A DNA stretch of 62,665 nt, counting the filler. It is 6 parts of 6 records of this genome, joined end to end, with 100 filler letters (N's around TTAATTAATTAA, not from the genome) between each part and the next. Parts side by side here need not be neighbours in the genome. Positions count along the whole stretch, not along the records: positions 25,264 to 43,476 come from SRR31147125_34614; 5 more parts are not named here. One strand, 5' to 3'. The notes beneath the pieces are model-generated. The model saw only the letters and a program-made list of their open reading frames with translations. It searched no databases and had not been told where the DNA came from. Made by a program: the position numbers and the translations under genes. How positions within the stretch are numbered: the stretch's first letter is position 1; each line of letters opens with the position of its first letter. This document shows, in pieces, positions 1 to 62,665 of this stretch.

Positions 1-4
1 TAAA

Positions 5-30
5 AGATTCCGAAACGAGTTCGGAATGAC
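5..30. repeat. REP-like palindrome AGATTCCGAAACGAGTTCGGAATGAC
   Basis: Stem ATTCCGAA/TTCGGAAT followed by GAC, downstream of tatD. It resembles Bacteroidota intergenic palindromic repeats; only one copy is in the window. Confidence 0.5.
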
Positions 31-59
31 ACCCCCGAACTATCAAGCACGACAAAACA

Positions 60-749
60 TTAGGAGCGTCCGGTGATAAGCGTTTTTTCAATACGGTTAA
101 AATTTTCCCAAACTGCTTCTTTGAGCTCATCTAAAGAGATTTCCTTCAGTTTTGCACCTTGCTTATATATTTCTTCTACTTCAGTTTCTGATTCATCAGT
201 TTCGAAAAATAGCATATCAAGAGGAAGGTATTTGAACGACTCAGCCACTTTTGAGTTCTCGCGAAAAATATTTTGTCCGAATGAAAATAAAAATCCTTTA
301 TCTACCAATTGTTTGGTCATTTCGAGACTTCCGTTGTACCCATGCATTATCCATGGCATTGCCGGTTTCATTTTATTTCTAAGTTCAATAACCTCATTCA
401 GTGCCTTTACACAATGAATAATTAAAGGGTACTCGTATTCTTCAGCAATAACAACTTGTGCCTCGAACACACGTTTTTGCTCAGCGAAGTCATTATCAAT
501 AATTTTATCGAGACCTGCTTCGCCAACAAAAATTACATGGTCGAATTCCAAAGCTTCTTCCACCATTTGAAGTGCCTCGTTATTCTCTTCTTTTGTGCCA
601 ATATGCCAGGGATGCAGCCCCACCGAATAAAAGTTACGACCGGAGAAAGCAGCAAATCCATCGCCAGGATATATATTCTGAACGGTTATGGTATTTGTTT
701 CTTTACGAAAAGGATGTGTGTGAATATCTATAAAGGGAATTGGATTCAT
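60..749 (-). CDS. tatD: TatD family deoxyribonuclease
   Basis: DIHTH, GLHPW, VGEAGLD, IIHCV, HGY and FETD motifs. Confidence 0.9.
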   Translation of the reverse strand: MNPIPFIDIHTHPFRKETNTITVQNIYPGDGFAAFSGRNFYSVGLHPWHIGTKEENNEALQMVEEALEFDHVIFVGEAGLDKIIDNDFAEQKRVFEAQVVIAEEYEYPLIIHCVKALNEVIELRNKMKPAMPWIMHGYNGSLEMTKQLVDKGFLFSFGQNIFRENSKVAESFKYLPLDMLFFETDESETEVEEIYKQGAKLKEISLDELKEAVWENFNRIEKTLITGRS

Positions 750-784
750 AGTAAGATAAGCGTACTAATTTTTAAAATAAAAAA

Positions 785-824
785 TCAGCAGATGACCATG
801 TGCTAAATAAGAATCATCTGCTGA
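785..824 (-). terminator. Intrinsic terminator after elbB
   Basis: Inverted repeat TCAGCAGATGA/TCATCTGCTGA, followed by a T-run on the minus strand. Confidence 0.7.
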
Positions 825-830
825 AAATGC

Positions 831-1478
831 CTAGGCTAATTCTATAACTTTTGCAACCACATTGTTTGCACCTTCGGCAATTTGGGCAATATTGGCATCG
901 AGCATATAACAAGGCGTTGTAATTACTTTGTATTTCTCATCAACCACAATTTCTCCGTGATTCGTATTAACGTGCGAAGCTCCCAAAGATTCGATAGCAT
1001 CGGCAGTTCCCTTATCTTGCCCAATGGTTACTTTAACATCGCCCAGTACTTTAGCAATCAAAGCCGGAGAAATACATAGTGCACCAACAGGCTTTTCGGC
1101 TTCCACAGTAGATTTTATAGCTTTCTCAACATCGGGGTTTACTTTGCAATCGGGACCATCGAAAGCAAAAGTGCAGAGGTTTTTTGCAGCACCAAATCCT
1201 CCCGGGAAAACGATAGCATCAAAATCATTGACATTATATTCCGAAAGTGCTTTGATATTGCCGCGTGCAATTCGGGCAGCTTCTACCAAAACATTTCTGG
1301 TGTCTGCCATTTCTTCACCTGTAATATGATTTATTACGTGAGCCTGATTAACATCGGGAGCAAAGCACTGGTATTCGGCACCTTGCTGTGCAATTGCCAA
1401 TAAAGTTAAAGTAGCCTCGTGAATTTCGGCACCATCAAATACACCGTTTCCGGCTAAAACTACTGCTATCTTTTTCAT
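831..1478 (-). CDS. elbB: ElbB/ES1-like glyoxalase (DJ-1/PfpI superfamily)
   Basis: GNGVFDGAEIHEA, NVLVEAARIARG, PGGFGAAKNL, CISP and TTPCYM motifs. Confidence 0.92.
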   Translation of the reverse strand: MKKIAVVLAGNGVFDGAEIHEATLTLLAIAQQGAEYQCFAPDVNQAHVINHITGEEMADTRNVLVEAARIARGNIKALSEYNVNDFDAIVFPGGFGAAKNLCTFAFDGPDCKVNPDVEKAIKSTVEAEKPVGALCISPALIAKVLGDVKVTIGQDKGTADAIESLGASHVNTNHGEIVVDEKYKVITTPCYMLDANIAQIAEGANNVVAKVIELA

Positions 1479-1577
1479 TCTATCTTGCTTTTATATGTTT
1501 CTAACTCAAAGTTAAGGGATAAAAAGAAAAGATGGAAGTGTTAAGTAGCGAATGATGCTTATATGTTGAAAACATAA

Positions 1578-1607
1578 AAGAACTCAGCCAATTCTGACGG
1601 AGTTCTT
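1578..1607 (-). terminator. Probable intrinsic terminator after the M49 peptidase
   Basis: AAGAACTC...GAGTTCTT inverted repeat about 30 bp after the stop. Confidence 0.5.
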
Positions 1608-1637
1608 AGAAAATTATGATATAAAAATCGTGATTAT

Positions 1638-3288
1638 CTATAATCCAAGAACTTCTGCTCCTTGTTCGAATATAATATCGCGTGGTATTCCTGCTTCTCC
1701 AATACGATCTAAGTCAGCTTGCAGAGCTTCGCGTATAAATCCTTTTTCCTTCAACATTGCTTTTGCTGTTTCGTAATCGCCATCGCCCTGAATTTTAAGA
1801 ATAGTATCAGAGAGGTCGAACATTGCTTTTTTCATTTTTTCGAAATCAACACGATAAGTTCCGGTAGCTTCGTCGCGGGCAAATGCTCCTGTTTTATGGA
1901 AATAATAAAAGCGCATCATATTTGCTTTTCCGTGGGCACTGGCAGCTCCAAAACGTACCGAGCGGAAAATACCTGCCATAAATGTAACAAAGTTGTCCAT
2001 CATGTCTTTGTCGCCAAGCTCTCCCATTTCGTTTAGTTTGTAAACACACCACAAACCAAGAATGTCGGCTTTTCCTTCTTCAATCGATGTATAAACATCT
2101 TTCAAGGCTTCGCGAACAGTTGCACTTTCATCTACGGTATTTCCAAGACCAAGGCCGTGAGCCACTTCGTGAAACATTGTATTTTCGAAGAAAGCGTCGA
2201 ATTTAACGTGTTTACGCTGGTCATCGGCGATCAACAGTTCTGAAATGGGAACCAATATTTTATGGAATTTAGCCTGCATTGAGTTTTTCAACTGCAATTT
2301 GCGGCTTCCTTTTGTTTCGCGAACCACTTCGTCGTTGGGCAGGTTAATGGCAATGGTTTTACTTCCTGCATTACAATCGCCGGCATAATAAATAGCGTCG
2401 TATACATTCATATCCGAATCCATTCCGGGAGTTTCGTCCTTGTACTTAAGCTCGCAAGGAAGATCTTTTTGTAAGCCCGGCAATAAAGCAGCATATTTTT
2501 CAAGTTTTTTACTCCAAACTTTGTCTTTTATCAAGATAAACGATTCGTGAGCGGCTTTGTAACCATACATTTGATCTTCGTAATTTTCAATGGGGCCAAT
2601 AATAAACTCGATGGTATTATTTTTCATCTCCATCCAGGCCACATCGCTATCAAAATATTCGTCGGTAAGCAATGCTTTCGAACGTTCTTGAGTATTTTTT
2701 CAGGCCAGAATCTTCGGCTAATTCAGCTGCTTTTACTAAAAAAGTGGCAGCCTTTTTTGTTTGCTCTTCAAAAGCAATATGGTAAGGAATTGATTGCAAC
2801 TTACGGTCTTCTCCCCTTCGGATTAAGGTGTAAAGGTTGGTTTTAGCATCGTCTTGCCATATTTCAAATTCTTCCTTTGTCATATCAGCCGGATAAAAAT
2901 TGGCACCGGCTGGTTTTGCTCCGTAACCTTTTAAAAATGGTTCGTTTGCATTTAACCGTTCCCACGGACCAAAATTTAAATTTATAAACTTCCGGGTATA
3001 TTCATCCCAATCTTTTCCGCAGAGTTCTTCTTTATTTCCGAAAGCTTCTTCCCAATAAATTTCTTCCATCAATTTTGCAGCTTCCAGTAAAAGCGGCAAC
3101 ATTTGTTTTTCTTTTTCAGTAAGAACGCTTAAATCGGCAGTTAACTTAAACGTTGCAAACTCATCAGCTTTCTTTTTAATTTTCTGATTTATTTCCATTT
3201 TCTTTTCTTGTTTTGCTTCTTTTTTTGTGGATGTTGTGCAGCTAAATGCTATTGCAACCACAATTAATAGTAACAGTACATTTTTCAT
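1638..3288 (-). CDS. Dipeptidyl-peptidase III (M49) lipoprotein, split by a frameshift near 2690
   Basis: ORFs 2650-3288 and 1638-2672 overlap and read as one protein (..GLKKY / ERSKALLTDEYF..). Lipobox AFSC, HEVAHGLG and EEGKAD zinc motifs, IAINLPND. Confidence 0.85.
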
Positions 3289-3365
3289 TTGTGTGAATTT
3301 TTATTTACCTCAAAACTATAAAAGTTCAGCATAACTTTTTATGATTTTTAGAAGCCTAATTCATT

Positions 3366-4562
3366 TTATCGCATATACGGATTCTCGTACCAAACCACAC
3401 CCAATCCTTCGCTGTTTTTTCCATTATTTTCTTCGCAAATAAGAATATCCAAATCGCCATCTTTATCTAAATCAATAAGTTCAACCTTGTCGTATTTTGC
3501 CTTTAAAACACCGGCTATACTTTGCCAATCCGACTCTTGTGCCGAATTTATATTTCGTCCATCGAGCCAAATTAGTGCGTCCTTTTCTTCTTTTAAGGTA
3601 TTGGTGCTCACCACTAAATCAATTCTTCCGTCGTTGTTAATATCACCGGTTTCAACCGATTTGGCAAATCCTGTGTTACCTGGCAAGAGCACGGTTTCTT
3701 TCGTCCATTTGTTATTATTCTTTCTGAATATCAAAACAGAATTGTCAGTTCTTTCTGCAAGCAATACTTCCTTTGTGTTATCGCCACCAATATCACAAAT
3801 ACACATAAACATTACTTCCAGTTTTTCTGCTCCAATAAAATAATTTTGCCAAGGTTTATTCTGTTCTTCGAAATCTCCGGGATTTTCCAACCATCGGCAA
3901 CCACGAAGTTTTCCATTTCGATCAGTAATTAGCAAATCCAAATCACCATCGTTATCCATGTCTTCTCTTATAATCGACATTATCCACCCAACTTTCGAAA
4001 TTTCATGCCATTTCCAGTCATCCAGATTATTTGCCTTTTCGGGAGCCTCGAACCAGCCCAAAGCAGCATTTTCCCCTTTTCCTGCGGCAACAAGGTCTGT
4101 TCCATATTTTCCATCAACTTGCATTGGTTGGGCATACATCCAGCTCATGACTCCATCCGATGCCGGAAGCACTACCTGTTTCCAATTTCCTTCGTTTTGC
4201 AATTCCGGCGTTCTGTTATAATGAATAAAAATCTTCTGCGAATTGTTTTCGGTACAACTAACGACATCTAATTTTCCATCAGTGTCCATATCTGCAAATA
4301 CAGCATCTTCTACACTCGGAGTTTTTCCCACAACAACGTTGGGCCATTTTTCTTTAATATTTTCGAGTTGAGGTTGTAGATAAATTTTGGTTTCCCCGCT
4401 CTCTTCCCATCCGGTAGTAATATCCAGCTTTCCATCGCTATTTATATCCGCTAATTTTACACCATCGGCACCGCTGCCAATATTGTCGATAACATGATAG
4501 CAGGAGACTTGCGAGAATGAGAGAAAAGGCATCAATAAAAATAAAACGATTAGAGATTTCAT
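3366..4562 (-). CDS. Secreted FG-GAP/VCBS repeat protein
   Basis: Signal peptide and repeated DxNxDGxxD Ca-binding motifs. Confidence 0.8.
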   Translation of the reverse strand: MKSLIVLFLLMPFLSFSQVSCYHVIDNIGSGADGVKLADINSDGKLDITTGWEESGETKIYLQPQLENIKEKWPNVVVGKTPSVEDAVFADMDTDGKLDVVSCTENNSQKIFIHYNRTPELQNEGNWKQVVLPASDGVMSWMYAQPMQVDGKYGTDLVAAGKGENAALGWFEAPEKANNLDDWKWHEISKVGWIMSIIREDMDNDGDLDLLITDRNGKLRGCRWLENPGDFEEQNKPWQNYFIGAEKLEVMFMCICDIGGDNTKEVLLAERTDNSVLIFRKNNNKWTKETVLLPGNTGFAKSVETGDINNDGRIDLVVSTNTLKEEKDALIWLDGRNINSAQESDWQSIAGVLKAKYDKVELIDLDKDGDLDILICEENNGKNSEGLGVVWYENPYMR

Positions 4563-4629
4563 AGAATAGATTTAGCTTTTGCCCATAAAATTATTACTAT
4601 TTTTAAATCGAGCTAAAAAAAATGAGATT

Positions 4630-5184
4630 ATGATTACAAGAGAAGAAGCGTTGGCTTTGCTAAAAGAGAATGTAAAATCTGAAAATATGCTGAAACATTC
4701 TTATGCGTCGGAAGCAGTTTTAAGGGGAATGGCCAAACGTTTGAACCGCGATGAAAGTGAATGGGGCATTGCCGGATTGTTACACGATATTGATGTGGAA
4801 ATAACCAAAGCCGATCCGTATACACATGGTCCGTATGCAGAAAATCTTTTAGAAGGAAAAGTAAGCGACGAAATGCTGGACGCCATTGTTATGCACAACG
4901 AAATAGCCACAGGAAAAGAACGCACTTCTGAATTTCAGCATGCACTGGCAGCCGGCGAAACCATTACCGGATTAATAACAGCCACTACTTTGGTGTATCC
5001 CGATAAAAAAATTGCCAGTGTAAAGCCCAAATCGGTTACCAAACGCATGAAACAAAAAGCATTTGCAGCTTCGGTTAAACGCGAAAATATTTTGGAATGT
5101 GAAAAAATTGGAATTCCACTTGCCGAATTCGCTGAACTTTCGATTAATACTATGCGCGAAATAAGCGACGAACTTGGATTATAA
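4630..5184 (+). CDS. HD/HDIG domain phosphohydrolase
   Basis: KHS...GLLHDID motif and AFAASVKRE; likely start MITREEAL at 4630. Confidence 0.85.
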   Translation: MITREEALALLKENVKSENMLKHSYASEAVLRGMAKRLNRDESEWGIAGLLHDIDVEITKADPYTHGPYAENLLEGKVSDEMLDAIVMHNEIATGKERTSEFQHALAAGETITGLITATTLVYPDKKIASVKPKSVTKRMKQKAFAASVKRENILECEKIGIPLAEFAELSINTMREISDELGL

Positions 5185-6177
5185 CGATTCCCTTTGAATA
5201 AACTTTGTAGATAATATTTCGGCAACGGGCTGTTTATTTTTAACAAATTCGGCAGCCTTGCATCCCATTAATCCAAAATCGGTGGTAATTACACTAACTC
5301 CCCCACCTACAATTTGTTTCATGGGTGTGTCGTTGTACGAAAGAATGCCAACATCTTTTCCCAATTCGAATTTTTGCTCGCGGCACGTTTTAATTACATC
5401 AACCAAATCGGCATCGCGAATTACAAAATATGCCTGTCCTTTTGATATTTCGTAAGGGACAACTCTTTTTGTTTGGCTAAACTTAATTTTATATTTCCTG
5501 CAAAAATCTTTAACAGCATCTACAATAACATGAGGGTGTGGCGTGTTATTTTCAGCATAAACCAGAACCACTTCATTGTATTTCTTTAGTTTTTCGGCAC
5601 CATCTTCCAAACAACTTTTAACACTCTTCGAGAAGTCCTGTAAAAGGTAATTCATCTTTTCTTCTTCCGGTTTTCCCATGTCGAGAATCAGCAATTTATT
5701 CGGGTCTATTTTATCAAGAATGGGCTCAATGCTGTTGTGTTTTATATTCATTACCACGTACATACTGTATCGCCCCCTACTGTTTTCGATAAGTTGATTA
5801 AACACATCGGGATTGTAATGATGAAACATGAGATCGACCGAATAAGCCTCGGGCAGGTTTTGGCGAAAAGCTTGGTAAAGCTGCTCTTTAAATGCGCTGA
5901 AATCGTCGAGTAAAACAAAAACATTATACGATTCGTTAGCTACAAAATATCCTTTTGTTGGTGCCGACTCTACAACATTGCGTTGTTTTAAAATATTGTA
6001 AGCTTTAAAAACGGTATCGCGCGAAAAACCGGAATCTTTACTAAGCTGATTAACCGAAGGCAAGGCATCGCCTGCTTTTAATTCGCCGTTGCCAATCGCC
6101 TCGGTAATTGAATGTACCAACTGCTGTAACTTGGTCTGTCCGGCTGATTGTTTTATTATGATTGAAGGTCTTACCAT
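5179..6177 (-). CDS. GntR family regulator with periplasmic-binding-like C-terminal domain (FucR-like)
   Basis: wHTH LPSVNQL..SRDTVFKAY..GYFV, C-terminal SYNDTP. Lies near fucI. Confidence 0.85.
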   Translation of the reverse strand: MVRPSIIIKQSAGQTKLQQLVHSITEAIGNGELKAGDALPSVNQLSKDSGFSRDTVFKAYNILKQRNVVESAPTKGYFVANESYNVFVLLDDFSAFKEQLYQAFRQNLPEAYSVDLMFHHYNPDVFNQLIENSRGRYSMYVVMNIKHNSIEPILDKIDPNKLLILDMGKPEEEKMNYLLQDFSKSVKSCLEDGAEKLKKYNEVVLVYAENNTPHPHVIVDAVKDFCRKYKIKFSQTKRVVPYEISKGQAYFVIRDADLVDVIKTCREQKFELGKDVGILSYNDTPMKQIVGGGVSVITTDFGLMGCKAAEFVKNKQPVAEILSTKFIQRESL

Positions 6178-7412
6178 TAAAATGCTGCTTTTATATCGGC
6201 TAAAGTAATATTAAATATTTGCTTACAAAGCTCATCTAAATCTTCGTCGGTGCCTACAAAATGTATGGTCGATTGTTTATGAATTGTGCTCTGCCCGCTA
6301 TTTAATTTCAAGGCCGGCGAAGAAGTTTCCAATTCATAAAAAGGCCCCATTTGAGAACCATCTTCCAACGGGCCATCGTTGTACGAGTTAATGGCGTCGC
6401 CTTTATATGGCTCATCCTGTAATTCCCAGGCCGAATTTACATAATCGGTTTCACCTTCAACCATGTCGCATTTAAGTACCGTTAGTACTTTATTTATTGC
6501 GTCGTAGCTTCCTAAAACAGGTAAAGCACGTTGCGGCGGAACACCAATTTTACCACGTTGTTTTCCATCGCCTTTAAAATAAACCATACCCTCTTTTACA
6601 AGCAATCTGTCTGCAGGTATTTTTCCAAAGTAATCGTCTTTTATTATATAATCCGATTCGGCTTCGGTTTTATAAGGAACAAAAATTGTAATTTCTTCCG
6701 ATGGATTAAACATCCCCAGCAACCAAACAGAAAGTAAACCACTCTCCTTTTTCCAATCTTCATTTCCGGTGTTAGTAATCTGGTTTTTAGTTTCGTAGCC
6801 AACCGTTTTAATTTTATCACTGTACGTTACTTCAAGATTATTTTTAATCTCGTTATCCGACAGTAAAATTACAGAACGTTGTACATTTAATTTGAATTCG
6901 AAATTACTGTAATTCTTAAGTTGAAACGTTTTTTCGAACACGGCTGATTTTTCATTTGCCGATTTTAAATCAAAGGCTTCGGTGTCGATACAAGCCGGTA
7001 CCTGCCAATCAGCAAAATCAAAATTACTACCGTTGGGGAAGAAAATAGAAAATTGCCCTCCTTCGGGCCCCAGCCAAAAACGTTCTTCGCCACCAAACGG
7101 ATGAAACTGCTTTAATTTTTCGCCCGAAGCCAGCAATTCATGATTTATCCATCCGAAACTTGCACCCGACTCTCCTTCTGCAGAACTGGTCATTACTCTT
7201 CCCTGAAGTTCGGGAGAAATTAAAACACGCGCATCGTTTAGTTTTAATTCAACCGGATTGGTGTGTTTATTTAACAATTCAGAATCGAAACCATAGGTTC
7301 CTTTTTTAGATATTTCCATTTCTGTAGAAGATTTAGTTTTTGTTTTGCACGAAAATAATCCGACGCAAAAAATTGGGATAAAAAACAGGAGTAAAGCTTG
7401 TTTGATGTACAT
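6177..7412 (-). CDS. DUF6786-like lipoprotein
   Basis: Lipobox LFSC; GRVMTS, GGEERFWLGPEGGQFS and FYELETSSPA motifs. Its stop overlaps the GntR start (TAATG). Confidence 0.65.
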   Translation of the reverse strand: MYIKQALLLFFIPIFCVGLFSCKTKTKSSTEMEISKKGTYGFDSELLNKHTNPVELKLNDARVLISPELQGRVMTSSAEGESGASFGWINHELLASGEKLKQFHPFGGEERFWLGPEGGQFSIFFPNGSNFDFADWQVPACIDTEAFDLKSANEKSAVFEKTFQLKNYSNFEFKLNVQRSVILLSDNEIKNNLEVTYSDKIKTVGYETKNQITNTGNEDWKKESGLLSVWLLGMFNPSEEITIFVPYKTEAESDYIIKDDYFGKIPADRLLVKEGMVYFKGDGKQRGKIGVPPQRALPVLGSYDAINKVLTVLKCDMVEGETDYVNSAWELQDEPYKGDAINSYNDGPLEDGSQMGPFYELETSSPALKLNSGQSTIHKQSTIHFVGTDEDLDELCKQIFNITLADIKAAF

Positions 7413-7438
7413 TTTAGGTTGATTAAATTAAATAAAAA

Positions 7439-7464
7439 AGTCACCCGGAAAAAACCGAGTGACT
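7439..7464 (-). terminator. Intrinsic terminator after fucI
   Basis: AGTCACCCGG-AAAAAA-CCGAGTGACT hairpin followed by TTTTT on the minus strand. Confidence 0.75.
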
Positions 7465-7481
7465 AAGTTAATTAATTTATA

Positions 7482-7682
7482 CTATTTATAAATCGGTCCA
7501 AAATTTTCGCAGGCTCTGTAATCCGAACCTTCTTTATCTTCGCCAAATGCACTCCAGGCACTCGGACGGAAAATATTGTCTTTATCAACATTGTGCATAC
7601 AAACCGGAATACGAAGAATTGAAGCCAGTGTAATTAAATCGGCACCAATGTGTCCGTATGAAATTGCACCGTGGTTAGCTCC
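7482..7682 (-). CDS. fucI: L-fucose isomerase, C-terminal fragment (contig edge)
   Basis: Manual translation (absent from the ORF track): [32 protein letters not shown]...[10 protein letters not shown]...[13 protein letters not shown]. Confidence 0.92.
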
Positions 7683-7683
7683 C

Positions 7684-7783
7684 NNNNNNNNNNNNNNNNN
7701 NNNNNNNNNNNNNNNNNNNNNNNNNNNTTAATTAATTAANNNNNNNNNNNNNNNNNNNNNNNNNNNNNNNNNNNNNNNNNNNN
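7684..7783. other. Synthetic contig linker
   Basis: N44-TTAATTAATTAA-N44, giving stops in all six frames. Confidence 0.98.
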
Positions 7784-7998
7784 TTTTTCGAGCTGGTTGG
7801 GATTGTGTCAATCTCAATACACAAGTAATTACAGTGAGTTACGAATCATGGGGGTGTTTGAGTAGTCTCTGTCATTTGCTCCGAATTTACGAGAAATCTG
7901 GACAAATCAGCGGGAAAGGCGAGATTTTTTAAGAATGCACGAAAAAAAGAGATTTTTGTATTTTTACATTTACAAAAAAAGAATGAAATTTTAGGAAC

Positions 7999-9827
7999 TT
8001 AGCCAACCAATGTTTTTGTGTTTAAAGAATCGGAATTTTCCATAGGAATTGAAACGACGATCAAAGTTTCGTTTTCTTTTCTTTTGTGCTCCATTTTGCC
8101 GGAATGTTCGGCGATTATGTGGTGACAAAATGAAAGTCCCAGACCTTTGTGAGTTCCTGGTTCACTTGAATAAAATGGATCATAGATTTTCTGTCGTTTT
8201 CTTCTGAAATTCCAGGTCCGTTGTCTTTGATTGTGATATCCAGCATGCGTCTGTTGTGAATAAGTTGCCGATATTCCACAATAATTTGAACTTCAGGTTT
8301 TGCTTTTTCAGATTTTATTGCCCAGTAAGTTGCGTTGTCAATCAAGTGCAGAAATAGCTGCGTCATGGTTTTCTTGTTGCAAGTTATCATGGGCATCATT
8401 TCTGGATATTTAATGTCGATATTAATATTTCCGGAGTTAATTCGATCACCCAAAACAGCAAAAGATGGATCGATCAATTCGCTTAATTCGACTCGCGTTT
8501 TATCAGAATCTTCACCTTCAATTCCAACCACGCCGTCGATAAGTGATTGTAATGACTCGATTATCTCAGATTGCGCGTCTTTTGAATCTTCTTCGATATT
8601 TGCAAGATCAAGATGCTTTTGAGTTTGCGTTGAAAAGACTTTGATTATTTTTGACTGAAGATCGGCAAGTGCTACGAGTTTGTCTGATTTTTTCAGATTT
8701 TCTTTTGTCTGGACATGCTCATGGACATCTCGCAGATAAACAAGAATTCCGGTCTGTCCAAGTTCAGCATCGATTATAACTGGTTGAATTTCCTGATGTT
8801 TTAATTCATTTTTATAATCTTTGACTTTGATGAGTTTTGGCTGGATTTTTCCTTTGTTTTCCAAAAGATTTGAAATATCGGAAACAACAGTCGGCCTGTC
8901 TGATGGATCAATTATTCGAGTGTAATGCAAGTCTTTATCAAGAGAAACAGAAAAGCCTGTTAACTTTCTAAATGCTTGATTTGACTCAATAATAAAGCCA
9001 TTTGTGTTCATGATAAACACAGCGTCAGGAAGCATTTTTGTCAAATGCTCGTATTTTGTTTTTGTATAATGCAGAGATCTTGTTAAAAGGTCGATACTTT
9101 TGAAGATGTCGAGAGTTGCTCGCGATTGTAAATTGCCTTTGCTGTCTTTTTTAATATAAAAGGAAATTACAGGTGTCATGAGAGCGATCGTCGCAATTTT
9201 GACAGACATTTGAACAAAAAGCGATCCTAAGCTGTTGAAATTGCCGGAGGTTGTGCCCACTGTAAAAACTAAAGAATCAACGATTAGAGCGCAAGCCAGA
9301 GCGAAAAAAAGCATAAATCCATATGACAATCTGGTCGTGTTGTTTTGCAGGAATTGATAAACGATAATCGCGACAAACATATCGATAAAAAAGGCAATGG
9401 ATGACCAAAAAGTCGCTTTAAAATGAATCGAAGTGAACGATTCTGGCAAAGAATAGATAAAAGGTGGCGAGATAATTAATAAAAGATATGTCAATCCTTC
9501 AATTATTAAAAACAATCCCTGCAATGCGACAATGGAAAGAATCAATCTTCTCGCCATACGCACTCCGTCGGAGATGTAAACGACAAGCAATGTCGTAAAA
9601 ATCGCTGGAAAGTAAATCACCGAAGATGCTGGAACTTTCAATCCGCCGATTGCGAGAACATCGAGCTGCAATCTTGTGACCCACCACATGTAAATGATAA
9701 GTCCACCAAGAAGCGTGAAATATAAATCAAGACCGTATTTACGTCGAACCTTATGCGCACCTAAAAGAGCGAAAACAATTCCGTAAGCTTGTAAAAAAAG
9801 AAGCAGTAATCTTGTTACGGTTTCCAT
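7999..9827 (-). CDS. Membrane sensor: VUT/YhhQ-like TM domain + PAS + degenerate HisKA + HATPase; frameshift near 8188
   Basis: About 7 TM helices, PAS (LPDAVFIMNTNG..NQAF), N box (LIDNA) and G1 box (DNGPGI). The alternate frame continues IYDPFYSSEPGTHKGLGLSFCHHIIAEHSG to a stop at 7999. Confidence 0.75.
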
Positions 9828-9842
9828 GGCGATTGTGTCTTT

Positions 9843-12212
9843 TTATCTTGGTTCCGCATCTTTGCAACATCTGAATCCAATATTTCTGGCCGGGTCCTTT
9901 GTGTCGTCTTCAAGTTTGTCGAGACATTCAGAGCCATCGCTTGATGATTGGCTTTTGCCTGCCATTGCGGAATAGGAATTTCCTGTTAGTAACTTCACAA
10001 ATTCATATGCGTTTCCGCTCAGATCGAATACGCCGGTTTTTGTTGCGCAGTTGTTAAATTGTCCGGTGGGAACCAATTCATCGGTCGTAACAATTTGAGA
10101 ATCATTGCAAGCTTCAGGCGAATATGTATCTCCGTATGGGTAGTCAAATTTATCTTCACCCTGACACACAGCTTTCCAGTCAATTGCTTTGCATAGCTTT
10201 TTACCGGAGCGTCCACATGCAGTTTCTGCATCTTCGGCAGAAATATTTGTCCACGGTATTTTTCCGGGCAAGCTTTCTGCAGCATCATTTTGAGATAATG
10301 CGCAATTGGATTGAGTGCTTGTAGAACTGTTGCAAGATGCTTCATATCTGTCAACACACATTAATCTGCTATCTATTCCAACCATTCCGTTTGGGCATTT
10401 ACTAATTCTGCAATATCCACGCTCGATTACAGTCGCAAATCCGCCCTTGTTGTCTTTGTACATGCTATGTTCATCATTGAATCCGAAATAGAAATCCTGC
10501 TTTCTCGATGAATACAAAGCCTGTTTTCCGGGAACAGCGAATGGAACACCAATCGCTCCAAATTTTCCAAGAAGGCAATATTTGTCAGCATCCGTTTTTT
10601 GACAATTATCACAATTCTTTCCTGAAACGCCCTCGGCTGTTGTGCATCCTAATTCTGATCCGGCATAAGCACAACCTCCGGGATAAAGATAGACTGTTTC
10701 GCCAGCATACATTTCAACTTTTTTATCTTCGGTGCCCCAAACATCTTTTGCATCATGGGTGACAACAGTTCTTTCGCACATTTCTTTGCAATAAGTTGAA
10801 TCTTTTTCTACTTGTCCAAGAGGGCACAAATCAGCATTATCGTAAAAGAATTCCACAGCTTCATCCGAGATTGCTTTTTCGGCAAAATACAGGTTGTCCA
10901 ATTTTCCACTGAAAATTCCTGTAAACAATTCGTCCTTATCAAGACCTGCTCCGATATAAACAGGACTGTCATTTGAATCAAGGTCCTCTTTTGGAACAGA
11001 CACCGGATCTCCAATAATTTTGCCGTTAATGTAAAGCCGCATGTTTTCGCCGTCATATGTTGCGACGATATTGTGCCAAGCGTCATATGATAACTTTGTC
11101 CCGGTTAATACTCTTTGTTTTTCCTGAGTAGAAATCCTGAAAACAACTTTCAAGTCTTCTATGCTAAGCTTGAAACTTGCCGGATCGCCTTTTTGAATGA
11201 TAGTAGAGTTTGTATTGGTATCATTATTAATCCAAATTGTGACTGCAAGTGTGATTTCTTCTGTAAAATCAATAGCTTCCGCAGGCAAGCTCATCATTGC
11301 GCTTACACCGTCGAACTCCACAATTCCTGCCTTTACATCATCGATAGCGAATTTGGCAGAACCGATATTGATAGGGTAGTTACATTTTCTGTCAGGAGAT
11401 GCTATTTCAGAATGCACATCGAAATTGTACAATCTGGTTTGAATTGAATCGCTGCATGCCATGTTTACACATGCGCCATTATGGCAAACTGTTGGACTTT
11501 GGCAGGGTCTGTCAGAATATAGCGTGCCGCTTTCGTTGCATTCCCGAACCGAGTTTTCAACGCAAACTGTGCTATACGGATCGCATACTGGTTCGCCACA
11601 AGTACCTGTCAATTGACTGCAAACAGTTCCCGATGGGCAAAGTTTTTGAGTGTATGAACTTCCCTGTTCATTACAGAGTTTGGAGATTGAATCAGTTCCA
11701 TCCTTGCATTCGCTGCATCCGGGAATGCAAAGCTTTCCATCTGGCCCAGGCTCACAATTGGCAATTTCTATTTCCGATTCGTTAGATTCGACTTCTTGCT
11801 CGATTTCGGTATTTTGATCGCCGTCTTCCTGAACTTTTTGACATCGACCATTTACGCAAACTTGGTCGTGTTTGCAATCACAACCGACTTTGCACACGTT
11901 GTAGTCCATATCGCAATATGCATCTGCACCACTTGAAAGACAATCGTTATCCAATGTGCATTGAACACAGATTCCACGTATAGTATCGCATTTTGAATCT
12001 GTGCAATCATTATCTGATGCGCATTTTTCCACACACCTTCCATCGGGTGTACAAAACAACCCTGGATCACACTGTGCATTATTATTGCATTCTCTTACGC
12101 CATCGCCTCCATTATTATTGGAAACGCCTGTTTGTGAATCTCCGCAATATGTAAAACTTACTGAAATCACTAACAAAAACAGCAAACAGATTGAATTTTC
12201 TACCTTATTCAT
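9843..12212 (-). CDS. Cys-rich surface (lipo)protein with LamG and FGE-sulfatase/SUMF1-like domains
   Basis: Signal peptide, Cys-rich repeats, WHNIVATYDG...LYING (LamG), and DRYEAS..GKKLC..DLSGNAYEF..IGFRCC (SUMF1-like). Confidence 0.75.
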   Translation of the reverse strand: MNKVENSICLLFLLVISVSFTYCGDSQTGVSNNNGGDGVRECNNNAQCDPGLFCTPDGRCVEKCASDNDCTDSKCDTIRGICVQCTLDNDCLSSGADAYCDMDYNVCKVGCDCKHDQVCVNGRCQKVQEDGDQNTEIEQEVESNESEIEIANCEPGPDGKLCIPGCSECKDGTDSISKLCNEQGSSYTQKLCPSGTVCSQLTGTCGEPVCDPYSTVCVENSVRECNESGTLYSDRPCQSPTVCHNGACVNMACSDSIQTRLYNFDVHSEIASPDRKCNYPINIGSAKFAIDDVKAGIVEFDGVSAMMSLPAEAIDFTEEITLAVTIWINNDTNTNSTIIQKGDPASFKLSIEDLKVVFRISTQEKQRVLTGTKLSYDAWHNIVATYDGENMRLYINGKIIGDPVSVPKEDLDSNDSPVYIGAGLDKDELFTGIFSGKLDNLYFAEKAISDEAVEFFYDNADLCPLGQVEKDSTYCKEMCERTVVTHDAKDVWGTEDKKVEMYAGETVYLYPGGCAYAGSELGCTTAEGVSGKNCDNCQKTDADKYCLLGKFGAIGVPFAVPGKQALYSSRKQDFYFGFNDEHSMYKDNKGGFATVIERGYCRISKCPNGMVGIDSRLMCVDRYEASCNSSTSTQSNCALSQNDAAESLPGKIPWTNISAEDAETACGRSGKKLCKAIDWKAVCQGEDKFDYPYGDTYSPEACNDSQIVTTDELVPTGQFNNCATKTGVFDLSGNAYEFVKLLTGNSYSAMAGKSQSSSDGSECLDKLEDDTKDPARNIGFRCCKDAEPR

Positions 12213-12347
12213 TTCAACTCCGGAAAAATAATATAATAAGCTAAAAATTTGGACGAGCTTTTATTATTCTAATACAAGTTACCGATTATGCAAACAATAC
12301 ATATATATTATTTCAGTTAAATACTCTTTTTTTTAATCCACAACGAA

Positions 12348-12382
12348 AAGAGGCTATCCTGAAATAAACAGAATAGCCTCTT
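12348..12382 (-). terminator. Intrinsic terminator
   Basis: AAGAGGCTAT...ATAGCCTCTT hairpin 20 bp after the stop at 12402. Confidence 0.7.
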
Positions 12383-12401
12383 GGTTTGAATTAGTGTTAG
12401 A

Positions 12402-15389
12402 TTATTGGGAAATCAACGGGTCTACTACCATGTTTCCACTGCCTTCAATCGCATAATAGAATTTATCGGCAGAAAGATTCGTGTATGTTTCTTCGTTTCC
12501 ATTTGGCCAACGCACTTTAATGGAATCGATGGTTGTTGCGTCATTAAGACCAAAATGCTGAGTAAGAGATGGCTGCATATTGAAATGACCTTTACCACCT
12601 TTTACTTCTCTGATTTGACTTACATTGCCAGTAACGACTGTTATTCTTGCTCCGATTGCGGATCTGTTGGAAGCTACACCGCGACTGCTGTCAGCCTTCA
12701 TTCCACCTTCAAGTCGGATTTGTACCCAATGTTTTTTGTTGCCTAAGTCATTTTTAAACAAATGAAGATGAGCACCTGATCCTCGTCTTGCTGCCAACAA
12801 GTCCAAATCACCATCGTGATCGAAATCAAACCAGTTGCTTCCTACTGCATCGTGGATATCCAAACCGGCTTTGTATGTGATGTCTTCAAAAGTTCCGTCT
12901 CCATTATTGCGATACAGGCGACCGTAGTGGAGAGAATATAGAGAAGAAATGTAGATATCCAAAAATCCATCATTATCGAAGTCGATCCATGTTGGATCTA
13001 TTTCACCTTCATCATAGTAAAATCCGGCGGCTTGTGTTTCATCTGCAAACTTGAATTCGTTTGCGCTTCCTTCGTTTTTCAATAGTCTTGAAGGATCACT
13101 CCAAGGTTGATATCTTGGATGTGCGATTTCGGCTAGATATGCATCCATTGTTCCATCATTATTGTAATCTCCGCAATCGATACCGAAAGTATTTCCGCCA
13201 TTATATCCAATGCTGTCTCTTGAAAGTCCTGTTGTGAACCCTACATCGGTGAAGTTTACACCAGCGTTGTTTTTCCAGAGGAAATTGCTGTCATAACCAT
13301 AATTAGCAACCAAAATATCCATCCAGCCATCATTATTCCAGTCGCACCATGTTACCCCATAAGTTGCTCTTCCTGGTACCAGACTGTTGGTTGTACTGAA
13401 GTCGTCTCCTGTCAGCTCTGTGAAAGTTCCATCGCCTTTGCCTTTAAAGAACTTATCTGGCATAGAAGCCGGTTGAGGGTATTTTTCGAGCCAGTTTCCA
13501 ACATAGAGATCCAAATATCCGTCACGGTTATAATCTGCGAATCCGGCAGCAGAAGTGGTAGATTCTTCGGCAACACCAGCATTCGGCAATACTGCGAAGT
13601 GTCCACTACCATCATTCATGAAGATTACATCTTTTTCTTCTTGTTTAGTCTCATCATCCTGATTTGTATAAACACCACCATACAAATCGACGTGACCATC
13701 GTTATTCAAATCTGCGATTGCTGCCAAAACTGTGTAATAACCTTTAAGTCCTGATTCTTCTGTATAATCGTAGAATCCATCTTTGCCATTGTGCATAAGA
13801 ATTCGGATTCCGTTTAGCTGATTGGTCGTTGTATGAAGAATTAGATCCTGCCAACCGTCATTGTTTAAATCGGCTACTGCAAGTCTGCTTTCTTTGTATT
13901 CTCCGAGTGGTTTCGTTGGAAGGATGGGGTTATCTGCATCAAGCTCAAATTCCAGCTCGCTATCATTTTCAGGAATGATCTCGAAATCTCCATCAAGATT
14001 TTCAATAAGTTCTGCAATTTCTTCAAGTTCAGGAATGTCTGCATTTTCCACATCAAGTTCTGCGATATCAACTTCTACAGCATCTGCATCAACAGATTCA
14101 AGCTCGCTTAAGTCCACATCAATTGTTTCTTCTATTTCAGGGTCAAGCTCTACAGCTTCTTCTTCTAACTCGACAACTTCTTCTTCTAGTTCAATCTCAA
14201 TCTCCTGAACATCTACCTCTGTAGCTAGATCGAGATCTCCATCAGGAACAATTATCGAGAAAATTCTACTTTCTGTTGACTCTTCATCTTCCAGTTCTGT
14301 TTCAACTTCTTCTTCATTGCTTTCCGCTTCTGTTTCATCTCCATCGACAACTTCTTCATATGCAACCATTGTCGAATCGGAAATGTCTGTAAACCATGGC
14401 GTGTCAACTACGCAGAATGGCTCTGCAATAACTTTGACCATGAAAGAATCTTCAGCACCGGCCCAAATAAACGCAGATCCTTGTTTTTTCCATTCTTCAA
14501 TCAGATCATCAGAACGGAACATGCTGTGACCGCCAGCAGTTTTTGTTGCAACACCAAGATATGGTTCAGGAGTGATGTGTCTGTAAACAACCCAGAAATG
14601 ATCTCTGGGGTGAATAAGAATATTGTCTGAAGAGAAATCAATATCAACCCATTTCTTTGCTTGATCTTCTGTAATGGTAATGATTTTTTCTGGAGCCAAT
14701 AGTATGTCGAGATCTGGTCTTGATCTTGCCATATCTCTTGTTATTCTGATGGCAACATCACCAGCTCCAGTAAAGAACATTTTTACAGTTTTTATTCTCA
14801 ATGGGCTTTTAGCGATAAAATGAACTGCTTCATCGTTGTTTTTATTGGCAAAGAAAGCTCCTGCATATGTTCCGTCATCATATTCCAATGTGATTTCAGA
14901 GCCATATGTGGGTGTCGAAGTGCCACACTCATTGTTAAAATCTTCCATTTTCAAAGGTTCAAGAACTGTTTCGTCATATTCGCTACCAAATTCTTTTTCT
15001 TCTTCAGGTTCCAATTCAGCCTGATCGACATCTCCGTCAACCGATGGAGTAGTATCTTTTTCAGTTTCTTTATCCTCTTTATCACCATCTTCAACAGGTT
15101 TAATGGTATCAGGCGCACACTCGCCAAGTTGGTCATCCCATTTCATTCCTGGAGGACAATTTTTATCTTCACCAGCAACACATTCCTGCTTTGTGGCATC
15201 CCAATGCATTCCGGGAGGGCAGGTTTGAGTAGATGATTCGTCACTTGTTTCGCCCATATCACCATCGGCAATGATTGTATCATCATCACTACCACTGGAT
15301 TCACAACCTGCAATCAAAAAGATGGCAATTACTGCCATAAAAACACTTAAAAAAAGAGACTGATTCTTTTTAAACATTTCATTCCCCAT
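12402..15389 (-). CDS. CRTAC1-like lipoprotein (FG-GAP propeller + ASPIC/UnbV) with acidic linkers
   Basis: Lipobox IAGC, multiple DxNNDGxxD motifs, C-terminal SNRSAIGARI..QIREV..QHFGL..VRWPNG. Confidence 0.85.
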   Translation of the reverse strand: MGNEMFKKNQSLFLSVFMAVIAIFLIAGCESSGSDDDTIIADGDMGETSDESSTQTCPPGMHWDATKQECVAGEDKNCPPGMKWDDQLGECAPDTIKPVEDGDKEDKETEKDTTPSVDGDVDQAELEPEEEKEFGSEYDETVLEPLKMEDFNNECGTSTPTYGSEITLEYDDGTYAGAFFANKNNDEAVHFIAKSPLRIKTVKMFFTGAGDVAIRITRDMARSRPDLDILLAPEKIITITEDQAKKWVDIDFSSDNILIHPRDHFWVVYRHITPEPYLGVATKTAGGHSMFRSDDLIEEWKKQGSAFIWAGAEDSFMVKVIAEPFCVVDTPWFTDISDSTMVAYEEVVDGDETEAESNEEEVETELEDEESTESRIFSIIVPDGDLDLATEVDVQEIEIELEEEVVELEEEAVELDPEIEETIDVDLSELESVDADAVEVDIAELDVENADIPELEEIAELIENLDGDFEIIPENDSELEFELDADNPILPTKPLGEYKESRLAVADLNNDGWQDLILHTTTNQLNGIRILMHNGKDGFYDYTEESGLKGYYTVLAAIADLNNDGHVDLYGGVYTNQDDETKQEEKDVIFMNDGSGHFAVLPNAGVAEESTTSAAGFADYNRDGYLDLYVGNWLEKYPQPASMPDKFFKGKGDGTFTELTGDDFSTTNSLVPGRATYGVTWCDWNNDGWMDILVANYGYDSNFLWKNNAGVNFTDVGFTTGLSRDSIGYNGGNTFGIDCGDYNNDGTMDAYLAEIAHPRYQPWSDPSRLLKNEGSANEFKFADETQAAGFYYDEGEIDPTWIDFDNDGFLDIYISSLYSLHYGRLYRNNGDGTFEDITYKAGLDIHDAVGSNWFDFDHDGDLDLLAARRGSGAHLHLFKNDLGNKKHWVQIRLEGGMKADSSRGVASNRSAIGARITVVTGNVSQIREVKGGKGHFNMQPSLTQHFGLNDATTIDSIKVRWPNGNEETYTNLSADKFYYAIEGSGNMVVDPLISQ

Positions 15390-15436
15390 TAATTCAAAAA
15401 TGTACTTATTCCCTATTAAATCCTTGATGCTACAGC

Positions 15437-16357
15437 TTATTCTTCTTCTTCGTTGTCATCATCCTCGTAATATTCTTCATCTGGATATTCATCATCTACA
15501 TCATATGCGTAGTCATCATCCTTTAATGTTCTGATGGCTTTGTTTCCATCAGGAGCTTCGTATATTTCAACTTTTCTTTCTTCGACCAACTCATCTAGCA
15601 TTTGTTTGCGTTCTTCATGGTCCTGCTCAAGTCTATCTGCCTGCCAACGTTTGATAAAGTAATTCATTCCGACATAACCGGACGAAAACGTTTGCATGGC
15701 TTTTTCAAGCTCTTCTATAAATACTTCTTTTTGGTTATTTGGCAATTCGTATATTTCTTCTTCGGAATATACATCAGAGCTTTCACTGGTATTGATAATG
15801 CATTCTATATTGAAGTCATCGATTCCCTGCATAAGATCGATATGATCGAAGGCAGCTTTTCTTATTCTTGATGATAAGCCGGTTTTTCCCCAGGTTGCAA
15901 CATAAACCTGTTTTCCAATCGCTCTAACGCCTTCCACTGCTGGCGCATGATCTGCATCACCTGACAATAAAACCATAATATCAAAAGCGTTAACAGCAGC
16001 CAAGCGAAGCATGTCGGCAACCATCGTCGTATCTATTTCTTTTTCCAGTGTAAATCTGTTTTCTGCGTGGCATTCCTGACAAGTATAAGTTTGAACTTTT
16101 CTGGGAAAACGCTTTACAAAAAAGCCTGGTTGCATTTCAAGCATGTCAAGAAATCCACACAATTTGGTTTGTGCTTCAACTCTGCTTGCACCCATTGTTT
16201 CAACACCGGTGTAATAGTAGGCTCCCCAGAGGTTGCTGCCTCCAGACATTTGAACCAGCCATTTTGACATTTTAGTGAAATCGATGATTTTGTTAGGGGC
16301 GCGATCTTTAAGGCCAGAGTAAAAATTCTTTCCGTCAAAAAATAAAGCAACTCGCAT
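15437..16357 (-). CDS. NYN/LabA (PIN-like) domain protein with C-terminal extension
   Basis: FFDGKNF, EKEIDT and LSGDADHAP motifs; a CQEC insert; acidic tail. Confidence 0.85.
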   Translation of the reverse strand: MRVALFFDGKNFYSGLKDRAPNKIIDFTKMSKWLVQMSGGSNLWGAYYYTGVETMGASRVEAQTKLCGFLDMLEMQPGFFVKRFPRKVQTYTCQECHAENRFTLEKEIDTTMVADMLRLAAVNAFDIMVLLSGDADHAPAVEGVRAIGKQVYVATWGKTGLSSRIRKAAFDHIDLMQGIDDFNIECIINTSESSDVYSEEEIYELPNNQKEVFIEELEKAMQTFSSGYVGMNYFIKRWQADRLEQDHEERKQMLDELVEERKVEIYEAPDGNKAIRTLKDDDYAYDVDDEYPDEEYYEDDDNEEEE

Positions 16358-16513
16358 TGGCAAACTCCCGAAGGAAAATAAAAAAATAAAATAGCTGAAA
16401 AAGATATTAGCACCAAACTCAAACTATTGATCTATAAATAATGGCTCTTACTTTAGTAACATAAATTTTAGTTAGTGAACATATAAAAAGGTAAGATTTA
16501 GCAAAAATGCGGG

Positions 16514-17691
16514 CTATTTAAGGAAAAGAAACTTCTGGAAAACAAGTATTGTGTTGTCCAGTTTTAAGATGACAACTGCGCCGGAAAGGCTAAAATAATG
16601 AATTGTAGTTATAAATCCAGCTGCATATGAAAATCTAGGATGAGCCACCATAAAATCACTAACTGGCTTCAAAGCAGGGAAGAAATTGTCTTTTTGGGCA
16701 ACTTTGTCCCAAAAGATTCTCCATGCTCGCCAAATAGCCAACCCGATTCCCTGTGCAACGCCCCAAATAATATAATGCGAACATATGCAATGCCATGCTC
16801 CACAAATGAAAAATGTGATCGTGACATTTCTTAGGGCGTTTCGCCTGCCACCGCCAAGTGGTCTATATACATAATCTCGCAGCCAGAAAGAGAGTGAAAT
16901 ATGCCATCTTCTCCACAACTCACCTATATTATCGGCTATTAGAGGCATATAGAAGTTTTCCATTAGTTTGAAACCAAACAATCTGGAAACGCCGATTGCG
17001 ATATCGGTATATCCTCCAAAATGTATGTAAACTTCAATTACCGTCAAAAACATCATGACATACAAAAAAGTCCATGATAATTCGGCTATTTGAGGTACAT
17101 ATTCGAGCCGATACGGGTAGATAACACCCATGTAAATAGCTGATTTTATAACGCCAACTGCTATTCGGAATAAGCCGTACAAAATATCGAATCTGGTGAC
17201 TCCATCTCTTGTGGATTGCTTGATGTCACGATCAAAATTCTGGAATCTCTCAATAGGTCCCAATCGCAAAATCGGGAAAAAGATCATGAAAAGGCTTAGA
17301 TGAGAAAGCTTTGCATCTTTAATTTTACCTTCAAAGCTATCAACAATATAGTGGATAACCTTTGGTAGCATAAAAGCCACACCAGCCCAGTGTAAAATCG
17401 GGAGTGTAAAAGTGCGATTAATTAAAGGAACTACCGGTTCCCAATCAATTGTTTCCCGGAATAGCAAAAAACCATAGAAAACCATTACAAAGGAAACAAG
17501 GTTTCGCGTTGCTTTTCGTTTAAACGCCGGATCTTCAAGCGATCTTTGCTGATATTTCTTAACCAGTAGGTGAATTAATATCGGGAAAACAAACAGGCAC
17601 GCTGTAAAAAACACCGTAAAGTATTGATACCATTACCAAACTTGTTGCGGTAAGGTAAAAAATACGATGTTTTTTGGGGACAAAATAAAAA
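16514..17691 (-). CDS. MBOAT family O-acyltransferase (AlgI/DltB-like), 5' truncated
   Basis: GPIERF, FGGYTDIAIG, ENF, WRRWHISLSFWLRDYVY and GAWH motifs. Confidence 0.9.
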
Positions 17692-17791
17692 NNNNNNNNN
17701 NNNNNNNNNNNNNNNNNNNNNNNNNNNNNNNNNNNTTAATTAATTAANNNNNNNNNNNNNNNNNNNNNNNNNNNNNNNNNNNNNNNNNNNN
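17692..17791. other. Synthetic contig linker
   Basis: N44-TTAATTAATTAA-N44. Confidence 0.98.
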
Positions 17792-17964
17792 AAAGAATCC
17801 GAGTGTTTGAAATTAGTTTGTCTATAGCCGACCAGCAGTCCCGATTCAAGCCCTGATTCCCTCTGGTCCCCTGCTGAGCGCCAGGCCAATTTGGCAGCAC
17901 CGCCTTCTCTATCATGTGTATTGATGTGAATGATGTTCAGGGGGCTTTGGGTTGTGTATTCATA

Positions 17965-20900
17965 TTATGCCCGTTTACGTTGGTTTAACCATTTTTCTAT
18001 CCGATGGTCTCGGTTGTCGATACTTTGAGCCTCCATTTCGGACAATTGGTTACCAGCCATCCATTTCTTGAACGATTCACCGCTCCAGTTTCTCACCAGC
18101 AACCTTGGAATCGTAAAGGGATGATCATCGGGGCCGATCATCCTCTGTATATTTGAGACAGCTGCATAAAAGCCTGCCGATTCAACATGTTTAACTGATG
18201 TCTCGTTAAAATCGCCTTTCGCCCCGAATGGATAGGAAAAAAGCCGAACCGGCCTCCCTGTCATTGCTTCGATCCTATATTTGGAGAAGGCGATCTCCTC
18301 TTTTTGTTCCGGATCTGAAAGTGATGACAGACGCGGGTGCGTCATTGTGTGCGCCCCAATTTCGATGTAAGGGGAATTGGATAGCTGTTTCAATTGTTCC
18401 GATGTCAAAATTGATGGACGTACCTTCGACACCTGGTCGCCGGAAGCCCATTGAAGAATTTCATCGATTACTTGATATATGGTTTCAGTAGGATACTGTT
18501 TTAATATCTTGCACAGCTTATCGTAAGTGCGTGATCTGAGCCGAGCTGTCATGGTAGACCAAGTACCTTGGATACCCTTCACAGATAGTTCCAAGACGTC
18601 CGGTAGTTTGTCGCGTGTCAGCAACACGCGGCCAAGCGCATCCCACCAAAATTCCCGCTGGGTATCTATAAAACCAGTAGTCACAAAAACAGTGGCATGA
18701 ATATTTCTTTCTTCGAGCAGTGGCCGTGCAAAAAGCAAATTGTCGACATACCCATCATCAAATGTGATGGAAATTGTGTCTGGCGACAACCGGCCTGATT
18801 TTAAAGACTCCGCCATTTCGAATAGCGGTATGACACGATAACGCTCTGATAATATCCTTAGATGTTCCTTGAAGTGGGAGGGAGATACAGCTAACAGCTG
18901 TGGATCAAGGGGATCATCGTATATGCGATGATATAGCAGTACGCGTGGGGGCATGGAATGGATCGATCGTTTTACGACGGTACCTCTTGTTTGTTCACCC
19001 TGTCCTGCCTCTGAGGGTTTTTGGATCTCTATTGTATGAAGAATTGCGCATTCCGGTTCAACAGGATGCATATCCTCAGGCACAATATCGTTAATGGCAA
19101 GGCCGTCCAGGAACGCCTTTGCCAACTTGCGATTGCCGAAAGATTGAATATGGCACTCGCTATCCGGCAAAACTGTTTTGATCAACTCTTGAAGCGTATT
19201 GCGACTAAACCGCCAGTAATCCCCCCATCGGTCCATGTCATAACGCGACACCTGACTGATACCCGGTACGGATAACAATATAACGCCACCCGGTTTCAAC
19301 GCACTAAAAGAGTTATTGAGTGTTGATTTGACGTCATATACGACGTTAAGCGTCTGGGTCAGAATGATACAATCGAATTCGTTCTGAGGAATATTTTTAC
19401 CGGTTGCCAGATCGCCGACAATCGTTGCATCTCGAGAAGATTCGACATTAAGCACGTCGGATTGATGAACATCTCTGCCAAACCTCTTGGTATAGGCATT
19501 ATCTGCGATCTCCAGAACACGGCCTCTGATCACCTCTCCGCGCATTTTCAGAAAGCGTTCGATAAAAACCCTATCGATCGGTGTGCCACGATCAAAGCCG
19601 AATTTTCTGCTTACCGGATCTTTGGCCACAAATGAATCGTATTGCCTCGCCGCCCTTGAGTTCTCGCAGGGTTTGGCTGTGAGATTTTGACCCTCCTCGT
19701 CGAATCGTTTTTCCCAGGTCCCAACATCAAGTTTTTTGGACACGACTTTCGCGCCGACTATGATTTGATAATCAGGGTCCGAGTATCTCAGCAGATCTAT
19801 TGGCAGCGACTCTGCGGGTCGCCTGTCGATTTGGGCTTTCGCAGCACCTACATTTCCAAAAGTGACGGTGTTGTAATCATATTCAGGCAGTGCGTCTCGC
19901 AAAATATTTCCTAACGCCAGGTCCGTCAGCATCAAATGGTGATTCTGAAGGGGGTTACAAACGCCAGGGGTCATAAGAAGCAAGCAACCCTCACGGCCCG
20001 TCAGTTCCACGACTCGCTGCAACAGCGTCCAACACAACTTATGATTGGCCGGCAGGCCGAATATGAGGATACAATCATATGGGTGCACGCCCCGTCCACG
20101 GTTGATGGATTTCTGTTGAACGATTTCATCCGCGTCCAACTGATCGATGGTTGTGCTGTAGTTACCGATCTCCCGACGCGTCTCCTCAGCTATTTCACTG
20201 CCGATGATCAGAACACGTCCAGACACATCTCGTTGATATCGCCGAAGGAAGTCATTCTCATAGAAATTGAAAATCGTCGTCCTTCTCTCTGGAAATACCT
20301 CCTGAATAGAAGTATTTTTAGCCTTTGGCTTTGCTGCATTATTCCTTTTGTTTTCATCCCTGGCGGTGGATTTGACGGTTCTCATTTGTTTGGCATAGAC
20401 GAGCAGGAAAAAGCGGGTCTCTTTTGACAATTTAAAGGGCGGCTTGCTCGCCGGATTGGTCACATGATCGAAGTCGCTTATTAAGTATCGAAAGCCGCCT
20501 CTATCCAGGATGGACAGGATATGATGCAATTGTTGGCCGGTTTCCGGAAAACCATGGTACTCGAATACCAGTTGCCGCACATATTTCAATTGCGATTCGA
20601 CATCTTTTAACACCGCATGTTCGGCCCCTTCGATATTCAATTTCAAAAGCTCAACCGGTTCGGAAAGATACGCTGCAAGTCTCACCACTGGAATGGTACA
20701 ATTCATACTATCTGAGAACATGGAACCGCCATCGGAACCGTCTGAGCTAAAAGAGATCTGTCCTTCACGGTCCAAAAGTCCGGCGTTTATCACCTCCACA
20801 TCGTCTAATCCATTTGTTTCCAGGTTTTTGTTTAGCAATATGAGCGATTCTGAATCAGGTTCAAAAATCGTGATGCGTGCCTTTGGATATCTTTGCTTCA

Positions 20901-22947
20901 CGAATAGTGTAAACAGACCTATATGACCACCACCGTCTATCACCCTTGGTGCTTCAGAGTCTGCGTCGAAATCGTAGATTTTTTGGATAAAAATATCTTT
21001 AGCCGCGATATAGAATGCGAGCAGATCCCTGCAGTATATTTTCAATCCTTTGAACCGAATACACCAATCACCATATCGTTGTTTTTTGGCAGTTCGAAAG
21101 ATGTTTCCCAGGTCGTCATTTGCGACAAGCTCCTTATTTGGCTGCAATGGCGTGGCCGTTGTTTTCTTTTGTTCGGCACTCCGCATAACCTCCAGTGCGC
21201 CTTTGTGACAGGGTTCTATTTCAAGTATCGCAGTTGCAAATTTCGCTGCGGCGTCACGATTGTTTTTCTCTTGGGTCATTCGCACAAGCAACCAAAGATT
21301 ATCAACATGGTCTGGTCGCCGAATATAGACCTGTCGGCACATATCAAATGCATTTTGAATTTCTGTTCCCGTATCAAACAAATGCCGTGCCAATGAATAC
21401 ATGTACTTTGTATTTTCCGGTGCACCTCTTAATGCCTGTCGATACATATCCGCTGCAGAAGAACTCTTACCAATGGCCTCCAACGCTTTGCCAAAAAGAA
21501 AAAATGCTTGTGAACAACCGGGGTGGTATCGGGTGATGAGTTCCAAAGCGGCCATCGCCTCTTGCTGTCTCGCCGTAGATAGCAAGGCATAGCAATCCTC
21601 CGCTACTTGGCTCAAACCATCGTCGGACATGTATTTAATGTTTTCCGGTTGCGGTATATGAATGGTCTCTGCGCTGCTTTGAGCAACGAACCGACTGATG
21701 CTCTCATGGTACATCTCATCGATTTTTCGTTTGAACTGTTCTAAATATCGATGGAGGTACTCATAGCTTTCAGCATGCAAATGCGTTAGGTAGTGACTTG
21801 TTTTTAAATTTTCATGGATCTTGTGTTTTATAAATTTCTCTCTATCTTTATCACTGGCCTCAAACGGGACGTGCCCGGCTTTTTCCGGCAAGCCCTCTAT
21901 CAAATCCGCCAACCGCATAGTTGCCATTCCATCTGCGTGCGGCTGGTAATTATTCAATGATTGTTCCATACGATCGAACGGATAGGTTTCAATTAAAGCC
22001 TTGATTTCACTGTATGATCGCGCAATGGGTTCAAAGCGCAAAATGTTCTTCAATTTGGTGCGATCGCCATCGAAATCCGGAAGGACGGAAATAGTTTTTC
22101 GCCCCTGAATCCATCCTTCGATAGCAACGGTGCTATCAGTATGGAGGACCACATCGCTCAATTGCAAAAGCGGTACGACGTAATCATGGTTATCGACAAG
22201 GATGATGTGATCGTCACTATAATGATCCTGGTAGTATGAAGATTTGTCCCAGGGATGTCGTTTAATGAGCAGTACGTCATTGTTGCGCTGCAGGTCTTTA
22301 ACCAGATCCTTTAAAATCAGATGGTGTGCTTTTTTCTGCTCCATCTCTTTGGAGTGGAGAAACACCGTATCAATATCTTTCAGGTTGCCGGCCGACACTT
22401 GGCCACCCGTGTCGTCGAAAATAAAGGAAGAGATGTATAGATATTTTTTATTGTAACTCCCAAGATTGTATTTCTTGTCTATATGGTGGGTCTCAGCCGC
22501 GCAGATTTCAGGATGAACTGAAAGATCAAAGCGCGGGCATCCGATGAACTTGTATTTCAATTTATCCGTTATTTCAGTATGGTTTTGAATATATTGATGG
22601 TATTCCTGATTTACGATGACCTGAAAATCTATGTATTTTTCGTTCCAACATTCGAAATTGAATTTGAAAAAGTTGTCTATCTTGTCCGCGTGACAAACGT
22701 ATTCCGTCGTATTGATCACCAGGTTGATGTTATGGCGCACAACGAAATTGGCTATGATAGAAGTGGATTCTTCACCGATTTGCCCCATAATGACCGTATC
22801 CGGATTACACATTCTGATCGTCTCCTCCGGATGTGTCCATAAGGGTTCAACCCAAACAAGGTGCCCTCTGCGCCGCAATACCTCCTGCAGAAACAATAAA
22901 CCGCGATAATCTCTAATAAAGTTATCGTAAAATAGCAGAATACGCAT
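17965..22947 (-). CDS. Multi-domain glycan-modifying protein: surface-carbohydrate biosynthesis/GT-B-like + TPR + FkbM MTase + two class I MTase-like + polysaccharide deacetylase
   Basis: RDY..IGCPRFDL..IKRHPW..STVAIE; TPR helices; IDGGGHIG..FEPD..KLNIEGAE; FGFDRGTPIDR; LLYHR..TFDDGY..HTMTHP..FSYPFG. Likely start MRILL at 22947. Confidence 0.8.
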   Translation of the reverse strand: MRILLFYDNFIRDYRGLLFLQEVLRRRGHLVWVEPLWTHPEETIRMCNPDTVIMGQIGEESTSIIANFVVRHNINLVINTTEYVCHADKIDNFFKFNFECWNEKYIDFQVIVNQEYHQYIQNHTEITDKLKYKFIGCPRFDLSVHPEICAAETHHIDKKYNLGSYNKKYLYISSFIFDDTGGQVSAGNLKDIDTVFLHSKEMEQKKAHHLILKDLVKDLQRNNDVLLIKRHPWDKSSYYQDHYSDDHIILVDNHDYVVPLLQLSDVVLHTDSTVAIEGWIQGRKTISVLPDFDGDRTKLKNILRFEPIARSYSEIKALIETYPFDRMEQSLNNYQPHADGMATMRLADLIEGLPEKAGHVPFEASDKDREKFIKHKIHENLKTSHYLTHLHAESYEYLHRYLEQFKRKIDEMYHESISRFVAQSSAETIHIPQPENIKYMSDDGLSQVAEDCYALLSTARQQEAMAALELITRYHPGCSQAFFLFGKALEAIGKSSSAADMYRQALRGAPENTKYMYSLARHLFDTGTEIQNAFDMCRQVYIRRPDHVDNLWLLVRMTQEKNNRDAAAKFATAILEIEPCHKGALEVMRSAEQKKTTATPLQPNKELVANDDLGNIFRTAKKQRYGDWCIRFKGLKIYCRDLLAFYIAAKDIFIQKIYDFDADSEAPRVIDGGGHIGLFTLFVKQRYPKARITIFEPDSESLILLNKNLETNGLDDVEVINAGLLDREGQISFSSDGSDGGSMFSDSMNCTIPVVRLAAYLSEPVELLKLNIEGAEHAVLKDVESQLKYVRQLVFEYHGFPETGQQLHHILSILDRGGFRYLISDFDHVTNPASKPPFKLSKETRFFLLVYAKQMRTVKSTARDENKRNNAAKPKAKNTSIQEVFPERRTTIFNFYENDFLRRYQRDVSGRVLIIGSEIAEETRREIGNYSTTIDQLDADEIVQQKSINRGRGVHPYDCILIFGLPANHKLCWTLLQRVVELTGREGCLLLMTPGVCNPLQNHHLMLTDLALGNILRDALPEYDYNTVTFGNVGAAKAQIDRRPAESLPIDLLRYSDPDYQIIVGAKVVSKKLDVGTWEKRFDEEGQNLTAKPCENSRAARQYDSFVAKDPVSRKFGFDRGTPIDRVFIERFLKMRGEVIRGRVLEIADNAYTKRFGRDVHQSDVLNVESSRDATIVGDLATGKNIPQNEFDCIILTQTLNVVYDVKSTLNNSFSALKPGGVILLSVPGISQVSRYDMDRWGDYWRFSRNTLQELIKTVLPDSECHIQSFGNRKLAKAFLDGLAINDIVPEDMHPVEPECAILHTIEIQKPSEAGQGEQTRGTVVKRSIHSMPPRVLLYHRIYDDPLDPQLLAVSPSHFKEHLRILSERYRVIPLFEMAESLKSGRLSPDTISITFDDGYVDNLLFARPLLEERNIHATVFVTTGFIDTQREFWWDALGRVLLTRDKLPDVLELSVKGIQGTWSTMTARLRSRTYDKLCKILKQYPTETIYQVIDEILQWASGDQVSKVRPSILTSEQLKQLSNSPYIEIGAHTMTHPRLSSLSDPEQKEEIAFSKYRIEAMTGRPVRLFSYPFGAKGDFNETSVKHVESAGFYAAVSNIQRMIGPDDHPFTIPRLLVRNWSGESFKKWMAGNQLSEMEAQSIDNRDHRIEKWLNQRKRA

Positions 22948-22948
22948 C

Positions 22949-23646
22949 TTATGCACTTTCATTTATATGCGTCATGGCAATTGCCATTCTGTAATCATCC
23001 ATATCGTCGATATCGATGGCATGGCGCCAATCCATTGGAAAAGTCCGCCATCCCTCTCCGTAAAGGTTCTCTGGGACTTTAATTGAGTGGCGTCTGCTAT
23101 CCAGGTAGCCCCGGTTGGACAGTATAGCCTCGGAAGGTCCTGAGATCTCTTTCTTGCCTCCGGGAACAGAAAATCAGGCTTTTGGGTCTCCTCTGTTACG
23201 GTAAGCGCCCACCATGGATTCATCCATCCATATCTGAACACACTGATTTGAAATGACAATCGGTTCCTATTGAAATGGCTGTACGCGTTTAGAATATCTT
23301 GTGTGTCGCGCAGAGGACAATTTGCCATTAATTGGACCACGACATCAAAAGCGGTACCATAGTACGCTTCTGCTTGGATCAACGCATTGGTGGTTGCCGT
23401 CCATACGGGCGTCATGTCATCCGCATCGGACGGATCTCTCAAGAATGGCACAGATGCCCCGCATTGCTTTCCTGCCTCAGCAATACGACTGCTGTCCGTA
23501 CTCACCAGTACAATATCGAAAAGGGCACTGTTTTTTGCGGCCTCGATCGTCCAGTCAAGCATTGGACGCCCGTTGAAATCCATGATGTTTTTATTGGGCA
23601 ACCTCTTGGATCCGCCACGTGCCGGTATGATCGCTATTCTTTTCAA
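22949..23646 (-). CDS. neuA: Acylneuraminate (nonulosonate) cytidylyltransferase, frameshift near 23062
   Basis: IIPARGGSKRLPNKN and VSTD motifs. The alternate frame supplies the conserved AIDIDDMDDY and stops at 22949. Confidence 0.85.
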
Positions 23647-25163
23647 ACGGGTGGGTTTTCCTCTATTCTATTCTCATTGAAGATGCGGTAGACGGCAAAA
23701 CAAACTTTTTCCAAAGTGTCTTCCTGCATGTGGGAATACATGGGCAGGCAAATAACATTATCGGCGACTTTTCTTGAATTGGGTAATATATTCCCCACGT
23801 CGTGATATTTTTTAAATACCGGCATATCGTGAAGCAATGGATGGAAATACTTTTTTGTTTGAATACCCTCCGATTTGAGTTTTTTCATCAACTCATCACG
23901 CGTCATACCGAAGTCATCAGGATCAATGACGATTGCGTAATCCTTGAATGTACTCAAGTTAGCATCATGAACCTTCTGAAAACCGATACCCGGTATCCTG
24001 GACAGCCTGGCTTTATATCGATCCGCCAGTTGGTTTCGCCGATGGACGGAATCGGGCAGAAGGTTCAGAGCCTCAATGGCAATGGCAGCATGAAATTCGG
24101 ACATCTTCCCGTTCAACCCCACATAGTGACAGTCATAATCCGCAGCGGCCCCATAGTTCCTTCCCATTGTCAACACCTTCAAAATACTTTCATCGTTTGA
24201 CGTGACAATGCCGCCTTCTGCCGATGTGACGACTTTAGTTCCTGAAAGAGAAAAACACTCTGCGCTGCCGCAACCGCCTATCGGTATGCCATTATAGAGG
24301 GATCCCAGCGCATGGGCTGCATCGAAAATCAGCTTTATACCATGTTGATCGGCGATCTCTTCAAGAGCATCTATTTCGCAGGGATTGCCGAACACATGAA
24401 CGCCGATTATAGCGGCAGTCTTTGGTGTGATTTTTCGCTTCACATCCTCAGGATCGATATTGAATGTTTCCGGATCGATATCTGCGAACACAGGTGTTAA
24501 ACCGTTCCATAAGACAGCGTGCCCTGTGGCGGAAAAGGTAAAGCTGGGCAATATGACTTCGCCTTCAATATCCAAAGCCCTCAGTGCCATCATTAACGCG
24601 GTTGTGCCATTTGGAAAGGTGAGCGCCTTTTTCACCGGCAGCAACTCTTCTATGTTCAGCTCAAATTGCTGAGCATAGTCGGAAAAATTGGTCAGCATTT
24701 TGCTTGCTACTATTTTCCTGAACTTTTCATCCAGGAGGTAATAGTCAGGCATGGTCGGTTGGGCGACGTAAACCTGACCCACCGGAAATACGTCCGGTAC
24801 TGTATCCTGATAAATATCTTTAGGATATTCCTTCTGGGAAAATCCTTTCATTGTTCTTCCGGAAGGCACGTTTTGGACAACAGTGGAGCCTGCGGCGATC
24901 ATAACACCGGAACCGATGCGAATATCCGGAAGAATGGTACTGCCCAGTCCGATAAATGTCGTCGAGCCGATTCTGACCTTATTGCCCACAGTCACACCTG
25001 CGGAGACAAAAATGGATTGGTCTATCCTGCATTCCGCCTGAATAATTGCGCCGGACTCTACAATGGAGACGCTGCCCAACTGAACCCCGCAGCCGATGAC
25101 CGCGTTGGGACCGATATAGCAACCTTCATCTATCACCGATTGTGAATGGATATTGGCTGAAGG
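23643..25163 (-). CDS. NeuD/PglD-like hexapeptide acetyltransferase fused to DegT/DnrJ PLP aminotransferase, 5' truncated
   Basis: Hexapeptide repeats followed in frame by NGTTAL, FDAAHALG, SLSGTK and AEGG motifs. Confidence 0.85.
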   Translation of the reverse strand, partial: PSANIHSQSVIDEGCYIGPNAVIGCGVQLGSVSIVESGAIIQAECRIDQSIFVSAGVTVGNKVRIGSTTFIGLGSTILPDIRIGSGVMIAAGSTVVQNVPSGRTMKGFSQKEYPKDIYQDTVPDVFPVGQVYVAQPTMPDYYLLDEKFRKIVASKMLTNFSDYAQQFELNIEELLPVKKALTFPNGTTALMMALRALDIEGEVILPSFTFSATGHAVLWNGLTPVFADIDPETFNIDPEDVKRKITPKTAAIIGVHVFGNPCEIDALEEIADQHGIKLIFDAAHALGSLYNGIPIGGCGSAECFSLSGTKVVTSAEGGIVTSNDESILKVLTMGRNYGAAADYDCHYVGLNGKMSEFHAAIAIEALNLLPDSVHRRNQLADRYKARLSRIPGIGFQKVHDANLSTFKDYAIVIDPDDFGMTRDELMKKLKSEGIQTKKYFHPLLHDMPVFKKYHDVGNILPNSRKVADNVICLPMYSHMQEDTLEKVCFAVYRIFNENRIEENPPV

Positions 25164-25263
25164 NNNNNNNNNNNNNNNNNNNNNNNNNNNNNNNNNNNNN
25201 NNNNNNNTTAATTAATTAANNNNNNNNNNNNNNNNNNNNNNNNNNNNNNNNNNNNNNNNNNNN
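25164..25263. other. Synthetic contig linker
   Basis: N44-TTAATTAATTAA-N44. Confidence 0.98.
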
Positions 25264-25397
25264 CTCCCCGGCGTCAGGTACCGAAAAGGATTGTCTGATA
25301 GTTCTCCTTGTGGCTTTTCGGTTCTGGCATTTTTCCTGACAGTATTGGATAAATCGGTTTTATCTTTTTGCTTTATGTGAGTTTTTAGAAAGGCCAT
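25264..25397 (-). CDS. N-terminal fragment of an unknown protein (contig edge)
   Basis: ATG with AAAAGG upstream; the frame is open into the linker and co-oriented with the tail locus. Confidence 0.45.
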
Positions 25398-25588
25398 TAC
25401 ATGCCTTTTGATCGTCTAAATTCATTCAATAATTAGTACATTTAAAAATAATCTGGGTTTTCTTCACCATAATTACAAAATATGGGTATTTCCACTTTCC
25501 TTATCTATTCATATCATTCATTAGCACTCTACATACCGTGAATCTTCACCACAACCGCATTTCTTAAAATCTTGAATCCACATGAATA

Positions 25589-27393
25589 TCACACTAGTAA
25601 CCGATGTATGACTCCTTTAGGCTCTCGTTGAGGCGGACTCATTTCATAATCGGTAATCCAGATAAACTCACCATCGCAACACATTTTTGCAAAGTGACGA
25701 GAATCGGAAATGTTGTCACCCGGTTGATAATTGCTAACACCTCTGATTTCATATGGATCGATTCGATGAACACGCTGGCCCTGGAATTCAGCTGCCCATA
25801 AATACATACCATCGAATGCAAGTCCACATAAATGATAGTTAACATTCGCAGCATCTTTCGGAATATGAGAGTCAATATCTACATTCGTTGCACCATTCCG
25901 ATGTGTAACCCATACATGTGTACCATCAAAAACTATATCTTGTGGCGTATCTCCAAAGCTAATCTCCTTGATTAACGGAGCCTCATTTCCATTTAGCTCA
26001 ATCCTATTTGCGCACACTTGATTATTTGGACCTGAACATACAACCCAAATATGAATCCCATCAAATGTCATTGCAACTGGTGATTCGAAACTCAAATGAT
26101 CAAGATATTGTTTTTCATGAGTATAAATATTTATTTTGGTAATTTTACCTTCACTATGGCCGATCCAGACTGAATCACCAGCAAATATAATTTCTTTAGG
26201 CGGTAAATCGACTTCAATTCTGGCTTTTATCACACCCGGAGCACCCGTTGCTTGATCTATTTTTGGGTAGATTTTCGAAACCAGATTTTTATTGGGGTGT
26301 GTTACCCACAAATAACAGCCATCGAAAGCGATGCCGTAGCTTTCAATATCCGCTAATTCCGGCGTTTCATTTGCTAATGCAAGTTTTTGTGAACTTGTTC
26401 CCCAGCGGTCAATTCGTACCACGTTTTCATTGTCAGTCCCATCGTCTGTAAACCAGATATAGTCGCCATCAGTCGTTATATTAAATGGATGTTTTCCTAC
26501 ATCCAATTTCTTTCTTCCAGGTGTGCCTTTTATATCCTCTTCATTCCAATGGTCCGTTATGGTCAAGATGCGGCCATCTTGATGTTCTAATCCTCTAATC
26601 GTCTGAGATAACAATGGCACAAACTGGCGGCGGTCAATTCTGGCCCCCCTACCTCGGTGGACAGTTTTTTCAAGCAACTGGTAAGTACCTCATTACTCCA
26701 AAGATATTTTCTGAGGCTGTGATTATCAATCGATTTTAATTCCTCCTCAAAGGTAACTTTTGCTAAAATTATCCAGTAACACTTTTTCCGAGGTTCACAG
26801 GGATTTACAATTTCCTCACAAGTGGTTTCAATAGTTTCGGGACATCGAATTTCGAATTCTGTCTCACAATCAGTCGGTGGCTCATTCTCAAAAGCCTTAA
26901 TTTCAAATAGTTCCCGTATTCTGCTGTATTGGCATTCTTCTTTTGATTCACTACATTTTTGTACTGGAACAGGTACTGGTTCAGAAAGACATTCTTTGTA
27001 ACGAATACAAATATAAAAGGTGTCCGGACCAGGTGCGCCAGTGGGCGGAGGTTGAGTAGGTTCTAAAGAAAAAGTTTCTTTACTCTCCTCACCCTTGCCG
27101 TATAGGTCAATGGTTTGTTCCTCGCCAACAAAAATTTCATGACCATAGTGATCCAGTGCTAATCCAGGTTTAACAACTACCTGAGTGGTACATTTAGAAT
27201 GACATTCTACCGTAAGTCCGCAAACTACGCCCCAGCCTATGGAGCGCCGGTTCAATAGCCATCGTTTTTCATTAAAATAACTTTGTTCTGTTAAAAAATC
27301 GCGAACAGTAAGGAGTTTGCCGAAAAAGTAGTTTAGTCTCTCAAAAAAACTGATCTCGCTGTTGGAAAGCCCAATTTCTTCCTGTATTTTCAT
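25589..27393 (-). CDS. Fibre-like CIS protein: conserved attachment-type N-domain + beta-propeller, frameshift near 26645-26670
   Basis: N-terminal ERLNYFFGKLLTVRDFLTEQSY..GWGVVCGL; C-terminal FDGxxxWV repeats. The two ORFs overlap across A6/G6 runs. Confidence 0.6.
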
Positions 27394-27490
27394 GATTGAT
27401 TTCCTCCAAATACATCTATCAAAAATTGCTCAGTGCACTTGATTTTGATTTTAACAACACGTAAAGAAAGGCCAAAATATGATAATGAGA

Positions 27491-28981
27491 CTATAAGAAT
27501 TCATTCATCATTTCTCTCCATTCATTTAATCGTTGAGAATGAGTATGGTTTGTATGTACATATTTGTTACCATTTTTGGCTATTTCTCTTGCCTCATGCG
27601 GATAAATCAAATAATGGTTTAGTTTTTTTCTAAAATCATTTTCTGACTCTGCTAAAACCATATAATCACTACCATTTCCAAAAATATCCCCAAAACCATT
27701 TTGAGGTCTATCTGCTATTAGCAGCGCCCCACAAGCAAGAGTCTCAAAATATTTCTGATTGAGGTAGCGATATTTACCACAACAATTGAGAGCAATTTTA
27801 GTTGAAGCCAAGGCCCTAGCATAATCCATATGAACTACTTGCCGTTGTTCTGGCAGTTGACATGTATAATCTAGCATAAACTCATTGCGAACAATTTCAA
27901 CCATACGATTTCTAAAGGGATAGCTATCTTTAGGATTTAAAGAACCAATGAAGCTTATATCTATGTAGCGGTCTGAACAATAATTTCTAAATATTTTATC
28001 ATCAAAGCTAAAAGGAAGCCACCGACAATCCGTCACGCCATTAAATCTTTTCTTAAAGTCAAACATGTCATCTAAAGATCTAAAAAAGCATACATTGATT
28101 TTATTTTCTTTTATCCATTGTGCCCGTTCTTCCTTCCAGAAACAAGTATCTATCAGGATCATACATTTAGGAATATCTATATCTCGAAGACCATTGAACT
28201 TTTTAGCACGCGTAAAATTATATAAAAAGATTAAATCAGGTGGATTTGAATCATATAATTTTTTAATCACATCCTTCACTCCCAAATGAGAGTTGTAGCC
28301 TGGATATCCTTCACCATACATAGTTACATCATACTGCCTAGCGACAGTCATAGCCCAGGTGTGGTGACCAAAATTATATCGATTAACTTCATTAGGATAG
28401 AGGTATAAAATCCGAAGTGGTCTCTTGTTGCTTATTAAATTGCGCAATCGTCCCCAAAAACAAAACCAACGATTATTATTAAGACGATGAGTATGTCTAA
28501 GGACAACGCTTCCTTTAATATCTATATAGTTCGCTGCAAATGTTTCTGCCGTGTGATGGTTGTACGTTCTTTTATGACCCGAACCTCCGAAATTAGGGAC
28601 AGAGAAAAAAACTTTAGCTTCGGGTTTACATAACCTAAGTATTCTCATCATAAATTGATCGGGATCTTCCACATGTTCAACTACCTGACCAAGATGAACC
28701 GCGTCAAATGTCCCGAAATTTAAAAAAGAGTCCAGTACGCTTCCTTCAATATATTTAACGTTTTCGTTGATGTTTAAGGGATCAAGGTTTAATTTGGTAT
28801 CAATTGCTGTAACTTTATAACCAAGCTTCCCAAGACCATTAGCGAATGTTCCATCATCGCATCCTACTTCAAGCGCCATTTTACCATCTGCATCTGATTC
28901 CCCAAAAAAATCCAAGGCTTTTTTATATCGATAATAATATGAGTGCCCGTCGGTTTGGCACCACAATCTTAATTTTCCCAT
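27491..28981 (-). CDS. Class I SAM methyltransferase fused to CgeB-like (Glyco_trans_1_2) glycosyltransferase
   Basis: LEVGCDDG..FDAV..VVEHVEDP, then DISFIGS..KIALN..KYFETLACGA..EIAKNG..HTHSQR. Confidence 0.82.
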   Translation of the reverse strand: MGKLRLWCQTDGHSYYYRYKKALDFFGESDADGKMALEVGCDDGTFANGLGKLGYKVTAIDTKLNLDPLNINENVKYIEGSVLDSFLNFGTFDAVHLGQVVEHVEDPDQFMMRILRLCKPEAKVFFSVPNFGGSGHKRTYNHHTAETFAANYIDIKGSVVLRHTHRLNNNRWFCFWGRLRNLISNKRPLRILYLYPNEVNRYNFGHHTWAMTVARQYDVTMYGEGYPGYNSHLGVKDVIKKLYDSNPPDLIFLYNFTRAKKFNGLRDIDIPKCMILIDTCFWKEERAQWIKENKINVCFFRSLDDMFDFKKRFNGVTDCRWLPFSFDDKIFRNYCSDRYIDISFIGSLNPKDSYPFRNRMVEIVRNEFMLDYTCQLPEQRQVVHMDYARALASTKIALNCCGKYRYLNQKYFETLACGALLIADRPQNGFGDIFGNGSDYMVLAESENDFRKKLNHYLIYPHEAREIAKNGNKYVHTNHTHSQRLNEWREMMNEFL

Positions 28982-29040
28982 GTAACTTTTACCTTGTTGT
29001 TCTACAGAAAATTCAAAAGTTTTAATTCTTTAGTGAACAT

Positions 29041-29922
29041 TTAAATGTCCATAGTGAACTTTTCGAAAAACCAGTTATCATTGAATTTTCGCTTTTCCAT
29101 AAGATTTCGTCTTCTCATTTCAATATCACTATGCAGAAGCATATCATATGCCTGATTATAATTAGGTAGTGATTTTAAAGCTGCCTTACCCTTTTCAACT
29201 CGTTCAGAACTGAAATGTGTATATATTGTACGGAGTTTATTATAAACCGTATTCACCCAACTTACCGGATAAGGGAATTTCGAACGAAATAAATGAGAAA
29301 CAACAATTTGAGGAACAATATATACTTCGTAACCTAGTAACCAGGCGCGCAGACAGACCTCCTGATCAGTACTACCATAGCTCCTTAATCCATGATCAAA
29401 CCCGCCAATTTCGTTAAATACTGCTCGACGAAAAATCATGCATGCGAGACCGACCATTGGAACAGGATATGGAAAATGGAATTGTTGAGGCAGCCAGGCC
29501 ATATCCAATCTTGCATTCCGCCAACGCATACCAAAAGCCTTTGCGTTGGGATTACTCCATGAAGAAAGTGCGGGTGCTACAATACCGATATTTTTATTTT
29601 GCAACTGTTGAATTAGCGGTTTCAACCAATCTGTAGGAAACAGAATATGCGCATCCAGGAAGCAAATAAATTCACCCTGCGCTTTCTGAGCACCAAAATT
29701 TTTAGAGTTAGCAGATCCTAATCTTTCAGTTTTATATAGTTGGATTCGAGGATCCTCGATTTCCTCGCCAATAAAATTACTACTTCCATCAGTAGAACCA
29801 TCATCAACCACAATAATTTCATAATCTGCATTTGTGTTTGCTTGAAGGTTCTGAATCGTCCTTTTTAAATTTTCCCCTTCATTTAAAGAGCCAATCACAA
29901 AACTTATTAGTACATTAGCCAT
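29041..29922 (-). CDS. GT-A glycosyltransferase, polypeptide GalNAc-transferase-like
   Basis: VVDDGSTD, FLDAH, WLKPL, FDHGLRSYGSTDQE..RAW and HLFR..PY motifs. Confidence 0.85.
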   Translation of the reverse strand: MANVLISFVIGSLNEGENLKRTIQNLQANTNADYEIIVVDDGSTDGSSNFIGEEIEDPRIQLYKTERLGSANSKNFGAQKAQGEFICFLDAHILFPTDWLKPLIQQLQNKNIGIVAPALSSWSNPNAKAFGMRWRNARLDMAWLPQQFHFPYPVPMVGLACMIFRRAVFNEIGGFDHGLRSYGSTDQEVCLRAWLLGYEVYIVPQIVVSHLFRSKFPYPVSWVNTVYNKLRTIYTHFSSERVEKGKAALKSLPNYNQAYDMLLHSDIEMRRRNLMEKRKFNDNWFFEKFTMDI

Positions 29923-29925
29923 AAT

Positions 29926-30804
29926 TCAAATATTCATGTTAAATTCTTTAAAGAACCAGTCATCATTACGAATTCTATTTTCAAAAAAATGTTGTCTCCG
30001 TTGCCAAATATCACTTTTTTGTACCTCATTATATGCACTGTTAAAAGAAGGTAATGTCTGTATCGCTCTAATGGATCTATCCATTCGTTCTTCGCTAAAA
30101 TGGCTTATAACAGTACGCAACATATTATATACTACTTCATACCAATGAACTTTATAAGGATGTCTCCGTCGAAAAAGGTGTAATATTTCGACTTCTGGTA
30201 CGACACATACCTTGTATCCGAGGGTCCAAGCCCGAAGACAAATTTCTGCATCCTCACTTCCAAAATTCACCATACCTGAATCAAAACAACCCATTTCAAA
30301 AAACGTTGTAGCACGAAAACCCTGAAACATACCTGCCACCATCGGAACCGGATAAGGTTCATGATTTTGTTTTGCCAGCCACAGCATATCCAACCTGGGA
30401 TTGCGCCATTTAAAACCATATCCCTTTGATCGTGAGTTACCCCAGTTAGAAATCGTTGATGCTACTATCCCAACTTTTTCCTTTTTAAGCAAATAAAGCA
30501 GTGGTTCAATCCAATCCTTTCGAAACAAAACGTGCGCATCTACAAAAAATAAGAATTTACCCTGTGCTTGTTGAGCACCAAAATTTCTTGCATTGGCAAC
30601 ACCCAGCCGTTCAGTTTTAAAGAGTCGAATTTGTGAGTTTTTTACTTCTCTTTCAAGAAAATCACTACTACCGTCGGTAGATCCATTATCTACAACAATG
30701 ATCTCGTAATTTTGCGTTAATGTATCTTGTAGGCTTTCAATTGTTTTGCGGAGATTGTCACTCTCATTCAGAGTTGGTATTACGATACTAATCAGCATGT
30801 TCAT
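29926..30804 (-). CDS. GT-A glycosyltransferase, polypeptide GalNAc-transferase-like (paralog)
   Basis: VDNGSTD, ARNFGA, FVDAH, WIEPLL, MVAGMF, FDSGMVNFGSEDAE and HLFRRRHPY motifs. Confidence 0.85.
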   Translation of the reverse strand: MNMLISIVIPTLNESDNLRKTIESLQDTLTQNYEIIVVDNGSTDGSSDFLEREVKNSQIRLFKTERLGVANARNFGAQQAQGKFLFFVDAHVLFRKDWIEPLLYLLKKEKVGIVASTISNWGNSRSKGYGFKWRNPRLDMLWLAKQNHEPYPVPMVAGMFQGFRATTFFEMGCFDSGMVNFGSEDAEICLRAWTLGYKVCVVPEVEILHLFRRRHPYKVHWYEVVYNMLRTVISHFSEERMDRSIRAIQTLPSFNSAYNEVQKSDIWQRRQHFFENRIRNDDWFFKEFNMNI

Positions 30805-30830
30805 TAATTCACTGTTTAATAATTTTGTAA

Positions 30831-32026
30831 TTATTTACTCTTTTTTACTACTTTAAAAATACCTTTTTTTGTAACCGGGAAACTTCCTGGATTAATCACA
30901 GTGACATCACGTGGACCTATCTGTGCATTTTTCCATACTTTAATCATAACTTTTAGTTCATTCTCCTTGATAAATTTTTCACCTTTTTTAGTTATTCCCC
31001 TATCTCTTGGTTCTCCGAAATCGACTTTTGATTCTTTTACGAAATGATTACCCTTTATTATCATTTCACTTTCTTCACCTTGTTCCAATAATTTAGGAGC
31101 CACGTCCTTTATAATCGGTGCTACACTCTTTTTTGGCTCAGCCTCCACCACAGAAGATGGTTTGTAGTTCATTGTGTATCTGGAAGCAAGAGGTGGTTCC
31201 TCCGTAGGCTGAGGTTCATAACACTGCCACCAATCGTCTATTAGACTTTTCACCAGTCGACGATGTTTGCAACAATCTATGTCTTCAATATTACCCTTAT
31301 CATCCAGCTTTATATCTGCCAGTATGACCCATGGTTCTTCGGGACATTGTGGACAAGATGGCAGTTCTTCTCTTCTTGTATAAATGGGTCGTGTCAGCCA
31401 ATCAATTTTTTGGACTGTGTCTAGTTTAGATTTAAATCTAGTAAGAAAATCAGTTGAATCCCCATCTAAATCCTCATGTGATGATGGTAAATCCATCAAT
31501 GTTTTAATAACAAATCCCTCTCTTATACGAGAATGTTCACATCGAACTTCATCACAATTGCATCCCAGCGGATGAGCTCTAACTGGACGAGTATCATACT
31601 CTTGATATTTTATAGCAATATATATCGTTTTACCTCCCAAGCCGCTTTTTTCACATCACGACACCATGGATCAATCCCATCTTCTACCGTTCCATGTACT
31701 TCCTTTCGAACGTCAAAAGTCACCTCCTGATTAACAATGATCTCATCCCCAAAAGGTCCCAAAATATAACCTCTCATTATTTTCACCAGCCAGGGTTCAT
31801 ACGAACCATTTTCACTTCTGTCCTCCTTTATAACAGGTTGAACCTCGCACCCACAAACAACTCCCCAACCATGCAAAAGACGATTATGGCGACGGAGTTT
31901 GTCACGGAAATACTCCTGTTCTGTGTTCATATCATCCGGAGTAAGGAGCATTCGAGGGAAATATCGTACTCGTTCCAATGTAAAACCATCTGAAAGTTTA
32001 CAATCTAAGATTTTCATTTGTGCCAT
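30831..32026 (-). CDS. Fibre-like CIS protein: conserved N-domain + C-terminal IPT/Ig-like domain, frameshift at A6 run 31646-31651
   Basis: ERVRYFPRMLLTPDDMNTEQEY..HGWGVVCG. One added A joins the ORFs (DVKKSGLGGKTIYIAIKY). C-terminal PIIKDVAP..IKGNHF..GPRDVTVINP. Confidence 0.65.
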
Positions 32027-32220
32027 AAGTTACCTCCATTATCCTTTAAAAAGGACAGATGTTTATTTTTACACAAATCATATTATAACTCAAAACATTA
32101 TTAATGATTATTTTGTATCAAAAAATCATCTTAAAATAGTTTACATCCGACGAATTCAAGAAAAACATGATAGCAATGACCTAAATCTATTTATTTAAAT
32201 TCTCTCTCTCGTAGAAACAA

Positions 32221-34795
32221 TTAACTTAGAGAAGTCTTTATGCCCACCCGACTGTCCTGGGCAATTCGTCCCTCGTCTCTACGTCTTCCACCGAATTCAG
32301 ATATTATTGTGTCTTGCCCTAATTTTGTAGACCTCGTTAATACCATATCAGGAGCCTCCTCGGACACAATCGTGTCAATACCAACCCGGGACTGGAATCC
32401 CACCCGCATTTTAGGTTCTATTGTGCAGAGGTGATAATCAGTATGGGCTGGTTTTTCTCTTTCTATTATTGTTTTAATTTTCTCCACATCCTTTTGACAT
32501 TTCAGTTGACACCAATAAACGAGAACATAAAAGAAATGAGCTACGTCTTCAAACAAAGGTGCACCAAAATCCTTGTCCTCAATCAAATGGGACTGATCCA
32601 ATGTGGCAGTCGTGCCTACAACAGCTCCTTGTGCATGAGCCGGCGCCAGCATAGTAGAAAAACCTAAAAGAGAACCATCCGTATGCAGCCAAATATCATT
32701 TGGTTGAGCTTGCAAATTTTTCTGCTCATCATTTTGATCTTGTGTTGATGTTGGTGGACAGATTAACCAGCATTCAGGTTGTTCTGTCTGCGCCTTTATC
32801 GTTTCTTTTTTTGCTGGCAGACACCAAAGAGATGCTGTAAGCAAAGGTTCTTCGATTATAGCATCTACGTTCGCATAAAGCTTAAGGTATTGCATTAAAC
32901 CTTCAACAGTGCCTCTTTTCGCTTGTAATTCAAAGGCTTTAGCAATCGCATCACGCTTTTTCTGTTCGCTCCAATCTTCATCCAGATCCATTGCCACCCA
33001 GCTTGCCAGCCAGGGCAAAAACCGTTCAGGAACGGCATAAGAATCGAAATATTTAGGCAACCTATTGATTTGTTCTTCAACACCATCCAGAACACCTTCA
33101 AATAATGATAAAAAGCGTTCCAGGAATTCCCGGCTTTGATTATCTTTTGCATATATAGGAGGCAAATAACGTAAATAAGTGTCCTGATTGTAATCAATCC
33201 GAATCCGATGTATAGTTGGCGATACAGTCTCATCTCCCCAAAAGAGACCTCCAAGCCATAAATACTTTGCCGATACTCTGGGCAAGGGTGCATTAGCCTC
33301 CGCATATTGTTTTGATAAAGGGCTAATATTATTATGTGGCAAACTTGGGATTAAAGCATCCAGAGTATTGGTCGGGATTGGATGCCAATCTTCATCGTCA
33401 AATGGATTCTCCGTATCAGGTAAATAAATGGGTTCCTGTTCTTCGTTACTTGTGTAAGCAAATAATTTGAGTTGTGCTTCCTCGGGAATTTGTTCTGCTT
33501 GTACCTGCAGGCGATGCCATTGAACCGCTGTATCTTCAGGATTATATGGTCCTGCCAGGAAACTTCCCTTTGGAAGAAAAGCTCTTCCAGGGAAAAGTCT
33601 TACCATCTTTGGCGGTTCGCCTGGATGTAGCAATAAATTCCCATTACTATCAATACACAAAGCAGCTACTGGGCCATCGTAACCACGAGCCTGTCCAACA
33701 AATTTCCCATTGGTCCGGAACTTGAGTACCGCCTCTCTGGCATTGTCTCCGATGTACACCGAATCTTCAATAACTGCAATGCCAGCAGATTTAACTTTTG
33801 TATACTCAGTAGGAATCGTATGTTTTAAAATCAACGTTTTATATTGATTATAATGTATGATACCAATAGATTTTCGTAGAGACTTCAAAAACTCTTTATA
33901 TTTGATAGGCTTGTTTCTTCTTAATATTGTTAAACTATTTAGAATAACTTTTGGAACGTTTTTCAGTTTTAACTCATTAATAGATTTATCAGTTATTTCA
34001 TAACTTCCGGGAGGAACTGTTATTGGCCAGGGTTTATCAATTTTCAGGTGTCCCTTCGTATCAAAAACAAAAACCAGATCGTCTTCAATGTTTGGTCTAC
34101 AATCAACAACAAAAATTCGTTCTTCATCACCTATTTTTGTGATTGAAATAAAACATGGTTCTTGTAAGGTCAAATTAGCTGTTTTGACTTGCTTATAGAG
34201 GACATTCCAAAAGTCAGTAATCACATTCCCTCGACTGTTAAACTTCTGAATTCGCTGGTTACCATGATCAACGACATATAAAGAGCCAGCACTATCCTCA
34301 GCTATTTCCCATGGGTCCTTGAATTTGCCAGGTTCATCACTGGATCGAGGCTTAATAAATGGTTCTGCTTGGCCCCAAACGTTTTCAAGTTGCAAAGTAT
34401 CGAGGTCAAATAATAAGACAAGATGGTTTCCACTATCAACTACATATAATATATCATTCTTTCCAACGAGTAATCCGCGAGGAGTATTCAGTCCAACCTT
34501 ATTCTTTTCTCTATCCAAACAAGGAATCGGCTCTATATTTTCTGTGCATATGTCGTATTTGAATATTCGATGTCCAATGGGATCTGACAAGTATACGTTG
34601 CCATGCTTATCGGTAGTAATACCTGCCGGGACCTGAAGTCCTTCAGGTTTCTGGTATGTTATTTCTTCTGAATTCTCAACTTTAGGTACGTGCGTCAGAG
34701 TGAGCGATCCATTTGGATTGATCTCTAAACCGTTTAGTTTAAATGATGGCCAGCGATTTTCGAGGTTTAAAAAGAAGAATTTTTTTATTTTCCAT
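32221..34795 (-). CDS. NHL-repeat + phage tail protein I (P2 gpI-like / TIGR02242-type) baseplate wedge protein
   Basis: NHL repeats (LYVVDSGNH, YVVDHGNQRIQKF); YLRYLPPIY..FLERFL..FLPWLASW..RGTVEG..IIEREKPAHT. Probable start MENKKFFF at 34795 with one extra A. Confidence 0.85.
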
Positions 34796-34804
34796 ACGAG
34801 TACC

Positions 34805-35782
34805 TTACTCTTCAATGCCCATCCATACAATGTGCCAATTTAAAAATTTTCTAAGACCTGGAATGTCATATTTATATTTATCAAAAAATTGAGATGGATT
34901 TATTGGTGGTAGATAATTTGTTTCATCTATTTCAGGCATTAATAGTCGAAATTCAAATTTTCTCTCAAAAGGTATATCTTTAATAATAGATATGTTGACA
35001 AATCCTTCTAATAAAAATTTATCAACATCTTCATTAAAATGCGCTTGATAAAAGCGCTCACCTGCCACCCGTGCAGAATAGTGTGGAAAAGTGTTAAATT
35101 TTGCTTCAGATGTATCGACTTCAGCCTTAAGACCTATCACTATGCCACCCTCTTTCCAAAATTTCCAATTGGTATCTTGGGGATCTGTTTTACCTGCAAA
35201 AATCCGCGGAAGCTTTTCCGGATGAGCTTTCCTTGGTATTAAGTCAATATAGATATGTTTTATCTGGCAATTTTGAACTGCTAAACGCTTGATAATGATT
35301 TTTAGACCGTTTTTGATATCAGCCTTCATGCTGTCGTCTTTAGGCTGGAAATTCTGATCAAGTTCCACCCAATGGAACACAGGATCCTCGACAAGTCTAT
35401 CGGCGTCATTTGATAATTGTATCCTCTCGTTTTTTGGGGCCTCCTTAAGGTGGCCTTCATCTGAGTAGGAAATGGCCAAATCGTAATTCACCGGATTACC
35501 GAAACCGTCGTCAGCTATTGGAGGAATTGATAAAAGGCGTCTTTCTGTGAGCACAATTTCCCTGCCGCGCGAGTCAATGGTATAACCTGGTGCAACGGCC
35601 AGCTCGCGATCTCCTACGTTTCCACTCACAGAAAAGCCCATGCCGATACCGGGTTGATGCAGACTCTGGTTGTGCCGCCAGCGCATTTCGCGATTAAATG
35701 CTGTAAGTGTCTGCATATCCGATGCAAACAGACGCTGTCCGGTAAAAAATTGAATGCGTTCAACTTTTTCAATAATTTGCAC
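34805..35782 (-). CDS. Fibre-like CIS protein, paralog 3
   Basis: ERIQFFTGQRLFASDM..REMRWRHNQSLHQPGIGMG; ends WMGIEE. Confidence 0.65.
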   Translation of the reverse strand: MQIIEKVERIQFFTGQRLFASDMQTLTAFNREMRWRHNQSLHQPGIGMGFSVSGNVGDRELAVAPGYTIDSRGREIVLTERRLLSIPPIADDGFGNPVNYDLAISYSDEGHLKEAPKNERIQLSNDADRLVEDPVFHWVELDQNFQPKDDSMKADIKNGLKIIIKRLAVQNCQIKHIYIDLIPRKAHPEKLPRIFAGKTDPQDTNWKFWKEGGIVIGLKAEVDTSEAKFNTFPHYSARVAGERFYQAHFNEDVDKFLLEGFVNISIIKDIPFERKFEFRLLMPEIDETNYLPPINPSQFFDKYKYDIPGLRKFLNWHIVWMGIEE

Positions 35783-35840
35783 TTACATTCCTCAGTAAAA
35801 AATATTATTCATTATTCAATTTCTTTATTTCAACATTTAA

Positions 35841-36866
35841 TCATCCTTCAACAGCAAACCATTTTATACTCCATCGTAATCTATGCAAAATAAGCTGACG
35901 CTCCGAATTTGTATATTCATTAAAAAATGCAGGGGGATTTATTTTAAAACTTTTCAATTTCATTCTTTGCGGCATTAGAATATATAGTTTAAAACCAGTA
36001 GTGCTAGGACTTGGAATTTCATTAAGTTTTTTGATATCAACGTTTAAAAAACCATCCAGTAAATATGGATGAACTTTATAAGGATCAAGGTTAGGATCAA
36101 CATTTTCATCAACATATCTTTGCCCACTTATTTCAACATAATAATCTGGTGGATTTGTAAAGTTTGCAAATGAGGTGTTGATAGAAATAGTCAAGCCAAT
36201 TGGATGATTTTGGTTAGTCCACAATACCCATTCAGTCTGTGTAGGATTTGGAAAATAGGTACCAGAGACAATATTCGGTCCCTTTGAGGGTTTGGCATTT
36301 TGACGTTGAGCGATAGAAATCTTCTTACTCAGCCTACATTTCTGGATCTCTGTTCGCACAATGGTGATTCTTAGACCTTCCCGTATTTCATCTCCTAGAT
36401 CACCAATCGGCTCCTTTTTATCAGGATCTAATTCCACCCAGCAAAAATTAGGTTCCTCGCATAAACGAACAGTGCCGCGTTTAAGACAAACACCTTGGCG
36501 TGTTTCGACCTCTTCTAACTTTATTTCTTCAGGATAGGAAACAGTAAGATCGTAAAATGCGGAATTGCTATTTCCACCGCCAGCCACAGGTGGTACAGGC
36601 AAGACTTTGGTTTTGGTTAAAACAATTTCTCGGCCTTTGGAATCAATGGCGTAACCCGGTTGAATTTCTACTTCGCGGTCACCAATTTCACCTCTCACTG
36701 CAAAACCACTACCAATACCGGGCTGATGCAAACGTCGGTTATGGATCCACCTCATTTCACGATTAAATATTTCTATACTTTGGAGACCTGAAGCATATAA
36801 ACGTTGTCCAGAAAAGAATTGCATTCTTTCAATTGTATTAAGCCCTGTACTATTCAACGTTAGCAT
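35841..36866 (-). CDS. Fibre-like CIS protein, paralog 2
   Basis: ERMQFFSGQRLYASGL..REMRWIHNRRLHQPGIGSG; ends WFAVEG. Confidence 0.65.
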   Translation of the reverse strand: MLTLNSTGLNTIERMQFFSGQRLYASGLQSIEIFNREMRWIHNRRLHQPGIGSGFAVRGEIGDREVEIQPGYAIDSKGREIVLTKTKVLPVPPVAGGGNSNSAFYDLTVSYPEEIKLEEVETRQGVCLKRGTVRLCEEPNFCWVELDPDKKEPIGDLGDEIREGLRITIVRTEIQKCRLSKKISIAQRQNAKPSKGPNIVSGTYFPNPTQTEWVLWTNQNHPIGLTISINTSFANFTNPPDYYVEISGQRYVDENVDPNLDPYKVHPYLLDGFLNVDIKKLNEIPSPSTTGFKLYILMPQRMKLKSFKINPPAFFNEYTNSERQLILHRLRWSIKWFAVEG

Positions 36867-36881
36867 TTTATCTTACCTCAA

Positions 36882-37889
36882 TCAAAAATTTTGTGTTGTC
36901 TCCATTAAGGATTGAATACCAATCCAGGAAATAAATAATTCTTGCTTACGAAAAAATTCAGAAATTAGGCCCAAGCTAGATTCAGCCAATTCACCTTGGG
37001 ATATAGAAGAATTAATATCATTTGTGTAGCGCCCACACAACCAAAATCCATTGACTACATAGCGATAGAAGAGACATATTTTCGGAAGTAAAATTCGAAA
37101 TGTAAAAGAATTTTGTGAAGCGTCATCAGCTATACTTTCGAATGGAGCTAAATAGAACTCCAAACCTTCATCAGCTCCATTAATCCAAAACGCACCTTGT
37201 AAGGATGCAAAATAATGAGGGGATTCAGTAAATTCTGCTAAAGAGGTATCAACTATTGCCTCCATCCCAACAGTATAATCATCTTCCTTCCATGGCGTCC
37301 ATATTGTCTCTTCTGGTTTTGTCGATCCAGTTCCAATTCGAGGTCTGGCTATAGGGCGTGAGACAGGTATCGGGACATCTAGTTTTTCTTCGAATACTGG
37401 ATTTTCTGAATTACTGTAGCGCACTTTTGCTAAGGGAACGCCATCTTTCAGCTCTAACAATGTTTCGGGTTTCCAAAAAAATTCCGGTTGTTCGAGTAAA
37501 GGTTTTGCTTTATCTGATAAGCAAACCCCTATTATTTCGTTTGGATTTGTAAAAGTTCTCGTTTCTTTGTATCGAATTAAAAGTATGAGTACCTGTTCTT
37601 TTTTTACAGATAAAGAAGGAATTTGAACAATACGCGAATCATTTAGGATGAGCTCTCGTCCATAACAATCGTATGCCAGACCAGCTTCAATATTTAGAGA
37701 CGAGACATTATTTTCTGTCACTTTCATCCCATAATTAACACCATACGATTCGTGTAAAGCTCGGTTATGCAACCATCTTAACGTATCCGCGATCTCATTA
37801 TCATCACGCAAATCACGTGAAGCAAGCAATTGGCCTTTTTTATAGCGAATTCGCTGAATTTCGGGATTACAATTTTCTCCAATAATCAT
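36882..37889 (-). CDS. Fibre-like CIS protein, paralog 1
   Basis: QRIRYKKGQLLASRDL..LRWLHNRALHESYGV..GLAYDCYGRELIL; WIGIQ near the end. Overlaps the baseplate stop (ATGA). Confidence 0.65.
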   Translation of the reverse strand: MIIGENCNPEIQRIRYKKGQLLASRDLRDDNEIADTLRWLHNRALHESYGVNYGMKVTENNVSSLNIEAGLAYDCYGRELILNDSRIVQIPSLSVKKEQVLILLIRYKETRTFTNPNEIIGVCLSDKAKPLLEQPEFFWKPETLLELKDGVPLAKVRYSNSENPVFEEKLDVPIPVSRPIARPRIGTGSTKPEETIWTPWKEDDYTVGMEAIVDTSLAEFTESPHYFASLQGAFWINGADEGLEFYLAPFESIADDASQNSFTFRILLPKICLFYRYVVNGFWLCGRYTNDINSSISQGELAESSLGLISEFFRKQELFISWIGIQSLMETTQNF

Positions 37890-40192
37890 AGGGTTACCTC
37901 TATAGCATGATTATCCGATGTAACAAGTTCAATTGGGCAAAGTGGAATATTTCCACATTGCGGTTCACCGCCATCTGCAACAAGTTGCAGTAATTCAACA
38001 TGATCAACGCCTTCAACCTGATCAATAATCTGTAGAATCTCAGACCTATAAACATCTCTACCTAATGGCCAACCCATTCCATCCGGGCCACCTATGCGTG
38101 GATCAAGAAATGCCTTAAGCACCTCTGATATTTTCGAGCCAAGTTCGTTTTTTTCTATTCCTGCAAATGCCTTTACCGTTGTTTGCACTTTTATTTCTCG
38201 GAATTTCGGTCCAACGATATTCAGTCGCATACCAACAATTCTGCTATGGTTGAGATATTTTTTTACCGCGGAAAGTAGGCCACAACCGGGTTCAGGTTTG
38301 GCAACAGGCATGTTCGGCATGACAACAACTGTCACAACGCCTGGTGCCTTGAAACAAGGTAAGTCTGAGTGGAGGTTGGCCCAGACTGCCACCCGAGCCA
38401 ACTCTACACCGGGCGTTTCCATGGCAAGTTTTTCAATATCCATCAATGTAATAGCGCGCTGTGTTTTTTCCGTCATTTCCATAACTCGCCCTTGAGCCTG
38501 GGTTAATGTCTCAGCTGCGGTCCCACCTACGGCAGGTATAGGATTCGTAATTTTTGTAATTTTTGATTTGACATTCTCAACGTCAATAACAGAACTATTG
38601 TGCAACGAGGTCGTGAGTTGGTCAACTACGTGTGCAGATAAATTGCCGGCCTCGGCACGCGTAGTTCGATAATCCACTACGATCCAGGAATCCAGAGGTG
38701 GAACGCGTCCTCGTTCCCCATCACCAAAAATTACCTCACCCTCAGTAGGATCTAAGATATAGTGAGAATCGACGCGGCTGGAGGCATCGAGATCGTACTT
38801 TAATTCCCATTCATGCCAAACATAGTTCCACACACTCTCTTCCATTTCGCTATCTTTCTCGAGACTTGCTAATTTGAAATTTTGGCGTACAGCAGGCTTC
38901 TGGTCGAGAACAAACTTTTGCAGAGGACTTTCATCGCTCTTTCCTAAAACTGACTTTTCTAATATGATCCACCCATCCTGCTTACCCTCAGGTGTAGGAG
39001 GTTTGTAATCCAAAACAAACACTTTAGGGAGTTCTTTGACATTGGGCTCAAAAGATAATTTTCGCACAATTCCCTCCTGGTCTAAGGCAAGTTGAATTTT
39101 AGTTGTAGTTCCCTTTTCTGGAGGAGGCCCAGAGGGCGAAACATCAGCGGCAATAGTGAGCTTCCACTCTCCAACAGGAACCGCTTGCTCGGCAGGAATG
39201 GCATTCATTATTATATTTTGAATTACAGGTGGTGAATCATACTCACCACTGTCAAAGCGACAGCGCACATAATATTGCGGGTTCATGATTTTCCCAAGGC
39301 GTTTCGGACTCATCGGTTTTGGTATTTTCAAAATAACCCGGCCATCTAAGGTAAATGCCCGAGTATCATCGAAAATCTCGCTGTTTCCTGAAGACAGTGC
39401 TTCCCACTTTTCAGTGCCTTCCGCACTTGTAAGAAACTCCCAGATGGTTTCTACTGAATGATGCTTGATTATCAAGTTTGTTTTGTCATCATTATTCAAG
39501 CCACTCTCATTTTCGTTTTGTCTATCCTGGTTACACATAAAATTAGATTGCTGTTTGCAGATTGCATTAGAAGCTTTAATTTCATTAATGATTCGAATAA
39601 GTTCTGCCATATCCTTACGCAATCCAGCTATTTTGAAATACAGGCTCGCAGACCCACATTCGAATAAATCTTTAGAAAAACCAAAATAAATACAAGATCC
39701 GGGAGTAGGTGTCGCACCAAATACAGGAAACTTTTGCCACGTATTATCTTCCTTTCTAATTTCTCGAAAAACCGAACCATCAAATAATTGGATAGTTACC
39801 AAATCTACAGCTACAATTGTGATCGGGTACTGTGTTAGAAAAGGTGTGGTCTTCCCAAAAGGATCCTTTCCCTCGAACTCCACAGAGGCAGGTAGTTCCA
39901 GGGAATTGATATTGGGTAACAATGAAAAGCTCAGAACTGTTTTTGCCGGCTCTGGCGGCTCCGAATAGATACCTGCCAGAGCAAGGAATTTCCTCCGATG
40001 ACTTTCGGGTATCCGATTGAGCTGGTATATATCCATCTCTACCAGCCAAGCGAATAGTTCCAAAAGTGTTATCCCTGGATCATGCACATTGTGGTCTGTC
40101 CACTCAGGCGCATAAAATGGGATGAGTGCACGGCCTTCTTCGATCAGGTCAGCCCATTTTCGATCATCTAGATTTGGTAATGGTAGTGGCAT
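37886..40192 (-). CDS. Putative baseplate assembly protein (Baseplate J, TIGR02243-type)
   Basis: PLPLPNLDDRKWADL..IPFYAPEWTDHNVHDPGITLLELFAW, FGDGERGRVPP, GGTAAE, RAITLMD and GWPLGRDVY motifs. Confidence 0.92.
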   Translation of the reverse strand: MPLPLPNLDDRKWADLIEEGRALIPFYAPEWTDHNVHDPGITLLELFAWLVEMDIYQLNRIPESHRRKFLALAGIYSEPPEPAKTVLSFSLLPNINSLELPASVEFEGKDPFGKTTPFLTQYPITIVAVDLVTIQLFDGSVFREIRKEDNTWQKFPVFGATPTPGSCIYFGFSKDLFECGSASLYFKIAGLRKDMAELIRIINEIKASNAICKQQSNFMCNQDRQNENESGLNNDDKTNLIIKHHSVETIWEFLTSAEGTEKWEALSSGNSEIFDDTRAFTLDGRVILKIPKPMSPKRLGKIMNPQYYVRCRFDSGEYDSPPVIQNIIMNAIPAEQAVPVGEWKLTIAADVSPSGPPPEKGTTTKIQLALDQEGIVRKLSFEPNVKELPKVFVLDYKPPTPEGKQDGWIILEKSVLGKSDESPLQKFVLDQKPAVRQNFKLASLEKDSEMEESVWNYVWHEWELKYDLDASSRVDSHYILDPTEGEVIFGDGERGRVPPLDSWIVVDYRTTRAEAGNLSAHVVDQLTTSLHNSSVIDVENVKSKITKITNPIPAVGGTAAETLTQAQGRVMEMTEKTQRAITLMDIEKLAMETPGVELARVAVWANLHSDLPCFKAPGVVTVVVMPNMPVAKPEPGCGLLSAVKKYLNHSRIVGMRLNIVGPKFREIKVQTTVKAFAGIEKNELGSKISEVLKAFLDPRIGGPDGMGWPLGRDVYRSEILQIIDQVEGVDHVELLQLVADGGEPQCGNIPLCPIELVTSDNHAIEVTL

Positions 40193-40229
40193 TTGTTTTT
40201 ACTTTTTCTCCAAATTCTTTTTCTATAAT

Positions 40230-43200
40230 TTATTCTGATATTTTCATTTTCAAGAAAATCCTGCCCGCAACTGTAATGCGATCGGGAGCAATTCTTACTC
40301 TATTGCCTTGAGTCAAACCCTCCTGTAATAAGGCAAGGTCTTCAACATAATCAACACCTTCTACCCTTTCCACAACCGCGGCTACATCAGAGAGAAACAC
40401 ATCTCTTCCCGGTTCCCAACCCAAACCTTCTGCACCCCCGCGCAAGGGATGGAGAAAGTTCTGAATCGCTTGCCGGACACAATTTTCTACGACGCCCGAT
40501 TCTGACACATTTATCGGCGCAACGATTAAAGAGACACCCACTGGCTCATAATTCGGTCCGGTAACATGGATATGACCTCGTTCTGCCAGATCAGCGGATG
40601 CACGCTTTTCTATATATTCATGTACATACCTGCGCAGACCAGCGGTAGGCCAGGGCCGGGGTTCATCGCTTTTTGGAATGATGATTAATGTTATCCATCC
40701 AGGTACGATACGCCCTTGAGCATCTCGCAAAGGTAAAGCACGCGCTACCGCAACAGCAGGATTGGCTTCGAATGCCATTGTTTCGAAATCATTGCTGGTC
40801 AGAGCTCTGTCTCGATATCGCAGTGCTCTGGGGCCGCGCTCCGTGAAAACAGTGATGTTTTCAGTATCTGCACCGCCCTCAGCTGGTAAGGGATTGAAAA
40901 CTCCTTGAACCGCTGCGGCTCCGGATAATAACTGGGTTATCTCATTTGCCTTTACATTTCCAACAGAACCACCACCACTCCTATATTTACGAGCGATTAT
41001 TTCTGAACCAACCGGTGGAATCTTTCCCTGCTCTCCGTCACCAAAAATAATACGACCTTTTGCTCTGTCAATCATATAATGACGATCGTTGGAACCTGAA
41101 AAGAACAGGTGTTTTCTTTGTTGCCATCTTACCCAAGCTCCTATAACTCTTCTATTCTCATCCCGCAGTAAACGCAACTCGCCATATTCAGTTAAGAGTG
41201 GTGAAGCCGACTTGTTTAATAATTTTTCCAATTCCTCCATAGATTTGGTATCGCCCTTGAACAACTCACGGGCTAAAATTCGCCATTCCACATGTGCTCT
41301 GACACCTTCCAACTCTCGTACTTCTATCCACTCATCGGCCAAAACCGGCTTGTATCGAGTTACAAAAACCTGATCAGGTTGTCCATTGCTCTGACCCAGT
41401 CTTTCATCGGTCATTGTTTGAACTTGCTGAACCCGGACGGCATTATGATAAAGGTTAATAACATTGCAAACGGCTGGTAATTGGTCTTCTTTTAATCTCC
41501 CGCGGATCCAGTAGCGTTCGACTGCAAATCTTGATAATGGGCCAGCATCAGAAGGAGCAATAAAAGACACCATCCCGGGAAGTGCCAAATTCCCAGTTTC
41601 GTCCTCCTCAACCAATAAAGATCGCCACGCAGAGCCATCATAATATTCCCAAACCATCGCTGGTCCTTCGACCTGATCGTTTTTCTCTTCAATATTGAAA
41701 AACAAGTTGAAGTAATCATTCGGTAGTTTTTTATCAAAACCGAAATAGACAGTTGGCGTCACATCTGCCGGAGGACGGAAAGGTTGAAAGGTTTTTCCAG
41801 GCCATTGAGCATTGTAGGTTCGGTCTTCGTATTGAAAATCGTTATATGTTAAAACATGTTCGGCGTGGAAAGGGCCATATTGCCAGGTGTAGCCTAGACA
41901 TAATTCAGACCAAGCAGGAGGTTGTTGTAACACAGATTTAAATTCATTAGTAATCTCGACAGGAGGGGGATTAGGATTAACGATCCTAAATTGTACGGTT
42001 TTTATAAAACCAAAACCGCCGCTCAACAACCTTATCCTTATCCAAAACCTTCTTCATTATTGACTTTTACTCGTGCTATATCTGGAGGAACTACAAAATT
42101 GATTATCGAAAGTCCACTTCTGATAGAGTCTATTGTTGAGAAATCAGATTTCTCCAAAGAAAGCAGGTGCCAATGATTACCATTCCAGTATTCCCAAACC
42201 AACTCGGATTCAATTGGATCTATAGTGACATCCTCAAAATTTATTAAGCTATCCTGAGGAGATTTTGCTTTTATTATTACTAGTCGAATTGAAGCACCTG
42301 GTTTACTAAAAGCTTCTTCACTACCTAGGTAAAAGATATCTCCTGGTGTAGGTTGAATACCGAAAGGAAAAAATGTTTTATTTAAATCCAACTTTGTAGT
42401 ATTAAAATATGCTTTAACGCCTTCAATACCGCAATAAACATTTATTAATACATTAAAATCTTGTTCAATGGGTAATTGGGCAGGTGCATAAGAATTTACA
42501 GTTAACTCTTGCGACTCTCCAGTAAATCCTAAAAGTATAACCTCTACCTTATATTTACCATCTCCATATCCCTGTATTGCAAATTCATATTTCCCCTGAT
42601 TGTCTGTTTCCATCTCATCCACTAATATGAATTCACCCTTTGTAACATCATATTTATAAAGTAAAACCTGAACTCCAATGAGAGGAACTTCATATTCATT
42701 TCGAATAAAACCATAGATCGGTCCAGTGCCTTGTGCTGGTTTTGGTTCTTTTGCTTTTAAAAACAACTTTAAATCATAAGGTCTATTTATTATGCTACTC
42801 AATCGAATAGCATCCACCTCCGGCAATATTTTCCCAGGATCTGGTGGCATTGGCTCTGTTAAACGCCCACGAATCCAGAATGCATCAATACCATTGACTG
42901 TTTTCTTTTTGGTTTCGGCACAGTCTGTCTCCAAGTAATATTTACCACTTTTAGTCAACCCTCCAGTAGCATCCAGTTTTTTAACATCTTCACCGCAAGC
43001 AGGATTCATGTCTTTGAAACCACGCCAGATCTTGCCATCCCAATATTCCCACAGGATATCCAAATGTTCGCTGCTGAGCTGAGTTAAATCAAACTCTACA
43101 ATTATCCTCGCTTTGCCAGCAAAAGCAAGAAGTGTATCGTGCGCAATATAAATAGCATGTGGTATATTTTTTGGTTCTTTGAATAGTTGAAATGGTTTAC

Positions 43201-43476
43201 CAGATAAATGTTCAGCCGAATGATCGACGTATTGGTCACGCCCTGGCCATAGACTAACTACCTCTACTAAATTTGCAGCAGCGATGCCGGTTGTCGACTC
43301 GATTTCAAAGACAATCTGATCCGTTCCTTCTGGTGGTGGCGGGGCTGCAACCCGTGTGCCTGCAGGAATGCGTGTATCGGCAGCTCCATTGGTGAGCTGA
43401 AAGACAACAGGGGCTCTGGCTGCCTGGGCTGGAACAAGATCGATACCCATTGTGTCAAGAAAAGCCAAAAGATTTT
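40230..43476 (-). CDS. Large Baseplate J-family protein, 5' truncated, frameshift near 42045
   Basis: ORFs 42038-43468 and 40230-42029 join with one added T (EEGFWIRIRLLSGG). WEYW, SNGQPDQ, FGDGEQGKIPP, GGADTE, RALTSNDFE and FLHPLRGG..GWEPGR motifs. Confidence 0.88.
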
Positions 43477-43576
43477 NNNNNNNNNNNNNNNNNNNNNNNN
43501 NNNNNNNNNNNNNNNNNNNNTTAATTAATTAANNNNNNNNNNNNNNNNNNNNNNNNNNNNNNNNNNNNNNNNNNNN
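43477..43576. other. Synthetic contig linker
   Basis: N44-TTAATTAATTAA-N44. Confidence 0.98.
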
Positions 43577-43727
43577 AAAAAGCATTCACATTAGTAGAAA
43601 TATTCGATTCAGGAAGAGAAAAAGTATGCGGCACTTGGTGTAATCTAGCAATCAGCTATTTATTGCACAGCGCTATAGTTTCGACACCAGCGACTGCTCT
43701 CTCCAACCGTCAATTGTTACCAGCTGC

Positions 43728-44171
43728 TTATTGTTTACCGGTAAGCGGAAGGATAGTATTGCACCATTCGTCCGGCATAGGCTGCGGCCGCCCGCTATCC
43801 ATGGAAATATATCCCGCCTTGACGACAAGTTTGCTGATTAACTGCTCTTTTCGATACATTTCCTGGTTAAAAACAATAGTGACTTTGGCACATTTGGTTA
43901 TTGTTGTATGAACAACAAGATAATCATCCAGAAAAGCCGGCTGCACATAGTCGACGGTAATTGAACGTACGACAAACACCGAGTTGCTGGACTGCATCAC
44001 ATCCCGCTGGTTCCCTCCGAGATATCTGAGCAGTTCTGTACGCGCGTGTTCCGCGAAATCAAGATAACGGCTATGATAAACAACCCCGCCTGCATCGGTA
44101 TCGCTGAAATAGACCCGGACAGGGTAGAGAAATGTCTGGTTCTGCATTATTCCGGTCAGTGGCAAATTCAT
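43728..44171 (-). CDS. ybgC: YbgC/FadM family acyl-CoA thioesterase
   Basis: VRVYFSDTDAGGVVYHSRYLDFAEHARTE. Confidence 0.88.
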   Translation of the reverse strand: MNLPLTGIMQNQTFLYPVRVYFSDTDAGGVVYHSRYLDFAEHARTELLRYLGGNQRDVMQSSNSVFVVRSITVDYVQPAFLDDYLVVHTTITKCAKVTIVFNQEMYRKEQLISKLVVKAGYISMDSGRPQPMPDEWCNTILPLTGKQ

Positions 44172-44202
44172 GCCATTATACTAGTGGAGCAGGACACAAA
44201 AC

Positions 44203-46028
44203 TCAATAGGTAAAGCTGCTTTCCAGTAGTTCCTCGGCGATTGTTGTCTCCATTTTCACCAGCTCATTAAACATGAAATCCAGGTTTAATATTGCCTGCA
44301 TGGAATGATTCTCATCGAACAACGGTTGGGCGCTGGTGATGATCAACCGATCTGTGTAGTTGGAAAAATAGAGATCAGAGGTAAACGGTTCCTGTTTTTC
44401 CACTACATGCTTGAACCAGCGTCTCTCTGTAAAGTTTTTATTCTTTATATTGCGGAAATAGAGTCCCTCACCATGCTGTGTATGCACCTGACTTACCCGC
44501 TCTCCCTTCAGGTTGGTTACAGCCGCAAACTGGATTGATGGCTCGCGTTTCAGCAATTCTTTCAAGGCTTTCTGCACCTTTTCAGAATCCAGTCGTTCCA
44601 GCTCGAGTTTGCTTGATATCCTCAAAGCAATCTTCTTGGCGAAATAGTTGGCATTCTTCAGCGCGGCTGAGAAGTCGGATTCAAACAGCCTCGGGATATA
44701 GTGTTTTGCCTGAGCAATCAGCTCTTCGGCCGAGATGCTTGTGATCCTGCCCTGCTGATACTGTTCCATAACCCAAGTATAAATCTGTTTCACCCCTGGA
44801 TGTCTCTTGCCAACCGGTTCCGTCTCTCCGTGCATAACCGACTCGATGTTGTCATTGAGCCAGCGGGCTATTCCCGCCATACCTGATTTGTCGGTTACCA
44901 TAACACGCAGAGGTCGATTCAGAATTTCACCTGTATCGAATATATTGTAGATCTCTTCATTCTTGAGCAGACCATCGGCATGGATTCCGGCTCGCGTTGT
45001 ATTGAAGTCATCCCCTACAAACGGGTAATTTCCCGGTACCGGCGCTTTTATTTCCTGCTTATAGTAATCGGCGATTTCATTGATGACTTTCAAATCCATC
45101 CCGTTCGTCGATCCCGTCAAACCCGCATACTCTATAACGGCACCCTCAAGAGGTGGATTCCCCGTCCGTTCACCAAAACCCAGCAAACTCGCGTTCAGGA
45201 GGAAACTCCATACAGCCATGCTGTTGTCGCGTTGGTGTGTACTTTGTGAAAATCGTTGTGTCCATGCCATTCAAGATATTTAGATGGATATCCGACTTCA
45301 TTGCGCATGACGTGGATCATCTTGGGTATTGATCTTGGCAGCACCGTTCCCGGATATGATAATCCAAAGCCCATCGTATCGCACAAACGTATTTTAACCG
45401 GTATTCCCGATTCCTCAGACAGTCTAAGCAGCTGCTGAGAAAACGGTAGGACAAATCCATAAAAATCGGCTCGGGTTACATCCTCAAAATGACAGCGCGG
45501 TATAATATTCTGGTTCAATGCTTCTTTCACAACCGTCAAATATTTTTCCAGGATAACAGCACGTGACGAGCGCATCTTCAGATAGATGTGGTAATCGGAT
45601 ACCGATGTAAGAATTCCTGTCTCCTTCAGACCGAAATTTTTCACAAGGGTAAAATCATCAGGATTGGCGCGAATCCACCCGGTAATTTCAGGAAAGCGAT
45701 GGTTCTGTTCCAGACATTTCTCAATTGCCTTTTTATCTCTCTGCGAATAGAGGAAAAACTCTGTCTGACGAATAACTCCGTTTGGTCCGCCAAGTTTGTG
45801 CATAAAATGATAGAGTTGACTTATCTGATTGACTGAATAAGGCGGCCGTGCCTGCTGACCATCTCGAAAGGTCGTATCGGTAATCCAGATATCATCCGGA
45901 AAATCCATAGCTACCTGGCATCCGTCAAATATAATTTTTGGTACTTCATTGTAAGGAAACTGCTCCCGGTAGAGCTCGGGCTTTTTCCTGTCAGAAACTA
46001 TTAAATATTTTTTATTTTCTTTCAACAT
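44203..46028 (-). CDS. Re-citrate synthase-like DRE-TIM enzyme with C-terminal Cache-like domain, frameshift near 45198
   Basis: ITDTTFRDGQQ, SDYHI, CHFEDVTRAD, EWHGHNDF, GFGERTGN and TRAGIHADG motifs. One added C joins the ORFs (YGVSSLNASLL). AGGAGG RBS precedes 46028. Confidence 0.8.
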
Positions 46029-46304
46029 TCCCAACCTCCTATTTAATGCACGTAAAATCGACATATTTATACGATATTTGCCGTTTTTGTGTCCATCATA
46101 CTAACTCATGAGACGACTAATGTAAATACAGCTTCCTGTTGATTTTTTCAATATATGTGAATACATGGTTAAACCTCATATAAAACCTTGTGAATCATGG
46201 CTTGGGATGGTATTATTATTCAGTGGGCTGGTCTTCGTAATGAGAGGTCTTATGAATGACTCAGTCTTTAGATAAAGGATGCGATGAAAAATAAGGAGGC
46301 CATT

Positions 46305-46886
46305 ATGAAACGCGTTGCCGGATTATGCTTAATTGCAATACTGGTATTTCTGGTAGGATTGACGGGATGTGTATCCACCGATCAGATAAACTCTCTTGAA
46401 AATGAGGTTTCAACTCTGCAGGGTGAACTCAACCAGGTTACCGAAAAAAACAGTGAGCTTGAAGCTATGCTGAATGCCTATATCACCGAAGGTGAGTTGG
46501 GAACAGCATTAAGCAAATATGTAACAAAAGCCGACCTGGCAGATACCCAGCTGGTTCGTGACAACCTGATAAACGCACTCTCAGAGGAACTGCAGCAGTC
46601 CAAAGCAGCAATCGAATCGATGCTCGGCTCCATCACCGGAGAACTCGAAACAGCAGCCAAAAAGGCTGATGTTGATGCGATAACAGCTGAAATCGAAACC
46701 CTGGAATCAGAATTTGATCAGGTATCATTCATTCTGATAGAGATGATGACCTATGGCGGCTACAGCAGTTCATCGGAAATTCTCAACTTCGTCTACGGTC
46801 TGGTTGATATTTATGAAACACTGGACCAGGTGGAATTGAAACTGAACAGGCTGAAAGAAGCTATGCTGCTGTTTGTCCAGGATTAA
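46305..46886 (+). CDS. Coiled-coil lipoprotein, unknown function
   Basis: AAGGAGG RBS, lipobox LTGC, heptad-rich acidic sequence. Confidence 0.7.
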   Translation: MKRVAGLCLIAILVFLVGLTGCVSTDQINSLENEVSTLQGELNQVTEKNSELEAMLNAYITEGELGTALSKYVTKADLADTQLVRDNLINALSEELQQSKAAIESMLGSITGELETAAKKADVDAITAEIETLESEFDQVSFILIEMMTYGGYSSSSEILNFVYGLVDIYETLDQVELKLNRLKEAMLLFVQD

Positions 46887-46895
46887 AATCCGGGT

Positions 46896-47558
46896 TTAAA
46901 CCAGGTATTTCATAAAACCGATAAAGAAGAACAAGCTGCCAGCTATCACAAACAGATGCCAGATTACATGGCTGAGAGGGATTTTTCGATACAGATAGAA
47001 GAAAATTCCCAATGTGTAGGCGGCAGCACCCAATCCCATCCAGAAAAATCCGACAGGCATTGCGGCAATGAGCGGCTTTAAGGCTATGACAATCAACCAG
47101 CCCATCGGCAGATAGAAAATATCCGACACTACATGCCTTCCGGTAAAGAAAAAACTTTTCATGATAATCCCGGCCAGGGCCAGTCCCCAGATCAATCCGA
47201 AAACTGTCCATCCCCAAGTCCCCTTCAACGCGAGTAAGGCTACCGGGGTGTATGTACCGGCAATCAGGAGATATATTGCAGACTGATCAAGAATATGCAG
47301 CGGTTTATGCACTTTCGGCATATCGGTAAACTGGTGCATCAATGTAGATGACATATAGAGCAGTATTTGAAATGCTCCATACAGCGCAAACGATATATAG
47401 CTGAGTACACTACCGTTATTCTGGTGTACCTGCAACAGGATAAAAACCATACCGGCAATACTCATACCGGCACCAATGGCATGAGTCACGGCATTCAATC
47501 TTTCTTCTATTGAATGGGGTTTCCCTATGCTCCCCAAGGTCATTGTTTTCGTATTCAT
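46896..47558 (-). CDS. Hemolysin III / PAQR family membrane protein
   Basis: EERLNAVTH, STLMH, LDQSAIYLLIAGTYTP and HVIWHLFV motifs. Confidence 0.92.
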   Translation of the reverse strand: MNTKTMTLGSIGKPHSIEERLNAVTHAIGAGMSIAGMVFILLQVHQNNGSVLSYISFALYGAFQILLYMSSTLMHQFTDMPKVHKPLHILDQSAIYLLIAGTYTPVALLALKGTWGWTVFGLIWGLALAGIIMKSFFFTGRHVVSDIFYLPMGWLIVIALKPLIAAMPVGFFWMGLGAAAYTLGIFFYLYRKIPLSHVIWHLFVIAGSLFFFIGFMKYLV

Positions 47559-47854
47559 ACCAAAACATTAGTTATTTACAGCCATTTCATCAATCCCCAA
47601 TAGTAATCATTAGCATGGTGAATCATAACTAGTCCCTGTCAAATCAGTTTTTTCAGAGTTTTTCATAGTTTTTTCATAGAGAAATGCTCTGTTGAAATTA
47701 TCTACTGGTATGATACAATCAAACGACTTTTCACAGAGAGTTTGCAAGCAGTTGAAGATTTAACAGCTTGCTGATATACAGCAGTTTTGGATACCAGGAT
47801 TTATTGCTGAAAACTACGACAGGATTACCGGATTATCGTGACCGGCATACACAT

Positions 47855-49018
47855 ATGAAGAGAAGAACCATAGATTTCCACAGACCAAGCTTGAGTGGTG
47901 AGGAGCTTATCAATATAAAAGCCCTGCTCACCGCCGGCAATCTGCACGCCGACACATCGTATACCAACACATGTCGAAATCTGCTTGAATCTCGTTTTTC
48001 TGGTAAAAAATGCCTGCTGACAACCTCCGGGACTCATGCCCTGGAGATGGCAGCACTGCTGCTTGATATCGGTAGAGATGATGAGGTAATAATACCGGCC
48101 TTCACACACTACTCCACTGCCAATGCATTCCTCCTGAGAGAAGCGACTGTTGTTTGTGCCGATATAGATAGGACCTCCATGAATATGGAGTTGGATTCCG
48201 TTCTGCAGTGTGTAACTGAACATACAAAAGCTATCGTTGCCGTTCACTACGGCGGATATTCCTGCGATATGACTCCCCTTCTGCAATGCGCTGAAAAGTT
48301 GGAAATACCAGTTATTGAAGATACTGCATTGGCTTTTGGATCTGCTTATAAAGGACGCCCGCTTGGTTCCATAGGGCAGATTGGATGTCTGAGCTTTCAC
48401 TCCGGAAAGAACCTGACATCGGGTGGAGAAGGCGGTGCCTTGATCATAGATCCTGAATATTTGCCGCAGGCTGAGGTACTGCTTGAGATGGGGACCGACA
48501 GAGCCGATTTCAGGAATGGTAAAGCATCGTCATATACCTGGAAGAATATTGGATCCTCATATGTGATGAATGAGCTATCAGCCGCTTTCCTGGCAGCTCA
48601 ATTAAAGACTGAAGAACAACTGAGAAACAGAAGACTTGAACTCTGGAACCTCTACTACAGTACACTTGATCAATACCGAAACAGCGGCATAATCCAGCTG
48701 CCGGAGACACTTACATATAATGAGCATAACGGTCACATGTTCCACATTCTGACTGTATACCGGGATGAACTGAAAACGCATCTACAGCAGCACGGGATAG
48801 CATCAGCCGAACACTACCGGCCTCTTCCTCTGACACCTTTCGGACAAACATCAGAATTGGTGCGCACACCTTTTCCCGCTGAAAATGCCGAATATATCGG
48901 ATACTCAATTTTACGACTGCCGCTCTATCCTGACTTAACACCCGATGATGTTGCATATATCTGCAGTATTGTTGGTGAATTCATTGAAGCCAAAATGAGG
49001 GCTGTTGACAATGCGTAA
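47855..49018 (+). CDS. wecE: dTDP-4-amino-4,6-dideoxygalactose transaminase
   Basis: LLTTSGTHALEMAALL, STANAF, SFHSGKN..GGEGG and GSSYVMNEL motifs; likely start MKRRTIDF. Confidence 0.8.
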   Translation: MKRRTIDFHRPSLSGEELINIKALLTAGNLHADTSYTNTCRNLLESRFSGKKCLLTTSGTHALEMAALLLDIGRDDEVIIPAFTHYSTANAFLLREATVVCADIDRTSMNMELDSVLQCVTEHTKAIVAVHYGGYSCDMTPLLQCAEKLEIPVIEDTALAFGSAYKGRPLGSIGQIGCLSFHSGKNLTSGGEGGALIIDPEYLPQAEVLLEMGTDRADFRNGKASSYTWKNIGSSYVMNELSAAFLAAQLKTEEQLRNRRLELWNLYYSTLDQYRNSGIIQLPETLTYNEHNGHMFHILTVYRDELKTHLQQHGIASAEHYRPLPLTPFGQTSELVRTPFPAENAEYIGYSILRLPLYPDLTPDDVAYICSIVGEFIEAKMRAVDNA

Positions 49019-49747
49019 TCTTCTGGCGGTGGTTGTACCGGTTTTTAACGCTGAAAATACATTGGACCAGCTCTATAAAGAATTGATTGATGCAGCAGAA
49101 AAAATCACCGCAAACTTCCAGCTGATTTTTGTTGATGATGCAAGCAGCGATAATTCCTGGAACATAGTAACCAAAATCGCTTCAGCCGATAAGCGGGTGG
49201 CCGGGTTAGCCCTTACAGTTAATCGCGGTCAGCAAAATGCGATTTTATGCGGGTTACGCCATACTGACGCCGATTATGTCGTGACAATTGATGATGATCT
49301 GCAATATCCACCTCGCTACATTGAACACCTCTATGGGAAAATTCAGGAAGGGTTTGCTGTAGTATACGGCATACCGGAAATGCGCTCCGATTCATCAATT
49401 CGAAATTTCGGACTATGGCAACACGCCTGATACTGCAGTTAGTCTGCATGAAACCCAGGAAAATCGGGGTAAGCAGTTTCCGGATTCTTACCCGCGGAAT
49501 AACTGAACAAATCTGTAGTGATAACCGACGGGATATCTATATTTCGGCCACAACATTTCTGCATACCGACAACGCAGCCAACATCTCAATCGATCGGAAC
49601 GGTTCGGAAAACTCCCGTTATTCATTCGACCGTCTGCTACGCGTATTCGGCAATATAGCCCTCTACTACATACCTATTCTCTCACAGTTCCGTGCATCCG
49701 GACCTCAGTATGAGATTCGTGAAATCATCCCCAGGGAAAAGGACTGA
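49011..49747 (+). CDS. GT2 glycosyltransferase (DPM1/GtrB-like), frameshift near 49411
   Basis: VVPVFN, VDDASSD, NRGQQNA and IDDDLQYPP motifs. One added G joins the ORFs (RNFGTMATRL); SSFRI motif in the second part. Confidence 0.8.
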
Positions 49748-49749
49748 GT

Positions 49750-50017
49750 ATGCTGCTGCACTTGATTGGTGGAGGAAACAGCCAGCTGGCAACTGCCCGA
49801 CGTATAAAAGATCGGGGACATACCCTGCTGATTTCTGATTATAAAAAAGATGCGCCAGCAAAGCGATATGCCGACTTTACAACAGAAATAAGTACCTTCG
49901 ATCAAGAGGGTATTCTTAATATCTCCAGAGAGTATAAGGTTGATGGAATACTGACCACGGGTACCGATCAGCCTGTGCTGACCGCGGCGGTTACTGCTGC
50001 CGCACTGAATCTGCCCT
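49750..50017 (+). CDS. ATP-grasp-type protein, N-terminal fragment
   Basis: LIGGGNSQL..SDY..AD..ST.D..VDGILTTGTDQPV, typical of sugar-cluster ATP-grasp enzymes; truncated by the linker. Confidence 0.65.
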
Positions 50018-50117
50018 NNNNNNNNNNNNNNNNNNNNNNNNNNNNNNNNNNNNNNNNNNNNTTAATTAATTAANNNNNNNNNNNNNNNNNNNNNNNNNNN
50101 NNNNNNNNNNNNNNNNN
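50018..50117. other. Synthetic contig linker
   Basis: N44-TTAATTAATTAA-N44. Confidence 0.98.
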
Positions 50118-50597
50118 ACTATCCACGACTGTGCCGCAGCACATGCCACCGGCATTGTTTGCCACAATGCCGCCAATCATGGCAGAATTTATTGAGGCCG
50201 GATCAGGACCTATTTTTTTATCATAAGCAAGCAACGCCTTATTGGCCACAGCGCCGACAACTCCGGGCTCAAGACGGATTTTTTCACTGTTTTCGAGAAT
50301 TTCATAGTCCTTCCAGCCCTGATCTGTCATGATAAGCACGGACTCGGAGATTGTTTGCCCGGAGAGACTTGTCCCGCCTGCTCGAAACGTTACAGGTATC
50401 TCAAGTTCCGAACAACATTTCAGGACATGTTGAACTTCTGTTACATCATTAGCTCTTATGACCAGTTTCGGTAACAAGCGATAAAAACTGGCGTCTGTGC
50501 CAAAGGCAAGTAACCTTAAATCATCGTGAAAAAGACGGGATGTGTCAATCGAATCTAATAGTCTATTGTAAAGCTCTCTGTATTTTCCGTTCAGCAT
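50118..50597 (-). CDS. FAD-linked oxidase (Fe-S D-lactate dehydrogenase-like), 3' truncated
   Basis: GTDASFYRLLP, TFRAGGTSLSGQ and IGPDPAS..IGG..ANNAGGMCCG motifs. Confidence 0.85.
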
Positions 50598-50794
50598 GGA
50601 TCCTACCCTGATTGTATTTTAAAAGTCTTTGAACAAGTTATCTGACAACTCGACCTGATCCGGATCCGGACATGAGCGCTTCCACTTCAGCTCTGCTCAC
50701 ATTATTAATTGTTTCATTTCATTTTTCTTTCAACAACTGTTTCTTTTGCGTTAAGATCAAAAAAACATTAATAGTCAAAGATAACAGGAGTAGG

Positions 50795-51985
50795 CTAAAT
50801 TCCGCCAACAATCGGATACCAATCAGGTTTCCGTGGATCCTGATGAAAACGGGCATAGTAATCACCTTTTTCCTCAAAATATTTTTCATATTTTTGCATT
50901 TTTTCTTCATCAAGCTCCACACCCAATCCGGGACCTTCAGGAACGCTAATCGCTCCGTCTTTATATTCGAGTTTACCGCCCACGATAATATCATCTAACA
51001 AATAATGATAATGAGCATCTCCCTGCATATTCATCGTCGGAATCGTCGATGCCGTGTGTAACATGGCAGCTAATTCAATACCAAATTCGGCACCGGAATG
51101 CATTGCTACTCCAAGATTAAAGGTACGGCATACGGCACTCAAATCTTTTACACCCCGTGGTCCTTCCCAATAGTGTAAATCAGTTAAAATAATATCAATG
51201 GAATTCATATGAATAGCTGGACCGAGATCATCAAACTTGTTGGGATACATATTTGTTGCCAAGGGAATTGCTACTTGTTCCCGCACGGCACGCATTCCTT
51301 CAAGCCCCCATGCCGGATCTTCAAAATATTGTAATTCAAGCTCCTCCATTCTGCGACCGGCTTTAACGGCCGTCGCAACAGACCAGACACCATTTGGATC
51401 AATACGCAGGCCAAAATCATCCCCAAGTCGTTTTCGGCATAATTCCACGGCGCGCACTTCTTCCATCGGATCCATGACACCCGCTTTCAATTTCATTGCG
51501 GTGGCTCCCAGGCTCTCTTTCAGTTCTTCACAATGATCGGCAACATCTTCCGCGCATGTGTCATCCCCACCCTCCGGTCGATCATATCGCCAGAAAAGGT
51601 ATGCAATCATTGGAATTGCATCACGAACCTTTCCCCCTAATAGTTGATGCATAGGTACGTTACAGGCTTTTCCCTGAATATCAAGACATGCTATTTCAAT
51701 AGCACCATATAAACGGGAATTGGACATATAATAAATACTTCTTAAAACCTTGAGTTTTATGGCCTCCAAATCAAAAGGATCCATACCAACAAGTCGAGGT
51801 TTAAGTTTCATTAAGGCACCTCGCTGATCGCCACCGCCTAATTCTCCCAGTCCGACAATACCTTCATCTGTATAAAGTTCCAAAACAGTGCGCATCAAAT
51901 AGCCAGGATGAACACCGGTATTATGTCTTAACATACAGTTCATGGGAATAGCAACCGTTCTTGCGCGTAAATCAGTAATCTTCAT
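50795..51985 (-). CDS. Enolase-superfamily (glucarate dehydratase-related) protein
   Basis: KLKAG, RIDPNG, EDP, LATNM and MHS motifs. Confidence 0.85.
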   Translation of the reverse strand: MKITDLRARTVAIPMNCMLRHNTGVHPGYLMRTVLELYTDEGIVGLGELGGGDQRGALMKLKPRLVGMDPFDLEAIKLKVLRSIYYMSNSRLYGAIEIACLDIQGKACNVPMHQLLGGKVRDAIPMIAYLFWRYDRPEGGDDTCAEDVADHCEELKESLGATAMKLKAGVMDPMEEVRAVELCRKRLGDDFGLRIDPNGVWSVATAVKAGRRMEELELQYFEDPAWGLEGMRAVREQVAIPLATNMYPNKFDDLGPAIHMNSIDIILTDLHYWEGPRGVKDLSAVCRTFNLGVAMHSGAEFGIELAAMLHTASTIPTMNMQGDAHYHYLLDDIIVGGKLEYKDGAISVPEGPGLGVELDEEKMQKYEKYFEEKGDYYARFHQDPRKPDWYPIVGGI

Positions 51986-52221
51986 TTCAACTCCTTATTG
52001 TTAATTTATATTAAAGTAGTTTCTCCAAATTTTCTTATTTTTTCTTTTTCGAGCAAAACAAGAGAGTAAAATAGTTTAAAGATAAAAACCTTAATTCCTG
52101 GTCATATCATAAACACGACCACTTGCGGGCGTTGTCAACTCTTACAAACAGGAGACAATAACAAGTGGTCCTTTTTATCCCACTCATTCAGAATTGATAC
52201 GCGGCGCGTAAACATAATCAG

Positions 52222-52530
52222 TTATTCTAATGATCTTTCAACTGATTTCGCATTCCACGATTCAATAGAGATTCTAATCTTTTGATTATTTAACTTTTCT
52301 CGCCAAAGTGTATTTATTGTCAGATCTCTTTCTTCGCCGGCCGCTAACCAAAAGTAATTATCATCTGCAAAAAAAGCTCTTTTTATACCATTTAGATCCA
52401 ATTTTACCGGAAATGCAGGATTTTTGCCACTATTCCGGATCCTGATTTTAAAAACACGACGTTCTTTGGAAAATATTTTGGAGGACAAGATCTGCAAATC
52501 AAGCATTGCAAATTTTCCACCCAGGAACAT
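52222..52530 (-). pseudogene. Orphan C-terminal Ig-like domain of a GH2 beta-mannosidase-type enzyme
   Basis: IRNSGKNPAF...DDNYFWLAAGEER...SWNA, with no catalytic domain upstream. Confidence 0.5.
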
Positions 52531-52535
52531 AGTTA

Positions 52536-53801
52536 TTAATTTGAATACTTTTCATAAACTCCACTCATAACTTTTTTTACTGCTTCGAGGTAACCATAGC
52601 CATTAAGCATGTCGGGCAGCAGATAACTGCCTTCCACCCATTCATTCCAGGCATTGATGGTAATCAGTTTGGGCTGTTCAGGATGGCTGTCTGCATATTC
52701 CTTTGCTTTGGAAAGCAAGGAAGCAAAACTGGCAGGCGTATCATGGTAGTGCACCACATTTTTAATACCTTGTGCAGGAAACCTCGGCGTGGCATCCCAA
52801 CCAACAGAAACGCAAGGGAACAGCGGCACATTTAAGATAGAATCCATTTGGGCCCTTATTTTCACTGACTTTGCTCCATAAACCAGGTAATCTTCATTCA
52901 TCCCTCCCATGTTGTACATTGCCACGCTGTTGAAACCCATTTCTGTTACTCTGTCGGAAAACCGTGATGCTGCTTCTTTCGACATGATTGAACCACCTCC
53001 CTGGTTCCACTGGATATGTAAACCCGGGAATCCGGCTTTTTTCACTTCTTCCCTGAAATAATCCAGCGCTTTACGGGTTTCTTCCACGCTCCCGTTAAAA
53101 CTTTTCAGCAAATTGCCAATACTGAAAATGGAAAACACTGGTTTGCCATCTATTTTAAAATAGTTAGGTTGCTTAAAATATTGCGTTATTACCCTGTCAA
53201 CAATAATTTTAAAGTTGTCCCAATCCACGACCCCGTCCCAAAGCAGGGAAGTATCGTCCTTAAACTTGTGCACATTCCAGTAGTTTCGTTTTACATTGTG
53301 GTTGGCCCACATGATATAAAACTTCATTTTTGAATTATTTTTTGCTTTCAAAAAACCATCATTGAGTGCGCTTTCCAGGAAAGGACCTCCGTCAAACCAA
53401 TACCAATCGTAGACAAAGACATTAATACCATGGTCAACAGCTGCATCAATCCATTTCCCTACCACATTGGGATCATTGTCCATCTCATACCCCCATAGCG
53501 GCATGCGTGGCTGGTAGTGCCCGTCAAAACGTGAATTCCCTTTTTTTATAACTTCCCATTCACCAATTCCTTCGGGCCACAGCATATCACCAAATCGCTC
53601 GTCGTGGTGGCATGATGGCCAAATATAAGCGGCCACATAATAATCTTCATTTTCATTTGCTATGTTTTCTTTTTGGGTACAGGAGAAAGTTATAATAAGA
53701 AATAACAAGACAATCGAGCAAATAATACTCATTTTAGCAACAAACAATTTTAAACCTACAAATGAACGAAATTTTGATTTCATGATGATCTTTATCTCCA
53801 T
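52536..53801 (-). CDS. GH99-like / WbsX-family glycoside hydrolase lipoprotein
   Basis: Lipobox TFSC; YDWYW, MWANH, GWDATPR and NAWNEWVEGSYLLPD motifs. Confidence 0.82.
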   Translation of the reverse strand: MEIKIIMKSKFRSFVGLKLFVAKMSIICSIVLLFLIITFSCTQKENIANENEDYYVAAYIWPSCHHDERFGDMLWPEGIGEWEVIKKGNSRFDGHYQPRMPLWGYEMDNDPNVVGKWIDAAVDHGINVFVYDWYWFDGGPFLESALNDGFLKAKNNSKMKFYIMWANHNVKRNYWNVHKFKDDTSLLWDGVVDWDNFKIIVDRVITQYFKQPNYFKIDGKPVFSIFSIGNLLKSFNGSVEETRKALDYFREEVKKAGFPGLHIQWNQGGGSIMSKEAASRFSDRVTEMGFNSVAMYNMGGMNEDYLVYGAKSVKIRAQMDSILNVPLFPCVSVGWDATPRFPAQGIKNVVHYHDTPASFASLLSKAKEYADSHPEQPKLITINAWNEWVEGSYLLPDMLNGYGYLEAVKKVMSGVYEKYSN

Positions 53802-53879
53802 AAAATTTAATACATTTTTTTTCGACCACGATATGGGTGTGACTTTTTCAGAAACTAATTCAACATAAACTCAACGCAT

Positions 53880-54671
53880 CTACAAATTTTGCATCACGTA
53901 ACCGGCCGCATATTCACTCCCGCACTTTTGTCCATGTTCCTTATAATACTTTATATATGAATTCATCGTATCAAAACTCATTTGACTGCTATGAACGCAT
54001 CGGGACCAAAGAACGTACGATAAAACAGAGGGCTCGGAGATATCAACATAGTGATTTGGAATGAAATTCAGTTGCGTCTCCTCTCGACCTGGCTGGCCAA
54101 AGTAATAAACCGTAAAGCCATGATAATCGAGTCGTTTCACTGCTTCGTTTACTATATCAGCCGTACCAAAATGATCCGGGTGAGTATCTTCCCGCCAGTG
54201 TGTTATAATCCGTGTGGGCTTTATCTTATTTAATAGCTCCACCATTTTCGCCACGGTCTCTGGCGTTTTGGCAATATTCTCATTTTCAGGGTGTGGCGGA
54301 CGCCACCAACATAAGTCGCCTCCCAGATGAGCGACGGCTTTCTCCAACTCGCCGGTTCTATGTTTAATAGCTTCTTCTCTGGTTACGTTTTTTCGACCAG
54401 GGAGTCCACTTTCGCCGGTAAGGCGCATCATTAATACAATAAAGTCGTCATCTGCTTTTCTCTCAGTCAGAATGAGCGGTGATGCTTTAGATTCATCATC
54501 CGGATGCGCCGCTATAACCAGCCATCGCTGAGGAGTGGTTTTGGCGTCCATAGCATCGTTGCTACTCGTCTTTTCTTTATCAACGCATTCAACTAAAAAA
54601 ATGCCCAATAATCCAAATAGAACAACTAGTGCCTTGCGACGACTGATTCTATTCAATTTTTCTATCGACAA
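53880..54671 (-). CDS. PIG-L/LmbE family de-N-acetylase, exported (copy 2)
   Basis: AHPDDE, HPDH and HSSQ motifs; N-terminal signal; TTG start. Confidence 0.85.
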   Translation of the reverse strand: MSIEKLNRISRRKALVVLFGLLGIFLVECVDKEKTSSNDAMDAKTTPQRWLVIAAHPDDESKASPLILTERKADDDFIVLMMRLTGESGLPGRKNVTREEAIKHRTGELEKAVAHLGGDLCWWRPPHPENENIAKTPETVAKMVELLNKIKPTRIITHWREDTHPDHFGTADIVNEAVKRLDYHGFTVYYFGQPGREETQLNFIPNHYVDISEPSVLSYVLWSRCVHSSQMSFDTMNSYIKYYKEHGQKCGSEYAAGYVMQNL

Positions 54672-54741
54672 TGTATTTCCCTTCTGATTTCGTAAAATAA
54701 GTGTGGCCTTTTCATGGGAATTTTAATCTTAACCAGTGATC

Positions 54742-55545
54742 TCATAATTTCTTCATTACAAATGCATCCGCGTATTCCACACCCGCTTTTTGGCCATTTT
54801 TTTTATAGTACTCTAAATAGGTTTTCACTGTGTTAAAATCCAATTGGCTTTTGTGTACACCACGGGACCAGAGAACACTCGCCAAAATTGCTGGCTTGGA
54901 AATATCCGCATAGTAGTTTGGATTAAAATTCAGCAACTCATCCTCTCGTGTAGGTTGGCCAAAATAATAGACGGCTTTCAGACCTTGCTGAGCTCCAAAC
55001 TGTTTAATGGCTTCATTTATCACCACAGCCGTACCAGCGTGATCAGGATGGGAATCACCCTTTCCCCAATGAGTTATTATACGAGTCGGCTTTATCTCTT
55101 TCAGCAGACTCACCATTTTTTCCACAGTTTCTGGCGTTTTGGCGATATTCTCATTTTCAGGATGTGGCGGGCGCCACCAACGCAATTCATCAGCGTTAAA
55201 AAAAGCGGCAGATTTATCCATTTCACCGGATCGATGGTTAATTGCTTGTTCTCTCGTCACATCCTTTCGTCCTGGTAGTAAGCTTTCGCCAGTGAGACGC
55301 ATGACCAGAATAACCAACTCATCGCCTGGCTTTCTCTCAGTAAAAACAAGGCCAGACGCTTTTGCTTCATCATCCGGATGAGCAGAGACAATCAGCCAAC
55401 GTTGAGGAGTCGTCAAATTATCCTTTGTATCACTTGTACTCGTTTTGTCGTTATCAACACATCCAATAATTAGCATGGCGAGGATTACGAATACAGCAGC
55501 ACACACTCTTTGATGAGTGATTTTATTCAATTTTATTGCTGACAA
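54742..55545 (-). CDS. PIG-L/LmbE family de-N-acetylase lipoprotein (copy 1)
   Basis: AHPDDE, HPDH and HKSQ motifs; lipobox IIGC; TTG start. Confidence 0.85.
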   Translation of the reverse strand: MSAIKLNKITHQRVCAAVFVILAMLIIGCVDNDKTSTSDTKDNLTTPQRWLIVSAHPDDEAKASGLVFTERKPGDELVILVMRLTGESLLPGRKDVTREQAINHRSGEMDKSAAFFNADELRWWRPPHPENENIAKTPETVEKMVSLLKEIKPTRIITHWGKGDSHPDHAGTAVVINEAIKQFGAQQGLKAVYYFGQPTREDELLNFNPNYYADISKPAILASVLWSRGVHKSQLDFNTVKTYLEYYKKNGQKAGVEYADAFVMKKL

Positions 55546-55626
55546 CGTATTTCCTTTCTGATTTCTTCAAATAAATATGGCCTTTTCAAATATCCAATGC
55601 CGAACATAGAATTAAATTTAATCCAG

Positions 55627-56745
55627 CTATATCTTGATAAATGACTTCTTTCGATACATCCAAAATAATATCAACCATATAATAGAAAAAGCCACCGTGG
55701 TCTGTAAAAAGCTAAACCAAACTCCAAGATATGGTTCAAGTCCGCCGACAAAAATGTCTGCGATCGTGGTGAACTTGAACAATTGCGTGGCCATATATAC
55801 ACTCAACGGATTCATACCAATCACGATAAATCCAAAAGCCCATTTATCTTTTTTCAAAACATCAAAACAAAAATAAAACAAAGCTGTTAGTAAAAAACAC
55901 CAACCTTCAGCATAGATCATAAACGAACTGTTTTTAATCTTTTTAATAAAGGGGAACCATTCGTTCCATATCAGACCAATCAACAGGCAGCTCAATCCCA
56001 ATCCAACAAGCCATAATAATTTAGACTTTTCACTTTTGTCTGCACGCAATAGCAATAATTGGCCTGTCAATGCTCCAAACATCACCATCGATCCAAACAT
56101 AAAACTTGGAAGAATATAAGCAAATGTCGATCCATGCTGCCAACTGCCAAGAACCAACCTGTCGATATATATTGCAAAATTACCATCGGGCGTCAGCACA
56201 CCCGCACCATAACCGGGTACAGGTATGGTCACAAGTAAAAGCCAATAGATAACAGGAATGGCAAGTGCTATGATAATTTGCCACAAAATTCGAAAATTCA
56301 ACATGATCAAAGCTGCTATCAGATAGCCCATACCAATGGTATGCAACGCTCCATTGTAAATATAAAACCGGGACACATCATAGGTCAATAGATTGCCGTC
56401 AATGATCATTCCAAGCACAAACAGGAGAAACGTTCGTTTCATCACTTTTAAATAGATCGCTTTCTTATCATCTCCCCGCTCCAGTCTTCTGCTGATTGAA
56501 AATGTCATGGCAACACCGACAATAAAAAGAAATAATGGCCAGATAATATCCCAGGCGCGAAAGCCTTGCCATTCAGCATGCTCAAATTGAGGCAGCAATG
56601 AATTCAAAAACCGACTGTTCGTCCCTTTCGCAAGCGCCTTAAAAATGGCATCGCCTCCAACAATCCAGAACATGTCAAATCCTCGAAGTGCATCCAGGGA
56701 TATCAACCGGTTACTCAAAGGATATGTCTTTTCATTGTCAATCAT
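55627..56745 (-). CDS. HGSNAT/NagX-like (DUF5009) membrane acyltransferase
   Basis: RLISLDALRGFDM, HAEWQG..WD.IWPLFLFIVG and IGMNPL motifs. Confidence 0.85.
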   Translation of the reverse strand: MIDNEKTYPLSNRLISLDALRGFDMFWIVGGDAIFKALAKGTNSRFLNSLLPQFEHAEWQGFRAWDIIWPLFLFIVGVAMTFSISRRLERGDDKKAIYLKVMKRTFLLFVLGMIIDGNLLTYDVSRFYIYNGALHTIGMGYLIAALIMLNFRILWQIIIALAIPVIYWLLLVTIPVPGYGAGVLTPDGNFAIYIDRLVLGSWQHGSTFAYILPSFMFGSMVMFGALTGQLLLLRADKSEKSKLLWLVGLGLSCLLIGLIWNEWFPFIKKIKNSSFMIYAEGWCFLLTALFYFCFDVLKKDKWAFGFIVIGMNPLSVYMATQLFKFTTIADIFVGGLEPYLGVWFSFLQTTVAFSIIWLILFWMYRKKSFIKI

Positions 56746-57012
56746 TGAATAAGTAACTCCTGTGAGAAAAGTATTTTGATTCTTCTATTTCAACTATTTT
56801 TATTTTTTCTCTGAATCTCTTCTTTCGAAACATAAAAAAAGTGAAAAGGGACTAATGATATTCCATGTTTGGAAATTCCACCAATCAACATTACAAAATA
56901 ATGGAACCAATGATCTCAAAAAGAGAAATTTATTACCTTCATACAGCTATTAGAAATAGCATCCCCCTTAAAAATTTGTACTTGTCACTTTTAAAATATC
57001 CAGTAATAACTT

Positions 57013-58521
57013 TTATGATTGATTTTGAAATAAACCAATCTTTTTTCTTTCGGAGACAAAAAGTTTGGATTTATTATCCGTGATCAAGGCTACGACAAGT
57101 AATACTATACAAGCGACAAAATACCACCAAAAAAACGAGACACCATGCAGACTCAGGATAACGACAATGATAACAGATAAAATCGTTCCCAGTGTAATTC
57201 CGAACAGATTGCCTCTTTTCATAAAGGCCAATAAAGCAATCCCAAAAAGTGCACCGTAGACATAACCCGGCATTCCCAATCCAAGCTCCAGTAATCCTTG
57301 CTCCTGAACTTTATTTAAAAAGATAGCCATGAGAGAAAGTAAAACACCCCAAAAAATGATAAATGTCTTGGATATGCGTAAATAATGGTTTTCCTGAGCA
57401 TCTTTTTTAAAATAGCGTCGATAAAATCCGTTAACAGAAGCTTCTGATAAAGCAGTTAGAGCGGAATCAAGCGTTGAAATACCAGCAGCAAAAATGGATG
57501 CGATAATCAAGCCAGACAAACCCGGAGGCATCTGTGTAACGATAAAATATGGAAATACTTTGTCTGGTTCATTTTGTAGTATTGTTGCTGCCTGATCACT
57601 TAGAGGGTGAATATGATAAAAAGCAAAAAGACCAAGTCCGACAAAAAGCATGACATATGTTGTAATATTACCCAAAAGTCCAAAATAAATAGCTTTTTGC
57701 GCTTCGCGTACATTTTTACAACATAAGGTTCTCTGTACCACAATTTGATCAATCGTATTTTGACCTAATTCAAACACAGTGACCGCAAATAATCCAACCC
57801 AAAGGGTATAAGTTGCACGTGGATCTGTTGATAAATCCACCAGAACCAATTTTGCTTTTTGATCCGCAATAGCTAATATTTCTCCCAGGCCACCGGGAAT
57901 TTGATGAAAAACACTCAAAATCGCAAACATGGCTCCGAATAAAAATATACTGAGTTGAATAACATCTGTCCAGATAACAGTTGTGATACCTCCCAAGATG
58001 GACCAGATTATGGAAAAAAGCCCAATTATCATTACACAGACGACCAGAGACTGACCTGTTATAACGCTTAAAACAAGAGCTGTGGCAAGCAAACGTACGC
58101 CCTGACTTAGAATGGCACCGATCATCCATAATACTCGTGCAAGTTGGCTTACCTTGGTTCCCAGTTTTTTTTCCATAAAGTCATATGGACTGTATATTTC
58201 CTCCTGATAGTAGATTTTGATGAAAAAGATTGCCATTATAATTTCACCAACGATATAACCTATGGTCATTTGCGCATAGGTTAGATTCCCTCCTACCCGA
58301 AACACAGCGGCGGGTATGGCAATAAAAACAAGGGCACTGGTACGTGTGGCTATGAGGGAACCACCAACGGCCCAGTAGGGCATCGATTTATTACCTAAAA
58401 AAAAGCCGCGCATACCTTTGCGTTTTCCCTGCAAAATATGCCCCATCAATGTTGTCCCAACAAAAACAACAAGGAGGATACTCCAATTCAAATAACCGAA
58501 ATGTACTTCACCAAAACCCAT
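57013..58521 (-). CDS. Sodium:solute symporter (SSS)
   Basis: FFLGNKSMP, GGITTVIWTDVIQ, DQIVVQR and AAGISTLDS motifs. Confidence 0.92.
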   Translation of the reverse strand: MGFGEVHFGYLNWSILLVVFVGTTLMGHILQGKRKGMRGFFLGNKSMPYWAVGGSLIATRTSALVFIAIPAAVFRVGGNLTYAQMTIGYIVGEIIMAIFFIKIYYQEEIYSPYDFMEKKLGTKVSQLARVLWMIGAILSQGVRLLATALVLSVITGQSLVVCVMIIGLFSIIWSILGGITTVIWTDVIQLSIFLFGAMFAILSVFHQIPGGLGEILAIADQKAKLVLVDLSTDPRATYTLWVGLFAVTVFELGQNTIDQIVVQRTLCCKNVREAQKAIYFGLLGNITTYVMLFVGLGLFAFYHIHPLSDQAATILQNEPDKVFPYFIVTQMPPGLSGLIIASIFAAGISTLDSALTALSEASVNGFYRRYFKKDAQENHYLRISKTFIIFWGVLLSLMAIFLNKVQEQGLLELGLGMPGYVYGALFGIALLAFMKRGNLFGITLGTILSVIIVVILSLHGVSFFWWYFVACIVLLVVALITDNKSKLFVSERKKIGLFQNQS

Positions 58522-58574
58522 TTATTCCTCCGGGAAACAATTATTTAATAAAATGATTAGTTGATTTACCAACT

Positions 58575-59651
58575 TTACAAATATACAGGTTGCCTGCAAG
58601 CAATACTGTCATAACAGGCGTTCATTGCTTCAATCGTTTTTTTGTGCCAGGCAAGGTTAATTTTTGGTGTTTTCTTATTTCGAATACAGTCTACAAACTC
58701 GTCAATGAGACCAATCCATTCATCAAAATAGGTATACTGGACAGTATAACGATCATTCGGTACACCATTATGATAAACATTTGGGCCAAAACAATCGGCC
58801 ATAAGCACACCTTTTTCACCGCTTACCGTCACATTCACCTCCATGCGCTTGGGGTAGATTTCCCATCCGGGTCCCGGTACTTTCAGACGCTCTTCAGTAC
58901 GAGACCAGGATGGATCCAGTAAAAATCGAACTCCATTCTTTGTGATCCCATTTACGAGCAATAGATCTTCAACCTGCAGATCCTGTCGCATATTTTTTGC
59001 TGTCTCTGCGTATAGATGATCAAACTCGCTGGCGGTCAGCCATCGAATCAGATCAAATATGTGTGGATGATCACATAGAGCGCCACCACGAAAACGTGAA
59101 TCTCCGTCAAAAAGCGGGATACGTTTACCGTAACTCTCCTCCGGGATACCCTGCCATGGAAAAGCCCACACCGGAGAGAGGGTGATATTAGTGGCCTGAA
59201 TGGATATAATATTTCCGATCGTTCCATCGGCTATCGTTTTTTTCAGTCTTGTTACAACCGGATTATAATGCAATTCAAGCTCTACCTGGCAGACGATATT
59301 CGTTTGCTCAACTAAATCCAACATCTCCTGATATTCACTCATATCAAATGTGGGTATCTTCATACACAGGATATGTACACCTCGTCGCGCGCATTCTCTG
59401 AATTGCTCAATATGTTTATTATTCGCGGAAGCCATGACCACCGCTTCGATCTCGGGGTGACGATCGTACATTTCCTTTTCATCCAGATAACAGGGGATAC
59501 CGAATTTTTGATTGTCAAAATGTTTTTTAATTTCCTCTGATTCAGCATAGGCTGCCATCCAGGACAGGTTTGGATTATCCAAAAGTGTTTGGAAATATTT
59601 TCGTGAATGGCCATGAGTAAGAGATAACATGGCTATTTTCAACCGTTCCAT
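58575..59651 (-). CDS. Gfo/Idh/MocA oxidoreductase
   Basis: N-terminal Rossmann fold, HILCMK, GGALCDHPHIFD. Confidence 0.85.
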   Translation of the reverse strand: MERLKIAMLSLTHGHSRKYFQTLLDNPNLSWMAAYAESEEIKKHFDNQKFGIPCYLDEKEMYDRHPEIEAVVMASANNKHIEQFRECARRGVHILCMKIPTFDMSEYQEMLDLVEQTNIVCQVELELHYNPVVTRLKKTIADGTIGNIISIQATNITLSPVWAFPWQGIPEESYGKRIPLFDGDSRFRGGALCDHPHIFDLIRWLTASEFDHLYAETAKNMRQDLQVEDLLLVNGITKNGVRFLLDPSWSRTEERLKVPGPGWEIYPKRMEVNVTVSGEKGVLMADCFGPNVYHNGVPNDRYTVQYTYFDEWIGLIDEFVDCIRNKKTPKINLAWHKKTIEAMNACYDSIACRQPVYL

Positions 59652-59663
59652 TTATATTCTCCA

Positions 59664-60443
59664 CTAATTACATATAATTCGTTGGCATTTTTTGCTGGAT
59701 TCCATAGCGCGTTCAATCAGATTCATCAGTCGTTTATGTTGTGACTGCCATGTTTCTATTAAATTCTGTTCTTTTAACATCATAAATGCCGCTCTTACTT
59801 GTTCAATCTGCATATCGTCCAAACCAAATAACTCCATATCCACATCTTTGAATCGGTACTCTCCGGTGTCCGTAAAAGCATAAACAGAACTTGCCGGAAT
59901 TTGTGTGTCAACGCACAGATCACTGGCTATGCCTCGTTGAGAGATAATCTCATGTCTATCAATAAGAGAGGAACCGGATGGTAACTGTGTACTGACTTCA
60001 ATACTGCAGAGGATATTATTATCTAAACGTAAAATAATATTCGCGACCTGATTCTTTGTTATCTCTGCATTTAGAGAAGCAATATTCGCATTGCATATAA
60101 ATTCACACAAATCCATTTCGCGATAAAGAAGCGAACCCAAAGACCAATCATTACTGTTCGCCAGGCACGAAAAACGCAGCATGCGGACATTTTCAATTAT
60201 TGCATTTTGAACTATATTTTTTAATTCAACAAAGCGCCGATCGCATCGCCACGTTAATAGGGGAACATCGTTATCTTCCATTGCTGATCCAATAAAATTC
60301 CAGCCAGGAAGTAACAAAAGTCCCTCCTTTGTTTTTTCACTTTTCTGCTCCAAACGAAAAGGTGTTGAAGAATCAATATGATACTTTACAAGTAACTCAT
60401 GCAGCGCTTTTTCACGATCGTTAGCAATTCTTTTTTCACTCAT
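59664..60443 (-). CDS. Hypothetical protein resembling the Gfo/Idh/MocA C-terminal domain
   Basis: Pattern parallels the C-terminal half of the neighbouring gene; no Rossmann fold. Confidence 0.55.
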   Translation of the reverse strand: MSEKRIANDREKALHELLVKYHIDSSTPFRLEQKSEKTKEGLLLLPGWNFIGSAMEDNDVPLLTWRCDRRFVELKNIVQNAIIENVRMLRFSCLANSNDWSLGSLLYREMDLCEFICNANIASLNAEITKNQVANIILRLDNNILCSIEVSTQLPSGSSLIDRHEIISQRGIASDLCVDTQIPASSVYAFTDTGEYRFKDVDMELFGLDDMQIEQVRAAFMMLKEQNLIETWQSQHKRLMNLIERAMESSKKCQRIICN

Positions 60444-60467
60444 TGCATCTGTCCTTTTATGTATTGC

Positions 60468-61223
60468 CTAAAGATATTTGACTCTGGGAAGATACTTTTC
60501 CACATAAGCCGCATTGATTTCATCTCCACCAGGTACATTGGCACTTGTCCAGACCGGTGGTTTTATTCCTCGTTCGACGCATTTTTTGATTGTAGCAATT
60601 TCCAGGCGATGAGCAATGTAAAAATCAATAATATTTGAAATGGGAGCGATCGGTATATCAAATCCCTCAACCTTGACAACCGCATCACCGACGGGATTAT
60701 AATCATCAATACATATATCAGCCAGATCAAAAAGATTTTTGCCGTTAGGGTGACGGATAAAATGATTGGCGGGCATCTCATCCTGCCAATAAGAAGAGCT
60801 GACAGCAATAATTTTCGCGCCACTTTCTTTGGCTTCCATCGCCGCATCAATTGTAGCAGGATTAATACCGATATTATGGAATATAATCAATACATCATCT
60901 TTTTGTAAACGAAAATATTTCACAATACTGCGGCCATAATTGACTGTTCGTTCCAATTCCAGATACTTTAAGGCCTGATTGAATACAGACAGTCCGGGTT
61001 CCATAACAGGATTTATATTAGAAAGACCACCGGCACGAAAAAACATCTCTCCCATAACAAGAGTCGTATGTCCACCACCACCATATACATGAATTAATCG
61101 ATCCTGCTCAATCGCATCCACCATCAAATCTGCTGCTTTATTAATATTTTCCACCTGGCCTTCTTCGACTTTTTTTAACAGGTCAATGACCTGACTCAAA
61201 TACCCCAAATCCTGGTTACTCAT
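60468..61223 (-). CDS. SIS (sugar isomerase) domain protein
   Basis: HVYGGGGH..EMFFRAGGL..LERT..GIN..GDA..PPVWTSAN. Confidence 0.88.
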   Translation of the reverse strand: MSNQDLGYLSQVIDLLKKVEEGQVENINKAADLMVDAIEQDRLIHVYGGGGHTTLVMGEMFFRAGGLSNINPVMEPGLSVFNQALKYLELERTVNYGRSIVKYFRLQKDDVLIIFHNIGINPATIDAAMEAKESGAKIIAVSSSYWQDEMPANHFIRHPNGKNLFDLADICIDDYNPVGDAVVKVEGFDIPIAPISNIIDFYIAHRLEIATIKKCVERGIKPPVWTSANVPGGDEINAAYVEKYLPRVKYL

Positions 61224-61258
61224 GTTGTTCTCCTATTAATAAAATTCATCCGAACTCA

Positions 61259-62290
61259 TTATTTATCCAAAACTTCACCATAAGCTTCTCCCAACATATT
61301 CCACATGTCTAATGCATGGGGAGCAGCCAAAACAGTACCATCACCACCCCGATAGGTCCAGGCAAAGAGACTTTCAACACCCATATCTGCGTAAAGATGG
61401 ACGATGTCCTTTATTTCTGACAACTTTTCAGGTTCCTGGTAGTAGTTCATAATCCAACGTTGTGATCCTTTATTGTACTTTTGAGCGCAATCAAGAGTCC
61501 TTTGCGTAATAGACTTGAAAAATTGGCGAGGTAACTGATAACTGAGAATAGTTGTACTAAAGACATCAAACTCTTTGATTCGTGCTACTTTTTCCCAATT
61601 ATCATACCCGCGGTGTTCCTTTACATAATAAGTATTGATGGTCGCATGAACACAGCATGTTATACGGGATTCCGGCTTTATTTCTTTGATCATTTTTGAT
61701 GCCGTTTTCAGTATATCCAAAGCGCATTCCTCCCGAAAAGCAACCACCTCTTTCGCTAGTGTACGTGGCATTGTATATCCATATTGCTGCTCAAAAATCT
61801 GTTGGCAGATTGGACATCGACAGGACCAGTCATCACCAGCTCCGCCAGTAATAGAAGCATAACTTTTGGGCAAAAGATAGTGAGGTTCATCCCAAAAGAA
61901 ACCGTCGGCATCGACTTCATAGGCAAGTTTTTCACAGATTCCGTAAAAATAGTCCCGAAAGGCTTTTGTGTTAAAACAGACAGCCGGTAATGGTTCGTTT
62001 GTAAAAGCAGAAACCTGACGATTTCCGGGATTATTGGTAAGAAAAACACTCGGCGGCTCACCACCAAACCATTTTCCAATTCCCCATGTATCCAAATACA
62101 CCCGTAATCCAAGGTCTTTAGCAACTTTAGCTACCTTGACAATATTGGGAAACCAGAAATCGATATCATATTCTGAAAGGGCTAATACCACCGCGTTACA
62201 GTTGTGTTGAACCATTTCTTTAAAATCCCTCTCAGCATGTTCCGGATAACTAATACCATAATAACTCACACCTGTTTCTTTTACACTCAT
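61259..62290 (-). CDS. Putative TIM-barrel glycoside hydrolase
   Basis: GVSYY, FFWDEPH and CRCPIC..F motifs, reminiscent of GH42-like enzymes; sugar operon context. Confidence 0.55.
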   Translation of the reverse strand: MSVKETGVSYYGISYPEHAERDFKEMVQHNCNAVVLALSEYDIDFWFPNIVKVAKVAKDLGLRVYLDTWGIGKWFGGEPPSVFLTNNPGNRQVSAFTNEPLPAVCFNTKAFRDYFYGICEKLAYEVDADGFFWDEPHYLLPKSYASITGGAGDDWSCRCPICQQIFEQQYGYTMPRTLAKEVVAFREECALDILKTASKMIKEIKPESRITCCVHATINTYYVKEHRGYDNWEKVARIKEFDVFSTTILSYQLPRQFFKSITQRTLDCAQKYNKGSQRWIMNYYQEPEKLSEIKDIVHLYADMGVESLFAWTYRGGDGTVLAAPHALDMWNMLGEAYGEVLDK

Positions 62291-62371
62291 AATAGTCCTC
62301 AATTTATATAATCTTCACGCAGATGATGTATTTACTTTGTGATCCTGTTATCTGTTATTTATTTCAAGCAG

Positions 62372-62665
62372 TTAGTTCATAGTTAGGACCTGATTTACAG
62401 CTCCGTCTTTGGATACACTTACCCTGAATTCCTGTTCTTTTTTCCCAGACTTGACTTTTACGAGATATGTACCATAAAATCCACGAAATGAGAATTGGCC
62501 CTGGTCAGACGTTTTACCCTCCGTTTGAGTTTTCCATTCATGATTAATCAATTGATCCAGTATCTCATAGGATTTTTTCGGATTTAAATTTTCATCCAAC
62601 ATTCCCCCATTCCATTTATTCTCCCCTTTCAATGCCGTTCCATCCCCCAAATTCCACAATGTAAT
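62372..62665 (-). CDS. GH10-type glycoside hydrolase, C-terminal fragment
   Basis: WNLGDG..GGMLDENLNPKKSY..LINHEWKT..FRGFYGTY. Confidence 0.75.
   Translation of the reverse strand: MTLWNLGDGTALKGENKWNGGMLDENLNPKKSYEILDQLINHEWKTQTEGKTSDQGQFSFRGFYGTYLVKVKSGKKEQEFRVSVSKDGAVNQVLTMN

Follow-up and report, generated by a model that had tools for sequence, protein, structure and literature searches.

On its profile matches, the locus described here is the distal half, baseplate and fibres, of an extracellular-type contractile injection system (CIS), and the placing of enzyme genes between its fibre genes suggests that the machine's target-binding proteins are sugar-coated. The best reading, held tentatively and with a little less than even confidence, is that the enzymes of this cassette would O-glycosylate fibre proteins in the cytoplasm. 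The observations are of gene content, operon layout, continuity of reading frames, the homology of the GT2 proteins and their recurrence beside Cis13 genes in other loci. The window, the whole stretch of 62,665 nucleotides analysed, consists of six contigs joined by N44-TTAATTAATTAA-N44 spacers, and the locus, from an uncultured bacterium, occupies a single contig of 18,213 bases (25264-43476); the other parts of the window are therefore uninformative about it. Since a spacer follows position 43476, that position is the end of the contig and not the end of the locus. Every gene of the contig is on the minus strand, in the order large Cis11-like gene (cut), Cis11, three short Cis13-type binding proteins, an NHL-bearing Cis12/Tail_P2_I protein, a Cis13 fibre, two GT2 glycosyltransferases, a methyltransferase-glycosyltransferase fusion and a Cis13-N/beta-propeller fibre (Table 1).

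Table 1. Features of the injection-system contig and its borders, in window coordinates.
Feature	Position	Strand	Basis or remark
Contig spacer, N44-TTAATTAATTAA-N44	43477..43576	.	assembly cuts the locus here
Large Cis11-like (gp6/Baseplate_J) baseplate gene	40230..43476	-	5' end lost at contig end, ~66 residues missing
Second Cis11 (Baseplate_J), 768 aa	37886..40192	-	TIGR02243 286.5 bits (cutoff 155.8); Pfam Baseplate_J
fibA, Cis13-N-type short binding protein, 335 aa	36882..37889	-	NF053767 N-terminal match far under cutoff
fibB, Cis13-N-type short binding protein, 341 aa	35841..36866	-	TssK-shoulder-like N-domain and H-type-lectin-like C-domain
fibC, extra fibB paralog (40% identity), 325 aa	34805..35782	-	pairwise alignment; NF053767 N-terminal match
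Cis12 (gp7/P2 gpI-type) baseplate protein, N-terminal NHL beta-propeller	32221..34830	-	Tail_P2_I, NHL, TIGR02242
fibD, Cis13 fibre, ~400 aa, Ig-like C-terminal domain	30831..32026	-	NF053767 at 2.5e-13
GT2a, 292 aa, soluble homologue of ppGalNAc-T catalytic domain	29926..30804	-	PF00535 at 1.2e-32
GT2b, 293 aa, GT2a paralog (52% identity)	29041..29922	-	PF00535 at 2.4e-28
Fusion of SAM-dependent methyltransferase (N-terminal) and Glyco_trans_1_2 CgeB-like glycosyltransferase (C-terminal), 496 aa	27491..28981	-	PF13489 3e-16; PF13524 1.4e-21
fibE, Cis13-N fibre, ~625 aa, beta-propeller-like C-terminal part	25589..27393	-	NF053767 at 6.2e-25
Contig spacer, opposite end of the 18.2-kb piece	25164..25263	.	

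The initial annotation had taken the locus for a CIS of the TIGR02243/TIGR02242 type, and the profile matches bear this out for a baseplate and fibre end. Its co-oriented run of two Baseplate-J genes is likewise in place on the minus strand, but the upstream ORF of the two (40230-42029) is incomplete, and a third Baseplate_J-related ORF (42038-43468) belongs to that gene as its N-terminal portion, the deposit having broken it in two. TIGR02243 matches both pieces (40230-42029 at 170 bits, cutoff 155.8), which cover residues 67-534 and 541-1123 of a single homologue of 1124 aa, and a second assembly inserts one base in the homopolymer run at 42043. For the second Cis11 there are 2089 homologues, the best 59% identical. 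The Cis12 gene scores 52.9 bits for Tail_P2_I and 49.2 bits for NHL (Pfam), 99.5 bits for TIGR02242 (cutoff 51.85) and 166 bits for CIS12_fam, below that model's cutoff of 860; its NHL part is found in relatives too, and two extra bases at 34779 in the second assembly leave its start uncertain.

All five annotated fibre-like genes are present, each encoding a Cis13-type N-terminal anchor domain, but the three between Cis11 and Cis12 are not long fibres; they are short proteins resembling receptor-binding proteins and are conserved across the clade. A same-position homologue of fibA, sharing its N-terminal motif, occurs in 78 of 80 related loci, and fibB is conserved in 77 of the 80. The structure model of fibB (pLDDT 82.6) matches the receptor-binding protein of phage 1358 (Z 8.4), TssK (Z 6.4) and discoidin/HPA lectin domains (Z 6-8). 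The C-terminal part of fibE holds seven FDGxx[ILV]W repeats, and its counterpart is a 758-aa Cis13N-propeller protein of a related locus, L064. No transmembrane helix was found in any Cis13-like protein of the locus (max KD19 1.28).

The deposited sequence contains four ORF breaks within 18 kb, each in a homopolymer run, and the fourth and fifth fibre genes each show there as two overlapping ORFs. Both are single genes: fibD is split at 31645, in an A-run, its pieces covering 13-142 and 138-335 of a single 393-aa homologue, and fibE is split at 26664. At 31645, 26664 and 42043 the second assembly carries a single extra base, which by frame arithmetic restores single frames at these three sites; at 34779 it carries two. 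Because bases are added at exactly those sites, the breaks are read as homopolymer errors. The 33,888-base contig of that assembly spans the whole piece collinearly, with depth even at 33 and a single further difference from the deposit, and is possibly from the same sample, its independence being one of consensus calling and not of organism. There is thus no misassembly at the cassette edges, a flaw that the initial annotation had considered. That the split baseplate and fibre ORFs are pseudogenes of a decaying locus, leaving the cassette without a working partner, is very improbable: four breaks in 18 kb might suggest it, but all fall in homopolymer runs, the inserted bases close them, and the pieces align end to end with intact homologues.

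The three glycosyltransferase genes annotated at 27491-30804 are confirmed, on the minus strand, as two GT2 genes and the methyltransferase-glycosyltransferase fusion, and their close enclosure by structural genes stands as well. The gaps flanking them measure 26, 3, 59 and 97 nt on one strand, and none of the 21 terminator-like sites lies within these four gaps. Cassette GC is 0.36-0.38 and GC3 0.29, matching the neighbouring fibre genes (GC 0.37-0.41, GC3 0.25-0.34). This layout and composition speak for fibre glycosylation, and against the doubtful but serious alternative that the cassette is a passenger, an accessory insert in a recombination-prone fibre region that acts on something other than the particle, possibly a glycan or glycoprotein on the producer's cell surface, or a small molecule.

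By sequence and by model, the GT2 proteins show end-to-end homology to protein O-GalNAc transferases. The best solved relatives of GT2a are polypeptide GalNAc-transferases (GalNAc-T2 at 1.1e-17), its model (pLDDT 95.1) superposes on the catalytic domains of ppGalNAc-Ts with TMq 0.85-0.88, and all PDB entries among the matches listed are ppGalNAc-Ts. Its D89-x-H91, its GSEDxE and a later C-terminal His have aligned counterparts in GalNAc-T2, and D89, H91, D185, E187 and H209 are invariant among 24 members of the family; GSEDxE corresponds to the Gal/GalNAc-T-like motif, and residues of these motifs act as metal ligands. Homology, retained metal-binding residues and model overlay argue for fibre glycosylation, and the whole-length fold match counts against a passenger. 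GT2b and three metagenome proteins group in a clade of their own (support 100, quick tree). The methyltransferase part of the fusion matches UbiG-type O-methyltransferases in the PDB at 9e-8, and the fusion as a whole has a single close homologue, 72% identical. No hydrophobic segment was found in the three enzymes (max KD19 1.29), and the 18.2-kb contig encodes no flippase, polymerase or priming transferase. Soluble enzymes without such genes favour the fibres as substrate, and the lack of adjoining export, flippase or lipid-carrier genes again tells against an unrelated insert. On the side of the insert, the best NCBIfam match, MftF, acts on a small molecule, though it scores 80.7 bits against a cutoff of 280. 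Similarly, fibB has an H-type-lectin-like head, and sugar recognition is therefore part of the system; by analogy with phage Gtr modules, the enzymes might mask the receptor on the producer itself, hiding it from the lectin-headed fibres.

Under cytoplasmic O-glycosylation, the three-gene cassette would be transcribed with the last two fibre genes, and its enzymes would act in the cytoplasm on fibre proteins before particle release. One ppGalNAc-T-like GT2 would attach the first sugar to Ser/Thr in a fibre protein, most likely in the Cis13 proteins on either side; the other GT2 and the CgeB-like domain would lengthen the glycan, and the fused SAM methyltransferase would O-methylate it. The product would be a short capped O-glycan that might alter fibre stability, protease resistance, binding or self-recognition. 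We infer glycosylation itself, as well as its acceptor, sugars, order of steps and benefit; the earlier proposal that the particle or its fibres are glycosylated and methyl-capped is strengthened by the whole-length homology of the GT2s. Against it, Ser/Thr/Pro-rich linkers, the likely acceptor sites, are common among the Cis13-like proteins of loci without glycosyltransferases, where 17 of 252 reach at least 0.57, the window's own fibres lying only at the median of this measure (0.40).

Eighty related loci share the gene order of this CIS, those of Streptomyces, Nonomuraea and Streptosporangium among them at 36-38% identity, and the one locus read over its full length is a complete eCIS in which capsid/terminase genes are absent. 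A GT2 is found in two of the 57 loci that reach at least 3 kb past Cis12, and the fusion in none of the 80. This speaks against the glycosyltransferases being a fixed feature of this CIS type, and, since 55 of 57 loci lack the cassette, the machine works without it. This rarity weighs against fibre glycosylation and in favour of a passenger. CIS-linked GT2 genes always adjoin Cis13 genes: the complete eCIS locus of Microcoleus sp. FACHB-1515 has a 46%-identical GT2 between a Cis13N-propeller gene and a Cis13 gene, and a Bryobacterales locus has a more distant one after a Cis13 gene. In a quick tree, with the Bryobacterales row on a long branch, these fall in different family clades, which suggests separate recruitments. 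Two singleton proteins, the runner-up matches to Cis11 (49%) and to GT2a (64%), are each recorded on a contig of 31,979 bases from the same source, probably one more such locus. The GT2 family (E <= 1e-40) occurs in 4 of 1203 sampled genomes, including the seeded centre genome, and the rough chance expectation of a GT2 in ~313 kb of post-Cis12 sequence is ~2e-4; on this rough footing, the equivalent placing of a GT2 in a related locus exceeds chance. Recurrence at the same spot in three or four separate CIS loci, despite such rarity, argues for fibre glycosylation and against a passenger.

GT2 genes do sit beside Cis13 genes in other loci, but the three family members outside the seeded genome are not shown adjoining CIS genes (two have ~20 kb of context): they are a fusion to DUF6065, a member of a GT2 and methyltransferase cluster, and a neighbour of a subtilase on a 3.3-kb contig. 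This weakens the view that the family is CIS-specific and counts against fibre glycosylation, and the occurrence of the same family with methyltransferases and other glycosyltransferases outside CIS loci (G1084, G604) fits a passenger. So does the order of the two flanking fibre genes, which differs between the window and L064; the region therefore rearranges, and unrelated genes could lodge in so variable a place.

The initial annotation had also offered the glycosyltransferases as injected cargo, which would travel in the tube to a target cell and glycosylate a protein there. Known eCIS cargo includes enzymatic toxins whose genes lie towards the operon's fibre end, and a glycosyltransferase effector has been described (PMC10598620, citing Jank 2015; Geller 2021); at ~290 aa the GT2s are of plausible cargo size. 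Yet genes after the fibres in this clade carry eCIS_core/DUF4157 (44 of 98 proteins scanned, in 31 loci), a domain that a Pfam search found in none of the three enzymes, and the two such proteins of the Microcoleus locus sit elsewhere in its cluster. The enzymes lie, moreover, between structural genes and not at the operon's 3' end, and two paralogous glycosyltransferases with a third and a methyltransferase resemble a glycan-building pathway and not a toxin. The cargo reading is thereby weakened and is improbable.

Literature searches found no glycosylated eCIS in print and, in keeping with the initial annotation, no characterised CIS with such a cassette. By analogy, the closest functional counterpart is the virion glycosylation cassette of cluster O mycobacteriophages, in which an O-methyltransferase gene followed by three glycosyltransferase genes is described as modifying capsid and tail tube proteins (PMC11600133, citing Freeman 2023). 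Here as there, a methyltransferase and several glycosyltransferases are encoded with a particle whose structural proteins they modify in the phages (Freeman 2023, via PMC11600133 and PMC12582341), a precedent favouring fibre glycosylation; the differences are that those are phages and that the modified proteins are capsid and tail tube. Against the parallel, GT2a has no detectable homology to the mycobacteriophage virion glycosyltransferases: tblastn against 50,697 phage records gave 62 weak matches at 1e-6, none with Mycobacterium as first word of the organism name, and the fusion matched none of these records. The Yersinia ruckeri Afp18-related toxin, whose glycosyltransferase domain is reported to glycosylate RhoA (Jank 2015, via PMC10598620), is also a glycosyltransferase encoded in an eCIS locus, but as a domain of a large injected toxin, whereas here three small separate enzymes without a cargo domain lie between fibre genes.

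Among eCIS, the eBAP3/eBAP5 groups of a 2026 catalogue of receptor-binding domains, described as having a Tail_P2_I-type baseplate and several fibres per baseplate (PMC12923769), share with this locus fibre genes downstream of Baseplate_J and Tail_P2_I genes, a TssK-like shoulder anchor domain, and H-lectin, Ig-like and beta-propeller heads. The locus differs in its five anchor-domain genes with an enzyme cassette among them; "glycosyl" is absent from the main text of that catalogue, and Pfam DUF6519 (eBAP5) has no match in the locus. In the thylakoid-anchored CIS of Anabaena, the Cis13 N-terminal domain (~100 residues) is described as binding the baseplate, and Cis11 and Cis12 as having extra domains (PMC8894136). 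The NCBIfam CIS12/CIS13 models match partially here, and one chain of the 7b5h baseplate matches the fibB model (Z 5.8), but the Cis13-like proteins here lack a transmembrane helix and the scores are far under the NCBIfam cutoffs. No Cis19 was identified in the locus, and the Anabaena CIS passages of PMC8894136 mention no glycosyltransferases.

With the polypeptide N-acetylgalactosaminyltransferases (CAZy GT27), GT2a shares the whole catalytic domain fold at 23% identity and, with human GalNAc-T2, the motifs and C-terminal His given above, but it is bacterial and cytoplasmic, without ricin-type lectin domain or membrane anchor. Finally, the Streptomyces CIS, described as cytoplasmic (Casu 2023; Vladimirov 2023) and assumed in PMC12923769 to be without tail fibres, belongs to the same broad Cis11 family, whereas the locus described here encodes five proteins that join an anchor domain to a lectin-like, Ig-like or propeller head.

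[quoted passage not shown] The gaps around the enzyme genes are 26, 3, 59 and 97 nt, and enzyme and fibre genes are of equal composition. A promoter scan did not rise above shuffles (55 against 51.0 +/- 6.1), and terminator-like sites (21 against 12.8 +/- 4.5 in shuffles) fall, every one, within genes.

Genes of the injection-system piece, with their positions in the window and identifying matches
Feature	Coordinates	Strand	Matches and remarks
Large Cis11, N-terminal ORF	43468-42038	minus	TIGR02243 positions 62-146 matched
Large Cis11, second ORF	42029-40230	minus	TIGR02243, 170 bits (cutoff 155.8); Baseplate_J
Second Cis11, 768 aa	40192-37886	minus	TIGR02243, 286.5 bits (cutoff 155.8)
fibA, ~330 aa	37889-36882	minus	First ~100 residues match NCBIfam CIS13 model
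fibB, ~330 aa	36866-35841	minus	First ~100 residues match NCBIfam CIS13 model
fibC, ~330 aa	35782-34805	minus	First ~100 residues match NCBIfam CIS13 model
Cis12	34830-32221	minus	NHL repeats; Tail_P2_I 52.9 bits (cutoff 20.6); TIGR02242 99.5 bits (cutoff 51.85); partial CIS12
fibD	32026-31610 + 31640-30831	minus	CIS13 N-domain, then Ig-like end
GT2a	30804-29926	minus	GT2 gene
GT2b	29922-29041	minus	GT2 gene
MT-GT fusion	28981-27491	minus	Methyltransferase + Glyco_trans_1_2
fibE	27393-26587 + 26677-25589	minus	CIS13 N-domain followed by seven FDGxx[ILV]W repeats

Given five identical spacers (44 N, TTAATTAATTAA, 44 N) at 7684-7783, 17692-17791, 25164-25263, 43477-43576 and 50018-50117, the window is six contigs joined artificially rather than one stretch of genome, and gene neighbourhood across a spacer is therefore meaningless. 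The finding (25589-43476) occupies a single 18,213-base piece, 25264-43476, which ends 325 bases past the last fibre gene. Consequently, the sugar genes at 17965-25136 and a thioesterase at 43728-44171, being on other pieces, offer no context for the injection system. The former, on a separate contig piece, are three sugar-pathway genes. One encodes a 1665-aa protein of several domains (surface-carbohydrate GT-like, FkbM and a second methyltransferase, TPR, polysaccharide deacetylase), the next a PseF-like cytidylyltransferase and the third a hexapeptide-acetyltransferase::DegT aminotransferase fusion; their combination suggests an amino-sugar or nonulosonic-acid pathway.

A public run, perhaps the source sample and not independent of the organism, contains 99% of the sampled words of the stretch, and in the assembly of that run, a second one, the entire piece lies in one alignment on a 33,888-base contig (depth 33) that extends ~14.3 kb beyond it on the upstream side and 1.4 kb on the downstream side. 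A misassembly at the cassette edges, which the initial annotation had named as fatal to its reading, did not appear: the edges are collinear in this assembly, possibly of the same sample. The two versions differ by one substitution and by bases inserted in the second assembly at 26664 (+1), 31645 (+1), 34779 (+2) and 42043 (+1). The three insertion sites inspected are homopolymer runs at ORF junctions, and by frame arithmetic each single-base insertion unites the upstream and downstream frames. Likewise, the Cis11 ORF pieces align to residues 67-534 and 541-1123 of one intact 1124-aa homologue, and those of fibD to residues 13-142 and 138-335 of one intact 393-aa protein. The split ORFs on this piece are sequencing errors and, given the frame-closing insertions and the end-to-end alignment with intact homologues, it carries two Cis11-type genes (one truncated at the contig end, with ~66 residues missing), one ~400-aa Cis13 and one ~625-aa Cis13N-propeller protein. 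Since homopolymer errors occur here, ORFs split elsewhere in the record may likewise be erroneous; at 44203-46064, HMGL-like and Cache/MCP-like ORFs overlap in what resembles another frameshifted or fused region. No RNA run among the public runs listed contains the stretch.

The piece unites gp6-type (Baseplate_J/TIGR02243) and gp7-type (Tail_P2_I/TIGR02242) baseplate genes in one operon, the combination by which an eCIS is recognised. The 768-aa Cis11 has at least 2089 homologues, the best 59% identical, and an alignment of its family retrieved 284 confirmed relatives in species genomes, of which the best 80 were kept as related loci. These 80 (31-46% identity) come mostly from Acidobacteriota and Chloroflexota, together with Actinomycetes, Gemmatimonadota, a cyanobacterium and others, and their gene order is a large Cis11 (~1150 aa), Cis11 (~760 aa), fibA, fibB, an NHL-bearing Cis12 and Cis13-type genes of ~270 and ~390 aa. 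On the upstream side, an Acidobacteriaceae locus has tube protein (TIGR02241), LysM and VgrG-related genes, and a 35-kb contig of Microcoleus sp. FACHB-1515 has an AAA ATPase, two eCIS_core proteins, a Pvc16_N cap, sheath, CIS_tube-LysM and VgrG-related genes; gp25 and PAAR genes were not identified in the Microcoleus locus. Capsid, portal and terminase genes are absent both from the 18.2-kb piece, which holds the baseplate and fibre half only, and from the Microcoleus contig, and the Cis11 family alignment found no relative among 2.9 million viral contigs. The conserved order, the sheath, tube and ATPase genes of the relatives and the lack of a relative among viral contigs together therefore place the locus in an eCIS-type clade, and from the relatives we infer the sheath-to-spike half in the window's own organism. 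Cis12, at 166.2 bits against the 860-bit cutoff of the equivalog CIS12_fam (NF053768), is by sequence a relative and not a member of that equivalog.

Past the fibre genes, the related loci carry further proteins: the eCIS_core (DUF4157) domain is present in 44 of 98 proteins scanned there, in 31 loci, some with toxin-like ends (the scan covered 98 of 121 candidates and left out 23), and in none on the piece itself. DUF4157 is described in passages of one eCIS survey as a known eCIS marker linked with toxins (PMC8213781). Post-fibre eCIS_core proteins at L015:18822-20630, L018:19340-21148 and L033:13727-15943, with ATLF-like metalloprotease or BURPS668_1122-type deaminase ends, are typical putative cargo toxins of the clade. 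Elsewhere, a group II intron reverse transcriptase/maturase sits between the last Cis13 gene and the eCIS_core gene (L037:19086-20489). Two Thermoanaerobaculia loci have an LGT (prolipoprotein diacylglyceryl transferase)-domain protein after the fibre genes (L041:19184-21145, L046:19406-21283), and no Cis13-type gene was detected after Cis12 in the second; these may be a membrane-linked variant of the system.

All five Cis13-type proteins of the piece have one N-terminal motif in common and align with NF053767 over at least its positions 2-105 (E 3e-5 to 6e-25), which identifies a baseplate-anchor domain, with a best score of 88 bits against the full-length cutoff of 370; none of the Cis13-like proteins of the piece has a membrane helix. 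In a model of fibB (pLDDT 82.6), one of the three short fibres encoded between Cis11 and Cis12, the N-terminal part matches a phage receptor-binding protein (Z 8.4) and the shoulder of TssK (Z 6.4), and the C-terminal part resembles the H-type lectin domains found in discoidins and in Helix agglutinins (Z 6 to 8), values (6 to 8.4) that are middling throughout. The H-type lectin fold is known for GalNAc binding. The conserved short fibres fibB and fibC set such a lectin-like head beside genes resembling GalNAc transferases, which may be a coincidence or a write-and-read pair. An anchor with a lectin-like head agrees with catalogued eCIS fibres, passages of the catalogue stating that Tail_P2_I-type baseplates are said to mount at most four fibres and describing TssK-like anchors and H-lectin, Ig and propeller heads (PMC12923769). 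Similarly, the N-terminal anchor agrees with the Anabaena system, where the N-terminal domain of Cis13 is reported to bind the baseplate (PMC8894136). Given this catalogue, and given that an NHL-bearing Cis12 is found in relatives too, the multi-fibre baseplate and the NHL-bearing Cis12 are already known features.

GT2a and GT2b are paralogs (52% identical) of a family with at least 982 homologues. The best solved relatives of GT2a by sequence are polypeptide GalNAc-transferases (ppGalNAc-Ts; 1.1e-17), ahead of polysaccharide and lipid-carrier GT2s. Its D89-A-H91, GSEDAE and LHLFRRRHPY align with LDSH, GGENLE and GHVFRKQHPY of GalNAc-T2, which we take to be the metal-binding and Gal/GalNAc-T motifs, and D89, H91, D185, E187 and H209 are invariant across 24 family members. 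The GT2a model (pLDDT 95.1, pTM 0.93) superposes along its full length on the catalytic domains of ppGalNAc-Ts (TMq 0.85-0.88), and among the PDB matches listed all are ppGalNAc-Ts; a structure search of viral models returned only generic GT-A matches, weaker than ppGalNAc-T. GT2a accordingly has the features of a GT27-like enzyme: a GT-A catalytic domain, a Gal/GalNAc-T motif, and metal ligands provided by DxH and a C-terminal His. At 292 aa it has no ricin-type lectin domain, membrane anchor or further Pfam domain, and neither it nor GT2b nor the MT-GT fusion has a hydrophobic segment. Judged by alignment and model, GT2a is a polypeptide GalNAc-transferase-like GT-A enzyme whose transfer of sugar to Ser/Thr of protein is only predicted. 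In the MT-GT fusion a UbiG-like SAM methyltransferase is linked to a Glyco_trans_1_2 domain, and the protein has one close homologue (72%) among five matches; language-model look-alikes place its architecture in other bacterial clusters, as a lead only. Genes of a lipid-linked polysaccharide operon (priming transferase, flippase/ABC exporter, polymerase, chain-length) are absent from the 18.2-kb piece.

Searches with GT2a and GT2b found a GT2 in two of the 80 related loci (the best 80 of 284; 57 of the 80 extend at least 3 kb past Cis12), a search with the MT-GT fusion found it in none, and the cassette is therefore a sporadic accessory, not a core part. A 325-aa Microcoleus GT2 (46% identical, 1.4e-80) has a 758-aa Cis13N-propeller protein on one side and a 434-aa Cis13 on the other, flanked by the same two fibre types as the window's cassette in reversed order, and a Bryobacterales locus has a 517-aa GT2 with Glyco_transf_7C downstream of a Cis13 gene; in two further loci, GTs occur beyond the operon and only on the opposite strand. 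A second Microcoleus GT2 gene (397 aa, PF00535 at 5.5e-16; L246:303-1496) lies directly before the AAA ATPase at the 5' end, so that this eCIS locus has GTs at both ends. Across sampled genomes, with six candidates scored per genome and E <= 1e-40 or 1e-45, the GT2 family occurs in 2 of 401 cyanobacterial genomes (one of them the seeded genome) and in one genome each of 401 Chloroflexota and 401 Acidobacteriota. Outside the seeded genome the members are a DUF6065-GT2 fusion with a methyltransferase and a transposase nearby, one gene of a GT2 + GT2 + double-methyltransferase cluster, and a gene adjoining a subtilase on a 3.3-kb contig. The linkage of such GTs to eCIS loci, by which the initial annotation had proposed to judge the cassette, is seen for the GT2s beside Cis13 in related loci and not for these three, none of which is shown beside CIS genes. 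A quick tree built from 125 members of the family joins GT2a to the homologues P0121 and P0122 (support 99) and GT2b to P0132, P0148 and P0149 (support 100); it places the Microcoleus GT2 in another clade with the two non-CIS genes and the Bryobacterales GT on a long branch. For P0122 and the Cis11 homologue P0002 there is a single record each, on a 31,979-base contig from the same source; they probably mark a further CIS-plus-GT locus, the shared contig being indicated only by the identical 31,979-base size. GT2s of the protein-glycosylating type have settled between Cis13 genes at a frequency above what their rarity predicts, and apparently on more than one occasion.

The Microcoleus Cis13N-propeller fibre (L245:11740-14016 = L064:17853-20129), which adjoins the GT2 gene, has a ~60-residue Pro-Ser-Pro-Glu repeat and the top Ser/Thr/Pro density among 252 Cis13-like proteins, and the Bryobacterales fibre linker has a striking TPTPTPTP. 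In the linker ranking of these proteins the Microcoleus locus (L064) is first, the locus L048 is within the top 12 and the window's fibres are average. Ser/Thr/Pro-rich linkers as a mark of GT-bearing loci were rejected; similar linkers occur in many loci without GTs.

As the most likely role of the cassette we tentatively favour cytoplasmic O-glycosylation and methyl capping of the flanking Cis13-type receptor-binding proteins: the enzymes would act in the cytoplasm, O-glycosylating these proteins, and methyl capping of the glycan would complete the pathway. Against it stand the majority of relatives without the enzymes, the linkers that GT-less loci have too and that are average in the window, and the failure to find homology to phage virion GTs. 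In phage records, tblastn with GT2a gave 62 matches, none from a Mycobacterium phage by the first word of the organism name, and the MT-GT fusion gave no match; against viral contigs, GT2a and the MT-GT fusion as single queries gave nothing and the GT2 family alignment only distant GT2s, mostly at <=30% identity over longer matches. In the one metagenome scan, generic GT2 genes (best 26-44% identity over parts) crowded the result of the same alignment, which gave no family context. Beside these points has to be set the reading ranked second, a passenger cassette acting elsewhere, which we consider doubtful. That the enzymes are injected cargo, the other suggestion of the initial annotation, is quite improbable: a glycosyltransferase eCIS toxin is on record (PMC10598620), but the cargo marker PF13699 matches none of the three enzymes, all of which sit between fibre genes. 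To return to fibre glycosylation, it is possible, if speculative, that the CIS has its own mucin-type-like O-glycosylation pathway, directed at its receptor-binding proteins and made up of two bacterial ppGalNAc-T homologues, a CgeB-like GT and a capping methyltransferase, with GT2s of different lineages recruited to the same inter-Cis13 spot in at least 2-3 phyla. In a bolder form, the H-type-lectin-like heads on the conserved short fibres of the same particle may read the cassette glycan, which would amount to a built-in self-recognition or fibre-latching device.

What an injection particle binds to is set by its fibre proteins, and work is under way to turn eCIS into protein-delivery tools. 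If some natural systems coat their fibres with sugars by means of their own enzymes, stability, target range, and immune or lectin recognition would come under a further, new kind of control. Further, animal ppGalNAc-T enzymes start mucin-type O-glycosylation, and the cassette would provide bacterial, soluble, single-domain homologues of them with the natural substrate encoded next door. The Microcoleus sp. FACHB-1515 locus, with the same kind of GT2 and its PSPE-repeat fibre, makes a direct test possible if a culture is available. The initial annotation knew of no characterised CIS with such a cassette, and the literature likewise gave none: the titles and abstracts searched held no report of glycosylated eCIS particles or of GT cassettes among eCIS fibre genes, and "glycosyl" is absent from the main texts of two eCIS surveys (PMC12923769, PMC8213781). 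Comparison with known systems leads instead to phages. In passages of a report on cluster O mycobacteriophages, an O-methyltransferase gene and three GT genes are described whose products modify capsid and tail tube (PMC11600133); no sequence homology to those phage GTs was found with GT2a or the MT-GT fusion, and glycosylation of the flanking fibres, if true, would parallel this recent virion finding.

Follow-up and report, generated by a model that had tools for sequence, protein, structure and literature searches.

Two adjacent genes, here called GT-a and GT-b, lie between tail-fibre-like genes of a contractile injection system, and we propose, from comparison of their predicted proteins, that both products fall in a large family of bacterial enzymes that is sister to the eukaryotic glycosyltransferase families GT27 (ppGalNAc-transferases, which initiate mucin glycans in animals) and GT60 (pp-GlcNAc-transferases). 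Given their likeness to GT27, their place between tail-fibre genes and the occurrence of relatives beside Thr/Pro-tailed proteins, the acceptor is probably protein rather than polysaccharide. The reading that we favour, at a probability of roughly 40%, is that the two enzymes carry out cytoplasmic O-glycosylation of the fibre proteins of the injection system. The window refers throughout to the whole stretch of DNA analysed (62,665 nt; six parts joined end to end, which need not be neighbours in the genome, with the pair in the part covering positions 25,264 to 43,476).

The two ORFs were present as described in an earlier note on this DNA. They are separated by 3 nt and their products are 52% identical (151/291, E 5e-121). 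The motifs listed in that note were all found, and in both proteins they can be matched position by position to human GalNAc-T2: FVDAH and FLDAH with FLDSH, W-x-EPL with WLEPLL, PMVAG and PMVGL with PMIAGG, FGSEDAE and YGSTDQE with WGGENLE, LRAW with FRVW and HLFRxxxPY with HVFRKQHPY. In this alignment the first beta strand of the GT-A fold begins at residue 5, and both proteins end ~83 residues past the distal His. A Pfam scan detected no ricin-type lectin domain in either protein, and no hydrophobic segment or membrane anchor was found (maximum 19-residue Kyte-Doolittle mean of 1.00 for GT-a and 1.29 for GT-b), in agreement with the lectin-free, soluble enzymes that had been described. The scan for promoters and terminators gave results no better than shuffles.

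With phmmer against 177,635 distinct PDB sequences, GalNAc-T2 was the top match for GT-a (1.1e-17) and for GT-b (1.3e-15). A profile of 30 family sequences (A1) gave, as its best 16 matches in PDB, only ppGalNAc-transferases (1.9e-39 to 7.5e-30), then chondroitin synthase (4.7e-28) and other GT2 enzymes at 2e-19 or weaker; GT7 gave no match to A1 in PDB at E ≤ 0.01. One of the 16 entries carries only the deposit name 'Glycosyl transferase'. When profile A2, built only from the C-terminal halves, was searched against the whole of PDB at E ≤ 1, all 16 matches were to the same ppGalNAc-transferase group. The GT27 likeness that the earlier note had pointed out is real and specific, at a level that chance does not explain, with the GT2 enzymes as weaker matches. 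The pair of domains that makes up the GT27 catalytic architecture, PF00535 and PF02709, was found in 30/30 family members at E ≤ 0.001, with single PF02709 scores of 21.3 bits for GT-a, slightly below the cut-off of 23, and 28.8 for GT-b. Both proteins also match many GT2 models besides PF00535. Their top NCBIfam match is MftF (TIGR03965; residues 5-216; 9.9e-23 for GT-a and 2.5e-26 for GT-b), at 80.7 and 92.6 bits, far below the curated cut-off of 280; the polysaccharide transferases EpsD and HpsN are among the other leading NCBIfam matches, none of which comes near its cut-off. GT-a in addition scores above the cut-off of PF11397 'GlcNAc' (29 versus 21 bits), which we take to be a GT60 model. 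Membership of GT60 was nevertheless set aside, as only 1/30 family members matches PF11397, despite the DxH motif and the absence of a lectin domain.

The residues expected of an active site are conserved across the family, and both proteins are accordingly predicted to be active, soluble, metal-dependent nucleotide-sugar transferases, as we propose from sequence. The DxH motif (DAH, DGH or DSH; D89 and H91 in GT-a) and the C-terminal, or distal, His (H209) are each present in 121 of 122 relatives, and the DxD of generic inverting GT2 enzymes is not the motif here. In a published passage on GALNT1, the Mn ligands are the DxH and the distal His, and DxH in place of DxD is described, in the part of PMC7185993 that deals with this motif, as confined to GT27 and GT60. 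An Asp is found in 121/122 relatives at the position of D185, which with E184 forms the xED Glu-Asp of GT-a, where the Gal/GalNAc-T motif of GalNAc-T2, 'GGENLE', has Asn; a retaining enzyme would be expected to have no Asp at this base position. In the section of Taujale et al. (2020) concerned with this position, the xED-Asp is the catalytic base of inverting GT-A enzymes. With Asp at this position throughout the family, a retaining, mucin-type alpha linkage cannot be assumed: the conserved xED-Asp suggests a beta (inverting) linkage, the GT27 likeness an alpha (retaining) one.

The family is large, bacterial and uncharacterised, with 4,780 representatives at E ≤ 1e-30. The GSED/GSTD difference between the two copies, to which the earlier note had drawn attention, is a conserved split between two orthologous clades and not decay. 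The a-type clade (GSEDAE) comprises GT-a, P0001 and P0002, and the b-type clade (GS/TTDQE) GT-b, P0012, P0028 and P0029. Thr is fixed in the b-type clade at the nearly invariant Glu beside the catalytic Asp, while GT-b keeps all of the invariant columns of profile A1. One contig of 3,723 nt is listed for P0001 (a-type) and one for P0029 (b-type), and these matching contigs suggest that the a-type/b-type pair recurs beyond the window, which is its only known genomic context; the related locus L084 belongs to a neighbouring clade. A search of genome contigs with A1, made by way of a generic GT2 pattern, had L001-L003 as the only full-length relatives among the matches listed. In sampled genomes, with six candidates scored per genome at E ≤ 1e-40, a relative was present in at least 1/401 for the phylum of G001 and at least 1/401 for the phylum of G005. 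Viral contigs gave no relative, and the 33 records matched among GenBank phages all covered less than 80% of the query, with identities of 25-27% for the best of them. In print, a bacterial protein of B. firmus GB1 is annotated as GT27.

The genes around the pair (listed in the table) are, by their profile matches, the baseplate and fibre module of a contractile injection system, with Cis11- and Cis12-type genes above the TIGR cut-offs. The earlier note had been made without a view of these surroundings. The first two Cis11-type genes score 286.5 and 170 bits with TIGR02243 (cut-off 155.8), and the Cis12-type gene scores 99.5 bits with TIGR02242 (cut-off 51.85) and 166 bits with CIS12_fam, below the cut-off of 860. 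CIS13_fam matches the N-termini only of five window ORFs (6.2e-25 to 3.1e-5), all below its cut-off of 370 bits. No sheath, tube, spike or ATPase genes were detected by Pfam among the 51 window ORFs. GT-a, GT-b and the methyltransferase-glycosyltransferase fusion are enclosed on one strand by two Cis13-like genes, with gaps of 26, 3, 59 and 97 nt in the order Cis13-like, GT-a, GT-b, fusion, Cis13-like. In this sequence a frameshift interrupts the upstream fibre gene, the frame switching near an A7 run, and P0245 is an intact homologue of 406 aa. The product of the window gene has a WWQC motif followed by a Pro-rich linker with few Ser/Thr and a Lys-rich, Ig-like C-terminal domain. An Atlas search with the downstream Cis13-type ORF returned unnamed clusters only. 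The family of the N-terminal domain of the 1665-aa enzyme, BFO_1060, is aligned in part of PMC5420450 with the pseudaminic/legionaminic acid transferases of Tannerella forsythia. A second sugar-gene cluster is present in the window at 47.7-55.5 kb.

Table. Features of GT-a, GT-b and their neighbours in the window.
Feature	Position	Strand	Basis or remark
MBOAT membrane O-acyltransferase, last gene of the same-strand run	16514..17614	-	Pfam
1665-aa multi-domain enzyme	17965..22962	-	N-terminal BFO_1060-family (nonulosonic-acid transferase-like) domain (2.3e-31), TPR, FkbM methyltransferase, second methyltransferase, polysaccharide deacetylase domain
PseF-like cytidylyltransferase	22972-23646	-	2.7e-42
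NeuD-like acetyltransferase fused to DegT/PseC/DesI-like aminotransferase	23643-25136	-	Pfam and NCBIfam
362-aa ORF, no firm family, beta-propeller-like repeats	25589..26677	-	listed start overlaps the preceding gene
Second Cis13-type fibre-like gene, Cys-rich product	26587..27393	-	N-terminal baseplate-binding domain, CIS13_fam 6.2e-25, below curated cut-off
SAM methyltransferase and Glyco_trans_1_2 fusion	27491..28981	-	Pfam
GT-b, GT-a paralogue, b-type (GSTDQE), 293 aa	29041..29922	-	ORF, Pfam, alignment, family columns
GT-a, soluble GT-A glycosyltransferase, a-type (GSEDAE), 292 aa	29926..30804	-	ORF, Pfam, alignment, profiles
Cis13-type tail-fibre-like gene, directly upstream of GT-a	30831..32026	-	read in two frames, 31610-32026 and 30831-31640
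Cis12-type baseplate protein, N-terminal NHL propeller	32221..34830	-	Tail_P2_I / TIGR02242 domain
Three ORFs with weak Cis13-type N-termini	34805-35782, 35841-36866, 36882-37889	-	CIS13_fam, E 3e-5 to 3e-6
Cis11 / baseplate-J type genes	37886-40192, 40230-42029, 42038-43468	-	TIGR02243; third gene matches N-terminal part only

We then compared the neighbours of relatives with those of unrelated GT2 genes. A same-strand upstream ORF ending in a Thr/Pro-rich tract was found in 7/19 dereplicated groups (about four independent architectures, because L089, L090 and L092 share one lineage; in seven of the 12 groups without such an ORF the upstream flank is <1.8 kb) versus 2/45 control GT2 loci (Fisher p 0.002). 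Four long-flank groups, L001, L003, L109 and L111, are without such a neighbour. PqqD-domain neighbours end in poly-Thr in L097 and in Thr/Pro tails in L094, L098 (twice), L099/L100 and L104, and L114 has an acceptor-like neighbour with a long mucin-like repeat. For L084, the closest relative with any flank (58% identity), the gene order is as in the window, and in its Cis13-like ORF the shared WWxC motif is followed directly by a TP repeat, with which the ORF closes 120 nt before the glycosyltransferase gene. The repeat stands where the Pro-rich linker of the window fibre protein stands. In a tblastn search with 18 window proteins against 35 related loci, matches outside the glycosyltransferase genes were confined to the fibre fragment of L084 and an NHL repeat. 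These tails make plausible the peptide acceptor in the cytoplasmic Ser/Thr O-HexNAc transfer suggested by the earlier note, for which HexNAc is a candidate donor by analogy. A mucin-like tract is missing from the window: in the frames of ≥60 aa, nowhere do 20 consecutive residues reach T ≥ 5 together with T+P ≥ 10.

For glycosylation of the fibres, we infer a protein acceptor, the fibre proteins as its targets and an order of steps. GT-a and GT-b would act in the cytoplasm on protein and not on a lipid-linked glycan, attaching the initial sugars to Thr/Ser within Pro-rich linker regions of the flanking Cis13-type proteins during baseplate assembly. The a-type and b-type copies may perform two different steps (another sugar or another position), because of the Thr fixed beside the catalytic Asp in the b-type clade. 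The methyltransferase-glycosyltransferase fusion and the nonulosonic-acid genes would then extend and cap the glycan; genes of this nonulosonic-acid type find use in protein O-glycosylation. Counting against this reading are the lack of a Thr/Pro tract in the window, the frameshift in the upstream fibre gene, and the MBOAT and polysaccharide-deacetylase domain in the same-strand run. MBOAT proteins and polysaccharide deacetylases usually act on polymers.

The missing Thr/Pro tract, the MBOAT and the deacetylase domain, together with the second sugar-gene cluster, would fit a rival reading in which GT-a and GT-b are inverting transferases of the ordinary GT2 type. They would then contribute internal sugars to a polysaccharide, a glycolipid or an already started oligosaccharide, and would be encoded in a sugar island inserted among fibre genes with no functional link to them. 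The conserved xED-Asp, as in inverting GT-A enzymes, and the matches of both proteins to PF00535 and GT2 models are also consistent with this, as is L086, where a relative sits among other GT2 and rhamnosyltransferase genes. We consider it unlikely, if a serious contender, since the motif is the DxH reported, in the source passage cited above, to be confined to GT27/GT60, the C-terminal half matches only ppGalNAc-transferase entries in PDB, and Thr/Pro-tail neighbours are enriched in relatives. Cis13-like genes lie across short gaps on both sides of the group, and the Pfam-scanned ORFs of the 62.7-kb window include no flippase, polymerase, priming phosphoglycosyltransferase or ABC exporter.

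The MftF match shared by both proteins raises the prospect of RiPP-type chemistry, in which the acceptor would be a short peptide made on the ribosome, or a cofactor derived from a peptide, as for MftF in mycofactocin synthesis, rather than a structural protein. Relatives at 42-45% identity are found behind PqqD-domain ORFs and fused to DUF6065, for which we found no PDB relative, no Atlas lead and no paper in a literature search. The PqqD fold is a peptide-recognition element. The PqqD-domain ORFs of the relatives, however, encode proteins of 240-300 aa with Thr-rich tails of their own, no PqqD, radical-SAM or short precursor gene is near the pair in the window, and the MftF scores are far below the cut-off, all of which make this route very improbable. 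We see still less reason to regard the two enzymes as cargo, delivered by the injection system into a target cell to modify target proteins. They are eukaryote-like enzymes encoded within an injection-system gene module, but they lie between the baseplate/fibre and sugar-synthesis genes and not at the cluster end, and sheath, tube and spike genes are missing from the window. The family is mostly outside such modules (in a scan of 16 related loci, no ORF matched Baseplate_J), and relatives pair with Thr/Pro-tail proteins of their own genome.

Comparison with known systems places the pair close to GT27, though not as ordinary members. Human GalNAc-T2 (PDB 2ffu/4d0t) and other GT27 enzymes are the best solved relatives whether the search uses single sequences, the family profile or the C-terminal half, share the PF00535 and PF02709 pair and the aligned DxH and distal His, and act on the kind of Thr/Pro-rich acceptor that neighbours the relatives; where GalNAc-T2 has the mobile Trp W331, an aromatic residue, F or Y, is present. 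Unlike GT27 enzymes, those of the window lack a ricin-type lectin domain and the type II membrane anchor of secretory-pathway enzymes, follow the conserved Glu with Asp rather than Asn, and carry, where GT27 has its linker and lectin domain, a family-specific C-terminal segment of ~70 residues with a DDDWFF-like end; identity in the alignments is only ~25-30%. The cytoplasmic Skp1 enzyme Gnt1 belongs to the GT60 group. GT60, the protist pp-alpha-GlcNAc-transferases, shares DxH, common only to GT27 and GT60 in the cited part of PMC7185993, and, in the relevant lines of PMC8724618, the absence of a ricin-like domain, while the PF11397 likeness of GT-a is that of a single family member. The next-best solved relative, the chondroitin polymerase K4CP (GT2-CHS; PDB 2z86/2z87), and GT7, inverting enzymes of the same GT-A clade, have the conserved xED-Asp; they differ in having DxD and in acting on glycans, and the C-terminal half of the window family matches neither.

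In flagellin glycosylation islands, soluble transferases and nonulosonic-acid genes likewise lie beside the genes of the decorated structure. The transferase there, Maf, is of another family and not GT-A; its Ser/Thr O-glycosylation of flagellin is described in part of PMC11339370. Glycosylated virions are also known among mycobacteriophages. A literature search, which led to a review of phages of Gram-positive hosts, brought up no contractile injection system described as glycosylated. The N-terminal domain common to five window ORFs resembles that of the tail-fibre-like Cis13 of the thylakoid-anchored injection system of Anabaena, for which a passage of PMC8894136 gives a role in baseplate binding; the window differs from that system in that all matches fall below the curated cut-off, the C-terminal parts diverge and sheath, tube and spike genes are missing.

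A wider proposal, which we regard as speculative and on balance improbable, is that bacterial 'mucin-type' protein O-glycosylation is widespread, the window showing one branch of it, with soluble sister enzymes of GT27/GT60 initiating glycans on the product of a neighbouring gene, in its Thr/Pro-rich tail or linker. In the window, the fibres of the injection system would be coated with a methylated, nonulosonic-acid-capped glycan, and the combination of DxH and xED-Asp would mark nearness to the prokaryotic stock of eukaryotic mucin-type O-glycosylation. Mucin-type O-glycosylation is treated, in the portion of PMC8724618 on its origin, as a eukaryotic invention. A bacterial family with a GT27-specific C-terminal half, found beside Thr/Pro-tailed proteins, would bear on that origin, and its mix of DxH and xED-Asp makes it a natural test case for the inverting/retaining switch in GT-A enzymes. 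Glyco-engineering would also gain enzymes that are soluble and free of a lectin domain. Glycosylation of the fibres, if it occurs, would add a new layer to target recognition by injection particles, and, if the glycan-coat reading is true, the coat could determine which targets are recognised or protect the particle.

GT-a and GT-b, the paired glycosyltransferases carrying GT27 (ppGalNAc-T) signatures, are paralogues with 52% identity over 291 residues, and their genes are separated by 3 nt. In Pfam, PF00535 was matched by both (1.2e-32 for GT-a, 2.4e-28 for GT-b). For PF02709 ('Glyco_transf_7C'), the C-terminal module that Pfam sees in GT7 and GT27 enzymes, the 23-bit cut-off was passed by GT-b, with GT-a slightly below at 21.3 bits, and the cut-off for PF11397 ('GlcNAc') was passed by GT-a and not GT-b. 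The Pfam scan found no ricin lectin domain in either protein, as the earlier note had stated, and neither has a hydrophobic segment (19-residue hydropathy means peak at 1.00 in GT-a and at 1.29 in GT-b).

In a single-sequence search of all PDB chains, human GalNAc-T2 was the top hit of both proteins (1.1e-17 and 1.3e-15), with alignments spanning the first beta strand to beyond the distal His. The motif set listed in the earlier note held up throughout, with FVDAH/FLDAH aligned to FLDSH, W-x-EPL to WLEPLL, PMVAG/PMVGL to PMIAGG, FGSEDAE/YGSTDQE to WGGENLE and HLFR-x-x-x-PY to HVFRKQHPY. The comparison of GT27 with GT2, which that note had put forward as a check, gave the same answer with profile A1, built from 30 family members. 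The 16 best distinct PDB sequences were ppGalNAc-T entries (1.9e-39 to 7.5e-30; one, 8uhv, carries the deposited name 'Glycosyl transferase' only), followed by chondroitin synthase at 4.7e-28 and then other GT2 enzymes, none better than 2e-19, with no GT7 chain among the matches at E<=0.01. Since all GT2-like enzymes share the N-terminal Rossmann half, the C-terminal halves were searched alone (profile A2); against the whole PDB at E<=1 this gave 16 distinct sequences, every one from the same ppGalNAc-T group. PF02709 was present in 30/30 A1 members and PF11397 in one. Judged by sequence, the GT27 likeness of GT-a and GT-b is real and specific.

The proposal of a GT27-type catalytic site stood only in part. 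Across 122 sequences (GT-a, GT-b and 120 listed relatives), the metal motif D-x-H and the distal His were each kept in 121, but the conserved Glu (104/122) is directly followed by Asp in 121, where the GalNAc-Ts have Asn in the alignments. Taujale et al. 2020 (PMC7185993) group the retaining families GT27 and GT60 in a single clade together with inverting GT7 and chondroitin-polymerase GT2 domains, confine DxH in place of DxD to GT27 and GT60, and describe the 'xED' Asp as the catalytic base of inverting GT-A enzymes, variable in retaining ones and kept without being used in GT64. On these grounds the family combines a GT27/GT60 mark (DxH, distal His and GT27-type C-terminal half) with an inverting-enzyme mark (xED-Asp). 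At the C-terminus the proteins carry a family-specific segment of ~70 residues in which many positions are invariant and a DDDWFF-like motif occurs, at the place where GT27 enzymes have a linker and lectin domain; absence of the lectin domain is shared with GT60 enzymes, according to the part of PMC8724618 consulted.

At E<=1e-5, a word-indexed search returned 715 proteins of 160-511 aa, the closest 68% identical and most of them stand-alone at ~290 aa; the few named sources were Ktedonobacteraceae, Bacteroidia and Verrucomicrobiae bins. Among longer proteins, 476 matched at E<=1e-8, many being fusions of DUF6065 and the family GT domain (~760-820 aa; named bins Terriglobia, Bryobacteraceae, Thermoanaerobaculia and Methylococcaceae), and other fusion partners were Stf0 sulfotransferase, GT25, TPR repeats and radical-SAM domains. 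An exhaustive profile search found 4,780 cluster representatives at E<=1e-30; at E<=1e-10 the count rises to 260,592, which certainly includes general GT2 enzymes. The family is rare in sampled genomes (1/401 in each of two phylum samples at E<=1e-40, six candidates scored per genome), and specific patterns found no member in a viral contig collection, with distant matches only in GenBank phages. In a midpoint-rooted FastTree of the 122 sequences, GT-a clustered with P0001 and P0002 (all GSEDAE) and GT-b with P0012, P0028 and P0029 (GSTDQE or GTTDQE), so that the GSED/GSTD difference pointed out earlier is a split between clades. GT-b retains all invariant A1 columns, so Thr in place of the nearly invariant Glu is a fixed feature of the clade rather than decay. 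P0001 (a-type) and P0029 (b-type) are each listed from one contig, 3,723 nt long in either case, which suggests that the tandem pair may recur outside the window. Division of labour between GT-a and GT-b is the simplest reading of the two copies.

Searches of NCBIfam, Pfam and PHROGs placed GT-a and GT-b in a long same-strand run of contractile-injection-system outer baseplate genes followed by sugar genes. Cis11 and Cis12 denote baseplate types and Cis13 a tail-fibre-like type; Anabaena Cis13 is described in PMC8894136 as a trimer resembling a tail fibre, which attaches to the baseplate through its N-terminal domain. The module (25589-43468, minus strand) consists of outer baseplate and fibre genes only: two or three Cis11-type genes, the Cis12-type gene with NHL propeller and five ORFs whose N-termini are of Cis13 type. 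Two overlapping frames make up the Cis13-type gene that lies upstream of GT-a, switching near an A7 run (junction near 31640). An intact 406-aa homologue, P0245, shows that this is a single gene, and the split might come from a sequencing error, from slippage or from the gene being a pseudogene. The 1665-aa ORF carries a BFO_1060-family nonulosonic-acid-transferase-like domain, TPR repeats, an FkbM methyltransferase, a second methyltransferase and a polysaccharide-deacetylase domain, and has no hydrophobic segment. In the section of PMC5420450 consulted, BFO_1060 is aligned with Tannerella forsythia pseudaminic/legionaminic-acid transferases of a general protein O-glycosylation system. A second sugar-gene cluster encodes a DegT aminotransferase, a WbsX-type transferase, two PIG-L deacetylases and a 141-aa GT2 fragment that looks truncated.

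Coordinates of features in the window and at metagenome loci (L) carrying relatives
Feature	Sequence	Position	Strand	Basis
Baseplate-J/TIGR02243 (Cis11-type) genes	window	42038-43468, 40230-42029, 37886-40192	minus	NCBIfam/Pfam/PHROGs
Three ORFs, weak Cis13-type N-termini	window	36882-37889, 35841-36866, 34805-35782	minus	NCBIfam/Pfam/PHROGs
Cis12-type, NHL propeller	window	32221-34830	minus	NCBIfam/Pfam/PHROGs
Cis13-type, upstream of GT-a	window	30831-32026	minus	NCBIfam/Pfam/PHROGs
GT-a	window	29926-30804	minus	complete ORF, 292 aa
GT-b	window	29041-29922	minus	complete ORF, 293 aa
Methyltransferase + Glyco_trans_1_2 fusion	window	27491-28981	minus	NCBIfam/Pfam/PHROGs
Second clear Cis13-type gene	window	26587-27393	minus	6.2e-25
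Propeller-like ORF	window	25589-26677	minus	NCBIfam/Pfam/PHROGs
NeuD-like acetyltransferase + PseC/DesI-like aminotransferase fusion	window	23643-25136	minus	NCBIfam/Pfam/PHROGs
PseF-like cytidylyltransferase	window	22972-23646	minus	NCBIfam/Pfam/PHROGs
1665-aa enzyme	window	17965-22962	minus	N-terminus vs BFO_1060 family, 2.3e-31
MBOAT	window	16514-17614	minus	NCBIfam/Pfam/PHROGs
Second sugar-gene cluster	window	47768-55545
GT2 fragment	window	49005-49430
LysM protein	L089	8897-9412
PqqD-like/Thr-tail type	L094	2095-2982
PqqD-like/Thr-tail type	L097	5584-6324
PqqD-like/Thr-tail type	L098	3871-4599, 7273-8127
PqqD-like/Thr-tail type	L099	8067-8807
PqqD-like/Thr-tail type	L114	7653-8855	minus
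2OG-Fe(II) oxygenase	L001	3211-4185
2OG-Fe(II) oxygenase	L003	7842-8471
2OG-Fe(II) oxygenase	L110	6560-7384

A metagenome scan with patterns from the C-terminal halves gave 29 loci, which with L001 and L003 form 19 groups at 90% GT identity. At L084, the closest locus with any flank (GT 58% identical to GT-a), an upstream Cis13-like ORF matches residues 97-142 of the C-terminal fragment in the window at 41.5% identity (E 1.9e-6) and, immediately past the WWxC motif that the two share, ends in a TP repeat 120 nt ahead of the GT gene. The window fibre protein has there, by contrast, a short Pro-rich linker with few Ser/Thr and then an Ig-like domain; no window frame of at least 60 aa holds a 20-residue stretch with T>=5 and T+P>=10, and the best Ser/Thr/Pro stretches in proteins adjoining GT-a and GT-b are ordinary (<=12/30). 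At L089/L091, L090 and L092 (48-51% identity) the gene upstream, at the contig starts in L090 and L092, is for a LysM protein; after its long Pro/Thr tract comes a conserved acidic C-terminal peptide, directly upstream of the GT, and this end might be a docking site. In relatives at 42-45% identity the GT is fused to DUF6065, and the ORF ahead of it (240-300 aa) combines a PqqD-like domain with a hydrophobic stretch, a middle domain that is conserved and a Thr or Thr/Pro tail at the C-terminus (L094, L097, L098 with two copies, L099/L100, L104); L114 has a long mucin-like repeat protein directly downstream. A core-2/I-branching type GT14 directly follows the GT in L094 and L104, with GT90, sulfotransferases and EGF/HYR/TSP3 domain proteins as further neighbours of this group; together, the PqqD/Thr-tail proteins, a type that recurs beside the DUF6065-GT fusions of soil metagenomes, and the GT14 'Branch', GT90, sulfotransferase and EGF/HYR genes that often go with them look like a eukaryote-style O-glycosylation toolkit. 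In L001, L003 and L110, 2OG-Fe(II) oxygenases of prolyl-hydroxylase-like Pfam families lie at most a few kb from more distant members, a hint that some branches may couple hydroxylation to glycosylation.

Tails were counted at all loci on the same strand, ending at most 2.6 kb upstream, with T>=4 and T+P>=12 of 20 within the frame's last 70 residues, and 45 unrelated GT2 loci with full flanks among the matches listed in a contig scan served as control. Such tails were found in 7/19 family groups versus 2/45 controls (Fisher's one-sided p 0.002), with L089, L090 and L092 a single lineage in this count and 7 of the 12 negative groups having <1.8 kb of upstream sequence. Under a stricter Pro/Thr criterion, limited to 400 nt, the counts were 5/19 versus 1/45 (p 0.007), and a laxer one, within 3 kb on either strand, had a high control background (8/45). 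L001, L003, L109 and L111 have long flanks and are true negatives, and at L086 the tract falls within an ORF that runs divergently.

Family-wide, the evidence favours proteins bearing Thr/Pro-rich segments as the acceptors. In the window, four features favour a cytoplasmic pathway linked to the fibre proteins: the enzymes are soluble, the ORFs scanned include no lipid-carrier machinery, the genes are interleaved with fibre genes, and nonulosonic-acid genes of protein-glycan type adjoin them. Taking both together, we favor as the best explanation, at a probability of about 0.42, that GT-a and GT-b are two non-redundant GT27-like enzymes that would O-glycosylate Cis13-type proteins in the cytoplasm. 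That they instead build a glycan in a role unconnected to the fibres seems less likely; flippase, polymerase, priming transferase and exporter genes numbered zero among the 51 window ORFs scanned. RiPP-type peptide chemistry is improbable; neither protein was claimed by any NCBIfam model, the top match being MftF, with scores of 80.7 and 92.6 bits that fall short of the 280-bit cut-off. It is more improbable still that GT-a and GT-b are injected cargo; sheath, tube and spike genes were absent from the same 51 ORFs, as were these, tape-measure and ATPase genes from the 62.7-kb window. Some probability is reserved for explanations other than these four.

Bacterial GT27-like genes as such are not new, since a CAZy-annotated candidate from B. 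firmus GB1 has been in print since 2011, as given in the part of PMC3178493 consulted. Searches of an open-access library (main texts) yielded no characterised bacterial enzyme of this kind, no mention of DUF6065 by name and no report of a glycosylated contractile injection system. Tentatively, the finding would be a case in which a GT27-like enzyme O-glycosylates proteins in the cytoplasm, in association with the fibre module of an injection system.
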